Position numbers and translations under genes: made by a program. Of a stretch of DNA of 64,000 nucleotides, positions 1 to 64,000 are shown one piece after another. The stretch's first letter is position 1; each line of letters starts with the position of its first letter. Source of the DNA: Pristiophorus japonicus (lineage: Eukaryota). The notes beneath the pieces were generated by a model. That model saw only the letters and a program-made list of their open reading frames with translations. It did not search any database and was not told the DNA's origin. Location: NCBI RefSeq assembly GCF_044704955.1, contig NC_091998.1, positions 50,344,001 through 50,408,000 of the forward strand, read 5' to 3'.

Positions 1-56
1 ATAACAGAAAGGGGACTTGGCATGGAACCTGTCACCTGTTTAGCTGCTGAGATTCA

Positions 57-710
57 CACAACAGCAGCTTGCATTTATATAGCGCCCTTAACGTACGAAA
101 ACGTCCCAAGATGCTTCACAGGAATGTTATCAAACAGAAATTTGACACTGAGCCACATAAGGAGAAATTAGCGCAGGTGACCAAAAGCTTGGTCAAAGAG
201 GTCGGTTTTAAGGAGCGTCTTGAAAGAGGAAAGAGAGGTAGAGAGGTTTAGGCAGGGAGTTCCAGAGCTTGGGGCCCAGGCAACAGAAGACACGGCCGCC
301 AATGGTTGAGCGATTATAATCAGGGATGCTCAAGAGGACAGAATTTGAGGAGTGCAGATATTGCGGGGGAGTTGTGGAGCTGGAGGAGATTACAGAGATA
401 GGGAGGGAGCGAGGGCCATGGAGGGATTTGAAAACAAGGATGAGAATTTTGTAATCGAGGCATTGCTTAACCGAGAGCTTATGTAGGTCAGCGAGCACAG
501 GGGGTGATGGGTGAGCGAGACTTGGTGCGAGTTAGGTCATGGGGCAGCCAAGTTTTGTATCATCTCAAGTTTACGTAGGGGAGAATGTGGGAGGCCAGCC
601 AGGAGGGAATTGTCAAGTCTGGAGGTAACAAAGGCACGGATGAGGGTTTCAGCAGCGGATGAGCTGAGGCAAGGGCGGAGACGGGCGATGTTACTGAGGT
701 GGAAATAGGC
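57..710 (-). mobile_element. L2 LINE 3' fragment (ORF2 C-terminus + tail)
   Basis: ORF 208..498(-) gives LADLH..VKQCLDYKILILVFKSLHG...TIGGRVFCCLGPKLWNSLP, the L2 ORF2 C-terminal motif; the tail reads GCGCTATATAAATGCAAG on the minus strand. Confidence 0.85.
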
Positions 711-951
711 ATGGATATAACATCAAGGCCCGAGCCAATCAAAGAACATGATATCGTTAATCAATCGCATGTGATGGCTCCTCAATCTCCCCGGACAGAA
801 GGTGAAGGATTCACTCCGTAACGTTTCATGATGACAGCATCTCCTTCATGTATCACCGGGACTTTCCAGGTCACTCAGCCTTACCTTAATGATTAAATGA
901 TTACTGCTTAGCCATAGCAGACACAATATTTACATTATCCTCATGCTACCA

Positions 952-1037
952 GAGTGGAGTTGAGATTGAAGATCAGCCATGATCTTATTGAATGGCGGAG
1001 TAGGCTCGAGGAGCTGAATGGCCGACTCCTGCTCCTG
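952..1037 (+). mobile_element. CR1 LINE 3' UTR fragment
   Basis: GATCAGCCATGATCTTATTGAATGGCGG...GGCTCGAG..GAATGGCCGACTCCTGCTCCT matches the tails of the longer CR1 copies in this window. Confidence 0.8.
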
Positions 1038-1048
1038 AGTAAACTAGT

Positions 1049-1755
1049 TCGGCACCTACCTTTAGCTGCTGCGCCCTCCAGCGATATCGGTCGAAGGCCT
1101 CCTCTCCCGGCGCGTTGGAGCGCATTCACATCTTGCACATGCGCAAGGAGAAGCTGGAGTCACATGGCACTGGACAGCCAATCGAGGCAAAGTATTCCCA
1201 TTCATAATAATGGGAAGTCCGAAGGTAAGAATTTTCATTATGATGAATGAGAAACACCCCACCAAACACAAATAAAAAATAGAAAAAAAAACACCTCACA
1301 TATTTAACATTAATTTAAATTAAAGTTAATAAATGTGTTAGAAAACATTTTTTGGGGGGATATTTTTTAAAGTTTTGTAATTAGGGTTGAAAATAAACAT
1401 ACCTTAGTGGGCAGGGTTTTTAACATAAAAATGTGATTTAAAATTTTATTTTTAAATTTTTTTTATGTGTTTTAAAACTCTTACGCTGGTAAAAGTTGGC
1501 TATGCACCTGCTTTTGCCAGGCACAAGAGTTTGAAGGACATTCGCTGGGCATGAGATGGGCAAATATCGCAATCTCGCCCGCACGAATGTCCTTCTTCCC
1601 CGAGACACGGAGGATCTGTCAAACCAGAACTTGACGGATCGGAAAAGCTGGTTTTCGGTGCATGCGCATTGTGCGCTGAAAACCGCCTTTTGCCGAGGCC
1701 TCGCCGGGTGCGTGCACACTCCGTACACACCCAGAGAGGCCGGGATTTCCGGCCC
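1049..1755 (+). mobile_element. Non-autonomous TIR-type (PIF/Harbinger-like?) element, GC-rich arms with AT-rich core; left end missing
   Basis: 1055-1480 aligns by eye with the reverse complement of 22605-23060; ends in GGATTTCCGGCCC, similar to the termini of the other GC-rich elements. The superfamily call is inference. Confidence 0.5.
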
Positions 1756-2181
1756 AATAGTTCCTGTGGTTGGATTGAAGCTCACCTCCCAGCCCACTCG
1801 CAACCGGCTCGCGGTGCACAGCCGAGATCGACAACACTTAATCTTTGTAGCCTGTCGGAAATGCTACCGGGACGGCATTTGAAGCCAGTGATCTGTAAGT
1901 TGCAACACTTCTCTAATTACTGCCCACTCCGCCACCTCTCGGCTCCGTTTCATCGAAAAGCCAACGGATCGTGGCTTCATGAAAGGGCAGGGCTTTTCGG
2001 GAAAATGCAGCCTTTCTCTGGCTGGCACCAGAGACAATGCAGCAAGGCTTGAAAGCCACAAGAAACGGTGAGCAAGGCCACCTCAATGAAGCTGAAAACG
2101 CCTGATCCCGCGATCAGTTCCGTTTCAAGAAAGTCCGTTTGTTCATTGTAATCTTGAGAGGGGGGGTAAAGAGAGACACCG

Positions 2182-3020
2182 GGGGCCGAAATTCAGCCCC
2201 CCACCCCTCACTGACAAGGTCTCCAGCCGGCTGATAGTGGGGTGGTGTCGAATGGCCAACGCTCGCTAAATTCCCCTGGCGGCTTGTACCTGTGGTGCGA
2301 CGATGCGCCCCGCTCCCACTGATGCCATCGTTGAAGACGTCACCAGTGCGCGCACCACAACGGAGCCCCCTCTGGGGGAGGGAAATCCCCCTGCCAAAGC
2401 CTCCCGGCCTTCCGCTTGGTGCCCCCGGCAGCTTTTTCTGTCAGTGCGCTCCGCGCCGGTCAGCTGCGCGACCGCCATTAAAGCGGAGGTGGTGCTGCCG
2501 GCGCCGCCATTTTTTTTTTTTGCCGGCCAACTGCCGGCTCAGGCCCAGACAATTGTGCCCCCCCCCCCGTCCCCCCCCCGTCCCCCCCAGTTTCGACCGG
2601 CCCGCCAACAGGCAGCTTGGTACCCCATCCCCCCCAACCCCCGCCCCCGCCTTGGGGCTGGCCCGGCCGAAGCCCCCCACCCTCCACCCCCGGTGGCCCT
2701 GTGGACCGAACTGAAAAAGATGCAGAGCTCGCCCCGGGCCTTCCCCTTTAACCGAAGGGGGGAGACCTGTTGACGCGGCAGCGCGATGATGTCATCGGCG
2801 CGGCGCCTGATGACTGATAGCAGCGGAAACACGTCCCGTCCCCACCTCCGCTCCGCCCCCACTTCCGCCCCCATGATGAGGCCACTTCCGCCCCGCTTGG
2901 AAAAAAAGTTCGAGGAGGTGAAATTCTCCGGATAGGTCGGCGTGTCCATTGTAACGGGCCAGAAGGCTTCGACAATGCTAGGTCCCTGCCCCGTTTCGGG
3001 TGGCAGTGAATTTCGGCCCC
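2182..3020. mobile_element. GC-rich MITE-like element with 14-bp perfect terminal inverted repeats
   Basis: GGGGCCGAAATTCA (2182-2195) and TGAATTTCGGCCCC (3007-3020); internal 2743-2860 is homologous to the reverse complement of 27545-27650; no transposase ORF. Confidence 0.75.
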
Positions 3021-3529
3021 ACTGCATTTGCACATTTTAATCTCTCTCCCTCCAACTTTCTTCTCTCATCTTCTCAAGATGGGCCTGAGCCAATTCATGT
3101 TGCTGTGCTGCACTCCCATGCTGCACTCAAATGGACAATCTGTGTGTGTGAGCCGAGACAATGAGTTTCAGCAGGTATTTGAGCATGAGTTAATCAACAC
3201 CAAACCCGCTCCAGTCTTTGCAGAACATCCACAAGTTATGCCTCTTAATGACTTACACTAATGTCATGTTGCCTTTTAACCATCATTTGTTTTCCAAGCG
3301 TGTGAGGTGGTCCTCCAATATCCAAGTGAGCTATCAGAGATGCTGCCATGTCTAGCTGGACACATTGCTAGATATTGCCATTGATCCATGGGAGCCACAT
3401 GACTGTTGTCAAGTCCACCACGATTGGTTCAGGGGACCACCAAATTCACCAACGCTTTCTTGACAGCATTAACCGAACCCACGACCTCCCCATGTAGAAG
3501 GACAAGGACAGTAAGATCCCATAAGATCC

Positions 3530-4167
3530 TGCACTGTGTACATCTGTGAGGATGCTCACAAGTTTGTACAGCTGTTGCAGGTTGGAAGGCCTCCTTGTAG
3601 GACTGCTCCTGGGCATGGCCAAGGGGGCCATCAGCCGGTCCACGCAGCAGGCGGTCGAGGGGGTCGTTCAGCCCGACTGCCTGCCTCCCTTCCATGGTTA
3701 CATCCGAGTCAGGGTGTCCCTGGAGATGGAGCACGCGGTGTCCACCGGTACGCTCGCGGCCTTCCGCGAGAGGTGGGCGCCAGGGAACTGGAGTGCATCA
3801 TCACCCCCCGGCAACCAAATTTTAATTTGATTTAAGTTTGTGGTAAAAGTTAATTTGATTATTTGTTGGGTTTAGTGCCCCCCCCCTTTAATAAGTGGGC
3901 ACTTGATTTATGTTTCAACTAAAATAGTTGTAGAGCTGTTGCATTGTGAGTGGCTTAGCCTGTCATGTGATGATCACAAGCCTTAATAAAACCCCAGCCA
4001 GTTGGGTCTAGGTCATCCACGATGAGGCAGGTGGTTGTGAGCCTGGTGGATGAACTGGTAATGTGTAGTGTGATTGTTAAACCTTTGCTAATGAACCAAC
4101 TAGTTCTTAATAGCAATGTGTTGCTATGAATTCTTAAGCAAAGAACCCATGAAGCAAATACATTACA
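3530..4167 (+). mobile_element. Solo LTR family A copy 1 (interrupted by a Tx1 fragment)
   Basis: TG...CATTACA termini, internal AATAAA, degenerate 5-bp TSD (GATCC/AGTCC); 3929-4167 is nearly collinear with 34384-34620 and 43094-43333. Confidence 0.75.
3580..3928 (+). mobile_element. Tx1-clade LINE 3' fragment
   Basis: ORF 3546..3830 gives LLVGLLLGMAKGAISRS...DCLPPFHGYIRVRVSLEMEH...AFRERWAP, resembling the Tx1 ORF2 C-terminus; flanked by TGTACAGCTGTTGCA / TGTAGAGCTGTTGCA duplication. Confidence 0.75.
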
Positions 4168-4400
4168 AGTCCCATGGCACTAATGCGAAGAAGAGCAGGA
4201 GAGTTCTCCCCGGTGTCCTGGGCCAATATTTATCCCTCAATCAACATCACTAAAGCAGATTATCTGGTCATTATCACATTGCTTGCTGTGCGCAAGTTGG
4301 CTGCCACGTTTCCCACATTACAACAGTGACTACACTCCAAAAGCACTTCATTGGCTGTAAAGCACTTTGGGTGAAAGGCGCTATATAAATACAAGTCTTT
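4168..4400 (+). mobile_element. Deu-domain SINE 3' half
   Basis: CCCATGGCACTA..GAAGAAGAGCAGG..CCAATATTTATCCCTCAA..CATTGGCTGTAAAGC..GGCGCTATATAAAT, collinear with the full copy at 6578. Confidence 0.8.
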
Positions 4401-4569
4401 TTTTTCTTCTTTCTAGTTGCCTCATGGCCGGTTATGAGAGCGTGCTCTGTACAAAGCAGCTGTCGCATTTGCCTACGCATCAGCCACAGTCATTTTTTGC
4501 CGATGAGGGGGGGGCTTTGATTCATTTCTGAAAGCTGTGAGAAGGTGATATATGTAAGTAAATCAACAT

Positions 4570-4732
4570 AACAACAGATTATCTGGCCATTATCACGTTG
4601 CTGTGTGTGGGAGCTTGCTGTGTGCAAATTGCCTGCCGCGTTTCCCACATTACAACAGAGACTGCACTCCAAAAGTACTTCATTGGCTGTAAAGCGCTTT
4701 GAGACGTCCGGTGGTCGTGAAAGGTGCTATAT
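4570..4732 (+). mobile_element. Deu-domain SINE 3' part (tail split by the L2 insertion, resumes ~5255-5280)
   Basis: Collinear with 6880-7040; the tail ATAAATGCAAGTCTTTTCTTTC reappears after the L2. Confidence 0.75.
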
Positions 4733-5251
4733 AACAACAACAACTTGTATTTATATAGCGCCTTTAACGTGGTGAATCATCCCAAGACGCTTCACAGGAG
4801 TATTATGAGATAAAAATTTGACATCGAGCCACATAAGTAGAAATTAGCGCAGGTGACCAAAAGCTTGGACAAAGAGGGAGGTTTTAAGGAGCATCTTGAA
4901 GGAGGAAAGAGAGGTAGAGAGGCGGAGAGGTTCAGGCAGGCAGTTCCAGAGCTTGGGGCCCAGGCAACAGAAGGCACGGCCACCGATGGTTGAGCGATTA
5001 TAATCAGGGATGCTCAAGAGGGCAGAATTAGAGGAGCGCAGACATCTCGGGGGGTTGTGGGGCTGGAGGAGATTACAGAGATAGGGAGAGGGGCGAGGGC
5101 CAGGGAGGGATTTGAAAACAAGGATGAGAATTTGGAAATCGAGGCGTTGCTTAACCGGGTGCCAATGTAGGTCAGCGAGCACAGGGGGTGATGGATGAGC
5201 GGGACTTGGTGTGAGTTAGGACACAGGCAGCCGAGTTTTGGATCACCTCTC
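4733..5251 (-). mobile_element. L2 LINE 3' fragment
   Basis: ORF 4844..5182(-) LADLHWHPVKQRLDFQILILVFKSL...LWNCLPEPLRLSTSLSSFKMLLKTSLF; (TTG)n tail. Confidence 0.85.
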
Positions 5252-6577
5252 ATTTACATAAATGCAAGTCTTTCTTTCTTGATTTAAGTCAGTCTTCCTT
5301 TCCACCATCGTCATGTAGGGTTTCTTTTTTTTGGACAGGAAATAAATCACAATAGCAACAGGCCGAAAAAAAAACCGAGGGCTTCAGTGTCGGTACTGTG
5401 GCACTTAATTTCACCTCTCATCTTGTATAGACTTGCATTTGGCTTCAATCGCCAGCGAAGTCAAATCGCTCAATTTAATTATTATTAACCAAAGTAAACT
5501 GACCTTGTTGGAAAAAAGATATCAAAATGGAAGCCGGCCCATTATTTAAGTCTCTTTTATCTTTTGATCATATAATTCAATATTGAAAATTAATCCATTA
5601 TGAATTGAACCCATAGCCTCAGGGTGAGCAATACCCATCTGACCCTGTTCAGCGTAATTGATTCAGGATGATAGCTTTCAGCTCCAGTCTAGGGCTCTGA
5701 GCATCTGTCCGAGAAAGCATGATCAAAAAAACCAGCATTTAAATAGTTTACCAAACGCGAATTAGGGCTCATACTAAAGCCAGGAATACAGTGGAAACCT
5801 CTTAAGAAGATTTGCGGGTAAATCCCTTCCCTCCTCCCCCCTGGGACCAGCCTCAGAGATTCTCTTAACTTAGTTCCAAGTTTGATAAGATCATTTCCCT
5901 CTTTCTGATAAACTTTGCCGGACGGCAGAACTGAATTGAACGTGGAAGGCTTTGATGCTTCGCGACACCGAAGGCCCTCGATTTATTCCGCGCAGACCGG
6001 CAGTGACATTTTCGGGAGGGGCCTGTCCGCTGTGGCAGTTTCCCGAATTTTGCCCCCAACCCCCCGCCGCGCGCGTCATTCCACGCGAGTGGACAAACGG
6101 GTCTCGTGAATTCTACACGCAAGCAAGACAAGATGCTTAAAAAAGTGGGTGCGCTGTGCCGCGATAGTCGTTTGGACGGACACCGGCCGGCAAATCTTCT
6201 TCCAATGGAAATGAAAAAAACAAGATGGAGATGTCACTTCAACAGAAGGCTCAATTAACTTGGTAAATGCTCGCAAGAAAACGTTATTTTCGGAGGAGCA
6301 CAGGCAGGATGGAAAAACTGAGCCTGGAATGATGATATTTAAAGGTGCTTTTATGCTACAACCGCAGATGTTAACGTTGCAGCTATAATTCCTTTAGCAT
6401 GGGTCTCAAGGCCTGCTGCTGTTTCCGTGAGCTCTGGTTCCCCGCAGTGTGAGATAGAGAGCGGCACTGGAGGGGAAAGTTGAGCAGGGGATCAGAGGTG
6501 GAGGGATACAAGCTCAGCCAAAACCATGGCTGCAGTGTAACAGTGACTGCACTCCAAAAGTATTGTGTTTGTATGTC

Positions 6578-7058
6578 AGCTGTGGCTCAGTGGGCAGCAC
6601 CCTCGCCTCTGAGTCAGAAGGTCGTGGGTTCAAGTCCCCATCTAGGGACTTGAGCACAAAAACCTAGGATGACATTCCAGTGCAGTGCCGAAGGAGCGCC
6701 GCACTGTCGGAGGTGCCGTCTTTGGGATGAGGTGTTAAACCCAGGGCTCGTCTGCTCTCTCAGGTGGATGTAAAAGATCCCACGGCACTATTTCGAATAG
6801 CAGGGGAGTTCTCCCCAGAGTCCTGAACTAATATTTACCCCTCAATCAACATAGTCTAAAAACCTTAAAATCACTAAAACAGATTATCTAGTCATTTTTA
6901 CATTGCTGTTTGTGGGAGCTTGCTGTGCACAGATTGGCTGCCGCGTTTCCCACATTACAACAGTGACGTCGCTCCAAATAAAATACTTCATTGGCTGTAA
7001 AGTGCTTTGGCACATCCGGTGGTTATGAAAGGCGCTATAGAAATGCAAGTCTTTCTTT
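6578..7058 (+). mobile_element. Full-length tRNA-derived Deu-domain SINE (SacSINE1/AmnSINE1-like)
   Basis: Pol III box A TGGCTCAGTGG and box B GGTTCAAGTCC, central GGATGTAAAAGATCCCA.GGCACTATTTCGAA domain, L2-like tail GGCGCTATAGAAATGCAAGTCTTTCTTT. Confidence 0.85.
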
Positions 7059-7358
7059 AATGGAAGTTTCGAGGAGAATAACTCGCTGTAAAAGGTCCCG
7101 GAGCATCATTCCTTTCTCTGCAAAGCTGACTTCTATCCTTTGTCAAGTGCTGCTTTCCTGCGGAAAAAGGTTGCTGATTAAAGTCCCTGATTAATTTACT
7201 GTAAAAAAAAACTCAACCGCTGGGGAAGTACTCGAGCTCAGCATGGGATGAGGGGAGAACAGCCCATAGCACCGTCCAGTTACCCGGCCCGCACTGGGCA
7301 ACCAAACTGGCATCGGCAGAAGCCTGCAAGTGGTGGTATTTTACACAGCGACGCGGAA

Positions 7359-7463
7359 AGAGAGAGCTGGGGAGAGAGAGAGAGAGAGAGATAGAGAGAG
7401 AGAAAGAGAGAAAGAGATTGAAAGAGAGAGTGGGAGGGAAGGAATGAAGGGAGGGAGGGAGGA
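7359..7463 (+). repeat. (GA)n / GGGA purine-rich microsatellite
   Basis: Directly visible GA dinucleotide and GGGA runs. Confidence 0.9.
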
Positions 7464-8094
7464 CTAAACTTGCATTTATATAGCGCCTTTCATGACCTCA
7501 GGACGTCTCAAGCAGGCCCGAGGGACCTTATGGCCCGCTCCTATTTCTTATGTTTTTTTATATTCTTACATTTCGAGGGGATTCACGGTGTTGCTCACTG
7601 CGTTGGTGTATGAGTAACAAACGGCAGTAGCCAGACACTTTTTTTTTTCTTTTGTTAACTTTTGAGAATTGCGGCAGAATGAAGTAAATAGTCACGAAAT
7701 CACAGACAAGCAGTGCAGTGTTCCAAGAGAGGAAATTGACGAAGAGGTTACGACAACATTAAACTTCCAGGAGTCAACGGATGTCAGTAAAACCCGAGGA
7801 CTGAGTCACTTCGAATTCATTCAGAGATTTTGTCTTTATAAAGAAACGCACATTAAAAAACGATTTTTGTTGAAAAACATAGTCTGTGGTTTGGTATCGT
7901 GTCTATTTGTTTTTCCTGCCTTAGCTCGTTTCAGGAAAATAAAATGCAGAAAACCATTGGGAATCCAAACAAGCATTTAATGATGCCAGGATAGAGCAAC
8001 GGACAGTTGATTCTTCAAAGAGAGATGTGGTGTTCTGAGTTACATTTATATGCTATTCTGGGTTACATAGTCACTGTACTAAATTTTATTAACG

Positions 8095-8350
8095 TGGAAC
8101 ACCATCAGCTCCATGTTCCCCTCCAAGTCACACACCAATTCTGACTTGGAAATATATCGCTGCCATTCCTTCATCGTCGCCGGGTCAGAATCCTGGAACT
8201 CCGTTCCTAACAGCACTGTGGGAGCACCTTCACCACACGGACTGCAGCGGTTCAAGAAGGCGGCTCACCACCACCTTCTCAAGGGGCGAGTGGGGATGGG
8301 CAATAAATGCCGGCCTTGCCAGCGACGCCTACATCCCAGGAATGAATTTT
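8095..8350 (+). mobile_element. CR1-group LINE (second family) 3' end
   Basis: SWNSVPNSTVGAPSPHGLQRFKKAAHHHLLKG followed by tail GGGCAATAAATGC.GGCCTTGCCAG; same family at 30820-31220. Confidence 0.7.
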
Positions 8351-8419
8351 TTAAAGACATGGCTACCCTAATCCTGAGACACGTACAATCATGGTTAGCA
8401 AAAAATATGGACAATAAAG

Positions 8420-8650
8420 AGGAAAAACCTTTTTACGCAGCGAGTGGTTAGGATCTGGAATGCGCTGCCTGAGAGGGCGGTGGAGGCAGACTCAACCGTG
8501 GCTTTCAAAAGGGAATTGGATAAGTACCTGAAGGAAAAAAATTTGCAGGTCTACAGGGAAAGGGACTGGCTGAAGTGCTCTTGCAGAGAGCCGGCACGGG
8601 CTCGACAGGCTAAATGGCCTCCTTCTGTGCTGTAACTGTTCTCTGATTCT
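8420..8650 (+). mobile_element. CR1 3' fragment
   Basis: VRIWNALPERAVEADSTVAFKRELDKYL, the CR1 ORF2 terminus. Confidence 0.85.
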
Positions 8651-8677
8651 AACTATGCCATCTCATTTTTTTGTAGA

Positions 8678-9016
8678 AAGAAAAACAGACTTGCATTTAT
8701 ATAGCGTCTTTCACGACCACCGGACATCTCAAACCGCTTCACAGCCAATGAATAACTTTTGGAGTGTAGTCACTGTTGTAATGTAGGAAACGCGGCAGCC
8801 AATTTGCGCACAGCAAGCTCCCACAAACAGCAATGCGATAATGACCAGATGACCGTTCTTGTTATGTTGATTGAGAGATAAATATTGGCCAGGACACCAG
8901 GGATAACTCCCCTTGCTTTTCTTCGAAATAGTGCTAATAAATTTCCAGAGTGGGACTTGAACCCACAAACTTCTGACTCAGAGACGAGAGTGCTGCCCAC
9001 TGAGCCACAGCTGACA
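8678..9016 (-). mobile_element. Deu-domain SINE, internally deleted
   Basis: tRNA head at 8945-9016 is joined directly to the 3' body; compare 6578-7058. Confidence 0.8.
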
Positions 9017-9265
9017 TCAAGTTTAATAACGTTGGTGTAAAGATGGTATCAGCAAATTGATACAGCATCTTGTACTTATACTGTAGTACAAAGTGCATTG
9101 CATACTGTATTAACAGGGTATGGTGGTCTAACGTCAACAGAACTGGACAGGATATCTACAGATCAGGAGTGCAAATCCTGCTATGGAAAACTCTGAAAGT
9201 AAATTCAATGCATATGGTCATTTGTGAGGTGGCGGATCTTTATAAAAACCCCTCTTGTTCATTAT

Positions 9266-10090
9266 CATCACATCATAGGCAGTCCCTCGAACGAGAATGA
9301 CTTGCTTCCCACATGAGTTCACAGACGTTTCAATGAAGGACCCGATGTTCCAGTCCTGAACTCCAGTTGAGGGGGTGGAAGATGCCTGCACATGGATTTT
9401 TTTAACGTGTGGTGACCGTTGTACACCAGCCACCACACGGGCTTGACAGAGCTCGGCCTTTATAGAAACATAGAAACATAGAAAATAGGTGCAGGAGTAG
9501 GCCATTCGGCTCTTCAAACCTGCACCACCATTCAATAAGATCATGGCTGATCATTCCCTCAGTACCCCTTTCCTGCTTTCTCTCCATACCCCTTAATCCC
9601 ATTAGCCGTTAGGGCCATATCTAACTCCCTCTTGAATATATTCAATGAACTGGCATCAGCAACTCTTTGCGGTAGGGAATTCCACAGATTAACAACTCTC
9701 TGAGTAAAGAAGTTTCTCCTTATCTCAGTCCTAAATGGCTTAGCCCTTATCCTTAGACTATGTCCCCTGGTTCTGGACTGCCCCAACATCGGGAACATTC
9801 TTCCTGCATCTAACCTGTCCAGTCCCGTCAGAATTTTATAAGTTTCTATGAGATCCCCTCTCATCCTTCTAAACTTCAGTGATTACAGGCCCAGTCGATC
9901 CAGTCTCTCCTCATATATCAGTCCTGCCATCCTGGGAATCAGTCTGGTGAACCTTCGCTGCACTCCCTCAATAGCAAGAATGTCCTTCCTCAGATTAGGA
10001 GACCAAATAGAAACGTATCCAGTGGCAAGGGTTAACCAGGACGACTGGAGACCAGCTCTGCTGCACGGACCTAGTGTGCGCACACATGTA
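9266..10090 (-). mobile_element. Non-autonomous RTE-tailed element (bipartite RTE-like), split by CR1
   Basis: Shares the RTE 3' end (GGGACTGCCTATGATG); 9266-9461 plus 10015-10090 is collinear with 30463-30730. Confidence 0.65.
9462..10014 (-). mobile_element. Young CR1 3' fragment with (TTTCTATG)n tail
   Basis: ORF 9559..9864(-) [25 protein letters not shown]...FFTQRVVNLWNSLP...GYGEKAGKGY*. Confidence 0.9.
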
Positions 10091-10604
10091 CGATTCCTGC
10101 CTCCATGAAGGATGTTAATGAACTAGACGGACTTTTATGATGATCTGCCTATCCACAAATGGCCTTACCCACATTACGTGGTTGACTCTTACATTTCTCT
10201 GGGCAACTATCGCTGGGCAATAAATATCGGCCTTGTCCGTGTTTTTCCCACATCCCTCGAGCAACAGAAATAATATTCCGGGGGTTGGGGGGGTGGGAGC
10301 GGGGAGTGGGGGGGGGAGACAAGTGAATAATGCAATATAACTTTATCTCCCAAATCCTGTGGATTTAGAAATACTGCTGAGGGGCACAGCAATCTCTGTG
10401 ATATTTTCGAGGCTTTGATGGTCTATAATGGTCTTTTCCGGTCACTTAGAGCCATGCGTCCCCCGTACTTTCTCTGATTATATAGCTCTGCTTTTCCTTA
10501 AATTGGCTCGGACGTGGGACCCAAACATTTTGTAGGGTCGGCAAAGAAAACTGCATGTTCTTCAGACACAACCCCAGAGTGAAGGAAAACAGACACTCAG
10601 TACT

Positions 10605-11062
10605 ACAACAACTTATATTTATATAGCGCCTTTAAAGCAGTGCAACATCCCAAGGTGCTTCACAGGAGTATAATACGATAACAATTTGACACCAAGCCCC
10701 ATGAGTAGAATTTAGCGCAGGTGAGCAAAAGCTTGGTCAAAGAGATAGGTTTTAAGGTAGAGAGGTGGAAATGTTTAGGCAGGGAGTTCCAGAGCTTGGG
10801 GCCCAGGCAACAGAAGGCACGGCCACCGATGGTCGAGTGATTATAATCAGGGATGCTCAAGAGGGCAGAATTAGAGGAGTGCAGACATCTCGGGGGCGTT
10901 TGTGGGGCTGGAGGAGATTACAGAGGGAGGGAGGGGCAAGGCCATGAAGGGATTTATAAACAAGGATGAGAATTTTGAAATTGAGACGTTGCTTAACCGG
11001 AAGCCAATGTAGGTCAGCCCAGGGGTGATTGCTGAGCGGGGCTTGGTGCGAGTTAGGACACG
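10605..11062 (-). mobile_element. L2 LINE 3' fragment
   Basis: SIPDYNHSTIGGRAFCCLGPKLWNSLP plus L2 tail. Confidence 0.85.
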
Positions 11063-11118
11063 ACAGTAATTGTATATTTTAAAAACAAAGATAAGTTCAC
11101 TACTTAATTAGACTGTGT

Positions 11119-12351
11119 GGGGGGAAAATTGGTTAGCGCCGATTTGAGGCGGTGGCATTGCCTGGTCACCACCTTTCGTGCCGGGTAATATTTACTGGCT
11201 CCAGCCGGATTATTGATTTTTAGCGCCCTGAGAGGGGAGTGGAGCACAAAGGGAAGCATTCTCACACCTCTTCGGTCGCAAAAGTGGAATCGCAGGACAC
11301 TGGCACGGGAGCGCTAATGAATGTGTGCCGCTCAGAGACCGGCCTCCTAGCGCTTAAAAGTGAGGTCAGCTGGACTGCCCGAAGACTAAAAATCAGAACA
11401 TAAGAAATAGGAGCAGGAGTCGGCCATTCGGCCCATCGAGCCTGCTCCGCCATTCAATAAGATCCTGGCTGATATGATCATGGACTCAGCTCCACTTCCC
11501 CGCCCGCTCCCCAAACCCTTCACTCCCTTATCGTTCAAAAATCTGCCTATCTCCACCTTGAATATATTCAATGGCCCAGCCTCCACAGCTCTCTGGGTAG
11601 AAAATTCCAAAGATTCACGACCCTCTGAGAGAAGAAATTCCTCCTCATTTCCATTAAATGGGCAACCCCTTATTCTGAAACTATGCCCCCGAGTTCTAGA
11701 TTCACCCACGAGGGGAAACATCCTCTCTGCATGTACCCTGTCAAGCCTCCTCAGAATCTTATATGTTTCAATAAGATCATCTCTCATTCTTCTAAACTCC
11801 AATGAGTATAGGCCCAACTTTTCTTCATAAGTCAACCCCTTCATCTCAGGAATCAAACTCGTGAACCTGCCTCCAATACAAGTATATCCATGCTTAAATA
11901 AGGAAACCGAAACTGTAAGCAGACTAAGTGCAAGGGAAGTGAGTGAAATATTTTTAAACATTGCAGAAAGTTGAACAAAGCTACATAAAGTGGATGTAAA
12001 TGGAAAAATAACCTCACCTTCTAACCGCTCACCTGACGAGCCGTTTCGGTATGGCCCCGGGAGGGTTGGGGAACGCCCGCTTTCTCTGTCGCGATGAGCC
12101 CCAGGTGCGAAGGCAGGCGGACCCAGTGAAGTTCCCGACCGTGGGGCGGAGCGGGACGTTGCACGGGCATTGACGTCACCCAGTGGGTGGCGCTAGAGTG
12201 TGTAGCACTAACCGGTAACGCAGTCGGTAAACCGCCAATCAAGTTCTCGGGAGGCGCTGACAGCGCAGTGCTCCAGCGGTAAGCACTTAGTGCCCCATTG
12301 CACCCCTCTCGGGCGCCAACAACTGCCGCTGTTCCATTCAATTTTTTGCCC
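11119..12351. mobile_element. GC-rich TIR-type non-autonomous element (hosting a CR1)
   Basis: Imperfect TIRs GGGGGGAAAATTG / CAATTTTTTGCCC; flanked on both sides by TGT (candidate 3-bp TSD). Confidence 0.55.
11395..11915 (-). mobile_element. CR1 3' fragment
   Basis: ORF 11386..11961(-) contains [20 protein letters not shown]...RTRGHSFRI. Confidence 0.9.
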
Positions 12352-12470
12352 TGTGACTACTAGTTTAAGGAGGCTAAACACGTCCGTCTAAAACCTCTTC
12401 ATTTATTTTAACAGAGGCATTTTTAAAACATTTTTTTACAATGACCAATTATTAGTTTTTATTCGTTTGC

Positions 12471-13664
<1,194 letters not shown>

Positions 13665-14287
13665 CATTAACATGTTTAAAATAAATGGTTAAATGCTCCC
13701 TTAAATGGCCGAAACAATGTCATATGAATGTGTTAACATTTTATATGCACGGTGTGCATTCAAGGCCACAGCGAGTTAAAATTTATATTGTTGAAAATAT
13801 AAATGTTTTACTGGATCAGAATGATTATATATTAATGAATTAAAAATGACATGTTTAACTTCAAATGTGTGTTCCTGCTCTTGAACATGCCTGGTAAACA
13901 AAGACCACTTTGGCAATTAAACTATTATCAAGAGTTGTTCTTTCAATTATAGTCATTACACTCTGATTTCACTCCAGCTCGTTCAGTGTCTTGCCAATAT
14001 TTCACACTGGGGTACCAGACACCCAACTCATTTCCATAATGGGAGACAAATTGCTCCGGTCACTACATGCAGGGACACAGCAAATGTGTTCGCAAAAAAA
14101 AGCACATTTGCAATTTTATCGGAGATGCTGAGCAGAAGGAATCTTTCACTCGAGTAGCTTACAACGTTGTTGCGCACTCTGACCAGAGAATTCCACTACC
14201 TCCCCCTCCGGCTGAATTTTACAGAAATTGATAGAAATATTGCAATAGCTGGATGTCTAAACTAAAAACAGGAAGCGTTGGAAAAGT

Positions 14288-14603
14288 CATCATCATCATC
14301 ATAGGCAGTCCCTCGGATTCGAGGAAGACTTGCTGCCACTCTTAAAATGAGTCCATAGGTGGCTGAACAGTCCAATATGAGAACCACAGTCCCTGTCACA
14401 GGTGGGACAGACAGTGATTGAGGGAAGAGGAGGGTGGGACAGATTTGCCGCACGCTCCTTCCGCTGCCTGCGCTTGATTTCTGCGTGCTCTCGGCGACGA
14501 GACTCGAGGTACTCAGCGCCCTCCCGGATGCACTTCCTCCACTTAGGACGGTCTTTGGCCAGGGACTCCCAGGTGTCGGTGGGGATGGTGCACTTTATCA
14601 GGG
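14288..14603 (-). mobile_element. RTE LINE 3' end
   Basis: Reverse complement of the 12490-12803 segment, with (CAT)n on the plus strand. Confidence 0.85.
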
Positions 14604-15411
14604 TCAGTCGGCGGCTGAAAGGGCCAAGACGGGGGAGGTGGGGGGTAACATTTTGAGTGGTGCGGGAAGGGTTTACACCTGAAATGATCCTTTAATTATC
14701 CTTTTTCTATCCGGTCAATCTGATGTGCCGTTCCAGGCATTTTCTCTTTCCATCGGAATTTTCTAAACGTCGCGCTTTCATTGGAAAAATGTTTCGCGAC
14801 TAAAGCTCCGGGTGGCGCACAAAACTGCGTGGCCAATACGTTTCGAATTCCTGCACAAGGACGGTCCTTATAGCAGCACCCGATGAACTCCAGAGGAACC
14901 GGCCCTATCATAACATTTGTTTAAACCAAGGTGATGTGAGAACGTGAAAAATAGTTCCATGACCCATAATTGACTGGGCTAGCAAAACAATTTGCTTCTG
15001 AAACACAAATAGGTGGAGCAGCGCTTCCCCTGTGCAGCAATGTGGAAAGTATTTCATTCAAACCAAATTAGATTACACCATGACCTCGGCAACTCCGCAA
15101 TCTGTGAGCAAGCAGCAAATTACCCAAGGTTTCTCAGCAATCGCTTAAAGGGAAACCGCATTCTTGGATCCAAAAAAAAAAGCGACCCGCAGGCTTAAGA
15201 GGGGGTTTGACGTCACATTGTGCGATATTAGCTGTGAATTAATGAATGATTTGTTTAAGATTGCGCTGTCTGGTACACAAGGAACAAAGCAATTTGAATC
15301 CAGCACGCCTGATCTCAATATCGCACGGCGTGATTTCACACTTTGCGTATCGGTTGGCAAGACGAAGTCATTCGCCTCAAAGCACATTGTCACTTCGTGG
15401 ACACCTGATAT

Positions 15412-16150
15412 ACAATGACAACAACTTGTATTTATATAGCGCCTTTAACGTAGTGAAACGTCCCAAGGCGCTTCACAGGAGGTAAAGAATTTGGCACCGA
15501 GCCGCATAAGTAGAAATTTGCGCAGGTGAGCAAAAGCTTGGTCAAAGAGGGAGGTTTTAAGGAGCGTCTTGAAGGAGGAAAGAGAGGTAGAGAGGTGAAG
15601 AGATTTAGGCAGGGAGTTCCAGAGCTTGGGGCCCAGGCAACAGAAGGCACAGCCAGCAATGGTTCAGCGATTCTCATCAGGGATTCACAAGTGAGCAGAA
15701 TTAGAGGAGCGCAGACATCTCGGGGGTGCTGTGGGGCTGGAGCAGATTACAGAGATAGGGAGGGGCGGGTGCCATGGAGGGATTTGAATAAGGATAAGAA
15801 TTTGGAAATCGAGGCATTGCTTAACCGGGAGCCAATGTAGGGGTGATGGGTGAGCGGGACGTGGTGCGAGTTAGGACATGGGGCAGTGAGCACAGGGAGT
15901 GATGTGTGAGCGGGACATGGTGCGAGTTAGGACACGGGGCAGTGAGCACAGGGAGTGATGTGTGAGCGGGACGTGGTGCGAGTTAGGACACGGGGCAGTG
16001 AGCACAGGGAGTGATGTGTGAGCGGGACTTGCTGCGAGTTAGGACACGGGGCAGTGAGCACAGGGTGATGGGTGAGCGGGACTTGCTGCGAGTTAGGCCA
16101 CGGGGCTGCCGAGTTTTGAATCACCTCTAGTTTACGTAGGGTAGACATTG
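15412..16150 (-). mobile_element. L2 LINE 3' fragment containing an internal 56-bp tandem expansion
   Basis: L2 tail and body; STLRKLEVIQNSAA motif on the minus strand. Confidence 0.85.
15843..16105. repeat. 56-bp minisatellite (~4.7 copies) derived from L2 sequence
   Basis: GTGATGTGTGAGCGGGAC.TGGTGCGAGTTAGGACACGGGGCAGTGAGCACAGGGA units start at 15843, 15899, 15955, 16011, 16065. Confidence 0.9.
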
Positions 16151-16459
16151 CAACAGATGGAAGTATCTCGACCATCCCAAAATAAAAGACTTTCCAGAAC
16201 TGTTTTGGTCCTTGCAAAGACTGAGAATATAAAACTGACATACAATTTACAAGACAGCCGGGAGTTGGTCTGTGTTGTTGCAGCTCTCGGCGATAACCCC
16301 CATCTTTGGGCATCGCACCACTGACTGGAAACGTTAATGAAGGCGTGCCTCTGGTGGCTTTGCAGTGGGACAATAAACAGGAGACAGAAGCAATATATGG
16401 ACAGAAAAGAAGCAAGGCCTGTTAACCCCCTTGTGTGTGTAGGACATGCTGCAGTCATT

Positions 16460-16862
16460 AAAAGACCTACATTTATATAGCGACTTTCACGACCACCAGA
16501 CGTCTCAAAGCGCTTAACAGCCAATGAAGTACTTTTTTTGGAGTCACTGTTGTAATGTAAGAAATGCGGCAGCCAATTTGCGCACATCAAACTCCCACAA
16601 ACAGGAATGTGATAATGACCGGATAATCTGTTTTTCGTTATGTTGATTAAGGGATAAACATTGGCCAGGACACCGGGGATAACTCTCCTGCTCTTCTTCG
16701 AAATAGTGCCATGGGATCTTTTACGTCCACCTGTGAGGGCAGACGGGGCCTCGGTTTAACGTCTCATTCAAAAGACAGCGCCTCCGACAGTGCAGCGCTC
16801 CCTCAGTACTACCCCTCCAACAGTGCGGCGCTCCCTCAGTACTGCACTGGGCGTGTCTGCCT
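16460..16862 (-). mobile_element. Deu-domain SINE lacking the tRNA head
   Basis: Reverse complement of 6670-7055; short internal duplication near 16783-16845. Confidence 0.8.
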
Positions 16863-17116
16863 ACTCATTATAGGAACGGCATTCCCTCAAAATGTTTGAT
16901 AAACCTTCAAAGAATGGAAGATATCGTATTTAACAGATTACGCCTTTCGTGGCCTCAGGATATCACAAAGTGCCTCTCTGAATTACCTTTGAATTATGGT
17001 CACTGGTGTAACACTGAGCTGATTTACGTTCAGCGTCATCCCACAAACAGATAAATGACCAGAGAATCTGTTTCAGTGATGTTCAGTGAGGGACAGATTT
17101 TGGCCCAGGACACCAG

Positions 17117-17231
17117 CAAGATGGGGTACTGAAGTTGCATGAACAGCCATGATCATATTGAATGGTGGTGCAGGCTCGAAGGGCCGAGTGACCTACTCCT
17201 GCACCTATTTTCTATATCTGAATAGAAGGAT
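17117..17231 (+). repeat. Left arm of a perfect 115-bp inverted duplication (CR1 tail + flank)
   Basis: Base-by-base reverse complement of 18127-18241. Confidence 0.9.
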
Positions 17232-17361
17232 GCTGATTGTCTCGCCCAGTCCTTCTCTCCCCAAATATTTTCACCTTAAAAGATTCACCCGAAAGATTAT
17301 GAACAGGAGCATTTCAGCATTTGGAAATCACTTGTATAAAGTATGCACCTGTTACACTGTG

Positions 17362-17641
17362 CAAAGTAATTGGTGGGAGGTTGCGAGGGGGTTTGAGGAG
17401 AATTTTTTTCACCCAGAGGGTGGTGGGGGTCTGGAACTCACTGCCTGAAAAGGCGGTAGAGGCAGAAACCCTCATAGCATTTAAAAAGTACTTGGATGTG
17501 CACCTGAAGTGCCGTAACCTACAGGGCTACGGACCAAGAGCTGGAAAGTGGGATTAGGCTGGATGGCTCTTTGTCGGCTGGTGTGGACACCGTGGGCGGA
17601 AATGGCCTCCTTCTGTGCTGTAAATTTCTATGATACTATGA
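17362..17641 (+). mobile_element. CR1 3' fragment
   Basis: FFTQRVVGVWNSLPEKAVEAETLIAFKKYLDVHL...GYGPRAGKWD*. Confidence 0.88.
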
Positions 17642-18019
17642 TCAGCATTCACAATCTAATTGCATTCAATAACTTACATTTATATAAAGATCCCAAGGCA
17701 CTTTACGGAATAGAAACACCGAATAGAAACAGTTTGGAAGAGATGATTGATGGCTTGGGACATAATCAGAAATTACTTGGTTTGCTAACTTGAAAGAGGA
17801 GTTAAACAATTATTTTGAAAGGCAGTCTAATATGAAAAAGAAAATCTATGGTCAACACAGAGAGAACACAAGACTGTGTGGCTAAATCTATGTCGCCCAA
17901 ATTGAAGCTTGCATTCCTCAACTCAAATCTTCCTCAAGGCAGCTTCAGTCGTTTACGACACATATGCACATGTGTATGTATCATGTAACTGTTACGCAGT
18001 GTGTATCACAAAGCATTAC

Positions 18020-19215
18020 AAGTATTTACAGCACCGAAACAGGCCATTCAGTCCAACAGGTCCGTGCCGGAGTTCATGCTCCACACGTGCCTTCTCGCAC
18101 CCTGCATCAGCTTACCCCATCAACATATCCTTCTATTCAGATATAGAAAATAGGTGCAGGAGTAGGTCACTCGGCCCTTCGAGCCTGCACCACCATTCAA
18201 TATGATCATGGCTGTTCATGCAACTTCAGTACCCCATCTTGAACTATGGGGGAGTCAAGGGTTATGGGGAACAGGCAGGAAGGTGGAGTTGAGGCCAAGA
18301 TCAGATCAGCCATGATCTTACTGAATGGTGGAGCAGGCTCGAGGGGCCGAATGGCCGACTCCTGCTCCTATTTCTTATGTTCTTATTCCATTCTCCTTCA
18401 TGTGGTTATTTAGCCTCCCCTTAAATGCATCGATACTATTCGCCTCAACCACTCTCTGTGGTAGCGAGTTCCACATTCTCACCACTCTCTGGGTGAAGAA
18501 GTTTCTCCTGAATTCCCCATTGGATTTATTAGTGACTGTCTTATAGTTATGCTCCTTAGTTCTCGTTTCACCCACAAGTGGAAACATCTTCTCTACGTCT
18601 ACCTTATTGGACCCCTTCATAATAGAAACATAGAAACATAGAAAATAGGTGCAGGAGTAGGCCATTCGGCCCTTCGAGCCTCCACCACCATTCAATAAGA
18701 TCATGGCTGATCATTCACCTCAGTACCCCTTTCCTGCTTTCTCTCCATACCCCTTGATCCCTTTAGCCATAAGGGCCATATCTAACTCCCTCTTGAATAT
18801 ATCTAACAAACTGGCATCAACAACTCTCTGCAGTAGAGAATTCCATAGGTTAACAATGCTCTGAGTGAAGAAGTTTCTCCTCATCTCAGTCCTAAATGGC
18901 TTACCCCTTATCCTTAGACTGTGACCCCTGGTTCTGGACTTCCCCAACATCGGGAATATTCTTCCTGCATCTAACCTGTCCAGTCCCGTCAGAATTTTAT
19001 ATGTTTCTATGAGATCCCCTCTCATCCTTCTAAACTCCAGTGAATATGTCCGTCCTGCCAACCCCGGAATCAGTCTGGTGAACCTTCGCTGTACTCCCTT
19101 AATAGTAAGAACGTCCTTCCTCAGATTAGGAGACCAAAACTGAACACAATATTCCAGGTCTGGCCTCTTAAAGACCTCTATCAGGTTGCCCCTTGGCCTT
19201 CTCTTTTCTAGAGAA
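18020..19215 (-). mobile_element. Nest of CR1 fragments (older host with inserts at 18139-18241 minus, 18241-18385 plus, 18621-19165 minus)
   Basis: ORFs 18375..18704(-) and 18720..19061(-) carry CR1 ORF2 C-terminal motifs; several tails are visible. Confidence 0.85.
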
Positions 19216-19449
19216 AGTATTGGGTGCCCTTATGGCATACGATAACTATTCCAACCATGAATGGAATAAGCTATTACTGGAACAAAAACTCTTTAAAATG
19301 TTGGAAGTTCCCGACAGCATCTGAATGAGTAAAGCAGGTCCACCATTTGGTTGCGTCTCTTCATCAAGCACTGCGATATCACATCGATTGTGTTATTTCT
19401 GGTGTTGATCCCACCCAAAACACTCACCAATTCCTCTTTCAGATGTTGA

Positions 19450-19824
19450 TTCAAAATTCTCATCCTGGTTTTCAAATCCCTCCATGGTCTCCCTATCTCT
19501 GTAATCTCCTCCAGCCCCACAACCCCCACTGAGATATCTGCGCTCCTCCAATTTTGCCCTTGAGCAACCATTGGTGGCTGAGCCTTCTGTTGCCTGGGCC
19601 CCAAGCTCTGGAACTCACTGCCTAAACCTCTCCGCCTCTCTTTCCATTCGCTCCTCCTGCAAGGCGCTCCTTAAAAGCTACCTCTTTGACCAAACTTTTG
19701 GTCACCTGCCCTAATTTCTTCTTATGCGGCTCGGTGTCAAATTTGTTGTCTCATAACACTCCTGTGAGGTGCGTTGGGACGTTTCACTACGCTAAAGGCG
19801 CTATATAAGTACAAGTTGTTGTTA
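19450..19824 (+). mobile_element. L2 LINE 3' fragment
   Basis: TTCAAAATTCTCATCC...GGCCCCAAGCTCTGGAAC...GGCGCTATATAAGTACAAGTTGTTGTT. Confidence 0.85.
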
Positions 19825-20253
19825 TGTATTTCCAGCATTTTCTGTTGTTATTCCAAATTTCCAGTATGTATCTCTTCGGCTAGTTATTAAGCGTTTGCTA
19901 ATGATAATCTGGCTAATAACGGACTCACTTAAACCTGTGGCCAAAGTACACAGAGATACCAATCAGTTTGGAGTGTGATTTAAAGGAGGACAATCATTTC
20001 ATGACAAGCACTGTGATTTCTGGTCCAGGCAGGTTCAAGGTTCAGTTTAAGGGCCAAGGACAGTGTGACGGAATCATGTTACACGCTGCATGAAAGAGCA
20101 ACTACCCTTGACCTGCCGATAACCCCGATACCACCATATGTCCCCTGTTAAAAAGCGTTTCTGCTGGCCCAAGGGGCTTCTACTTTGTTCAGTTGACCTG
20201 CGTTGCCGTAGGGTCGGTTATAGTTGAATCTCTGGGCAAGTCTTCTTTGTGTA

Positions 20254-20967
20254 AAGACCTGGGGGTCCTTGTGCATGAGACACAAAGAGTTAGTATGCAG
20301 GTACAGCAAGTAACCAGGAAGGCAAATGGAGTGTTGGCATTTATTGCAAGGGGGATAGAGTATAAAAGTAGAGAAGTCGTGCTAGAATTGTACAGGATAT
20401 TGATGAGGCCATACCTCAAGTACTGGGTACTGTTTTGGTCTCCGTATTTAAGGAAGGATATACTTGCAATGGAGGCTGTTCAGAGAAGGTTCACTAGGTT
20501 GATTCCGGAGGTGAGGGGGTTGACTTACAAAGATAGGTTGAGTAGGTTGGGCCTATACATATTGGAGTTCAGAAGAATGAGAGGTGATCTTACCAAAACT
20601 TATAAGATAATGAGGGGGCTCGACAAGGTGGATGCAGAGAGGATATTTCCACTCATTGGCAAAACTTGGGGGCATAGCCTCAAAATAAGGGACCGCCCAT
20701 TTAAAACTGAGATGAGGAGGAATTTCTTCTCTGAGGGTTGTAAATCCAAGGAATTCTCTGCCCCAGAGAGCTGTGAAAGCTGGGTCATTGAATATATTTA
20801 AGGTGGAGATAGACAGATTTTTGAACGATAAGGGAGTAAAGAGTTATGGGGAACGGACAGGGAAGTGGAGCTGAGTCCATGATCAGATCAACCATGATCT
20901 TATTAAATGGTGGAGCAGGCTCGAGGGGCCAAATGGCCGACACCTGCTCCTATTTCTTACGTTCTTA
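20254..20967 (+). mobile_element. CR1 3' fragment
   Basis: ORF 20193..20801 KDLGVLVH...KANGVLAFIARGIEYKSREV...[10 protein letters not shown]. Confidence 0.92.
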
Positions 20968-21366
20968 AAGGGACCGACAATGGCCTGGCGATAAATCGCT
21001 GAGTAACAGAGAAGCTGTGCGAACATTGTTCAGCTATTTCCCAGATCACAGCACTCCAAAAGTATTTCATTGGCTGTAAAGCGCTTTGAGACGTCCGATG
21101 GTCGTAAAAGGCGTTATATAAATCCAAGTCTTTCTTCTTTATTGCGATGCTGCCATTGCCAGCGTGTAAGAGGGACAGTCAACATGGTGATGTGGCTTGG
21201 GTAGGAAAAACTGGACCAGTTGGGGGAGTGGAGGTCCCAGCACTGGTTTGTTCACTGTCCAAGCGATGCCTGCAAACATTAAATTGGATGTTTTGTGATA
21301 GATTCACAGACGAGTATCTAATCAGAAAGTTTCCAAACACAAGTGATAATCAGATAATAATCTAAT

Positions 21367-21575
21367 CGCCTCTCAGCCTTTTCTATTCTGAGGAGAATCA
21401 CCCCAGCTTCTCTTATCTATCCATATAACTGTGATCCCTCAGCCCTGGAACCATTCTAGTAAATCTCTTCTGTACCCTCTCCAAAGCCTTCATGTCCTTC
21501 CTAAAATGCGGTGCCCAGAATTGGGGTTGAACTACTTTTTATATAAGTTTAGCATAACTTCCTGGCTTTTGTACT
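21367..21575 (-). mobile_element. Old CR1 internal fragment
   Basis: Reverse complement resembles ERVQKRFTRMVPGLR..SY.DRLEKLG. Confidence 0.65.
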
Positions 21576-21597
21576 TGTTTTAGACATTAGACATTTC

Positions 21598-22006
21598 TGT
21601 TAAGCAATGCCTCGATTTCAACATTCTCATCCTTGTTTTCAAATCCCTCCATGGCCTCACCCCTCCCTATCTCTGTAATCTCCTCCAGCCCCACAATCCC
21701 CTGAGATATCTGCGCTCCTCTAATTCTGCCCTCTTGAGCATCCCTGATTATAATCGCTCAACCATTGGTGGCCGTGCCTTCTGTTGCCTGGGCCCCAAGC
21801 TCTGGAACTCCCTGCCTAAACCTCTCCGCCTCTCTGCCTCTCTTTCCTCCTTCAAGACGCTCCTTAAACCCCGCCTCTTGGACCGAGCCTGCACTAATGT
21901 CTCCTTATGCGGCTCAGTGTCAAATCTTTTGTCTCATAATACTCCTGTGAGGCGCCTGACGACTTTTCACTAAGTTAAAAGTGCTATATAAATGCAAGTT
22001 GTTGTC
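21598..22006 (+). mobile_element. L2 LINE 3' fragment
   Basis: ORF 21734..21973 SIPDYNRSTIGGRAFCCLGPKLWNSLPKPLRLS. Confidence 0.85.
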
Positions 22007-22604
22007 ATCCAGAAAAAATGGTACATTTTTTTTTTGTTTGCAAAGCGTTTTAAGTGATTTAACGGATTCATCAACAAACTGACAGGCAATTGCTTTTCTT
22101 GGCAATTTTAACATTAAACTTAATGTGCAAAGCTGCAAAAGAATTGTGACAACAGTGAATGAGGTCAGATGCAAGATTTTTAATAATATATAGATTATAG
22201 AATAAATTCACTGATCCTGCACTCCCAGTAGAGAGATACGCATGAGGGACATGGGTCAGGACAGTACAGCGGTTTTCTGCTTCCTGTGCGAGGCACGAGG
22301 CAAAATCAGCTCGGGACTCCCCTGCCGAGCATTATCCATGGATAAGGAACGGTAATATTGTGATCATGTTACTGGATTCATAATTCAGTGGCCTGGACTA
22401 ATAATAATAACTTTTATTTGTATAGCGCCTTTAATGTCGCAAAACTTCAAAACAACTTTACAGCACGTTAGATATTGACCATTGAGGGAAAGAGAGAAAG
22501 TGTAAAAAGAGGCTAAAGGCTTGGGTCAGAAGCGGCAGCCAAAATGCGCTCGCAGATGGATAGAGGCGGGAAAATAAATGACTAATGATCCGGAGACGTG
22601 AGTT

Positions 22605-23062
22605 CTAGAGTTTATAAAACATAGAAAAGTTAAATGTTGCTACTTATTTTTATATTAAAAACTCTGTCTATGAAGGTCAGTGCATTTTTAACACTATTAA
22701 AACATTTTTTTTAATTCTCTAAACATTTAACTGAATGCAATTGCTATTAATTTAAAAAAAGTGAAGTGTTTTTTTTAATTTATGTGTGTGTTTTAGTTGA
22801 TTTTAGGGGTATTCTCGTTGATGGTAATGGGAGCTGGGAGCTGGGAGCCCCCATTACGATGGATGAGAATACTGCATTGTGATTGGTGGTCCATGCCCAT
22901 GTGATCCCAGGATACGTTTTCGATCCTGGAAGACATGTTCCCGTACGCCGGACTGTGAATCCAGGCCTCGGACTGCAATCCTACGTTCCACTGGGACCAC
23001 CAGGTATTTTTGTTAAAAAAACTTTGGCCGGAGGAAGCCTCCGACGGCAATTTTACCCCCCC
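22605..23062 (-). mobile_element. TIR-type non-autonomous element fragment (same family as 1049-1755)
   Basis: Homology by eye to 1055-1480; terminus CAATTTTACCCCCCC. Confidence 0.55.
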
Positions 23063-23396
23063 ATTGTGTTCCCAACTCATATTTGTTTTGTTGTTTTCAA
23101 TAGTGGTTCTCACCTCCTGTGGTGGATGATGACAGCCTACTTGTTGCCCACCCTGTTAGATCACAACTAGTTGTCTCGCAGGACACCAAACGTGTCATTA
23201 AATCAACCTCCCAGGTAACAGTAGCAAACAACACAAATTGAACAAACCTTTCTAAAGAAAACTATGTGTCGGACCAACCCTCCGAATATGTCAACTTAGT
23301 ATCGAAGGCATCTCTTGTTCAAAATGCAAATACCTCGAAAGGTTACTGAAGAAACACAGCGGTAATGTTCCAGTGCTTCAAGAAATGGCTGAGTAA

Positions 23397-24910
23397 AGTT
23401 TTGGTCTCTGTATTTAAGGAAGGATATACTTGCATTGGAGACTATTCAGAGAAGGTTCACTAGGAGATGAGGGATTTGACTTATGAAGATAGGTTGAGTA
23501 GGTTGGGCCTGTACACATTGGAGTTCATAAGAATGAGAGGTGATCTTATTGAGAGTTATAAGATAAGCTGGATGCAGAGAGGAAACATAGAAACATAGAA
23601 AATAGTTGCAGGAGTAGGCCATTCGGCCCTTCGAGCCTGCACTGCCATTCAATGAGTTCATGGCTGAACATGCAACTTCAGCACCCCATTCCTGTTTTCT
23701 CGCCATACCCCTTGATTCCCCTAGTAGTAAGGACTACATCTAACTCCTTTTTGAATATATTCAGTGAATTGGCCTCAACAACTTTCTGCGGTAGAGAATT
23801 CCACGGGTTCACCACTCTCTGGGTGAAGAAGTTTCTCCTCATCTCGGTCCTAAATGGCTTACTCCTTATCCTTAGACTGTGACCCCTTATTCTGGACTTC
23901 CCCAACATTGGGAACATTCTTCCTGCATCTAACCTGTCTAAATCCGTCAGAATTTTAAATGTTTCTATGAGATCCCCTCTCATTCTTCTGAACTCCAGTG
24001 AATACAAGCCCAGTTGATCCAGTCTTTCTTGATATGTCAGTCCCGCCATCCCGGGAATCAGTCTGGTGAACCTTCGCTGCACTGCCTCAATAGCAAGAAT
24101 GTCCTTCCTCAAGTTAGGAGACCAAAACTGTACACAATACTCCAGGTGTGGCCTCACCAAGGACTTGTACAACTGTAGTAACACCTCCCTGCCCCTGTAC
24201 TCAAATACCCTCGCTGTGAAGGCCAACATGCCATTTGCTTTCTTAACCGCCTGCTGTACCTGCATGCTAACCTTCAATGACTGATGTACCATGACACCCA
24301 GGTCTCATTACACCTCCCTTTTTCCTAATCTGTCACCATTCAGATAATAGTCTGTCTCTCTGTTTTTACCATCAAAGTGGATAACCTCACATTTATCCAC
24401 ATTATACTTTATCTGCCATGCATTTGCCCACTCACCTAACCTATCCAAGTCACTCTGCAGCCTCATAGCATCCTCCTCGCAGCTCACAATGCCACCCAAC
24501 TTAGTGTCATCCGCAAATTTGGAGATACTACATTTAATCCCCTCGTCTAAATCATTAATGTACAATGTAAACAGGATATTTCCACTCATCGGGGAAACTA
24601 AAACTAGGGGACATGGTCTTAGAATAAGGGGCCGCCCATTTAAAACTGAGGTGAGGAGAAATTTCTTCTCTCAGCGGGTTTTAAATCTGTGGAATTTTCT
24701 GCCCCAGAGAGCTGTGGAGGCTGGGTTATTGCATATATTTAAGGCGGAGATAGACAGATTTTTTAGCGATTAGGGAGTAAAGGGTTATGGGGAGCAGGCA
24801 GGGAAGTGGAGCTGAGCCCAAGATCAGATCAGCCATGATCTTATTGAATGGCGGAACAGGCTCGAGGGGCCAAATGGCCGACTCCTGCTCCTATTTCTTA
24901 TGTTTTTATG
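23397..24910 (+). mobile_element. CR1 (plus; 23397-23582 and 24573-24910) split by a younger antisense CR1
   Basis: GATGCAGAGAGG | AGGATATTTCCACTC rejoin into contiguous CR1 sequence. Confidence 0.85.
23583..24572 (-). mobile_element. Young CR1, ~1 kb of ORF2 including the RT FADD motif
   Basis: LFTLYINDLDEGIKCSISKFADDTKLGG... and ORF 23678..24292(-). Confidence 0.93.
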
Positions 24911-25312
24911 AACAGACACCGAACACACCTACCAGTTTGAAACAAGAGGATGGATCTCAGGGTTTGATCTAATCGCATTCAGCTCCTGATTTATTTCTCC
25001 TGATCCATTGATTAGGATCCCATTTACCAACAATAAACACCTGCACATCCATTTGTTTTTAAAACAGCTATAAATATTGTGTTCACTCGGGCCAACGACA
25101 GCCGTGCGGCCCGCAAACCCGGCTCGACCTGGGATCTGGAGCCAACACATGAACAGTGCCCGTAACACGAGGTTGCTGCACCCCAACATGACAGGACATA
25201 CAACATATTTCATTGCTGCAATGGATAGAACGCCAAGCCAGCAGTGCACATCACTCACTCAAAACTCTCTGCAGTTTGCTCAAGATATTCAACTCCAGGA
25301 GTTTATGGGGGG

Positions 25313-26096
25313 TGTAGGGTGTTCGTTTCCCACTCTACTTTGATTCATAGACCACGGGAATTACAGGAAGGACTCCACATAATGCAAAGTTTAAGCTTAA
25401 ACCCAACTATTCGTTTATTACACAAAAAACAACTAAAAATTACAGAACAAGACTTCTTAGAGATTGATCGAAGACATACAATCGCCCATCCAGCCAGTTG
25501 CTGCTGTTGTCGATTGTAGGCTCATGGTCATTTTTTCTTAACCGGTTGTTCCTCTTCGATGTTCCCTCCTTCTTGTTCTGCTTGTCGGCCGTAGTCTTCT
25601 TTCTTGTTCTCTGCTGTTGTTTCCAGGTCTTATATATATATCTCCATTTTATGAATACATCTCCTGCTGGGCAGCTTTTCCGTTAATGCGTCTGGATCAG
25701 TCTCGATAGCTGTGATGATCTGTTTGGAGGGCCACAATTTGCACACGGAATCGACAGGGCTTTTGTGTCCCGTTATCCAAAAATGCACGCCTTGTGGGAT
25801 CCTTTGCTGTCCTGGGTTTTCACAGATTTGTGGTCTCCATGGGGAATTGATTTACCCCTCTGGCCAATCAATCCAGGGGCTCCTCTGCCTAATTGTATTA
25901 AACCCTTTGTATTAAACTCTCGATGTTAATCGGGTCTCGCCCCTGACCGCAGAAATTGCATTAATCAGTGATGAGTCACCACCTGCTTCGCGCCGGCGCC
26001 CTTTTCTCCCGCCCAACAGTCCCAAAGGTTTCTTTTGAACCATTTTAGTCCGTGGCCTCTTGCTGTGCCTCGATTGTGAAATTGTGTAACCTTACA
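25313..26096 (-). mobile_element. 784-bp solo LTR (family B; ERV- or Gypsy-like)
   Basis: TGTAGGGT...ACCTTACA inverted termini, GGGGGG on both flanks (TSD), minus-strand TATA (25630-25641) upstream of minus-strand AATAAA (25414-25419). Confidence 0.75.
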
Positions 26097-26184
26097 GGGG
26101 GGAGGTGGCGGGGTGGGAGCAGCGGGAGAGTTACAGCAGGGTAAGGAAAGCTCAGGAGAAGAACAGGGACTCTAGAAATGGAGC

Positions 26185-26475
26185 ATAAGAACACAGGAGC
26201 AGGAGTAAGCCATTCGGCCCCTTGAGCCTGCTCCGCTATTCAATAAGACCCCGGCTGATCTTCGGCCTCAACTCCACTTTCCCTCACTGTCCCCAGATCC
26301 CTTCATTCCCTCAGTACCCCCAAAAATTTATCGAGCTCAGCTTTGAAGATACCCAGCGACTGAACATCCACAGGCCTCTGTGGGGGCGGAGAACTCCAAA
26401 GATTCACCATCCCCCAGAATGAAGACATTTCTCCTCATCTCAGTCCTAAATGGCCGACCCCTTATCCTGAGACTA
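26185..26475 (-). mobile_element. CR1 3' fragment
   Basis: CATAAGAAC tail; TTCTCCTCATCTCAGTCCTAAATGGCCGACCCCTTATCCTGAGAC body. Confidence 0.8.
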
Positions 26476-27361
26476 AAGCCGCTGAGAAAGCGAGAGGCCT
26501 TTGGAGGTAAAGGTTAGTGAATCGTATGTTATTGGTTGGGGTATAAGGTGGGTATGAAACCACATGGCTACTGGTAGCTTTTCTGACCAGTTTGCATCTG
26601 AGCAAATCACATACGTTATTTGAGCCAGTCAGAAAAGTGCGACAGATTTTATTTTATGCTGCAGACACATTTGAAACAAAACACACTCTAGATGCAAGTC
26701 TTCCAATCCTATAGGCAGAGCAGATTTTAGAAATTAACTTCCGTCCCAAACAAATTGCGCGTTTAGTTTTCGCCTTCAAACAGTTCCTTCCTTTCAACCA
26801 AAGTCTACTTTCAAAATGTGAAAATTCTCGCTCTTTGGGTTTCAGCACATATTTCTCCAGCCTTAGCTAATCTCTTGCACTAAGCATCGGCAACTTAAGA
26901 TCCGTGTTTAACTGCCTGGCGATTCAAAGAATGAGAAAATACCTTTGTTGACCTTGTTGCTTTGAAAAAACAGCCAAACCCTCTTTCATGTGATTACAGG
27001 CAATCTGATGTGTTTCGGCAGTCACACAGTGGAGGGAACAGAAAAGAGCCTTTATGACTCTCGTTTCTCATCCGAGTTAATCTCCGACCAGACGAAGGTC
27101 ATTTCGGCAGCCTCGGTCCTTCATCTGTGGTTTGTGACCGAGTCAGCAAAGCCCGAGGAGCTTAGGAAAAGTGGAGCACTGTCCCTGGCCTTGGCAGCTT
27201 CAATCGCGCTGGCACGTCTCCTTGTGGATCGGGTTTCACTCAGAATATTTGGAAGATGTTCCTTTGCTTGTCCTTGCTCTCTTCTGTCTTCATTACCATC
27301 CCAGCAGACCGAACCAGAAATTTGATGCACCAAATATGTCGCGGCAGCAGCTAAAAGCTTT

Positions 27362-27800
27362 GGGGGGGGGTGCTGAAATTGCCCACCACTGGATACGGCG
27401 CACCTATCCCCGTTTCTCTCATTTTTACCGGCGCGATGGATGCGGTGGCTACTTGAGCGAAATTCCGCTTTTTGGATTTTGTTTTCCCCGGCCATAATGG
27501 GGGCGGAACGCGGTGGTGAGCGGAAGTTTGCACACTACAGGGGCGGAGGTTGGGGGCGGGGTGTCCGCCGCTGTCACTCATCAGCGTAACGCTGATGACA
27601 TCATCACGGCGCCGCATCACCACGGCTCTCCCCCTTCACTTAAAGGGGTGAGTCTGCGCGATTCACCAGTCCACCAGCGAGGGTGTCGGCCGGGCCAAAG
27701 AGGGGGTGCCACGCTGCCTGTTGGCGGCCCGGCCGAACCTGGGGGATGTAATTGTCGGGCCAACATGACAGTCGGCCGACAAAATAAAAAACAATGATGA
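27362..27800. mobile_element. GC-rich MITE-like element, partial (family of 2182-3020)
   Basis: Starts GGGG..TGCTGAAATTGC; internal homology to 2743-2860 (inverted); truncated at the CR1. Confidence 0.6.
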
Positions 27801-27807
27801 GGGGTCT

Positions 27808-28685
27808 GGACCACCTGAATGGTGACAGATTAGGAAAAGGGGAGGTGCAATAGGACCTGGGTGTCATGGTACATTAGTCATTGAAAGTTGGCATGCAGGT
27901 ACAGCAGGCGGTGAAGAAGGCAAATGGCATGTTGGCCTTCATAGCTAGGAGATTTGAGTATAGGAGCAGGGAGGTCTTACTGCAGTTGTACAGAGCCTTG
28001 GTGAGGCCACACCTGGAATATTGTGTTCAGGTTTGGTCTCCTACTCTGAGGAAGGACGTTCTTGCCTTTGAGGGAGTACAGCGAAGGTTCACCAGATTGA
28101 TTCCCGGGATGGCAGGACTGACATATGAGGAGAGACTGGATCAACTGGGCTTGTATCCACTGGTGTTTAGAAGAATGAGAGGGGATCTCATAGAAACATA
28201 TAAAATTCTGACGAGATTGGACAGGTTAGATGCAAGAAGAATGTTCCCGTTGCTGGGGAGTTCCAGAACCAGGGGTCACAGTCTAAGAATAAGGGGTAAG
28301 CCATTTAGGACCGAGATGAGGAGAAACTTCTTCACTTAGAGAGTGGTTAACCTGTGGAATTCTCAACCGCAGAAAGTTGTTGAGACCAGTTCGTTAGATA
28401 TATTCAAAAGGGAGTTAGATATGGCCCTTACGGCCAAAGGGATCAAGGGGTATGGAAAGAAAGCAGGAAAGGGGTACTGAGGTTGAATGATCAGCCATGA
28501 TCTTATTAGAAACATAGAAACATAGAAAATAGGTGCAGGAGTAGGCCATTCGGCCCTTCTAGCCTGCACCGCCATTCAATGAGTTCATGGCTGAACATGC
28601 AACTTCAGTACCCCAATGGCGGTGAAGGCTCGAGGGGCTGAATGGCTTGCTCCTGCACCTAATTTTTATGTTTCTATGTTTCTAA
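27808..28685 (+). mobile_element. Young CR1 3' fragment with an antisense CR1 tail inserted at ~28507-28614
   Basis: ORF 27881..28339; the tail GATCTTATT|...|AATGGCGG is split by AGAAACATAGAAA...CAGTACCCC. Confidence 0.9.
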
Positions 28686-29793
28686 AACCTTTCCCCTTGC
28701 TCCCACCCAGTTGATGCACCCATGCATTATACCTATTGCATTCCCCATTCAGCACCGCTAAGGATTTGGAGCGGACATCGATTGGGTCCATGCTCTGGTT
28801 TACATCCCAACGGCAAACTTGGAGCCTGGGATCACTCTACCGACAGGAACTGAAAGTGAGATTGAAAGCTCTGGTGAATACCCTGTGGCATTATTCGCAA
28901 CAGGTCCGTGGATTTGCTGATTTAGAACAGAACCAACACATGCAGCAGAAAGTACTGCATAATATGCAGATCCCCTCATTGACCGGGATCAGTTTTAAGC
29001 CTGTGGGTCACAAATTGAAGGTTGTAAAGGGGAAGCAGGGTGTATATTCTACCGGCATTGCACGGGATATTTCTACATAAGTACTTCATTGGCTGCAAAG
29101 CACTTTGAGACGTCCGGTGGCTGTGCACGGCGCTATATAAATCCAAGTCTTTCTTTCTTACATCTGCCCACTGAATGAAAAGGATTCAATAGTGTGGCAT
29201 TTCTGTTTTAGCCCGACCTACATTCCTGATGTCTTAGCTCAGTCCCTCTCAGGGGACTCATGCTCACAATTAATTTGAGAAGGAAACATAGTTAACTTTG
29301 TGTCAAAGGGAATTGGCAAGCAAGAGAAAACCTGGGGACAATGTCAGAAGGAATGCGAGGAACTCGATGGCCTTTACATTTGAGCCGTGTTCCTCAACAG
29401 ACTAATCCTCTGCACCAAGAACACGGCCAGTTGATATTTCCCGAGAAGCTTTCATTGTTCGTGAAGTCGGAGCACAGTTATTGTTGAATTCAGGTGCACT
29501 AATCCTGTGACAGAGAATCGCACAGCCAGGCGGGGAGACAGTCTAGAGTAGCAACATCATCGGAGGCTTGGGGAGAGTAGGGTTTTTGCAGAGTGACAGG
29601 TTCTTGTTAATTAATAAGTAGCCTTGTGATAATTGTTAAAAATGAACCTGATTTGGACAGCCTCAAGGCTCCCGGTACTCTACAATGGAAACACCACTCC
29701 AAAGCCATCAAGAAAGCTATTGGTTATGATGGCATGTTTCCAGATATTGTTGGTTATATTTCAGGATCAGTAAAGTTCACAAACGTGTGCTTG

Positions 29794-30440
29794 GGGGGAG
29801 AAATTTGTCAGAATTGGGCGGGCGAGGAGCTGACAGGGGCGATAAATCAGCCATTGCACACGAAAGCTTGACGGGGTGGGTGGGGGGGCATAAAGAAAGT
29901 TTGGTCGGTACATTTTGCGGACCCATTGCCCATGCGCAGAACTCCGAATCAGATCCCGGGAAAAGCCGAGTCTTAAAGGCACGGCATAGTAATGCACCCA
30001 TTAAAGTTTTCACAGCCACTTGTTTTCCCCCTGTACTGTTCTGACTGGCTGCCGCTGCAAACTGGGAGGCTCCCGCACCGTGCTGTGTGTAAACCTTGCA
30101 CTGACTGTGACCTGCGAGGGAAACGCTTCCTCATCCCTTTAAGTAGCCGCCAGTTAACGACTCTGCAATCCCGGACCGACTGGTTTCCCAGACGTTGTTC
30201 TTGGCGGGCGCTCAATGAGGCGGCCGCACTGAATTTACCGACCGGGGCGCCTCATTGAGCATTGCACCAGGAATACGTCAGGATTGGAGCGATCGTCAGT
30301 AGCCGGGCGCTACTGGTTTGCTCTAACGAATTTTCCGTTGGGGCACTAAAAACTGTATGTCCAGTCACTAAGCTCTAACGCTCGCCTTAACGCCCCCTCT
30401 GGCCGCTAACTGAGGCGTTAGAGAACCAGAAATCCAGCCC
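29794..30440. mobile_element. GC-rich putative TIR-type element
   Basis: Weak TIRs GGGGGAGAAATTT / AGAAATCCAGCCC; TTG on both flanks; CpG-rich body like the other elements. Confidence 0.4.
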
Positions 30441-30462
30441 TTGATGTTTCTCTGTTGTTTTT

Positions 30463-30786
30463 CATCATCATAGGCGGTCCCTCGAAGCGAGGATGACTTG
30501 CTTCCAGGCCAAAAAGGGATGAGTTCACAGGTGTTTCAATGAAGGACCTAATATTCCAGGTCCCGAACTACATCCTGAAGGGTGGAAGATGCCTGTGCGT
30601 GGATTTTTTTAATGTGGGGCAGCTGTTGCACCCCAGCCACCACACGGGCTTGACAGAGCGAGGTCTTGGTCCAGTGGCAAGGATTACCCAAGACTAACTG
30701 TGTGCTGCACAGACCGAGTGCGCACACATATCGCAGTGTGGGCTGGCCCGTGCTGCCCCTGGGCCCTCTTCTCTTCTGGGCCCCAT
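30463..30786 (-). mobile_element. Non-autonomous RTE-tailed element (second copy)
   Basis: (CAT)n AGGCGGTCCCTCGAAGCGAGGATGACTTGCTTCC tail; collinear with 9266-10090. Confidence 0.65.
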
Positions 30787-30819
30787 ATTGTTTTTAAGTA
30801 GGATTAATTCACCCACCCA

Positions 30820-31220
30820 CCACCTTAAATATTCACTCCCTCCCTCCACCACCGGCACACCATGGCTGCAGTGTGTACCATCTACAAGATGCACTGCAGC
30901 AACTCGCCAAGGCTTCTTCAACAGCACCTCCTGAACCCACGACCTCTACCACCAAGAAGGACAAGGGCAGCAGGCACATGGGAACACCACCACCTCCACG
31001 TTCCCCTCCAAGTCACACACCATCCTGACTTGGAAATATATCGGCCGTTCCTTCATCGTCGCTGGGTCAGAATCCTGGAACTCCCTCCCTAACAGCACTG
31101 TGGGAGCACCTTCACCACACGGACTGCAGCGGTTCAAGGCGGCGGCTCACCACCACCTTCTCGAGGGCAATAAATGCTGGCCTTGCCAGTGCTGCCCACA
31201 TCCTATGAACAAATATAAAA
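30820..31220 (+). mobile_element. CR1-group LINE (second family) 3' end
   Basis: SLHHRHTMAAVCTIYKMH... and SWNSLPNSTVG..; tail as at 8095-8350. Confidence 0.7.
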
Positions 31221-31771
31221 GAAAATAATCCATTTATTTTGATTGCCTGCCTTAAAAAGCAGTAAACGCGCTTGCACGGAACTTAACCAATTGGGAAATA
31301 TATTCTGCTAACTGCCTGTTAATCCATCCTAGATCTTGCTGCCCAAAAGAAGCAGGATCACCAAGTCAATCTGTTCTTAATCAATTTCTTGAAACCTTTG
31401 TAGAAACTCTCACTGGCAATTCAAGTAACCTGCAAAATTGAGTATCATAAAACGTTAATTTTAACTGGATAATGGATTGATAACATAGGAAGCGGAGTAG
31501 TCCACTCCAAACTTGAGTCTGTTCCTCCATTCAATTAGATCATGGGTGATCTATACCTCAACTCTGTGTACCCGTCTTTGTTCCATATCCCTTGATAACC
31601 TAATCTAACAAAAACCTAGCGATCTCAGTCTCGAAAATTTAAATTGGCCACCATCTACCGCCTTTTGGGAGCAAGTTCCTAATATGCACGACTCTTAACA
31701 TGAGAAAGTGCTTCCTGATTTTAACGCTGCATTCAGCGATGTAGTGCACGGACCTGTGATTGTGCTCACAC

Positions 31772-33971
31772 TTTCAATATTTGAAGGGGCTGCTCCTCAA
31801 ATTCTGGTTGCACTTCAGTCCCACGCTCCTGATCTTTGGGCACCCTGTGCGGAGGGGAGCAGGCAGGTTGGTCCTGCTCCTGGGCCTGGCCAAGGGGCCC
31901 ATCAGCCAGTCCAGACAGCGGGTGGTCGAGGGGGTCGTTCAGCCCGACTGCCTGTCTCTCCTCCATGGTTACATCCGAGCCAGGGTGCCCCTGGAGATGG
32001 AGCACAGAAACATAGAAACATAGAAAATAAGTGCAGGAGTAGGCCATTTGGCCCTTCGAGCCTGCACCACCATTCAATAAGATCATGGCTGATCATTCCC
32101 TCAGTACCCCTTTCCTGCTTTCTCTCCATACCCCTTGATCCCTTGAGCCGTAAGGGCCATATCCAACTCTCTCTTGAATAAATCCAATGAACTGGCATCA
32201 ACAACTCTCTGTGGCAGGGAATTCCACAGGTTAACAATTCTCTGAGTGAAGAAGTTTCTCTTCATCTCAGTCCTAAATGGCCTACCCCTTATCCTAAGAC
32301 TGTGTCCCCTGGTTCTGGACTTTCCCAACATCAGGAACATTCTTCCCGCATCTAATCTGTCCAGTCCCGATAGAATCTTATTAGTTTCTATGAGATCCCC
32401 TCTCATCCTTCTAAACTCCAGTGTATAAAGGCGCAGTTGATCCAGTTTCTCCTCATATGTTAGTCCAGTCATCCCTGGAATCGGTCTGGTGAACCTTCGC
32501 TGCATTCCCTCAATAGCAAGAATGTCCTTCCTCAGATTAGGAGACCAAAACTGAACACAATATTCCAGGTGAGGTCTCACCAAGGCCCTGTACAACTGCA
32601 GTAAGACCTCCCTGCTCCTATACTCAAATCCCCTAGCTATGAAGGACAACATATCATTTGCCTTCTTCACCGCCTGCTGTACCTGCATGCCAACTTTCAA
32701 TGACTGATGAACCATGACACCCAGGTTTCATTGCATCTCCCCTTTTACTCATCTGCAGCCATTCCGATAATATTCTGCCTTCGTGTTTTTGCCCCCGAAG
32801 TGGATAACCTCACATTTATCCACATTATACTGCATCTGCCATGCATTTGCCCACTCACCTAACCTGTCCAACCTCTTAGCGTACCCCTCACAGCTCACAT
32901 CACCACCCAGTTTAGTGTCATCTGCAAACTTGGAGATATTACACTCAATTCCTTCATCTAAATCATTAATGTATATTGTAAAGAGCTGGGGTCCCAGCAC
33001 TGAGCCCTGCAGCATTCCACTAGTCACTGCCTGCCATTCTGAAAAGGACCCGTTTATCCCGACTCTCTGCTTCCTGTCTGCCAACCAGTTCTCTATCCAC
33101 GTCAGTACAATACCATGTGCTTTGATTTTGCACACCAATCTCTTGTGTGGGATCTTATCAAAAGCCTTTTGAAAGTCCAAATACACCACATCCACTGGTT
33201 CTCCCTTGTCCACTCTGCTCGTTACATCCGCAAAAAATTCCAGAAGATTTGTTAAGCATGATTTCCATTTCATAAATCCATGCTGACTTGGACCGATCCT
33301 GTCACTGCTTTCCAAATGCGTTGCTATTTCATCCTTAATGATTGATTCCAACATTTTCCCCACTACTGAAGTCAGGCTAACCGGTCTATAATTACCCGTT
33401 TTCTCTCTCCCTCCTTTTTTAAAAAGTGGTATTACATTAGCTACCCTCCAGTCCATGGGAACTGATCCAGAGTCGATAGACAGTTGGAAAATGATCACTA
33501 ATGCATCCACTATTTCTAGGGCCACTTCCTTCAGTACTCTGGGATGCAGACTATCAGGCCCCGGGGATTTATCGGCCTTCAATCCCATCAATTTCCCTCA
33601 CATAATTTCCCGTCTAATAAGGATATCCTTCAGTTCCTCCTTCTCACTCGACCCTCGGTCCCCTAGTACATCCGGAAGGTTATTTGTGTCTTCCTTCGTG
33701 AAGACAGAACCAAAGTATTTGTTCAATTGGTCTGCCATTTCTTTGTTCCCCATTATAAATTCACTAATCTTTTTCTTTTCCTGTATCTATCGAAGCTTTT
33801 GCACGCGGGCGCCGGAGGGACTGGAGTGCATCATCAGCCCCGACAACCAAATTTTAATTTGATTTTAATGTCTAAATGTTAATTTGTTTAATTTGCCGGT
33901 TTTAATGCCCCCCCCCCCCCCCCCCCTTTTAGCCAGGGGGCACTTGATTATTTGTTATACAACAAAATAGT
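31772..33971 (+). mobile_element. Tx1-clade LINE 3' fragment (31772-32004 and ~33804-33971) split by CR1
   Basis: FQYLKGLLLKFWLHFSPTLLIFGHP...LLGLAKG..DCLSLLHGYIRARVPLEMEH; resumes RAPEGLECIISPDNQILI*; ends AAAATAGT. Confidence 0.75.
32005..33765 (-). mobile_element. Young CR1, ~1.76 kb ORF2 with full RT domain
   Basis: ORF 32749..33591(-): KSPGPD..HPRVLKE, GNYRPVSLTS, QHGF, YLDFQKAFD, QGSVLGP, FADD. Confidence 0.95.
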
Positions 33972-33980
33972 TGTAGAGCT

Positions 33981-34349
33981 TGATTCCAAAGGGGCCCATC
34001 AGCCGGTCCAGGCAGCGGGCGGTCGAGGGGGTCGTTCAGCCCGACTGCCTGCCTCTCTTCCATGGTTACATCCGAGCCAGAGTGTCCCTGGAGATGGAGC
34101 ACGCGGTGTCCACCGGTATGCTTGCGGCCTTCCGCGAGAGGTGGGCGCCAGAGGGACTGGAGTGCATCATCACCCCCGGTAACCATATTTTGATTTGATC
34201 TGTTAGTGTCTAAAGTTTAATTTGTCTATGTTTTTCGGTTTTAGTACCCCCTCCCCCTTTTAGCCAGAGGGCACTTGTATTAAAGTTTGCCATCTAATTT
34301 ACCCCTGTAATAAGGGGGCATTTGATTTGTGGATGCAACTAAAAATAGT
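33981..34349 (+). mobile_element. Tx1-clade LINE 3' fragment (second serial insertion)
   Basis: KGPISRSRQRAVEGVVQPDCLPLFHGYIRARVSLEMEH...AFRERWAPEGLEC; bounded by TGTAGAGCT repeats. Confidence 0.75.
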
Positions 34350-35414
34350 TGTAGAGCTTGATTATCGTTCTGCGTAAAATAGTTGTGGAGCTGTTGAGTT
34401 GGGAGTGGCTTAGCCGGTCACGTGATGTTCACAAGACTCAATAAAACCCCAGCCAGTTGGGTCTAGGTCATCACAATGATGTATGCAGTAGTGAGCCTAG
34501 TGGATGAACTGGTAATGTGTAGTGTGATTGTTAAACCTTTGTTAATAAACAACTAATTCTTAATAGCAATGTGTTGCTATGAATTCTTGAGCAAAGCACC
34601 CATGTAGCAAATACATTACAAGCGATATCACTATAAGACTTTATGATATCAATATATAGCACAATTATTTATTTCTTAGCATGGTCCAAAGAAGTGAGCC
34701 AATAAAGTTAACACAAACTGGGGACATTCGGTACAATTATTCAGATTTTAATGATTAATAAATTGATCTGGATATATACTTGAAAAGGAAAGATTTGCAG
34801 GCCTACACGGAAAGGACTGGGACTAATTGGACAGCTCTTCCAAAGAGTTGGCACAGTCACGATGGGCTGAATGGCCTCCTCCCACACTGCATCAATCTAT
34901 GAAGTGTCCATCGCTCTGGACCGACTGCTTCTTGTAAGTTTGTAATCTTCACTGTGATGGTGAAGCCTGCACTGATATTGCAATGGTGAGGCTACTCAAA
35001 TTTTAACCTAATTTAACTTTATTTTCCCCAAATATTCAACCAAAGAGCATTTTTCTTAATTGCAACAATTGTCTTCGGCCCCTGCCAGAAACTCCGTTCC
35101 ATAGCCATTTATTCCACCCCCTCCCTGACCACTGGCTCAGGCTGAAGAGACTGCTCGCAACCTTTCCCACATTGCAACAGTGACCACACTCCAAAAAGTA
35201 CGTCATTGGCTGTAAAGCGCTTTGAGACGTCCGATGGTCATGAAAGGCGCTACATAAATGTAAGTCAGTCTTTCTTTCTTTTTTGTAAAGTGCCTGTGTA
35301 CGTTTTACTACATTAAAGACGCTGTATAAATCCAGCTTGTTGCTGCCAAGAACTGGGCTCAAAAATAATTTTTAAACTAATTAAAAGCCAGTTTGGTGCT
35401 GATTGACATGATGT

Positions 35415-36006
35415 CATAGAATCATAGAAATTTACAGCACGGAAGGAGGCCATTTCGGCCCATCGTGTCCGCGCCGGCCGACAAAGAGTTATCCGGCCTA
35501 ATCCCACTTTCCAGCTCTCGGTCCGTAGCCCTGTAGGTTACGGCACTTCAAGTGCACATCCAAGTACTTTTTAAATGTGATGAGGGTTTCTGCCTCTACC
35601 ACCCTTTCAGGTAGTGAGTTCCTGATCCCCAAAACCCTCTGAGTGAAAACATTTCTCCTCAAATCCCCTCTAAACTCCCTACCAATTACTTTAAATCCAT
35701 GCCTGCTGGTTATTGACCCCTCTGCTAAGGGAAATAGGTCCTTCCTATCCACTCTATCTGGGCCCCTCAAAATGTTATACTCCTCAATTAGGTTTCCCCT
35801 CAGCCTATTCTGTTTCAAAGAAAACAAATCCAGCCTATCCAATCTATCCCCATAGCTAAAATTCTCCAGTCCAGGCAACGTCCTCGTAAATCTCCTCTGC
35901 ACCCTCTCTAGTGCAATCACATCTTTCCTGTAATGTGGAGACCAGAACTGCACGCAGTACTCCAGCTGTGGCCTACCTAATGTATGATACGGTTTAAGCA
36001 TAACCT
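35415..36006 (-). mobile_element. CR1 3' fragment
   Basis: ORF 35498..36031(-) [28 protein letters not shown]...GKWD*. Confidence 0.9.
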
Positions 36007-36384
36007 CACAAATCACAAATCTCCTACACATTTTTATGCATGAAGCGAGGACGGGATTTCCGACTCAGCAAGTAGCCATCGGGGGAAGGGATCACTTGGA
36101 CAAGTGAACACACCTGCAGCATGCTAAGGGTTAAAATATGTTCACTCAACACATACATGGTTAGTTTAGGAATATCTGTAAAATTAACCACGTCATGCAT
36201 TACACGTTTTGGGCACTTGGTTCATTCAATGAGAGGAATTTAGGCAACGGGAGCAGAGAGCAACTGCAGGGATAGAGCAGGAAAGTGAAATTGAGGTTGA
36301 AGATCAGCCATAATCTCATTGAATGGCAGAGCAGGCTCGAGGGCCAAATTATCTCCTCCTGCTCCTAATTCTTCTGTTCTTATA

Positions 36385-36776
36385 TTCTCATCCTTATTTT
36401 CAAATCCCTCCATATCGCCCCTCCCCATCTCTGTAATCTCCTCCAATCCCACAACCCCCCGAGATGTCTACGCTCCTCTAATTCTGCCCTCTTGAGCATC
36501 CCTGATTATAATCGCTCAACCATCGATGGCCGTGCCTTCTGTGGCCAAGGCCCCAAGCTCTGGAACTCCCTGCCTAAACCTCTCCGCCTCTCTAGCTCTC
36601 TTACCTCCTCTAAGGCGCTCCTTAAAAACCTACCTCTTTTACCAAGCTTCTGGTCACCTGCCCTAATTTCTACTTATGCGGCTGGGTATCAAATTTTTTG
36701 TCTTATACTTGTGCGAAGCGCCTTGGGAGATTTCACTGCATTAAAGGCGCTATATAAATACAAGTTGTTGTTGTTC
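36385..36776 (+). mobile_element. L2 LINE 3' fragment (preceded by a CR1 tail at ~36255-36380)
   Basis: ORF 36492..36851 N-part SIPDYNRSTIDGRAF..PKLWNSLP; (TTG)n tail. Confidence 0.85.
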
Positions 36777-37254
36777 ATCTCATTAGAGATAGCGAACAGA
36801 GGAAGGTTCACAAACACCTGTGAACCGCCTTGGGATGTTTTACTACGTTAAAGGCACTATAGAAATACAATTTGTTGTTGTAGTTCTGATCAACCCATCC
36901 CCTCAAACACCAACCACCTGGCTCCACCCCAAAGGTCTCCAAGATGTCAAAACAAAATCCTTTTGTCTTTATAAATTTTAACAAAGCGATGCAGTGGGGA
37001 CTCTTGTTGAAGCGTGGTGCTGTGAGCCGCGCAAACCGCTAATGGCAATCTTCTCCGGGAATAAAAATTTCAATTGCTGCAGCATCTCAAAAATTAAACC
37101 CTGTGACAGCTTGCGCCAGAACCATTATCTCCGACGGTAATTATGGGAGCTGTGACGAATTGTTCCAGTTAGCAGGGGCCCCCTGCATTTCTGATGATGA
37201 ACTGGAGGAATTTGTTTTTTTGAGGGGGGGATGGGAGGTCGTGAAGGGATAAAG

Positions 37255-37681
37255 TGAAAGATTTGCATCTAGATAGCACTTTTCACCACCAGCACACGTC
37301 TCAAAGTGCTTTCTTGCCAGTGAAGTACTTTTGAAGTGCAATCACTGTTGTACTGTGGGAAACAAAGCAGCCAATTTGCGCACAGCAAGCTCCCACAGAC
37401 AGCAATGTGATAATGACCAGATTATCTGTTTTAGTGATGTTGATTGAGGGATAAATATTGGCCCCAGGGCACCCGGGATAACTCCCCTGCTCTTCTTCGA
37501 AATAGTGCCACGGGATCTTTTACGTCCACCTGAGAGAGCAGACGGGGCCTCGGTTTAACATCTCTATCCAAAAGACAGCACCTCAATCTAGATTTTTGAA
37601 CTTAAGTCTCTGGTGTGGGACTTGAACCCACAACCTTCTCACTCAGAGGTGAATGTGCTGCCCACTGAGCCACAGCTGACG
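37255..37681 (-). mobile_element. Deu-domain SINE, near full length
   Basis: Head GGGACTTGAACCC...CCCACTGAGCCACAGCT at 37618-37677 plus body and tail. Confidence 0.85.
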
Positions 37682-38004
37682 CTGCAGAAGGTCCAGAAAG
37701 GGCCATGTGCTGTAGATGAGTTTCAAAATGATTTACTTAATTATCGAATTATACAGCGCAGAAGGAGGCCATTCGGCCCATCGTGTCAGTGCTGGCTCTG
37801 TGAAAGAGCAGATACAATTAGTCCCATTCCCCCCTGCTCCTCATAGCCCTACAATTATCTTTGCTTTTTTAAGCAGCGATCCAATCATATTGAATTTGCA
37901 CAGAATTTCTTATTAAATTCCTAAATACTGTTCACGGAGGCAGTAACCCTTCAAACAAAAAGGTCCTGGTCCTTTGAAGAGAGCCTGAAAAAAATATTTT
38001 CACA

Positions 38005-38850
38005 ACATAAGAACGTAAGAAATAGGAGCAGGAGTAGGCCATTCAGCCCCTGGAGCCAGCTCCGCCATTCAATAAGACCATAGCTGATCTTTAACCTCAA
38101 TGCCACTTTCCCGCCCAATCCCCATATCCCTTGATTCCCTTAAGATTCAAAAATCTAGCGATCTCTGTCTTGAATATACTCAAAGACTGAGCCGCCACAG
38201 CCCTCTGGGGTAGAGAATTCCAAAGATTCACCACCCTCTGAGTGAAGAAATCTCTCCTCATCTCAGTCCTAAATGGCCGACCCCTTATTCTGAGACTGTG
38301 ACCCCTGGTGACTCCCCAGCCCGGGGGAAACATCTTCCCTGCATCTACTCTGTCAAGCCCTGTAAGAATTCTGTATGTTTCAATGAGATCACCTCATTCT
38401 TCTAAACTCTGGAGAGTATCGGCCTAGTCTGCTCAATCTCTCCTCATTTAAAAAACCCCTATCCCAGAAATCAGTCTGGTGAACCTTCGTTGCACTCCAT
38501 CTGTTATGTATTTAACCCATAGCAATCTGTATCACATCACCACCAGAGGGCCTACCTGTTGGAGTCCCAAGGGATCCCAGCATCCCTTGGGAGCACTGTA
38601 GATAAGCAGGCCTCCCATGCTGTACCTGCACTCTGGGGTCTAATTAAAGGAGCTAAGGTCACACTTACTCATTGCATAAAGTACTCAGTTTCATCTTTTA
38701 TTATGAGCATAATACCCTCCGTGGCAAGTATATCCTTCCTTAGGTAAGGAGACCAAAACTGTGCACAATACTCCAGGTGCAGTCTTACCAGGGCCCTATA
38801 TAATTGCAGTAAGACATCTTTATTCTAATACTCAAATCCTCCTGTAATAA
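38005..38850 (-). mobile_element. CR1 3' fragment split by solo LTR C
   Basis: ORF 38097..38333(-); TGCACTCCATC | CCCTCCGTGGCAAGTATATCC rejoin across the LTR. Confidence 0.88.
38502..38714 (+). mobile_element. 213-bp solo LTR (family C, Gypsy-like size)
   Basis: TGTTATG...CATAATA inverted termini; 5-bp TSD CCATC/CCCTC; cleanly interrupts the CR1. Confidence 0.75.
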
Positions 38851-39535
38851 TAACAATGGGGGAGATGCTCCAACATATGAAAATCAGGGAGGAGAGGGGA
38901 TTGGTTAATGATAATAAAAAGAAAGACTTGGATTTATATAGCGCCTTTCACGACTACCGGACGTCTCAAAGCACTTTACAGCCAATGAAGTACTTTTGGA
39001 GTGTAGTCACTGTTGTAATGTAGGAATAAAAATAAGTTCCTTTTGTTGTGCTGGGAGGAAAGAACGAGAGGGACATTTTTCATCCTGCAGTGTGCTGAAA
39101 CGGTTGATTGGGACAGTGTTTAGGGCGGTTTTCAGTCGAAATGCCAAACACCAGTACACGAAATTCAAAACATTATTCTGATATTTGTTTTGCAGATATT
39201 TTTACCAGCAACGTCAGGATGCACTAACTATTTGCGATATGACTGAAGACATGATTATGAGGAAAGCTTCAGCTCAACCTAACTTGAGCTCAATATTCAA
39301 CTTGGCGTTACTGTTCTGGGGAATAGATGACCAGTTAACACAGTGACTCCATTTAACTATTCAATAGAAGATTTATTAAAGAGAGAGAAATCTAGTTGAA
39401 GAGCAAAAGTCCATAGTTCAGACAACACCGAAAATTGGAGAGAAGATAAAGTCATCAAGGACTGGTGGCTCGATGATGGTAACTTTGGGTTTTAAAAGAC
39501 GGCATATTATGTGCTCGGCCAATACTGACCTATTC

Positions 39536-40460
39536 ATCATCATCATAGGCAGTCCCTCGGAATCGAGGAAGACGTGCTTCCACTCTTAAAATGAGTTCTT
39601 AGGTGGCTGTATAGTCCAATACGAGAACCACAGTCTCTGTCACAGATGGGACAGATAGTCGTTGAGGGAAAGGGAGGGTGGGACAGGTTTGCCGCACGCT
39701 CCTTCTGCTGCCTGCGCTTGATTTCTGCACGCTCTCAGCGATGAGACTCGAGGTGCTCAGCGCCCTCCCGGATGCACTTCCTCCACTTAGGGCGGTCTTT
39801 GGCCAGGGACTCCCAGGTGTCGGTGGGGATGTTGTACTTTATTAGGGAGGCTTTGAGGGTGTTCCTGTAACGTTTCCTCTGCCCACCTTGGGCTCGTTTG
39901 CCGTGAAGGCGTTCCGAGTAGAGCGCTTGCTTTGGGAGTCTCGTGTCTGGCCTGCGGACAATGTGGCCTGCCCAGCGGAGCTGATCAAGTGTGGTCAGTG
40001 CTTCAGTGCTGGGGATGTTGGCCTGGTCGAGGACGCTAATGTTGGTGCGCCTGTCCTCCCAGGAGATATGTAGGATCTTGCGGAGACATTGTTGGTGGCA
40101 TTTCTCCAGTGACTTCATGTCTACTGTACATGATCCATGACTCTGAGCCATACAGGAGGGCGGGTATTACTACAGCCCTGTAGACCATGAGCTTGGTAGC
40201 AGTTTTGAAGGCCTGGTCTTCAAATACTCTTTTCCTCAGGCGGCCGAAGGCTGCACTGGCACATTGGAGGCGGTATTAAATCTCATCGTCAATCTGCTCT
40301 TGTTGATAAGAGGCTCCCGAGATATGGGAAATGGTCCACGTTGTCCAGGGCCACACCGTGGATCTTGATGACTTGGGGGGCAGCTTTGCGACGAGGACAG
40401 ACTGGTAGAGGACCTTTGTCTTACGGATGTTTAGCGTAAGGCCCATGCTTTCGTACTGAT
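39536..40460 (-). mobile_element. RTE LINE 3' fragment (~0.9 kb)
   Basis: ORF 39735..40151(-) LEKCHQQCLRKIL.ISWED...QLRWAGHIVR.PDTRLPKQALYSE..HGKR.QGGQRKRY. Confidence 0.9.
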
Positions 40461-40471
40461 CTATTATCACA

Positions 40472-40897
40472 AGAACAACAACAACATATATTTATTTCTC
40501 ACCTTTAATGTAGTGAAACGTCCCAAGGTGCTTCACAGGAGTATTGTGCGATAACAATTTGACACCAAGCCGCATAAGGGAAAATTAGCGCAGGTGACCA
40601 AAAGCTTGGTCAAAGAGGTAGGTTTTAAGGAGCGTCTTGAAGGAGGAAAGAGAGAGATGGAGAGGTTTAGGGAGGGAGTTCCAGAGCTTGGGGCCCAGGC
40701 AACAGAAGGCACGGCCACCAATGGTTGAGTGATTATAATCAGGGATGCTCAGGAGGGCAGAATTGGAGGAGCGCAGATATCTTAGGGTAGTTGTGGGGCT
40801 GGAGGAGATTACAGAGATAGGAAAGGGCGAGGCCATGGAAGGATTTGTAAATAGGGATAAGAATTTTGAAATCAAGGCGTTGCTTAACCGGAAGCCG
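40472..40897 (-). mobile_element. L2 LINE 3' fragment
   Basis: LPVKQRLDFKILI..KSFHGLA and FKTLLKTYLFDQAFG. Confidence 0.85.
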
Positions 40898-41315
40898 ATC
40901 ACGGCCAACATCCAGCCAATCACATGTCGATACACACATCTACCTTAAGGAAGCTTGTGCATCAAACTACTTCTGCCAACCACCACAAACTATCCTTCAC
41001 GTCCGTTCAGAATGCCCGCAATGCTGTCATTATCTTACCACCAGCCCCAAGTTGAGTCAAAGCCTCAGGAGAAATGGGAAGAAAATTTGGGGCGGAAAAT
41101 GGAACTAGCCACTAATCTTGTATTTAATTATTTCTTGTAAATTCTTAAGAGTCCTCATTGTTGTACTTTTGGTTTGCTATATCTTACTCAGAAGGGCACC
41201 AAATCGCACCACTTACCAGCTCCCGAAAACATTTCTCTCTTTCACAGAGACAATAATCCAACTGAGGACTGAGCGAAAACTCACTGGAACCGGTGTATTT
41301 TCTGCACAGCGTTAC

Positions 41316-41828
41316 AGTCAGAAGGTTGTGGGTTCAAGTCCCACTCCAAAGACCTGACCACACAAAATCTAGACTGACACACCCAGTGCAGCACTGAGGG
41401 AGTGCTGCAGTGTCGGAGGTGTCGTCTTTTGGATGAGATGTTAAACCGAGGCCCCGTCTTCTCTCTCAGGTGGGCGTAAAAGATTGCATGGCACTATTTC
41501 GAAGAAGAGCAGGGGAGTTCTACCCCGGTGTCATAGCAATATTTAGTCCTCAATTAACATCAATTAAAAAAAAGGTTATCTTGTCATTTTCACATTGCTG
41601 TTTGTGGGATCTTGCTGTGCGCATATTGGCTGCCACATTTCTAACATTCATAGGCAGTCCCTTGGGATCGAGGAAGATTTGCTTCCACTCTTAGCATGAG
41701 TTCTTAGGTGGCTGTACAGTCCAATATGACATTAAAACAGTGACTACACTCCAAAAAGTACTTCATTGGCTTTAAGCGCTTTGAGACACCCTGAGGTCGT
41801 GAAAGGTGCTATAGAAATGCAAGTCTTT
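41316..41828 (+). mobile_element. Deu-domain SINE with a short antisense RTE tail inserted at ~41648-41728
   Basis: Box B GGTTCAAGTCC at ~41331, SINE body, ACATT duplicated around CATAGGCAGTCCC...CCAATATG. Confidence 0.8.
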
Positions 41829-42417
41829 ACTTCTATATTTCCATCTAATTTCCATCATTTTACCAGCCAGCCACTCACGAGTGGTAAAACGGTCACGAAT
41901 TCTCCATTAACTTGCCCGTGTTATGTAGGCATTGGTCAGCGAGCCTCACCTGACGCGTTTCATTAATTCATAAGACTGCAGAATGTTTCATCATTTTCCA
42001 AATGTCAACTCCTCAATCATCGCCTTACGACAAGTGCTTTCAGGGAAAAATGTGCGCGCAACCTTTAGAAATATCTCTGGCTGCCCTTCAAAGTAAATGG
42101 CAACTGAATAATGCTGATAGCACCTTCCTGCATTCGCTCCACTTGCTGGTCCTTCCTTGGACTGCACACGTCACACAGATAGGAGGCGAAGGCGGGGACT
42201 TTGCTCAAATGATACGGCCAACGCCAATCCTGCCCAATTTCCAGGGGGCACTCGGGAGCCAGTGTACACTCTCCATTGGGTTGTCGTTGAAAGCTGACAC
42301 CGAGTTACCATGGGCACCTACTACACACAGTGTCGTGGCCAAGGGCCGTGGTGCTTTGGAGAAGCTGGAGGAAATCGAACCTAAACCTCACCACTCTGGG
42401 GCACGAGTGTTTGTAAA

Positions 42418-42929
42418 TTCTTGCATTGGAGGCAGGTCAGAGAAGGTTCACGAGGTTGATTCCTGAGATGAAGGAGTTGTCTTGTGAAGAAAGGTTGAGC
42501 AGGTTGGGCCTGTACTCATTGGAGTTTGGAAGAATGAAAGGGGATCTTATTGAAACGTATACGATTCTGAGGGGGCTCGACTGGATAGATGCAGAGAGGA
42601 TGTTTCCCCTCCTGGGGGAATCTAGAACTAGGGGGCATAGTTTCAGAATAAGGGGTCTCCCATTTAAAACGGAAATGAGGAGGAATTTCTTCTCTCAGAG
42701 GGTCGTGAATCTTTGGAATTCTCTACCCCAGAGAGCTGTGGAGGCTGGGTCATTGAATATATTTAAAGTGGAGATAGATAGATTTTTGAACGATAAGCGA
42801 GTGAAGGGTTATGGGGAGCGGGCGGGGAAGTGGAGTTGAGATCAAGATCAGATCAGCCATGATCTTATTGAATGGCGGAGCAAGCTCGAGGGGCCAAATG
42901 GCCTAGTCCAATTTCTTATGTTCTTATGA
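42418..42929 (+). mobile_element. CR1 3' fragment
   Basis: ORF 42426..42839 ...FFSQRVVNLWNSLPQRAVEAG...GKWS*. Confidence 0.92.
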
Positions 42930-42931
42930 AG

Positions 42932-43520
42932 TCATAGAATGGTTACAGCACAGAAGGAGGCCATTCGGCCCGTCGAGCCTGTGCCCGCTCACTGCAAGAG
43001 CACTTCAGCCAGTCCACTCCCCCCGTCCTTTCCCCATAATCCTGCAAAATGTTTTCCTTCAGGTACACACATCTGTGAGTATGCTCACAGATTTGTAGAG
43101 CTGCTGTATTGTGAGTGGCTTAGCCAGTCACGTGATGTTCACAAGACTCAATAAAACCCCAGCCAGTTGGGTTCAGGGGATCCACGATGGGACAGGTGGT
43201 TGTGAGCCTGGCGGATGAACTGGTAATGTGTAGTGTGATTGTTAAACCTTTGCTAATAAACCAACTCGTTCTTAATAGCAATGTGTTGCTATGAATTTTT
43301 AGGCTAAGAACCCATGAAGCAAATACATTCACAAGGTACTTATCCAATTCCCTTTTGAAAGCCACGATTGAATCGACCCCCATCACCATCTCAGGCAGCG
43401 CATTCCAGATCCTAACCACTCGCTGCGTAAAAAAGTTTTTCCTCATGTCGCCTTTGCACCTGCTGCCAATCACCTTAAATCTGTGTCCTCTGGTTCTCGA
43501 CCTTTCCGCCAATGGGAACA
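42932..43520 (-). mobile_element. CR1 3' fragment split by solo LTR A copy 3
   Basis: RTRGHRFKVIG...FFTQRVVRIWNALP...FKRELDKYL. Confidence 0.85.
43066..43333 (+). mobile_element. Solo LTR family A copy 3 (empty Tx1 target site; first ~7 nt apparently lost)
   Basis: TSD AGGTA (43061-43065 / 43334-43338); uninterrupted GCTCACAGATTTGTAGAGCTGCTG; two AATAAA. Confidence 0.8.
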
Positions 43521-43844
43521 GTTTATTTTATTACATTTAAAATGTTACGATGCACGTATAGCATTGATGGTCCCCTAATCTTCGTAAAATAAACTGTAAA
43601 GGGGAATCTGGAATCAATCCGTGTGTTTCTGCGGAATACACAGCAGAATTACGAGGTGAATTTTTATGCTAACCACAGCAGAGGGCAGCATACGCAATCC
43701 TTTCGATTAAGCACTTGCACTTTTCACAAAAAACTCTGAGAAACTTTTGAGTTTGGTGCTGTCGAACTAAAGGTACACAAGGCTTGTGGATTCTGTCACA
43801 GAGAATAACTGCTCCCACTTTAAACAAACGCCCATGTAAAATTG

Positions 43845-44222
43845 AGGTCTATAAAATGATGAGGGGCTGAGATAGGAAGGACCGATTTCCTCAGCAGAAG
43901 GGTCAACAAACGGGGAAAATAGATATAAAGTGATGGGTAGGAGGTTGAGAGGGGAGTTGAGGAGAATCTTTTTCACCCAGAGGGTGGTGGGGGTCTGGAA
44001 CTCACTGCCTGAAAGGGTGGTAGAGGCAGAAACCCTCACCACATTTAAAAAGTACTTGGATGTGCACTTGATATGCCGTAACCTACAGGGCTACGGACCG
44101 AGAGCTGGAAAGTGGGATTAGGCTGGTAGCTCTTTGTCGGCCGGCACAGACACTATGGGTCAAAATGGCCTCCTGCCGCACTGTAAATTTCTGTGATTCT
44201 ATGATTTTTATGATTTCTATGA
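43845..44222 (+). mobile_element. CR1 3' fragment
   Basis: ORF 43930..44121 FFTQRVVGVWNSLPERVVEAETL...GKWD*. Confidence 0.88.
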
Positions 44223-44419
44223 AATCAGAGTAAAGTGAGCACACGGTGGGAACTGACTAGCTAAACAAATCCTGGGCATCATTGTGCTTGCTAACACTTC
44301 TTTCAGTCGCACTGCTCACTATGTATGTCAGTGGGAGTCGCAGGAGCACACTGTCCGTCTGGTAACCCCATCACCAGGCTTTCCAATACAACCGGAAATG
44401 ATCCCCTACAGTCGAACAT

Positions 44420-45180
44420 CTTGCGGCTGAACCAGACCGTTTGCCACCGCGCTGTCGTCTTTGACCCCGAGATGAGTTACCGAGCCCAGATCCGCTCCAT
44501 CACTAAGTACGCCTATTTCCACCTCTATAACATCGCCCGACTCCGCCCCTGCCTCAGCTCATCTGCTGAAACCCTCATCCGTGCCTTTGTTACCTCTAGG
44601 CTTTGACTACTCCAACGCACTCCAGCCTGGCCTCCCACATTCTATCCTCCGTAATCTTGAGGCCATCCAAAACTCGGCTGCCCCGTGTCCTAACTCGCAC
44701 CAAGTCCCGCTCACCCATCAGCCTTGTGCTCGTTGACCTGCATTGGCTCCCGGTTAAGCAACGCCTCGATTTCAAAATTCTCATCCTTATTTTCAGATCC
44801 TTTCGTGGCCCTCACTCCCTCCATATCTCTGTAATCTCCTCCAGCTCCACAACCACAGCTCCCCCCCCCCCGCCCCCCGAGATGTCTACACCCCTCTAAT
44901 CTAATTCTGCCCTCTTGAGCATCCCTGATTAGAATCGATCCACCATCGGCGGCTGTGCCTTCAGCTGCCTGGGCCCCAAGCTCTGGAACTCCCTCCCGAA
45001 ACCCATCCGTCTCTCTCTCTCTCTCTCCTCCTTTAAGGCACTCCTGAAAACCTAGCTGTTTCACCTGTCCTAATATTTCCTCGCGTGGTTTGGTGTCAAA
45101 TTTTGTTTGATAATGTTCCTGTGCAGCACCTTGGGATATTTTACTACATTAAAGATGCTATATAAATGGAAGTTATTGTT
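44420..45180 (+). mobile_element. L2 LINE 3' fragment
   Basis: VVFDPEMS...AYFHLYNIARLRPCLSSSAETLIRAFVTSRL and LHWLPVKQRLDFKIL. Confidence 0.88.
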
Positions 45181-45449
45181 AATAAACTGCTGGGATTGGC
45201 TCGTGATATTACCTACACCTTAAAACGTGTGATTGCACACACTAAAGTAGAACTGTTTGACATCAGCTCAACCCCAACATGTCGGACTCCCTTGGAACAC
45301 GAGGAGATTCAGATTACGTTTCGCATTATTGGTTCGTTGACGTATTTGTATGAAAAACCTAATCCACTGATTTAAAGTCCTTGTTAAAATAACAGACAAA
45401 GGACATTCACACAAAAACCTGCATTTATAGAGAACCTTCAATATCTTCT

Positions 45450-46150
45450 TAGGCAGTTGCCCGGAGTTGAGGATGACTTGCTTCCACACCAATATGAGGT
45501 GACTAATGAATCTTATGCAGGACCTGTGGGACAGAGGGTGGTTGGAGGGACGGGTGGGTGGGGGGGCTTGGGTTGCCGAGCGCTCCTTCCGCTGTTTGTG
45601 CTCGGCTTCCGCGTGCTCCCGGCGAAGAGACTCGGGGTGGTCACCACCTTCTCGGATGCTTCTCCTCCACATTGAGTGGTTTTGGGCCAGGGATTCCCAG
45701 GTGTCGGTGGGGATGTTACATTATCTCAAAGAGGCTTTGAGGGTGTCCTTGAAGCGTTTTCTCTGCCCTCCTGGGACTCGCTTGCCGTGACGGAGCTCGG
45801 AGCAGAGCGCCTGTTTCGGGAGTCTAGTATCGGGCGTGCGGACAATGTGGCCCGTCCATCTGAGCTGATCGAGCGTGGTCATTGCCTCGATGCTGGGGAT
45901 GTTGGCCTGAGAGAGCGCAATGACGTTGGTTCACCTATCCTGCCAATGAATTTGCAGGATTTTGAGGAGGAAGTGTTGGTGGTACTTCTCCAGTGCTTTG
46001 AGGTGCCTGCTGTACATAGTCCATGTCTCTGAAGCATATAGGAGGGTGGGTATCACTACTGCTCTGTGGACCATGAGCTTGGTGCTGGGTTTGAGCTCCT
46101 GGTCTTCGAACACTCTTTTCCTCAGGCGACCGAAAGCTGCACTGGCGATG
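45450..46150 (-). mobile_element. RTE LINE 3' fragment (diverged subfamily)
   Basis: TKLMVHRAVVIPTLLYASETWT.YSRHLKALEKYHQ..L.KILQIHWQD. Confidence 0.88.
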
Positions 46151-46524
46151 TCTGCCCTTGCTGCCAGAAGGCTCTCAAGGAATTCTTCAATGTAGAGACA
46201 TCTTTATCAGGAGTGGGTGTTGAAAAATATCATCCCACCTCCCGCAAAAGAGGGTTCCTGCTCATCAGCTATCTGCACCGTCAGTGTGATCACTGTTGAG
46301 ATGAACTGGCCTCTTGAAATCACAGGTTTCCGTGCTGGTTATACGCAATGTATTCCAGTCCCACCAGCGAGCGACAGAATCAGATAATAAGCCTTTAAAA
46401 GGCATTTAATTTAAAAAAATCAATTTGACACAGAGTTGAACGAGGAGATGCATATAACACAGAATGTTTGCCGTCTCCAATAGATTCCCATACCCTTCAC
46501 AACTATGCCTCTCAAACAGAATGG

Positions 46525-47200
46525 TACGGTAGCACAGTGGGTCTGTTACTGGTAATCCAGGGGCCTGGGCTAATGATCCAGAGACATGAGTTCAAATCCC
46601 ACCATGGCAGCTGTGGAATTTCAATCCAATTAATTGAATAAATTGGGAATAAAAAGCTAGTGTCAGTAATAGTGACTGTGAAACTACCAGATTGTCGTAA
46701 AAACTCAGCTGGTTCACTTAATGTCCTTTTAGGGAAGGCAATTTGCTGCCCTTACTCGGTCTGGCCTATTTATGACTCCAGTCCCACATCATCAAAGACA
46801 GTCCCTCGGAATTGAGGGAGACTTGCTTCCACTCTTAGCATGAGTTCTTAGGTGGCTGTACAGTCCAATATGAGAACCACAGTCTCTGTCACAGGTGGGA
46901 CACACAATGGTTGAAGGAAGGGGTGGGTGGGACAGGTTTGCCGTATGCTCCTTCCGCTGCCTGTGCTTGATTTCTGCATGCTCTCGGCGACCGATACTCG
47001 AGGAGCTCAGCGCCCTCCCAGATGCACTTCCTCCACTTAGGGTGGTCTTTGGCCAGGGACTCCCAGGTGTCAGTGGGGATATTGCACTTTATCAGGGAGG
47101 CTTTTGACTCTCACGTGGCCTCATAAGACACTCCAGGGCAATTAGGGATGGGCAATAAATGCTGGTCTTTCCAACACTGCCCACATCCTGTGAGCAAATA
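46525..47200 (+). mobile_element. tRNA-derived SINE (second family) with CR1-group tail, split by RTE
   Basis: TAGCACAGTGG box A-like and GAGTTCAAATCC box B; the tail GGGCAATTAGGGATGGGCAATAAATGCTGG is shared with the LINE ends at ~8290 and ~31165. Confidence 0.6.
46787..47103 (-). mobile_element. RTE LINE 3' end
   Basis: Collinear with 14288-14603 and 39536-39855. Confidence 0.85.
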
Positions 47201-47469
47201 TATATATTAAAAAAAAACAAAATTGTGTGTGGGGATCCCATTTAAATAGTGACAAATTCCCGGGGATGCCCAACAAGTCCTGGTACATTCCTGTCCCATC
47301 TTTTGAAAGGCAGCATTAGCTACCCAAAGGATAAGAACGCTGCCGTTGTAGGAAATAGCTGTTGTCCCCGTACTGCAGCAGGAATAATGTGTTGGTAAAT
47401 CAAGAAACAAACAACAAAATAGGACATACTCGCTCAATGAGAGGCAGAATATTATGAACTCACGAAGAA

Positions 47470-48622
47470 GAAACACTTGCATTTGTATAGCGCCTTTCAC
47501 GCTCGCAGGACGTTCCCAAAGCGCTTTATAGCCAATGAAGTACTTTTTGAAGTGCAGTCACTGTTGTAATGTAGGAAACACATTTGCTGTGTAGGCAGCC
47601 AATTTGCGCACAGCAAGCTCCCACATACAGCAATGTGATAATGACCAGATAGTCTTTTTTTTAAGTGATGTTTGTTGAGGGATAAATATTGGCCCAGGAC
47701 ACCATGGATAACTCCCCTGCTCCTCTTTGAAATAGTGGCCATGGGATCTTTTACATCCACCAGAGAGGGCAGACATAGAAACATAGAAAATAGGTGCAGG
47801 AGTAGGCCATTCGGCCCTTCAAGCCTGCATCAACATTCAATATGATCATGGCTGATCGTGCAACTTCAGTACCCCATTCCTGCTTTCTCTCCATACCCCT
47901 TGATCCCTTTAGCCGTAAGAGCCACATCTAACTCCCTTTTGAATATATCTAACAAACTGGCCTCAACAATTTTCTGCGGTAGAGAATTCCACATGCTCAC
48001 AATTCTCTGAGTGAAGAAGTTTCTCCTCATCTCGGTCCTAAATGGCTTACCCCTTATCCTTAGACTGTGACCCCTGGTTCTGGACTTCCCCAGCATCGGG
48101 AACATTCTTCCTGCATCTAACCTGTCCAATCCCGTCAGAATTTTATATGTTTCTATGAGATCCCCTCTCATTCTTCTAAATTCCAGTGAACAGAAGCCTA
48201 GTCGATCCAGTCTTTCTTCATATGTCAGTCCTGCCATCCCGGGAATCAATCTGGTGAACCTTCACTCCCTCAATAGCAGCGAAGGTTCACCAGACTGATT
48301 CCCGGGATGTCAGGACGGATATATGAAGAAAGACTGGATCGACTAGGCTTATATTCACTGGAATTTAGAAGAATGAGAGGGGATCTCATAGAAACATATT
48401 AAAATGCTGATGGGATTGGACAGGTTAGATGCAGGAAGAATGTTCCCGGCGGGGCCTCGGTTTAACGTCTCATCCGAAAGACGGCACCTCCAACAGTGCA
48501 GCGCTCCCTCAGCACCACACTGGGAGTGTTGGCCTAGAGTAATGTGCTCGAGTCGCTGGAGTGGGACTTGAACCCACACAACCTTCTGACACAGAGGCGA
48601 GAGAGAGTGCTACCCACTGAGT
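47470..48622 (-). mobile_element. Deu-domain SINE (47470-47772 and 48449-48622) split by CR1 sequence
   Basis: GAGAGGGCAGAC | GGGGCCTCGGTTTAACG rejoin; tRNA head at 48560-48620. Confidence 0.8.
47773..48446 (-). mobile_element. Young CR1 (minus, 47773-48277) with an inverted duplicate segment (plus, 48278-48446)
   Basis: ORF 47866..48249(-); 48281-48446 is the reverse complement of ~48098-48263. Confidence 0.85.
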
Positions 48623-49683
48623 TCGAAACATCACAATCCCTGGATTTGAAGCACACCAACATTGAAAACGCCCTCGATTCCTCTGCCGAGGGTGTACCCG
48701 GACTACAGACGTTACTCGCACCCATAAAAGTTGCCTCTCCCTTGACTAATCTTGTTTGCAATTTAACATTTCAGCAGCTGCCCAGGAAGCCGCTGAATGG
48801 CGCGTTTGTAACTCAAAGAGACTCAACGAGCACAACGTGGGTTTCCAGCTTTTCTTTTCCCCCGGATGCAAAGAAAACTTGTAATGGAGAAGCTAGAACG
48901 AATTAGCTGATACTGTGCCTTGGAGTGAATGTGAGTTCTCTTTTAAAAAAAACCTTTGCTGCCGAGAACTGGCGGGGGAGGGGGGGGGGGGGGGTGAAGA
49001 AAAAGTACCTACTTTGTGTTTTTGGCCGGTTCAACCCTCCATGGGTGAATTCTTCAGTAGTTGCTGGCTCTGTTCACGGGTATAGAAGGACAGCTGTGTG
49101 CTGTCTGCCAAAGCAAATAGCAATGTCCCTCAGTAACCGTGTTAAACAAAAACCATATAACCCAGGTGTCATTTGCAGCAAGCAATATTGCCCAGAGACG
49201 TTAACAAGTGGACCTCCCTCAAACACTTGTTTACCGAGGATTAGGGCAAAGTTATTAAAGCAGCTGGATGCAGTCTGAAAGCACTGGAAAGTCACACACA
49301 GGCCTAAGCTCAATGGAATCTTCCCCTTCCTCCTCCGATTTAATAAGAGCTGCAAATCCTAATTATCTCTCATTAATTCAGGACGGGGCACACAGCACAG
49401 CTCCCCGGTTCCTTCAGTGTGATATCTTACTCAAAGAGGGAGAGGTGGACTGGTTACACTGGTCCAAGGAAAGATGTTGCCGAGCAGACATGATGCTTTG
49501 GCCTTCAAATTCCGTCGCAATCTTTTCAGCGTTGTCAATGTGCTGCATCTGTCGCTAATTTTTTTCCCAGATTTTTTTTTCCTCCCCTTCTCGATTTCTT
49601 CCTTCCTCTCTTTTTTTAAAAAATATTGTCGAATTTTCTCCTGAGCAGCAAGCACAGGCTCTGGCTGGCGGCCTGCGGATAAC

Positions 49684-50080
49684 TGGAACGAGAGGCCAGT
49701 CAGCTCCTCGGGCCTGTTACCATAGGAATAGGAGGCCATTCAGCCCATCGGGCCTGTTACCATAGGAGCAGGAGGCCATTCGGCCAACGGGCCTGTTACC
49801 ATAGGAGCAGGAGGCCATTCAGCCCCTCGGGCCTGTTACCATAGGGGCAGGAGGCCATTCAGTCCATCGGGCCTGTTACCATAGGAGCAGGAGGCCATTC
49901 AGCCAATCGGGCCTGTTACCATAGGAACAAGAGGCCATTGAGTCCCTTCGGGCCTGTTACCATAGGAACAGGAGGCCATTCAGCCCCTTCAGGCCTGTTA
50001 CCATAGGAACAGGAAGCCATTCAGCCCCTTGGGCCTGTTATCATAGGAACAGGAGGAGGCCCATTCAGCCCCTCGAGCCT
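49684..50080. repeat. ~40-bp minisatellite (~9-10 copies) of the CR1 3'-terminal stem-loop
   Basis: Unit GGGCCTGTTACCATAGGAGCAGGAGGCCATTCAGCCC.TC runs directly into the CR1 tail at 50040-50312. Confidence 0.9.
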
Positions 50081-50312
50081 GTTCCGCCCATTCAATGAGA
50101 TCATGGCTGATCTGCGACCAAACTCCATATACCTGCCTTTCGCCCATATCCCTTAATATCTTTGGGGAACAAAAATCTATCGATCTCAGATTTAAAATTA
50201 ACAACTGACCCAGCATCAATTGCCATTTGCAGAAGCGAGTTCCAAACTTCTACCGCCCTTTGTGTGTTGAATTGTTTCCTAATTTCACTCCCAAAAGATC
50301 TGGCTCTAATTT
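50040..50312 (-). mobile_element. CR1 3' fragment
   Basis: FNTQRAVEVWNSL.QMAIDAGSVVNFKSEIDRFL..KDIKGYG. Confidence 0.85.
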
Positions 50313-50580
50313 TTACTCCGAGACTCTCAAACCAGCAGTCTTGTCGCACGGATGTTATCAGCCTGACCACGACCTCACCCACGTGACCCTTCTTCAAGTG
50401 GGAACGCAGTAGACAGATTATTCCTCCTGGGGGAAGGCTGACAGCTCAACTGGATCATCCTCTTATCGACGTCCACACAAGTACACATTCCAGCAGGCAC
50501 ACCAGGAGCAAGAAGCCAGATTGATTTCTCCTTCCGCGCCTCCCACCCCCCAAATCCCCTTCCGAGAGCAATGATCCTGA

Positions 50581-51025
50581 GAAAGAAAGACTTGCATTCA
50601 TATAGTGACTTTTATGACCACCAGACGTCTCCAATACTTTACAGCCAATGAAGCATTTTTGGAGTGTAGTCACTGTTGTAATGTACAAAACGCAGCAGTC
50701 AATTTGCACACAGCAAGCTCCCACAAACAGCAATGTGATCATGACAAGATAATTGAGGGATAAATATTGGCCTCGGACACTGGGGATAACTCCCCTGCTC
50801 TTCTTCAAAATAGTGTCATGGGATCGTTGACGTCCACCGGAGAGCAGACGGAATCTCAGTTTAACATCTCATCTGGAAGACGGCACCTCTGACAAGACAG
50901 CACTCCCTCAGCACTGCCCTGGCGTGTCAGCCAAGATTTATTTGTGCTCAAGTCCCTGGAGTGAGACTTGAACCCACAACCTTCCGACTCAGAGGCGAGG
51001 GTGCTGCCCACTGAGCCACAGCTGG
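50581..51025 (-). mobile_element. Deu-domain SINE, full length
   Basis: Head at 50960-51025, body and tail collinear with 6578-7058. Confidence 0.85.
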
Positions 51026-51054
51026 CACAGCTAAGGCCAAATGGCAGATGCCCA

Positions 51055-53100
51055 GGGTGAAAGGGCGGTAAAAGAAGGGATGTCCAGCCATGGATAACCA
51101 AGGAAATAAAGGAGAGTATCAAATTAAAAACCAATGCGTATAAGGTGGCCAAGGTTAGTGGGAAACTAGAAGATTGGGAAAATTTTAAGCGACAGCAAAG
51201 AATGACTAAGAAAGCAATAAAGAAAGGAAAGATAGATTACGAAGGTAAACTTGTGCAAAACATAAAAACAGATAGTAAAGCTTTTACAGATATATAAAAC
51301 GGAAAAGAGTGACTAAAGTAAATGTTGGTCCCTTAGGAGATGAGAAGGGGGATTTAATAATGGGAAATGTGGAAATGGCTGAGGCCTTAAACAGTTATTT
51401 TTGCTTCGGTCTTCACAGTGGAAGACACAAAAACCATGCCAAAAATTGCTGGTCACAGGAATGTGGGAAGGGAGGACCTTGAGACAATCACTATCACTAG
51501 GGGTGTAGTGCTGGACAGGCTAATGGGACTCAAGGTAGACAAGTCCCCTGCTCCTGATGAAATGCATCCCAGGGTATTAAAAGAGATGGCGGAAGTTATA
51601 GCAGATGCATTCGTTGTAATCTACCAAAATTCTCTGGACTCTGGGGAGGTACCAGCGGATTGGAAAGCAGCTAATGTAACGCTTCTGTTTAAAAAAGGGG
51701 GCATACAAAAGGCAGGTAATTATAGGCCAGTTAGTTTAACGTCTGTAGTGGGGAAAATGCTTGAAACTATTATTAAGGAAGAAATAGCGGGACATCTAGA
51801 TAGGAATAGTGCAATCAAGCAGACGCAGCATGGATTCATGAAGGGAAAATCATGTTTAACTAATTAACTGGAATTCTTTGAGGATATAACGAACATGGTG
51901 GATAGAGGTGTACCGATGGATGTGGTGTATTTAGATTTCCAAAAGGCATTCGATAAGGTGCCACACAAAAGGTTACTGCGGAGTCAGAGGAAATGTATTA
52001 GCATGGATAGAGAATTGGCTGGCTAACAGAAAGCAGAGAGTCGGGATAAATGGGTCCTTTTCGAGTTTGAAATCGGTGGTTAGTGGTGTGCCACAGGGAC
52101 CACAACTGTTTACAATATACATAGATGACCTGGAAGAGGGGACAGAGTGTAGTGGAACAAAATTTGCAGATGACACAAAGATTAGTGGGAAAGCGGGTTG
52201 TGTAGAGGACACAGAAAGGTTGCAAAGAGATTTAGATAGGTTAAGCGAATGAGCTAAGGTTTGGCAGATGGAATACAATGTCGGAAAGTGTGAGGTCATC
52301 CACCTTGGGAAAAAAAGCAGTAAAAGGGAATATTATTTGAATGGGGAGAAATTACAACATACTGCGATGCAGAGGGACCTGGGGGTCCTTGTGCATGAAT
52401 CCCAAAAGGTTAGTTTGCAGGTGCAGCAGGTAATCAGGAAGGCAAATGGAATGTTAGTCTTCATTGCGAGAGGGATGGAGTACAAAAGCAGGGAGGTCCT
52501 GCTGCAACTGTATAGGGTATTGGTGAGGCCGCACCTGGAGTACTGCGTGCAGTTTTGGTCACCTTACTTAAGGAAGGATATACTAGCTTTGGAGTGGGTA
52601 CAGAGACAATTCACTAGGCTGATTCTGGAGATGAGGGGGTTACCTTATGATGATAGATTGAGTAGACTGGGTCTTTACTCATTGGAGTTCAGAAGGATGA
52701 GGGGTGATCTTATAGAAACATTTAAAATAATGAAAGGGATAGATAAGATAGAGGCAGAGAGGTTGTTTCCACTGGTCGGGGAGACTAGAACTAGGGGGCA
52801 CAGCCTCAAAATACAGGGGAGCCAATTTAAAACCGAGTTGAGAAGGAATTTCTTCTCCCAGAGGGTTGTGAATCTGTGGAATTATCTGCCCAAGGAAGCA
52901 TTTGAGGCTAGCTCATTGAATGTATTCAAGTCACAGATAGATAGATTTTTAACCAATAAGGGAATTAAGGGTTATGGGGAGCAGGCGGGTAAGTGGAGCT
53001 GAGTCCACGGCCAGATCAGCCATGATCTTGTTGAATGGCGGAGCAGGCTCAAGGGGCTAGATGGCCTACTCCAGTTCCTAATTCTTATCTTCTTATGTTC
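51055..53100 (+). mobile_element. CR1 LINE, ~2 kb of ORF2 (linker + RT + C-terminus), frameshifted
   Basis: PWITKEIK, KSPAPDEMHPRVLKE, GNYRPVSLTS, QHGFMKGKSCLTN, DFQKAFDKVPH, GVPQG, FADD; ORF 52268..53002; tail. Confidence 0.95.
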
Positions 53101-53144
53101 ATATGAAATCTGTGAGCTCACCAGAGATCAAGATTGATCTATTA

Positions 53145-53608
53145 TTTAGATTTACGAGAATGATTCCAGGGATGAGGGTCTTCAGTTACGTGGACAGACT
53201 GGAGAAGCTGGGGTTGTTCTCCTTGGAGCAGAGAAGGTTGAGAAGAGATTTGATCGAGGTGTTCAAAATCATGAGGGGTCTGGACAGAGCAGATGGAGAG
53301 AAACTGTTCCCATTGGCGGAAGGGTCGAGAACCAGAGGACACAGATTTAAGGTGATTGGCAGAAGAACCATGAGGAATAAACTTTGTAACGCAGCGAGTG
53401 GTTAGTATCTGGAATTCACTGCCTGAAAGGGTGGTGGAGGCAGATTCAATTGTGACTTTCAGAAAGGAATAAGTACCTGAAGCAAAATAAATAGCAGGGC
53501 TACGGAGAAAAGGCGGGTGAGTCGGACTGACTGACATGCTCTTGCGGAGAGCCGGCACGGGCTTGGCGGGCGGAATGGCCTCCATCTGTAACCATTCAAT
53601 GATTCTAT
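53145..53608 (+). mobile_element. CR1 3' fragment
   Basis: RFTRMIPGMR.FSYVDRLEKLGLFSLEQRRLRRDLIEVFKIMRGLDR. Confidence 0.9.
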
Positions 53609-53864
53609 CTGGACCACTGGTGCATTCACCCAGGCGGTCAGCAATGGATGAGGTCCCCTGTGCCTTTCTGAGATAAAGCAGACAGGTAGGTGCCCTGCTG
53701 AAGAGTTCACATTGTTGCTCTGGACTCAGGCATCGAACATGGAGAAGTATCCGATTGAGAGTTGGTGTTGACTTCTGTACCTCCATTGTGCAACCTGCCT
53801 TCAGTACAATAAAGAACATCATCATGATGTGTTATTATCTCTGGCCAATCTCTGCATTTAAACC

Positions 53865-56800
53865 ACCTGAATCCCAGTGTATGATCCATCCGAATCTGAG
53901 TATAATGCAGCCAGATTTGGGCATATAATTCACCTCAATCTGAATATAATCCACCCAAACCCCACTGCATAATTCACCCAAATCCCAGTGCATAATTCAC
54001 CCGAATCACAGTGTAAAATTCACCAGAATCCCAGTTTAACATTCACCCGAATCCCAGTGTATAATAACCCGAATTCCAGTGCTAAATTTAACTGAATGCC
54101 AAGATAAAATTCACCCGAATTCCAGTGTTTAATTCATCCGAATCCCAAAGTAAAATTCACCTCAATCCCAGTGTATAATTCACCCGAGTCTCATTGTATA
54201 ATTCATCCGAATCTCAGTGAATAATTCACCCGAATCTCAGTGTATAATTCACCCAAACCCCAGTGTAAAATTAACCTGAACACCTGTGTAAAATTCATCC
54301 GAATCCCAGTGTAAAATTCACCCGAACACCTGTGTATAATTCACCCGAATCCCAGTATATAATTCACCCGAATCGCAGTGTAAAATTCAGCCGAATCCCA
54401 GTGCATAATTCACCCGAATCCCAGTGCAAAATTCACCCGAATCCCAGTGTATAATTCACCCGAATCACAGTGTAAAATTCAGCTGAACCCCAGTGTATAA
54501 TGCACCCGAATCCCAGTGTAAAATTCAGCCGAACCCCAGTGTAAAATTCACAGCAATCACAGTGTAAAATTCACCCGAATCAAAGTGTAAAATTCACCCG
54601 AAACCCTGTGTAAAATTCACCCAAATCAGAGTGTAAAATTCACCCGAATCTCAGTGTAAAATTCACCCGAATCCCAATGTCAAATTCACCCAAATCCAAT
54701 TATAAAATTCACCCAAACCCAAATGCAAAATTCACCCGAACCCCAGTGTAAAATTCACCCGAATTCCGGTGTAAAATTCACCCGAATCCCAGTGTAAAAT
54801 TCACCCGAATTCCGGTGTATAATTCACTCGAATTCCAGTGAAAATTCACCCGAATTCCAGTGTAAAATTCACCCGAATTCCGGTGTAAAATTCACACGAA
54901 TCCCAGTGTATAATTCACCTGAATCTCAGTGTATAATTCACCCAAACCCCAGTGTAAAATTAACCCGTACCCCTGTGAAAAATCCACCCGAATCCAATTG
55001 TATAATTCACCCGAACCCCAGTGTATAATTCACCCGAAACCCAGTGTAAAATTAAACCGAACCCCTGTGTAAAATTCACCCGAATCCCAGTGTAAAATTC
55101 AGCCGAACCCCAGTTTAAAATTCACCAGATCCCCAGTGTAAAATTCACCCTAACCCCATTCTAAAATTCACCCGAACCCCCGTGTAAAAATCATCCGAAT
55201 CCCAGTGAAAATTCATCCAAATCCAAGTGTATAATTCACCCAAACCCCAGTGTAAAATTCACCCGAATCCCAGTGTAAAATTCACCCGAACACCAGTGTA
55301 AAATTCACCCGAATCCCAGTGTAAAAGTTACCCGAATACCAGTGTAAAATTCACCCGAATCTCAGTGTATAATTCACCCGAATCCGAGTGTAAAATTCAC
55401 CCGAACACCAGTGTAAAATTCACCCGAATCCCAATGTATAATCACCTGAATACCAGTGTAAAATTCACCCGAATCCCAGTGTAAAATTCACCCGAATCCC
55501 AGTGCATAATTCACCCGAATCCCAGTGTATAATTCACCCGAATTCCTGTGCATAATTCACCCGAATCCTAGTGTATAATTCACCCGAATCCCAATGAAAA
55601 TTCACCCGAATCCCAGTGTATAATTTACCCGAATCCCAGTGTATAATTCACTGGAATCCCAGTGGAAAATTCACCCGAATACCAGTATAAAATTGACTCG
55701 AATCCCATTGTAAAATTCAACTGAAATCCATTGTATAATTCACCCGAACCCCAGTGTAAAATTCACCCGAATCCCAGTGTAAAATTCACCCAAATCCCAG
55801 TGTAACAATCACCCGAATCCCAGTGTAAAATTATCCTGAATCCCAGTGTATAATTCACATGAACCCAGTGTCTAATTCACCCGAATCCCAGTGTATAATT
55901 CACCGGAATCCCAGTGTAAATTCACCTGAATCCCAGTGTAAAATTAACCCGAACCCCAGTGTAAAATTCACCCGAATCACAGTGTATAATTCACCCGAAT
56001 CCCAATGTATAATTCTCCTGAATCACAGTATAAAATTCACACGAATCCCAGTGTAAAATTTTCCTGAATCCTGGTGTAAAATTCACCCGAATCCCAGTGT
56101 AAAATTCACCCGAATCCCAATGTATAATTAACCCGTGTCCCAGTATAAAATTCACCCGAATCCCAGTGTATAATTCAATGGAATCCCAGTGTATAATTCA
56201 CCTGACTCCCGGTGTAAAATTCTCCTAAACACCAGTGTATAATTCACACGAATCCCAGTGTATAATTCACAGGAATCCCAGTGTATAATTAACCCAAAAC
56301 ACAAAATTCACAATAATTCCAGTATTTAATTCACCAAATCCCAGTATATAATTCACCCTAATCCCAGTGTATAATTCACACGAATCCCAGTGTATAATTC
56401 TCCGGAATCCCAGTGTATAATTCACCCGAATCTCAAAATTCACGCGAATCCCAGTGTATAATTCGCCCGAATCCCAAAATTCACCCGAATCCCAAAGTTC
56501 ACCCGAATCCCAGTGTAAAATTCACCCGAATCCCAGTGTATAATTCTCCAGAATCCCATTGTGTAATTCACCAAAATCCCAGTGTAAATTCACCCAAATC
56601 CCAGTGTAAAATTCACCCGAATCCCAGAGTATATTTCACCCGAATCCCAGTGTAAAATTAACCCAAATCTCAGTGTAAAATTCACCCGAACCCCAGTGTA
56701 AAATTCATGCGAATCCAAGGGTATAATTAACCCAAATTCGAATGTAAAATTCACCCGAATCCCAGTGTATAATTCACCCGAACCTCAGCGTAAAATTCAC

Positions 56801-59800
56801 CCGAACAGCAGTGTAAAATTCACACGAACTCCAGTGTATAATTCACCCGAACCCCAGTGTAAAATTTACCCGAACCCCAGTGTATAATTCACCCGAACCC
56901 CAGCGTAAAATTTGCCCGATCTCCAGTGTAAAATCCATCTGAACACCAGTGAATAATTCACCTCAACCCCAGTGTAGACTTCACCCGAACTCCAGTGTAA
57001 AATTCTCCCGTACCCCAGTGTATAATTCACCCGAATCCCAGTGTAAAATTCACCTGAACTCCAATGTATAATTCACCCGAATCCCAGTGTAAAGTTCACC
57101 CGAACCCCAGTGTAAAATTCACCCCAAACCGAGTTTATAATTCACCCGAACCCCCGTGTAAAATTTACCCGAATCCCAGTGTAAAATTCACCCGAATCCC
57201 AGTGTATAATTCTCCGGAATCCCATTGTGTAATTCACCAAAATCCCAGTGTAAATTCACCCAAATCCCAGTGTAAAATTCACTCGAATCTCAGTGTATAT
57301 TTCGTCCGAATCCCAGTGTAAGATTAACCCAAATCTCAGTGTAAAATTCACCCGAACCCCAGTGTAAAATTCATGCGAATCCAAGGGTATAATTCACCCA
57401 AATCCGAATGTAAAATTCACCCGAATCCCAGTGTATAATTCACCCGAACCTCAGCGTAAAATTCACCCGAACAGCAGTGTAAAATTCACACGGACTCCAG
57501 TGTATAATTCACCCGAACCCCAGTGTAAAATTTTCCCGAACTCCAGTGTATAATTCACCCGAACCGCAGTGTATAATTCACCCGAACCCCAGTGTAGAAT
57601 TCACCCAAACTCCAGCGTGAAATTTGCCTGAACTCCAGTGTAAAATCCATCCAAACTCCAGTGAATAATTCACCCGAACCCCAGTGTAAAATTCACCCGA
57701 ACTCCAGTGTAACATTCTCCCGTACCCCAGTGTATAATTCACCCGAATCCCAGTGTAAAATTCATCTGAACCCCAGTGTATAATTCACCCGAATCCCAGT
57801 GTAAAGTTCACCCAAACACCGGTTTATAATTCACCCGAATCCCAGTGTAAAATTCACCCAAACCCCAGTGTAAAATTCACCCAAATCCCAGTGTATAATT
57901 CTCCAGAATCCCATTGTAAAATTCTTCCAAATCCCAGTGTAAAATTCACCCGAACCCCAGTGTAAAATTCACCCGAATCCCTATGTATAATTCACACGTG
58001 TCCCAATGTAAAATTCACCTGAATCCCAGTGTAAAATTTTCCTGAATCCCAGTGTATAATTCACACGAATCCCAGTGTATAATTCACCGGAATCCCAGTG
58101 TATAATTCACCTGAATCCCAGAGTAAAATTCACCTGAATCCAAGTGTATAATTCATCCGAATCCCAGTGTATAAATCACCTGAATCCCAGTGTAAAATTC
58201 TCCACAATCCCAGTGTATAATTCACAGGAATCACAGTGTTTAATTCACCGGAATCCCAGTGTATAATTCACACAAATATCAAAATTCACACGAATCACAG
58301 TGTATAATTCACCAGAATCCCAGTGTATAATTTACCCGAATCCCAAAATTCACCAGACTCGCAGTGTGAAATTCACCCGAATACCAGTGTATAATTCACC
58401 CGAATCCCAGTGGAAAATTCACCCGAATCCCAGTGGAAAATTGTCCTGAATCCCAGTGTATAATTCTCCAGAATGCCATTGTAAAATTCTTCCAAATCCC
58501 AGTGTAAAATTCACCCGAACCCCAGTGTAAAATTTACCCGAACCCCAGTGTAAAATTCACTCGAATCCCAGTGTATAATTCACCCGAATCCCAGTGTATA
58601 ATTCTCCTGAATCCCGGTGTAAAATTCACCCGAATCACAGTGTAAAATTCTCCTGAAACCCGGTGTAAAATTCACCCGAATCCCAGTGTAAAAGTATCCT
58701 GAATCCCGGTGTAAAGTTCACCCGAATCCCAATGTATAATTCACCCGTGTCCCAGTGTAAAATTCACCCGAATCCCAGTGTAAAATTCTCCTGAATCTCA
58801 GTGTATAATTCACACGAATCCCAGTGTAAAATTTTCCTGAATCCTGGTGTAAAATTCACCCGAATCCCAGTGTAAAATTCAACCAAATTCCAATGAATAA
58901 TTCACCCGTGTCCCAGTATAAAATTTACCCGAATCGCAGTGTATAATTCACCCGAATTCCAGTGTAAAATTCTCCTGAATCTCAGTGTAAAATTCACACG
59001 AATCCCACTGTATAATTCAACGGAATCCCAGTGTATAATTCATCTGAATCACAGTGTAAAATTCTCCTAAACACCAGTGTATAATTCACACGAATCCCAG
59101 TGTATAATTCACCAAATCCCAGTGTATAATTCACCCAAATCCCAGTGTATAATTCACACGAATCCCAGTGTATAATTCTCCGGAATCCCAGTGTATAATT
59201 CACCCGTATCCCAAAATTCACACGAATCCCAGTGTATTATTCACCAGAATCCCAGTGTATAATTCACCTGAATCCCAAAATTCACCCGAATCCCTGTGTA
59301 AAATTCACCCGAATCACAGTGTATAGTTCACCCGAATCCCAGTGTATAATTCTCCTTTATCCCATTGTGTAATTCACCAAAATCCCAGTGTAAATTCATC
59401 CAAATCCCAGTGTAAAATTCACCCGAATCCCAGTGTATATTTCGCCCGAATCGCAGTGTAAAATTCCCCCGAACCCCAGTGTAACATTTATGCGAATCCA
59501 AGGGTATAATTCACCCAAATCCGAATGTAAAATTCACCCGAATCCCAGTGTATAATTCACGCAAACCTCAGCGTAAAATTTACCCGAACAGCAGTGTAAA
59601 ATTCACATGAACTCCAGTGTATAATTCACCCGAACCCCAATGTAAAATTTACCCGAACCCCAGTGTATAATTCACCCGAACCCCAGTGTATAATTCACCC
59701 GAATCCCAGTGTATAATTCTCCTGAATCCCGGTGTAAAATTCACCCGAATCACAGTGTAAAATTCTCCTGAAACCCGGTGTAAAATTCACCCGAATCCCA

Positions 59801-62800
59801 GTGTAAAAGTATCCTGAATCCCGGTGTAAAATTCACCCGAATCTGAGTGTAAAGTTCACCCGAATCCCAATGTATAATTCACCCGTGTCCCAGTGTAAAA
59901 TTCACCCGAATCCCAGTGTAAAATTCTCCTGAATCTCAGTGTATAATTCACACGAATCCCAGTGTAAAATTTTCCTGAATCCTGGTGTAAAATTCACCCG
60001 AATCCCAGTGTAAAATTCAACCAAATTCCAATGAATAATTCACCCGTGTCCCAGTATAAAATTTACCCGAATCGCAGTGTATAATTCACCCGAATTCCAG
60101 TGTAAAATTCTCCTGAATCTCAGTGTAAAATTCACACGAATCCCACTGTATAATTCAACGGAATCCCAGTGTATAATTCACCTGAATCACAGTGTAAAAT
60201 TCTCCTAAACACCAGTGTATAATTCACACGAATCCCAGTGTATAATTCACCGGAATCCCAGTGTATAATTCACACGAATCCCAGTGTATAATTCTCCGGA
60301 ATCCCAGTGTATAATTCACCCGTATCCCAAAATTCACACGAATCCCAGTGTATTATTCACCAGAATCCCAGTGTATAATTCACCTGAATCCCAAAATTCA
60401 CCCGAATCCCTGTGTAAAATTCACCCGAATCACAGTGTATAGTTCACCCGAATCCCAGTGTATAATTCTCCTTTATCCCATTGTGTAATTCACCAAAATC
60501 CCAGTGTAAATTCATCCAAATCCCAGTGTAAAATTCACCCGAATCCCAGTGTATATTTCGCCCGAATCGCAGTGTAAAATTCCCCCGAACCCCAGTGTAA
60601 CATTTATGCGAATCCAAGGGTATAATTCACCCAAATCCGAATGTAAAATTCACCCGAATCCCAGTGTATAATTCACGCAAACCTCAGCGTAAAATTTACC
60701 CGAACAGCAGTGTAAAATTCACATGAACTCCAGTGTATAATTCACCCGAACCCCAATGTAAAATTTACCCGAACCCCAGTGTATAATTCACCCGAACCCC
60801 AGTGTATAATTCACCCGAACCCCAGTGTATAATTCACCCGAACCCCAGCGTAAAATTTACCCGAACTCCAGTGTAAAATTCACCCGAACTCCAGTGAATA
60901 ATTCACCCGAATCACAGTGTAAAATTCAACCAAACTCCAGTGTAAAATTATCCCGTACCCCAGTGTATAATTCACCCGAATCCCAGTGTAAAATTCACCT
61001 GAACCCCAGTGTATAATTTACCCGAATTCCAGTGTAAAGTTCACCCGAACACCGGTTTATAATTCACCCGAATCCCAGTGTAAAATACACCCAAACCCCA
61101 GTGTAAAATTCACCCAAATCCCAGTGTATAATTCTCCTGAAACCCATTGTAAAATTCTTCCAAATCCCAGTGTATAATTCACCCGAACCCCAGTGTAAAA
61201 TTCACCTGAACCCCAGTGTAAAATTCACCCGAACCCCAGTTTATAATTCACCCTAACCCCAGTGTAAAATTCACCCAAACCTCAGTGTAAAATTCACCCA
61301 AATCCCAGTGTATAATTCTCCAGAATCCCATTGTAAAATTCTTCCAAATCCCAGTGTAAAATTCACTCGAACCCCAGTGTAAAATTGACCCGAACCCCAG
61401 TGTAAAATTCACCCGAATCCCAGTGTAAAATTCTCCTGAAACCCGGTGTAAAATTCACCCGAATCCCAGTGTAAAATTCTCCTGAATTCCGGAGTAAAAT
61501 TCACCCGAATCCCAGTGTAAAATTCACCCGACTCCCAATGTATAATTCACCCGTGTCCCAGTGTAAAATTCACACGAATCCCAGTGTATAATTCAACGGA
61601 ATCCCAGTGTATAATTCACCTGACTCCCAGTGTAAAATTCTCCTAAACACCAGTGTATAATTCACACAAAACCCAGTGTATAATTCACCGGAATCCCAGT
61701 GTATAATTCACCCAAAACACAAAATTCACAATAATTCCAGTATATAATTCACCAAATCCCAGTGTATAATTCACCCAAATCTCAGTGAGTTATTCACACG
61801 AATCCCAGTGTATAATTCTCCAGAATCCCAGATTATAATTCACCCGAATCTCAAAATTCACACGAATCCCAGTGTATAATTCACCCGAATGCCAAAATTC
61901 ACCCGAATCCCAAAATTCACCCGAATCCCAGTGTAAAATTCATCCAAATCCCAGTGTAAAATTCACCCGAATCCCAGTGTAAAATTATCCTGAATCCCAG
62001 TGTATAATTCACATGAACCCAGTGTATAATTCACCCGAATCCCAGTGTATAATTCACCGGAATCCCAGTGTATAATTCACCTGAATTCCAGTGTAAAATT
62101 AACCCGAACCCCAGTGTAAAATTCACCCGAATCACAGTGTATAATTCCCCCGAATCCCAATGTATAATTCTCCTGAATCACAGTATAAAATTCACATGAA
62201 TCCCAGTGTAAAATTTTCCTGAATCCTGGTGTAAAATTCACCCGAATCCCAGTGTAAAATTCACCCGAATCCCAATGTATAATTAACCCGTGTCCCAGTA
62301 TAAAATTCACCCAAATCCCAGTGTATAATTCAACGGAATTCCAGTGTATAATTCACCTGACTCCCAGTGTAAAATTCTCCTAAACACCAGTGTATAATTC
62401 ACCGGAATCCCAGTGTATAATTCACCGGAGTCCCAGTGTATAATTCACCCAAAACACAAAATTCACAATAATTCCAGTATATAATTCACCAAATCCCAGT
62501 GTATAATTCACCCTAATCCCAGTGTATAATTCACACGAATCCCAGTATATAATTCTCCGGAATCCCAGTGTATAATTCACCCGAATCTCAAAATTCACGC
62601 GAATCCCAGTGTATAATTCACCCGAATCCCAAAATTCACCCGAATCCCAAAATTCACCCGAATCCCAGTGTATAATTCTCCGGAATCCCATTGTGTAATT
62701 CACCAAAATCCCAGTGTAAATTCACCCAAATCCCAGTGTAAAATTCACCAGAATCCCAGTGTAAAATTAACCCAAATCTCAGTGTAAAATTCACCCGAAC

Positions 62801-64000
62801 CCCAGTGTAAAATTCATGCGAATCCAAGGGTATAATTAACCCAAATTCGAATGTAAAATTCACCCGAATCTCAGTGTATAATTCACCCGAACCTCAGCGT
62901 AAAATTCACCCGAACAGCAGTGTAAAATTCACCCGAACAGCAGTGTAAAATTCACACGAACTCCAGTGTATAATTCACCCGAACCCCAGTGTAAAATTTA
63001 CCCGAACCCCAGTGTATAATTCACCCGAACCCCAGCGTAAAATTTGCCCGATCTCCAGTTTAAAATCCATCCGAACTCCAGTGAATAATTCACCTGAACC
63101 CCAGTGTAGATTTCACCCGAACTCCAGTGTAAAATTCTCCCGTACTCCAGTGTATAAATCACCCGAATCCCAGTGTAAAATTCACCTGAACTCCAATGTA
63201 TAATTCACCCGAATCCCAGTGTAAAGTTCACCCGAACCCCAGTGTAAAATTCACCCGAAACCGAGTTTATAATTCACCCGAACCCCCGTGTAAAATTTAC
63301 CCGCATCCCAGTGTAAAATTCACCCGAATCCCAGTGTATAATTCTCCGGAATCCCATTGTGTCATTCACCAAAATCCCAGTGTAAATTCACCCAAATCCC
63401 AGTGTAAAATTCACCAGAATCTCAGTGTATATTTCGCCCGAATCCCAGTGTAAAATTAACCCAAATCTCAGTGTAAAATTCACCCGAACCCCAGTGTAAA
63501 ATTCATGCGAATCCAAGGGTATAATTCACCCAAATCCGAATGTAAAATTCACCCGAATCCCAGTGTAAAATTCACACGAACTCCAGTGTATAATTCACCC
63601 GAACCCCAGTGTAAAATTTTCCCGAACTCCAGTGTATAATTCACCCGAACCCCAGTGTATAATTCACCCGAACCCCAGTGTAGAATTCACCCGAACTCCA
63701 GCGTGAAATTTGCCCGAACTCCAGTGTAAAATCCATCCGAACTCCAGTGAATAATTCACCCGAACCCCAGTGTAAAATTCACCCGAACTCCAGTGTAAAA
63801 TTCTCCCGTACCCCAGTGTATAATTCACCCGAATCCCAGTGTAAAATTCATCTGAACCCCAGTGTATAATTCACCCGAATCCCAGTGTAAAGTTCACCCA
63901 AACACCGGTTTATAATTCACCCGAATCCCAGTGTAAAATTCACCCAAACCCCAGTGTAAAATTCACCCAAATCCCAGTGTATAATTTTCCAGAATCCCAT
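53865..64000. repeat. 23-bp tandem satellite, consensus CCCAGTGTA(A/T)AATTCACCCGAA(T/C), >10 kb, runs off the window
   Basis: Continuous head-to-tail 23-bp monomers (roughly 440 by length), with occasional 18-bp and 22-bp deletion variants; no interspersed TE seen inside. Confidence 0.97.

Follow-up and report, generated by a model that had tools for sequence, protein, structure and literature searches.

A shark Tx1 retrotransposon family at one fixed site of a Gypsy LTR, and its younger sister subfamily at a CR1-type LINE

Two of the three copies of an LTR in a 64,000-nucleotide stretch of Pristiophorus japonicus DNA (the window, that is, the whole stretch analysed) carry Tx1 retrotransposon sequence at one site, which raises the question whether a shark Tx1 family targets one site of a multicopy LTR, as the initial annotation had proposed. 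Each LTR copy was found where that annotation had placed it, as were the junctions at 33971, 34349 and 34383, and copy 3 is empty (Table 1). In copy 1, the 5-bp host flanks are mismatched at 2/5 positions and the TSD spans 12-15 bp, since its final three bases are common to Tx1. The Tx1 fragment of about 350 bp ends with the older, LTR-type terminus AAAATAGT and is 85.6% identical to positions 6679-7005 of a full-length natural copy of the sister type. Copy 2 (31740-34620) is flanked at both ends by the 5-bp host TSD AGCGA. Its serial inserts and their junctions were confirmed, but LTR base 32 abuts Tx1 directly, leaving the 5' junction without a Tx1 TSD, and the first insert is split by a 1.8-kb CR1-type LINE that arrived later. 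We infer that this first insert is the latest of its stack and the 20-nt stub the earliest. The four inserts of copies 1 and 2 do start at different 5' points, namely positions 6679, 6586 and 6721 of a natural 7.2-kb copy, plus the stub. The usual form of the site is CACAGGTT^TGTAGAGCTGTTG, the GATT form read from the window being a variant. The CR1-type repeat found inside copy 2 recurs throughout the window.

Table 1. Positions of the LTR copies, Tx1 inserts and CR1-type sites in the window
Feature	Position	Strand	Remark
LTR copy 1, bases 1-35, upstream of cut	3530..3564	+	Gypsy solo LTR
Copy 1, 5' TSD copy	3565..3579	+	final 3 bases common to Tx1 start
Copy 1, Tx1, 5'-truncated	3580..3928	+	ORF2 C-terminal 83 codons and short 3' UTR
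Copy 1, 3' TSD copy (from 3929) and LTR bases 36-274	3929..4167	+	
Copy 2, host TSD AGCGA (31735-31739) and LTR bases 1-32	31735..31771	+	
Copy 2, first (5'-most) Tx1 insert	31772..33971	+	interrupted by CR1-type LINE
CR1-type LINE, 3' part, within first Tx1 insert of copy 2	32006..33790	-	3' boundary approximate
Copy 2, TSD copy, variant TGTAGAGCTTGATT, and second Tx1 insert	33972..34349	+	
Copy 2, TSD copy (TGTAGAGCTTGATT variant) and 20-nt Tx1 stub	34350..34383	+	stub ends AAAATAGT
Copy 2, 3' TSD copy, LTR bases 36-274 and host TSD AGCGA (34621-34625)	34384..34625	+	
Copy 3, empty solo LTR	43066..43333	+	cut position 43093/43094; upstream hexamer CATCTG; first bases eroded
Empty CR1-type target site of sister subfamily	52385..52400	-	CACCTG 18 nt upstream
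Second empty CR1-type site	20265..20280	-	upstream hexamer TACCTG

The host of the inserts is a Ty3/Gypsy LTR retrotransposon with a 274-bp TG...CA LTR, a 10-bp terminal inverted repeat and a 5-bp TSD. Its primer site reads TGGCGACGAGGATGG and a polypurine tract is present. Pfam matches were obtained to gag-asp_proteas (below the cut-off), RT_RNaseH_2, RT_RNaseH and rve, their positions giving the pol order protease, RT, RNase H and integrase, while a gag homology search of the host gave no match. The L240 copy is 5.5 kb long, which would leave little room for env. The element may be Mag-like, with a putative tRNA-Ser primer. The internal-region pattern had 38 exact matches, and 1 of the 30 viewed was another family; two other patterns, TGG(C/T)G placed one base past the LTR and a purine tract, retrieved solo LTRs only, and the correct spacer came from L203. 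An interpretation of the 274-bp repeat as a MITE was abandoned after the internal region had been found. Every internal frame observed was broken and solo LTRs predominate; judged by these frames the Gypsy host is dead.

The inserted element has 42% identity over 480 aa with the X. laevis TX1 149-kDa protein (YTX2_XENLA, P0003), the best named full-coverage match (E 7.7e-108), and ORF2 of a sister subfamily (see below) has 49% over 1297 aa with the Tx1L protein. The sister copy L290 gave Pfam matches to Exo_endo_phos and RVT_1, and a homologous endonuclease is present in LTR-type copies. An RVT_1 piece in L166 and zf-CCHC, a candidate ORF1 zinc knuckle, on the sister's 702-aa frame (E 0.0046) scored below the curated cut-offs. 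By its ORF2 domains and its similarity to Tx1L the LTR-type element belongs to the Tx1 clade of non-LTR retrotransposons. Intact ORF frames exist in the lineage comprising LTR-type and CR1-type copies.

Among 43 genomic loci sampled on the Tx1 end alone, 34 Tx1 3' ends were followed by the LTR site (33/42 without the query); the Tx1 samples are best-scoring or exact-pattern matches and not random draws. Unrelated flanks, which would have spoken against the proposed targeting, were thus the minority, and passages of PMC4494074 regard a Tx1 as target-specific once over 20% of its flanks are of a single type. The exact filled junction occurs 7,084 times genome-wide and a reversed control pattern not once, so the LTR-Tx1 junction is not due to chance. 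The specificity is not strict, since 9/43 sampled ends lay off-site, eight of them sharing merely TGT or TGC at the cut, and a second Tx1 insertion site is present in the LTR. The earlier statement that Tx1 is confined to this LTR holds for the window but not for the genome, given these off-site ends, the second LTR site and the sister's target. The cut is fixed at LTR base 35/36 with a 12-15-bp duplication. The heptamer TTTGTAG is intact in 35/51 filled versus 7/30 empty LTRs (p=9e-5), and diversity across the 30 empty LTRs is highest at bases 33-39. The same test on 5'-ascertained loci, which is confounded by truncated TSDs, gave no effect (p=1.0). The 340 matches of an empty-site pattern cover the GATT variant only and include 5' TSD copies, and do not count empty LTRs. 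The endonuclease is one candidate among the protein and RNA parts that may read the site, and cut-site depletion serves as a genomic proxy for its specific cutting.

A younger sister subfamily occupies a different target. Its CR1-type junction occurs 16,015 times genome-wide, and its DNA is 93% identical to late LTR-type copies. The sister clade (support 100/99) has short terminal branches and lies inside a ladder of LTR-type copies, and in a quick tree the outgroup root falls among old LTR-type copies; this rooted tree, made with three outgroup proteins, has SH-aLRT support only and long outgroup branches. An LTR-site relic, 9-10/12 in register, stands at 9/9 sister 5' ends. It is visible only in register with late LTR-type junctions, and aligning the CR1-type 5' end with the LTR by itself gave nothing significant against shuffles. 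The younger clade sits at the CR1-type site, is nested among LTR-type copies and begins with a relic of the LTR site, and we infer that the lineage switched from the LTR, which is old and about half filled, to the CR1-type LINE. The flank at the new target is antisense RT coding sequence whose relatives are bird, ray and shark RT/endonuclease proteins, none of them named CR1; CR1 is our presumed label for it. Users of the old and the new target differ in about 36 ORF2 columns, 28/36 of them outside the endonuclease. No endonuclease change cleanly marks the switch: the hairpin change R196V is already present in two late LTR-type copies, and the CR1-flanked L290 retains late-type residues at 65, 67, 74 and 159. 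L473, initially taken for a late LTR-type copy, has a CR1-flanked 3' end and was left out of the ORF2 comparison and the rooted tree. The arrays of L456/L480 may sit at a third target.

The filled LTRs could in principle stem from a few Tx1-LTR chimeras amplified by Gypsy, or from tandem duplication of an insert with its TSD. Stack neighbours do have a common 5' point in 29/39 cases compared with 1.8% of random pairs, and L161-L165 are segmental duplicates. However, the site lies near the LTR 5' end and would be copied into both LTRs of a chimera, yet none of nine two-LTR Gypsy copies had both filled and five were discordant (LTR pairing was confirmed by host TSDs only for L216 and L218, with no match for L240 and L241). 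A 5-bp host TSD with at most one mismatch brackets 25/47 loci having both ends, flanks are unrelated and the TSDs differ between loci. A single shared 5' truncation point, the sign of one ancestral chimera, was looked for; the 88 first inserts start at positions 5172-7033, a spread of 1.9 kb, and fall into 49 breakpoint clusters. Tandem duplication also fits poorly with the 16 shared-breakpoint pairs, of which 10 have unlike terminus types and 12 have 3' UTRs more than 40 nt apart in length, and breakpoint hot spots are already contained in the 1.8% null, since that null was drawn from real inserts at the LTR site. Reading every shared 5' point as a sign of hitchhiking is therefore too simple: stack neighbours share 5' points, yet their 3' ends mark separate insertions. 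Amplification or duplication is largely refuted and very improbable as a general explanation, although it could still account for individual stacks in which the units are alike over their whole length. Equally improbable is that there is no real target and that Tx1 transcripts read through and dragged the downstream LTR along. Two AATAAA hexamers in the downstream LTR and, in passages of PMC2718515, downstream target sequence in R1 transcripts are in keeping with such 3' transduction. It is refuted as the main cause because the upstream LTR halves are intact: at 51 filled 5' junctions the inserts are preceded by LTR bases 1-48 and a TSD, and the whole composite lies between the copies of the 5-bp host TSD. 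A short read-through may nonetheless pair with the nicked strand and aid targeting. Tx1 insertions into the LTR are independent, without hitchhiking, and Tx1 occupies one fixed site in thousands of independently inserted Gypsy LTRs; the genome-wide flanks and independent insertions thus bear out the proposed targeting of one site of a multicopy LTR by a shark Tx1 family.

How the 5' ends are completed, and what selects the site, left two further explanations to weigh. Stacks grow 5'-ward, the younger terminus lying 5' of the older in 22/25 mixed stack pairs. Full-length copies duplicate 115-170 nt of the local LTR from downstream of the cut, and such LTR heads are present on 22/30 old full-length copies. 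Shared 5' breakpoints and local-LTR duplicates are pointing to cDNA copying of downstream DNA, against which we count the small gap between 5'-half and 3'-half identity of shared-breakpoint pairs (0.919 vs 0.902, p=0.046). The heads might instead belong permanently to the Tx1 RNA and be inherited with it, through 5' co-transcription from the LTR; they would then be joined by annealing to the TSD overhang, as melanogaster-type R1 is, and no downstream DNA would be copied. The same short head, LTR 35-68 joined to about 141-160 across an internal deletion, is present in 4/30 copies, so some head sequence is inherited; in addition, the 3' part of the L382 head is unlike the local LTR, the relic of the CR1-type copies is inherited, and passages of PMC2718515 supply the R1 precedent. 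Long heads, however, follow the local LTR subtype in 7/8 cases (subtype ratio 56:51), rare variants are common to head and local LTR in L378, L387 and L393, and the shared breakpoints of truncated stacks would be left unexplained. We consider inheritance unlikely as the general origin of the heads. Somewhat more credit, though still short of an even chance, goes to a lax endonuclease (TT^TGY-like), with the site chosen through a CACCTG E-box 18 nt upstream that is recognised by a host DNA-binding protein or by some other component of the element and whose presence in both targets allowed the switch. In either target TGCACCTG-N18 lies ahead of the cut (an 8-base run has a chance probability of about 4e-4), and the motif stands at this offset in 11/12 listed CR1-type 5' junctions, several of them near-identical, and is displaced by one base in the twelfth. 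New inserts join a stack at its 5' TSD, the sole copy with the upstream context, and endonuclease changes are few. Given an intact core, CACCTG is intact in 10/29 empty versus 48/76 filled LTRs (p=0.015; four control hexamers p=0.12-0.45), but this value fails after five tests, the unconditioned comparison gave no effect (27/51 vs 15/30, p=0.82), and the cut-site sample gave p=0.063 with a neighbouring control at 0.11. Furthermore, 0/5 off-site inserts with a TSD carry the hexamer at the offset, window copies 1 and 2 were filled despite CATCTG and GACCTG, and the hexamer is variable in filled LTRs as well.

In the account we prefer, Tx1 copies likely reached base 35/36 one at a time, in LTRs that were already in place, each through sequence-directed nicking and target-primed reverse transcription. 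The new cDNA would often be completed by a template switch to homologous sequence directly downstream of the nick, either resident Tx1 or LTR, and would then copy back to the TSD, which would yield the shared 5' breakpoints and the LTR-derived heads. We hold this account as a whole, with a fixed-site Tx1, a switch from LTR to CR1-type target and 5' completion on downstream DNA, to be highly probable.

Tx1 elements that target an LTR are known from crocodilians: passages of PMC4494074 (Kojima 2015) report that Tx1-8_Crp and Tx1-4_AMi of the Tx1-Mar group prefer specific LTR retrotransposons, so the pairing alone is ordinary. The same passages describe further likenesses, namely sister families with different transposon targets, two hot spots in one target, tandem insertion, small-RNA heads and a target-derived 5' extension on a SINEU-2B subfamily. 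In them, LTR targeting takes one sentence, without site, TSD or direction of change; in the shark, site and host are defined, the subfamilies can be placed in order, the second target is a LINE, and a remnant of the former site persists at the 5' end. The best named relative of the shark element is Tx1L of Xenopus laevis, which likewise combines an APE endonuclease and RT with a transposon target. According to passages of PMC4494074 and PMC6719617 that target is Tx1D, a non-autonomous piggyBac element, and according to those of PMC1950540 Tx1L-EN nicks almost solely its target in vitro; the shark targets, in contrast, are a Gypsy LTR and then a CR1-type LINE. The hairpin loop reads WVRPG(R/V)GW in the shark and YVRVRDGHVSQ in Tx1L (by-eye alignment). 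R1 of Drosophila 28S rDNA is also an APE-type site-specific LINE, and passages of Stage and Eickbush (2009, PMC2718515) describe a 14-bp TSD, arrays that grow by insertion into the TSD 5' of a resident copy, and one lineage whose RNA bears target sequence at its 5' end. That sequence comprises 6-27 nt from upstream of the site, whereas the shark heads derive from downstream and track the local copy. Truncation points shared between distinct stacked copies are seen in the shark Tx1 and are absent from those passages on R1. Our literature search returned no account of a shark Tx1 directed at an LTR or at CR1, nor of a Tx1 target switch of known direction; such cases may be described in Repbase, Dfam, Kojima and Fujiwara 2004, Christensen 2000 and the PMC4494074 supplements, which lay outside that search.

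By itself, the LTR-targeting habit is merely a new example. Target change in site-specific LINEs is usually argued from distant relatives; here the users are about 93% identical and the direction is readable. Tentatively, one Tx1 lineage may legibly preserve its own move from a dead Gypsy LTR to a CR1-type LINE, in which 5' completion copies DNA downstream of the nick, captures pieces of the target, possibly a promoter, and keeps a relic of the old site, a shared CACCTG anchor having let it change targets at the cost of few protein alterations. The stacks and LTR heads provide thousands of natural cases of LINE 5' junction completion. With about 36 differing ORF2 columns and intact frames, the determinants of specificity are testable by few swaps, and they bear on site-directed insertion with such elements.

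In the window, which spans G000:C22 50344001-50408000, the three LTR copies and four Tx1 inserts reported by the initial annotation were found as described. The target-site duplication (TSD) claimed for copy 1 is present, with a length of 12-15 bp. The serial inserts of copy 2 were likewise recovered, but the 5' junction carries no TSD and the first insert is interrupted by a CR1-type LINE. The variant TGTAGAGCTTGATT is common to both inner TSD copies of LTR copy 2 and absent from the 3' TSD copy, in keeping with inserts that arrived one after another at the 5'-most TSD.

The Tx1 end (3780-3928) was used as a query against the 5.92-Gb genome, giving 2,856 candidates, of which 40 were scored and 30 retrieved; an exact Tx1 terminus pattern added 15 loci, and both queries were free of downstream sequence. 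The 3' flank, which had been proposed as a check, was the LTR in 27 of 43 distinct places and a TSD plus a further insert in 7, with two true duplicates collapsed and L042 and L045 counted as loci of their own. Tx1 3' ends lay outside the LTR site in nine of the 43, and eight of these nine flanks still begin with TGT or TGC. The exact filled junction occurs 7,084 times genome-wide, the reversed control not once. Among LTRs with an intact GATT site, 41 of 63 were filled (L412 reassigned); of those chosen by their 5' end 18 of 26 scored as filled, some of these being deletions or other inserts, and of those chosen by their 3' end 14 of 60 by script or about 18 of 60 by eye, many of the 60 being uninformative. 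A fair reading is that about half of the LTRs are filled.

The host is a Ty3/Gypsy element. Its LTR is a 274-bp TGTAATG...CATTACA repeat with 5,023 candidates genome-wide, flanked by a 5-bp host TSD (at most one mismatch) at 25 of 47 loci and in 16 of 30 empty copies. A primer site follows the LTR (38 exact matches). The shared internal region carries, in this sequence, pieces that are gag-like and pieces of protease, RT/RNase H and integrase, and a purine tract precedes the 3' LTR. The element measures 5.5 kb in locus L240, and all frames examined are broken. At one locus (L217) the primer site continues in a way that resembles a copied primer tRNA.

The single shared 5' truncation point named in the initial annotation as an objection was not found: 88 first-insert starts range over Tx1 positions 5172 to 7033 and form 49 clusters. 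Nine two-LTR Gypsy copies were readable at both sites; five were discordant, four unfilled and none filled twice, LTR pairing being backed by host TSDs only for L216 and L218. Filled LTRs retain the cut-site core TTTGTAG intact in 35 of 51 cases, empty ones in 7 of 30 (p=9e-5; LTRs not chosen by 5' end, the empty set holding four head-type copies and two near-duplicate pairs). In the 30 best-scoring empty LTRs, base diversity is highest at positions 33-39 (0.23) and 12-17 (0.21), other windows reaching 0.05-0.09. Given the often broken core and these diversity peaks, the empty LTRs look like escapees. Hence we conclude that insertion of Tx1 into the LTR is real, independent and site-specific, and the proposal that a Tx1 family targets a multicopy LTR is supported by the junction count and the independent events.

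An ORF2 fragment of the LTR-type Tx1 has 42% identity with the Xenopus laevis TX1 protein over 480 aa. A genome search with the Tx1 endonuclease gave 13,500 candidates, and 20 long-frame copies were retrieved (ORF1 ~700 aa, ORF2 ~1,300 aa). None of the 20 had an LTR junction; they join at TTCATGCACAAGGAC, antisense in the RT region of a CR1-type LINE, a junction occurring 16,015 times genome-wide. In 3' ORF2, copies of this CR1 type share 0.981 identity with one another and those of the late LTR type 0.928; across the two types the value is 0.934.

The target very probably switched from LTR to CR1. A midpoint-rooted DNA tree of 50 3' ORF2 pieces is a ladder, running from the old LTR type, with AAAATAGT ends and terminal branches of 0.05-0.15, through the later LTR type (AAAAGAGT ends, 0.03-0.09) to the CR1 type, a single clade (support 100/99, 0.004-0.025). 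In a rapid protein tree (22 copies, rooted on three outgroups) the root falls among old LTR-type copies, and late LTR, third-target and CR1 copies group (SH-aLRT 97). Late full-length LTR-type copies (105 pattern matches) start directly after the LTR TSD. CR1-type copies start with CAAT and a 12-mer that agrees, without a shift of register, with the LTR TSD at 9-10 of 12 bases in 9 of 9 5' ends; compared with the LTR alone, the match of the CR1-type 5' end is not significant. In L456, at a third target, the relic 12-mer is nearly unchanged. The array to which it belongs has 5' ends with a near-perfect LTR-site relic and connects the late LTR type with the CR1 type.

Comparison of 5-6 copies of the late LTR type with 19 of the CR1 type shows 36 differing ORF2 columns, eight of them in the endonuclease. 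A hairpin loop shapes specificity in L1-EN grafts (PMC1950540), and this loop carries R196V in the CR1 type; V is already present in L468 and L470, both LTR-flanked. Alternatively, a CACCTG hexamer upstream of the cut could act as a shared targeting signal, since TGCACCTG-N18 precedes the cut in both targets and, given an intact core, the comparison of filled and empty LTRs gives p=0.015 for it, as one among five hexamers tested. On its own, however, it does not separate filled from empty LTRs (p=0.82), it reaches p=0.063 in the cut-site sample, and it is absent at five off-site inserts, so that we regard this signal as possible but somewhat doubtful. The LTR also has another insertion site, whose copies have their own 3' UTR; in one LTR subtype CAGGTG, the reverse complement of CACCTG, lies 17 nt upstream of that site.

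Where a stack mixes older and younger termini, the younger one is the more 5' member in 22 of 25 pairs. Adjacent inserts have their 5' point in common in 29 of 39 cases, versus 1.8% of random pairs. In 16 neighbour pairs examined, terminus type differs in 10 and 3' UTR length in 12, the 5' half being slightly more similar than the 3' half (p=0.046). Of 30 old-type 5' UTR loci (from 2,042 candidates), 22 are preceded by a head made of the LTR stretch downstream of the cut. The head is long in 16 and short in 6; this set includes two near-duplicates, and second-site insertion may account for a few. In eight copies the LTR starts again at the cut position behind the insert's 3' end, so that ~115-150 bp are duplicated. 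Head and local LTR are of one subtype in 7 of 8 cases, and in three copies they share rare variants. Most simply, these patterns would have one cause: the cDNA probably switches to homologous sequence lying downstream of the nick and copies back to the TSD. Three inserts at the LTR site start with a pre-tRNA, likely by template switches to small RNAs; the L090 copy retains its intron, and behind the pre-tRNA comes either a 3' part of Tx1 or a short end in AAAAGAGT. Flanks of Tx1-into-Tx1 inserts start with TGT or TGC, and three copies use one spot just before ORF1.

Positions of the features and loci (L, genomic locus; G000:C, genome contig)
Feature	Location	Observation
LTR copy 1	window 3530-4167	
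LTR copy 2	window 31740-34620	
LTR copy 3	window 43066-43333	empty
23-bp satellite	window 53948-63999	~442 copies, 80% matches; continues past window end
40-bp tandem repeat	window 49685-50083	~10 copies; made of 3' end of common CR1-type repeat
CR1-type junctions	G000:C1 9.710-9.761 Mb	eight at ~7.2-kb spacing; consistent with an extended run of young full-length copies in tandem
Third-target array	L456, L480, L484 (G000:C1, 509.39-509.40 Mb)	tandem, at least 3 copies; TSD begins TCTGTGGAC
CR1-flanked young copy inside late LTR-type copy	L466, L473, L481 (G000:C3, 202.154-202.163 Mb)	endonuclease region of late LTR type; consistent with switch onto resident downstream copy
Second LTR site	L330 8758-9421; L392; L229; L359	TSD = LTR bases 158-172, starts TGAACTGG
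Discordant two-LTR copies	L239, L242, L250, L252, L218	
Duplicated units	L161-L165 (G000:C17, 111.08-111.18 Mb)	five, 98-100% identical, ~21.5-24.5 kb apart; recent tandem segmental duplication
Primer-site extension	L217 1513-1570	~55 nt antisense tRNA-like sequence past Gypsy LTR
Pre-tRNA-headed LTR-site inserts	L086 1528-1601; L090 1523-1615; L092 1528-1599	whole copy (leader, gene, trailer)
Similar inserts by eye	L153, L157, L419	below Rfam cut-off
Tx1 3' ends followed by Tx1	L385, L475, L476, L382, L357, L330	own 5' UTR, ORF2 or 3' UTR

Tx1L targets Tx1D (PMC6719617), the extension of SINEU-2B originates from its own target (PMC4494074), and R1 has a 14-bp TSD, arrays growing 5'-ward and target sequence on 5' ends (PMC2718515); PMC3747384 and PMC8869645 provided background only. 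The Tx1-LTR pairing, which the initial annotation suggested might be undescribed, has a precedent in crocodilian Tx1-8_Crp and Tx1-4_AMi, which favour LTR retrotransposons (PMC4494074), and is itself a further example of a known habit. A shark case or a polarised target switch was not found in full-text literature searches. What sets the present case apart is the relic together with the dated, very probable switch and the probable copying of downstream DNA. Two predicted shark and ray proteins, transglutaminase 2-like (P0010) and VWA7-like (P0014), start with Tx1 ORF2 sequence. These fusions are probably gene-model artefacts, and they mean that a related Tx1 is present in other cartilaginous fish.
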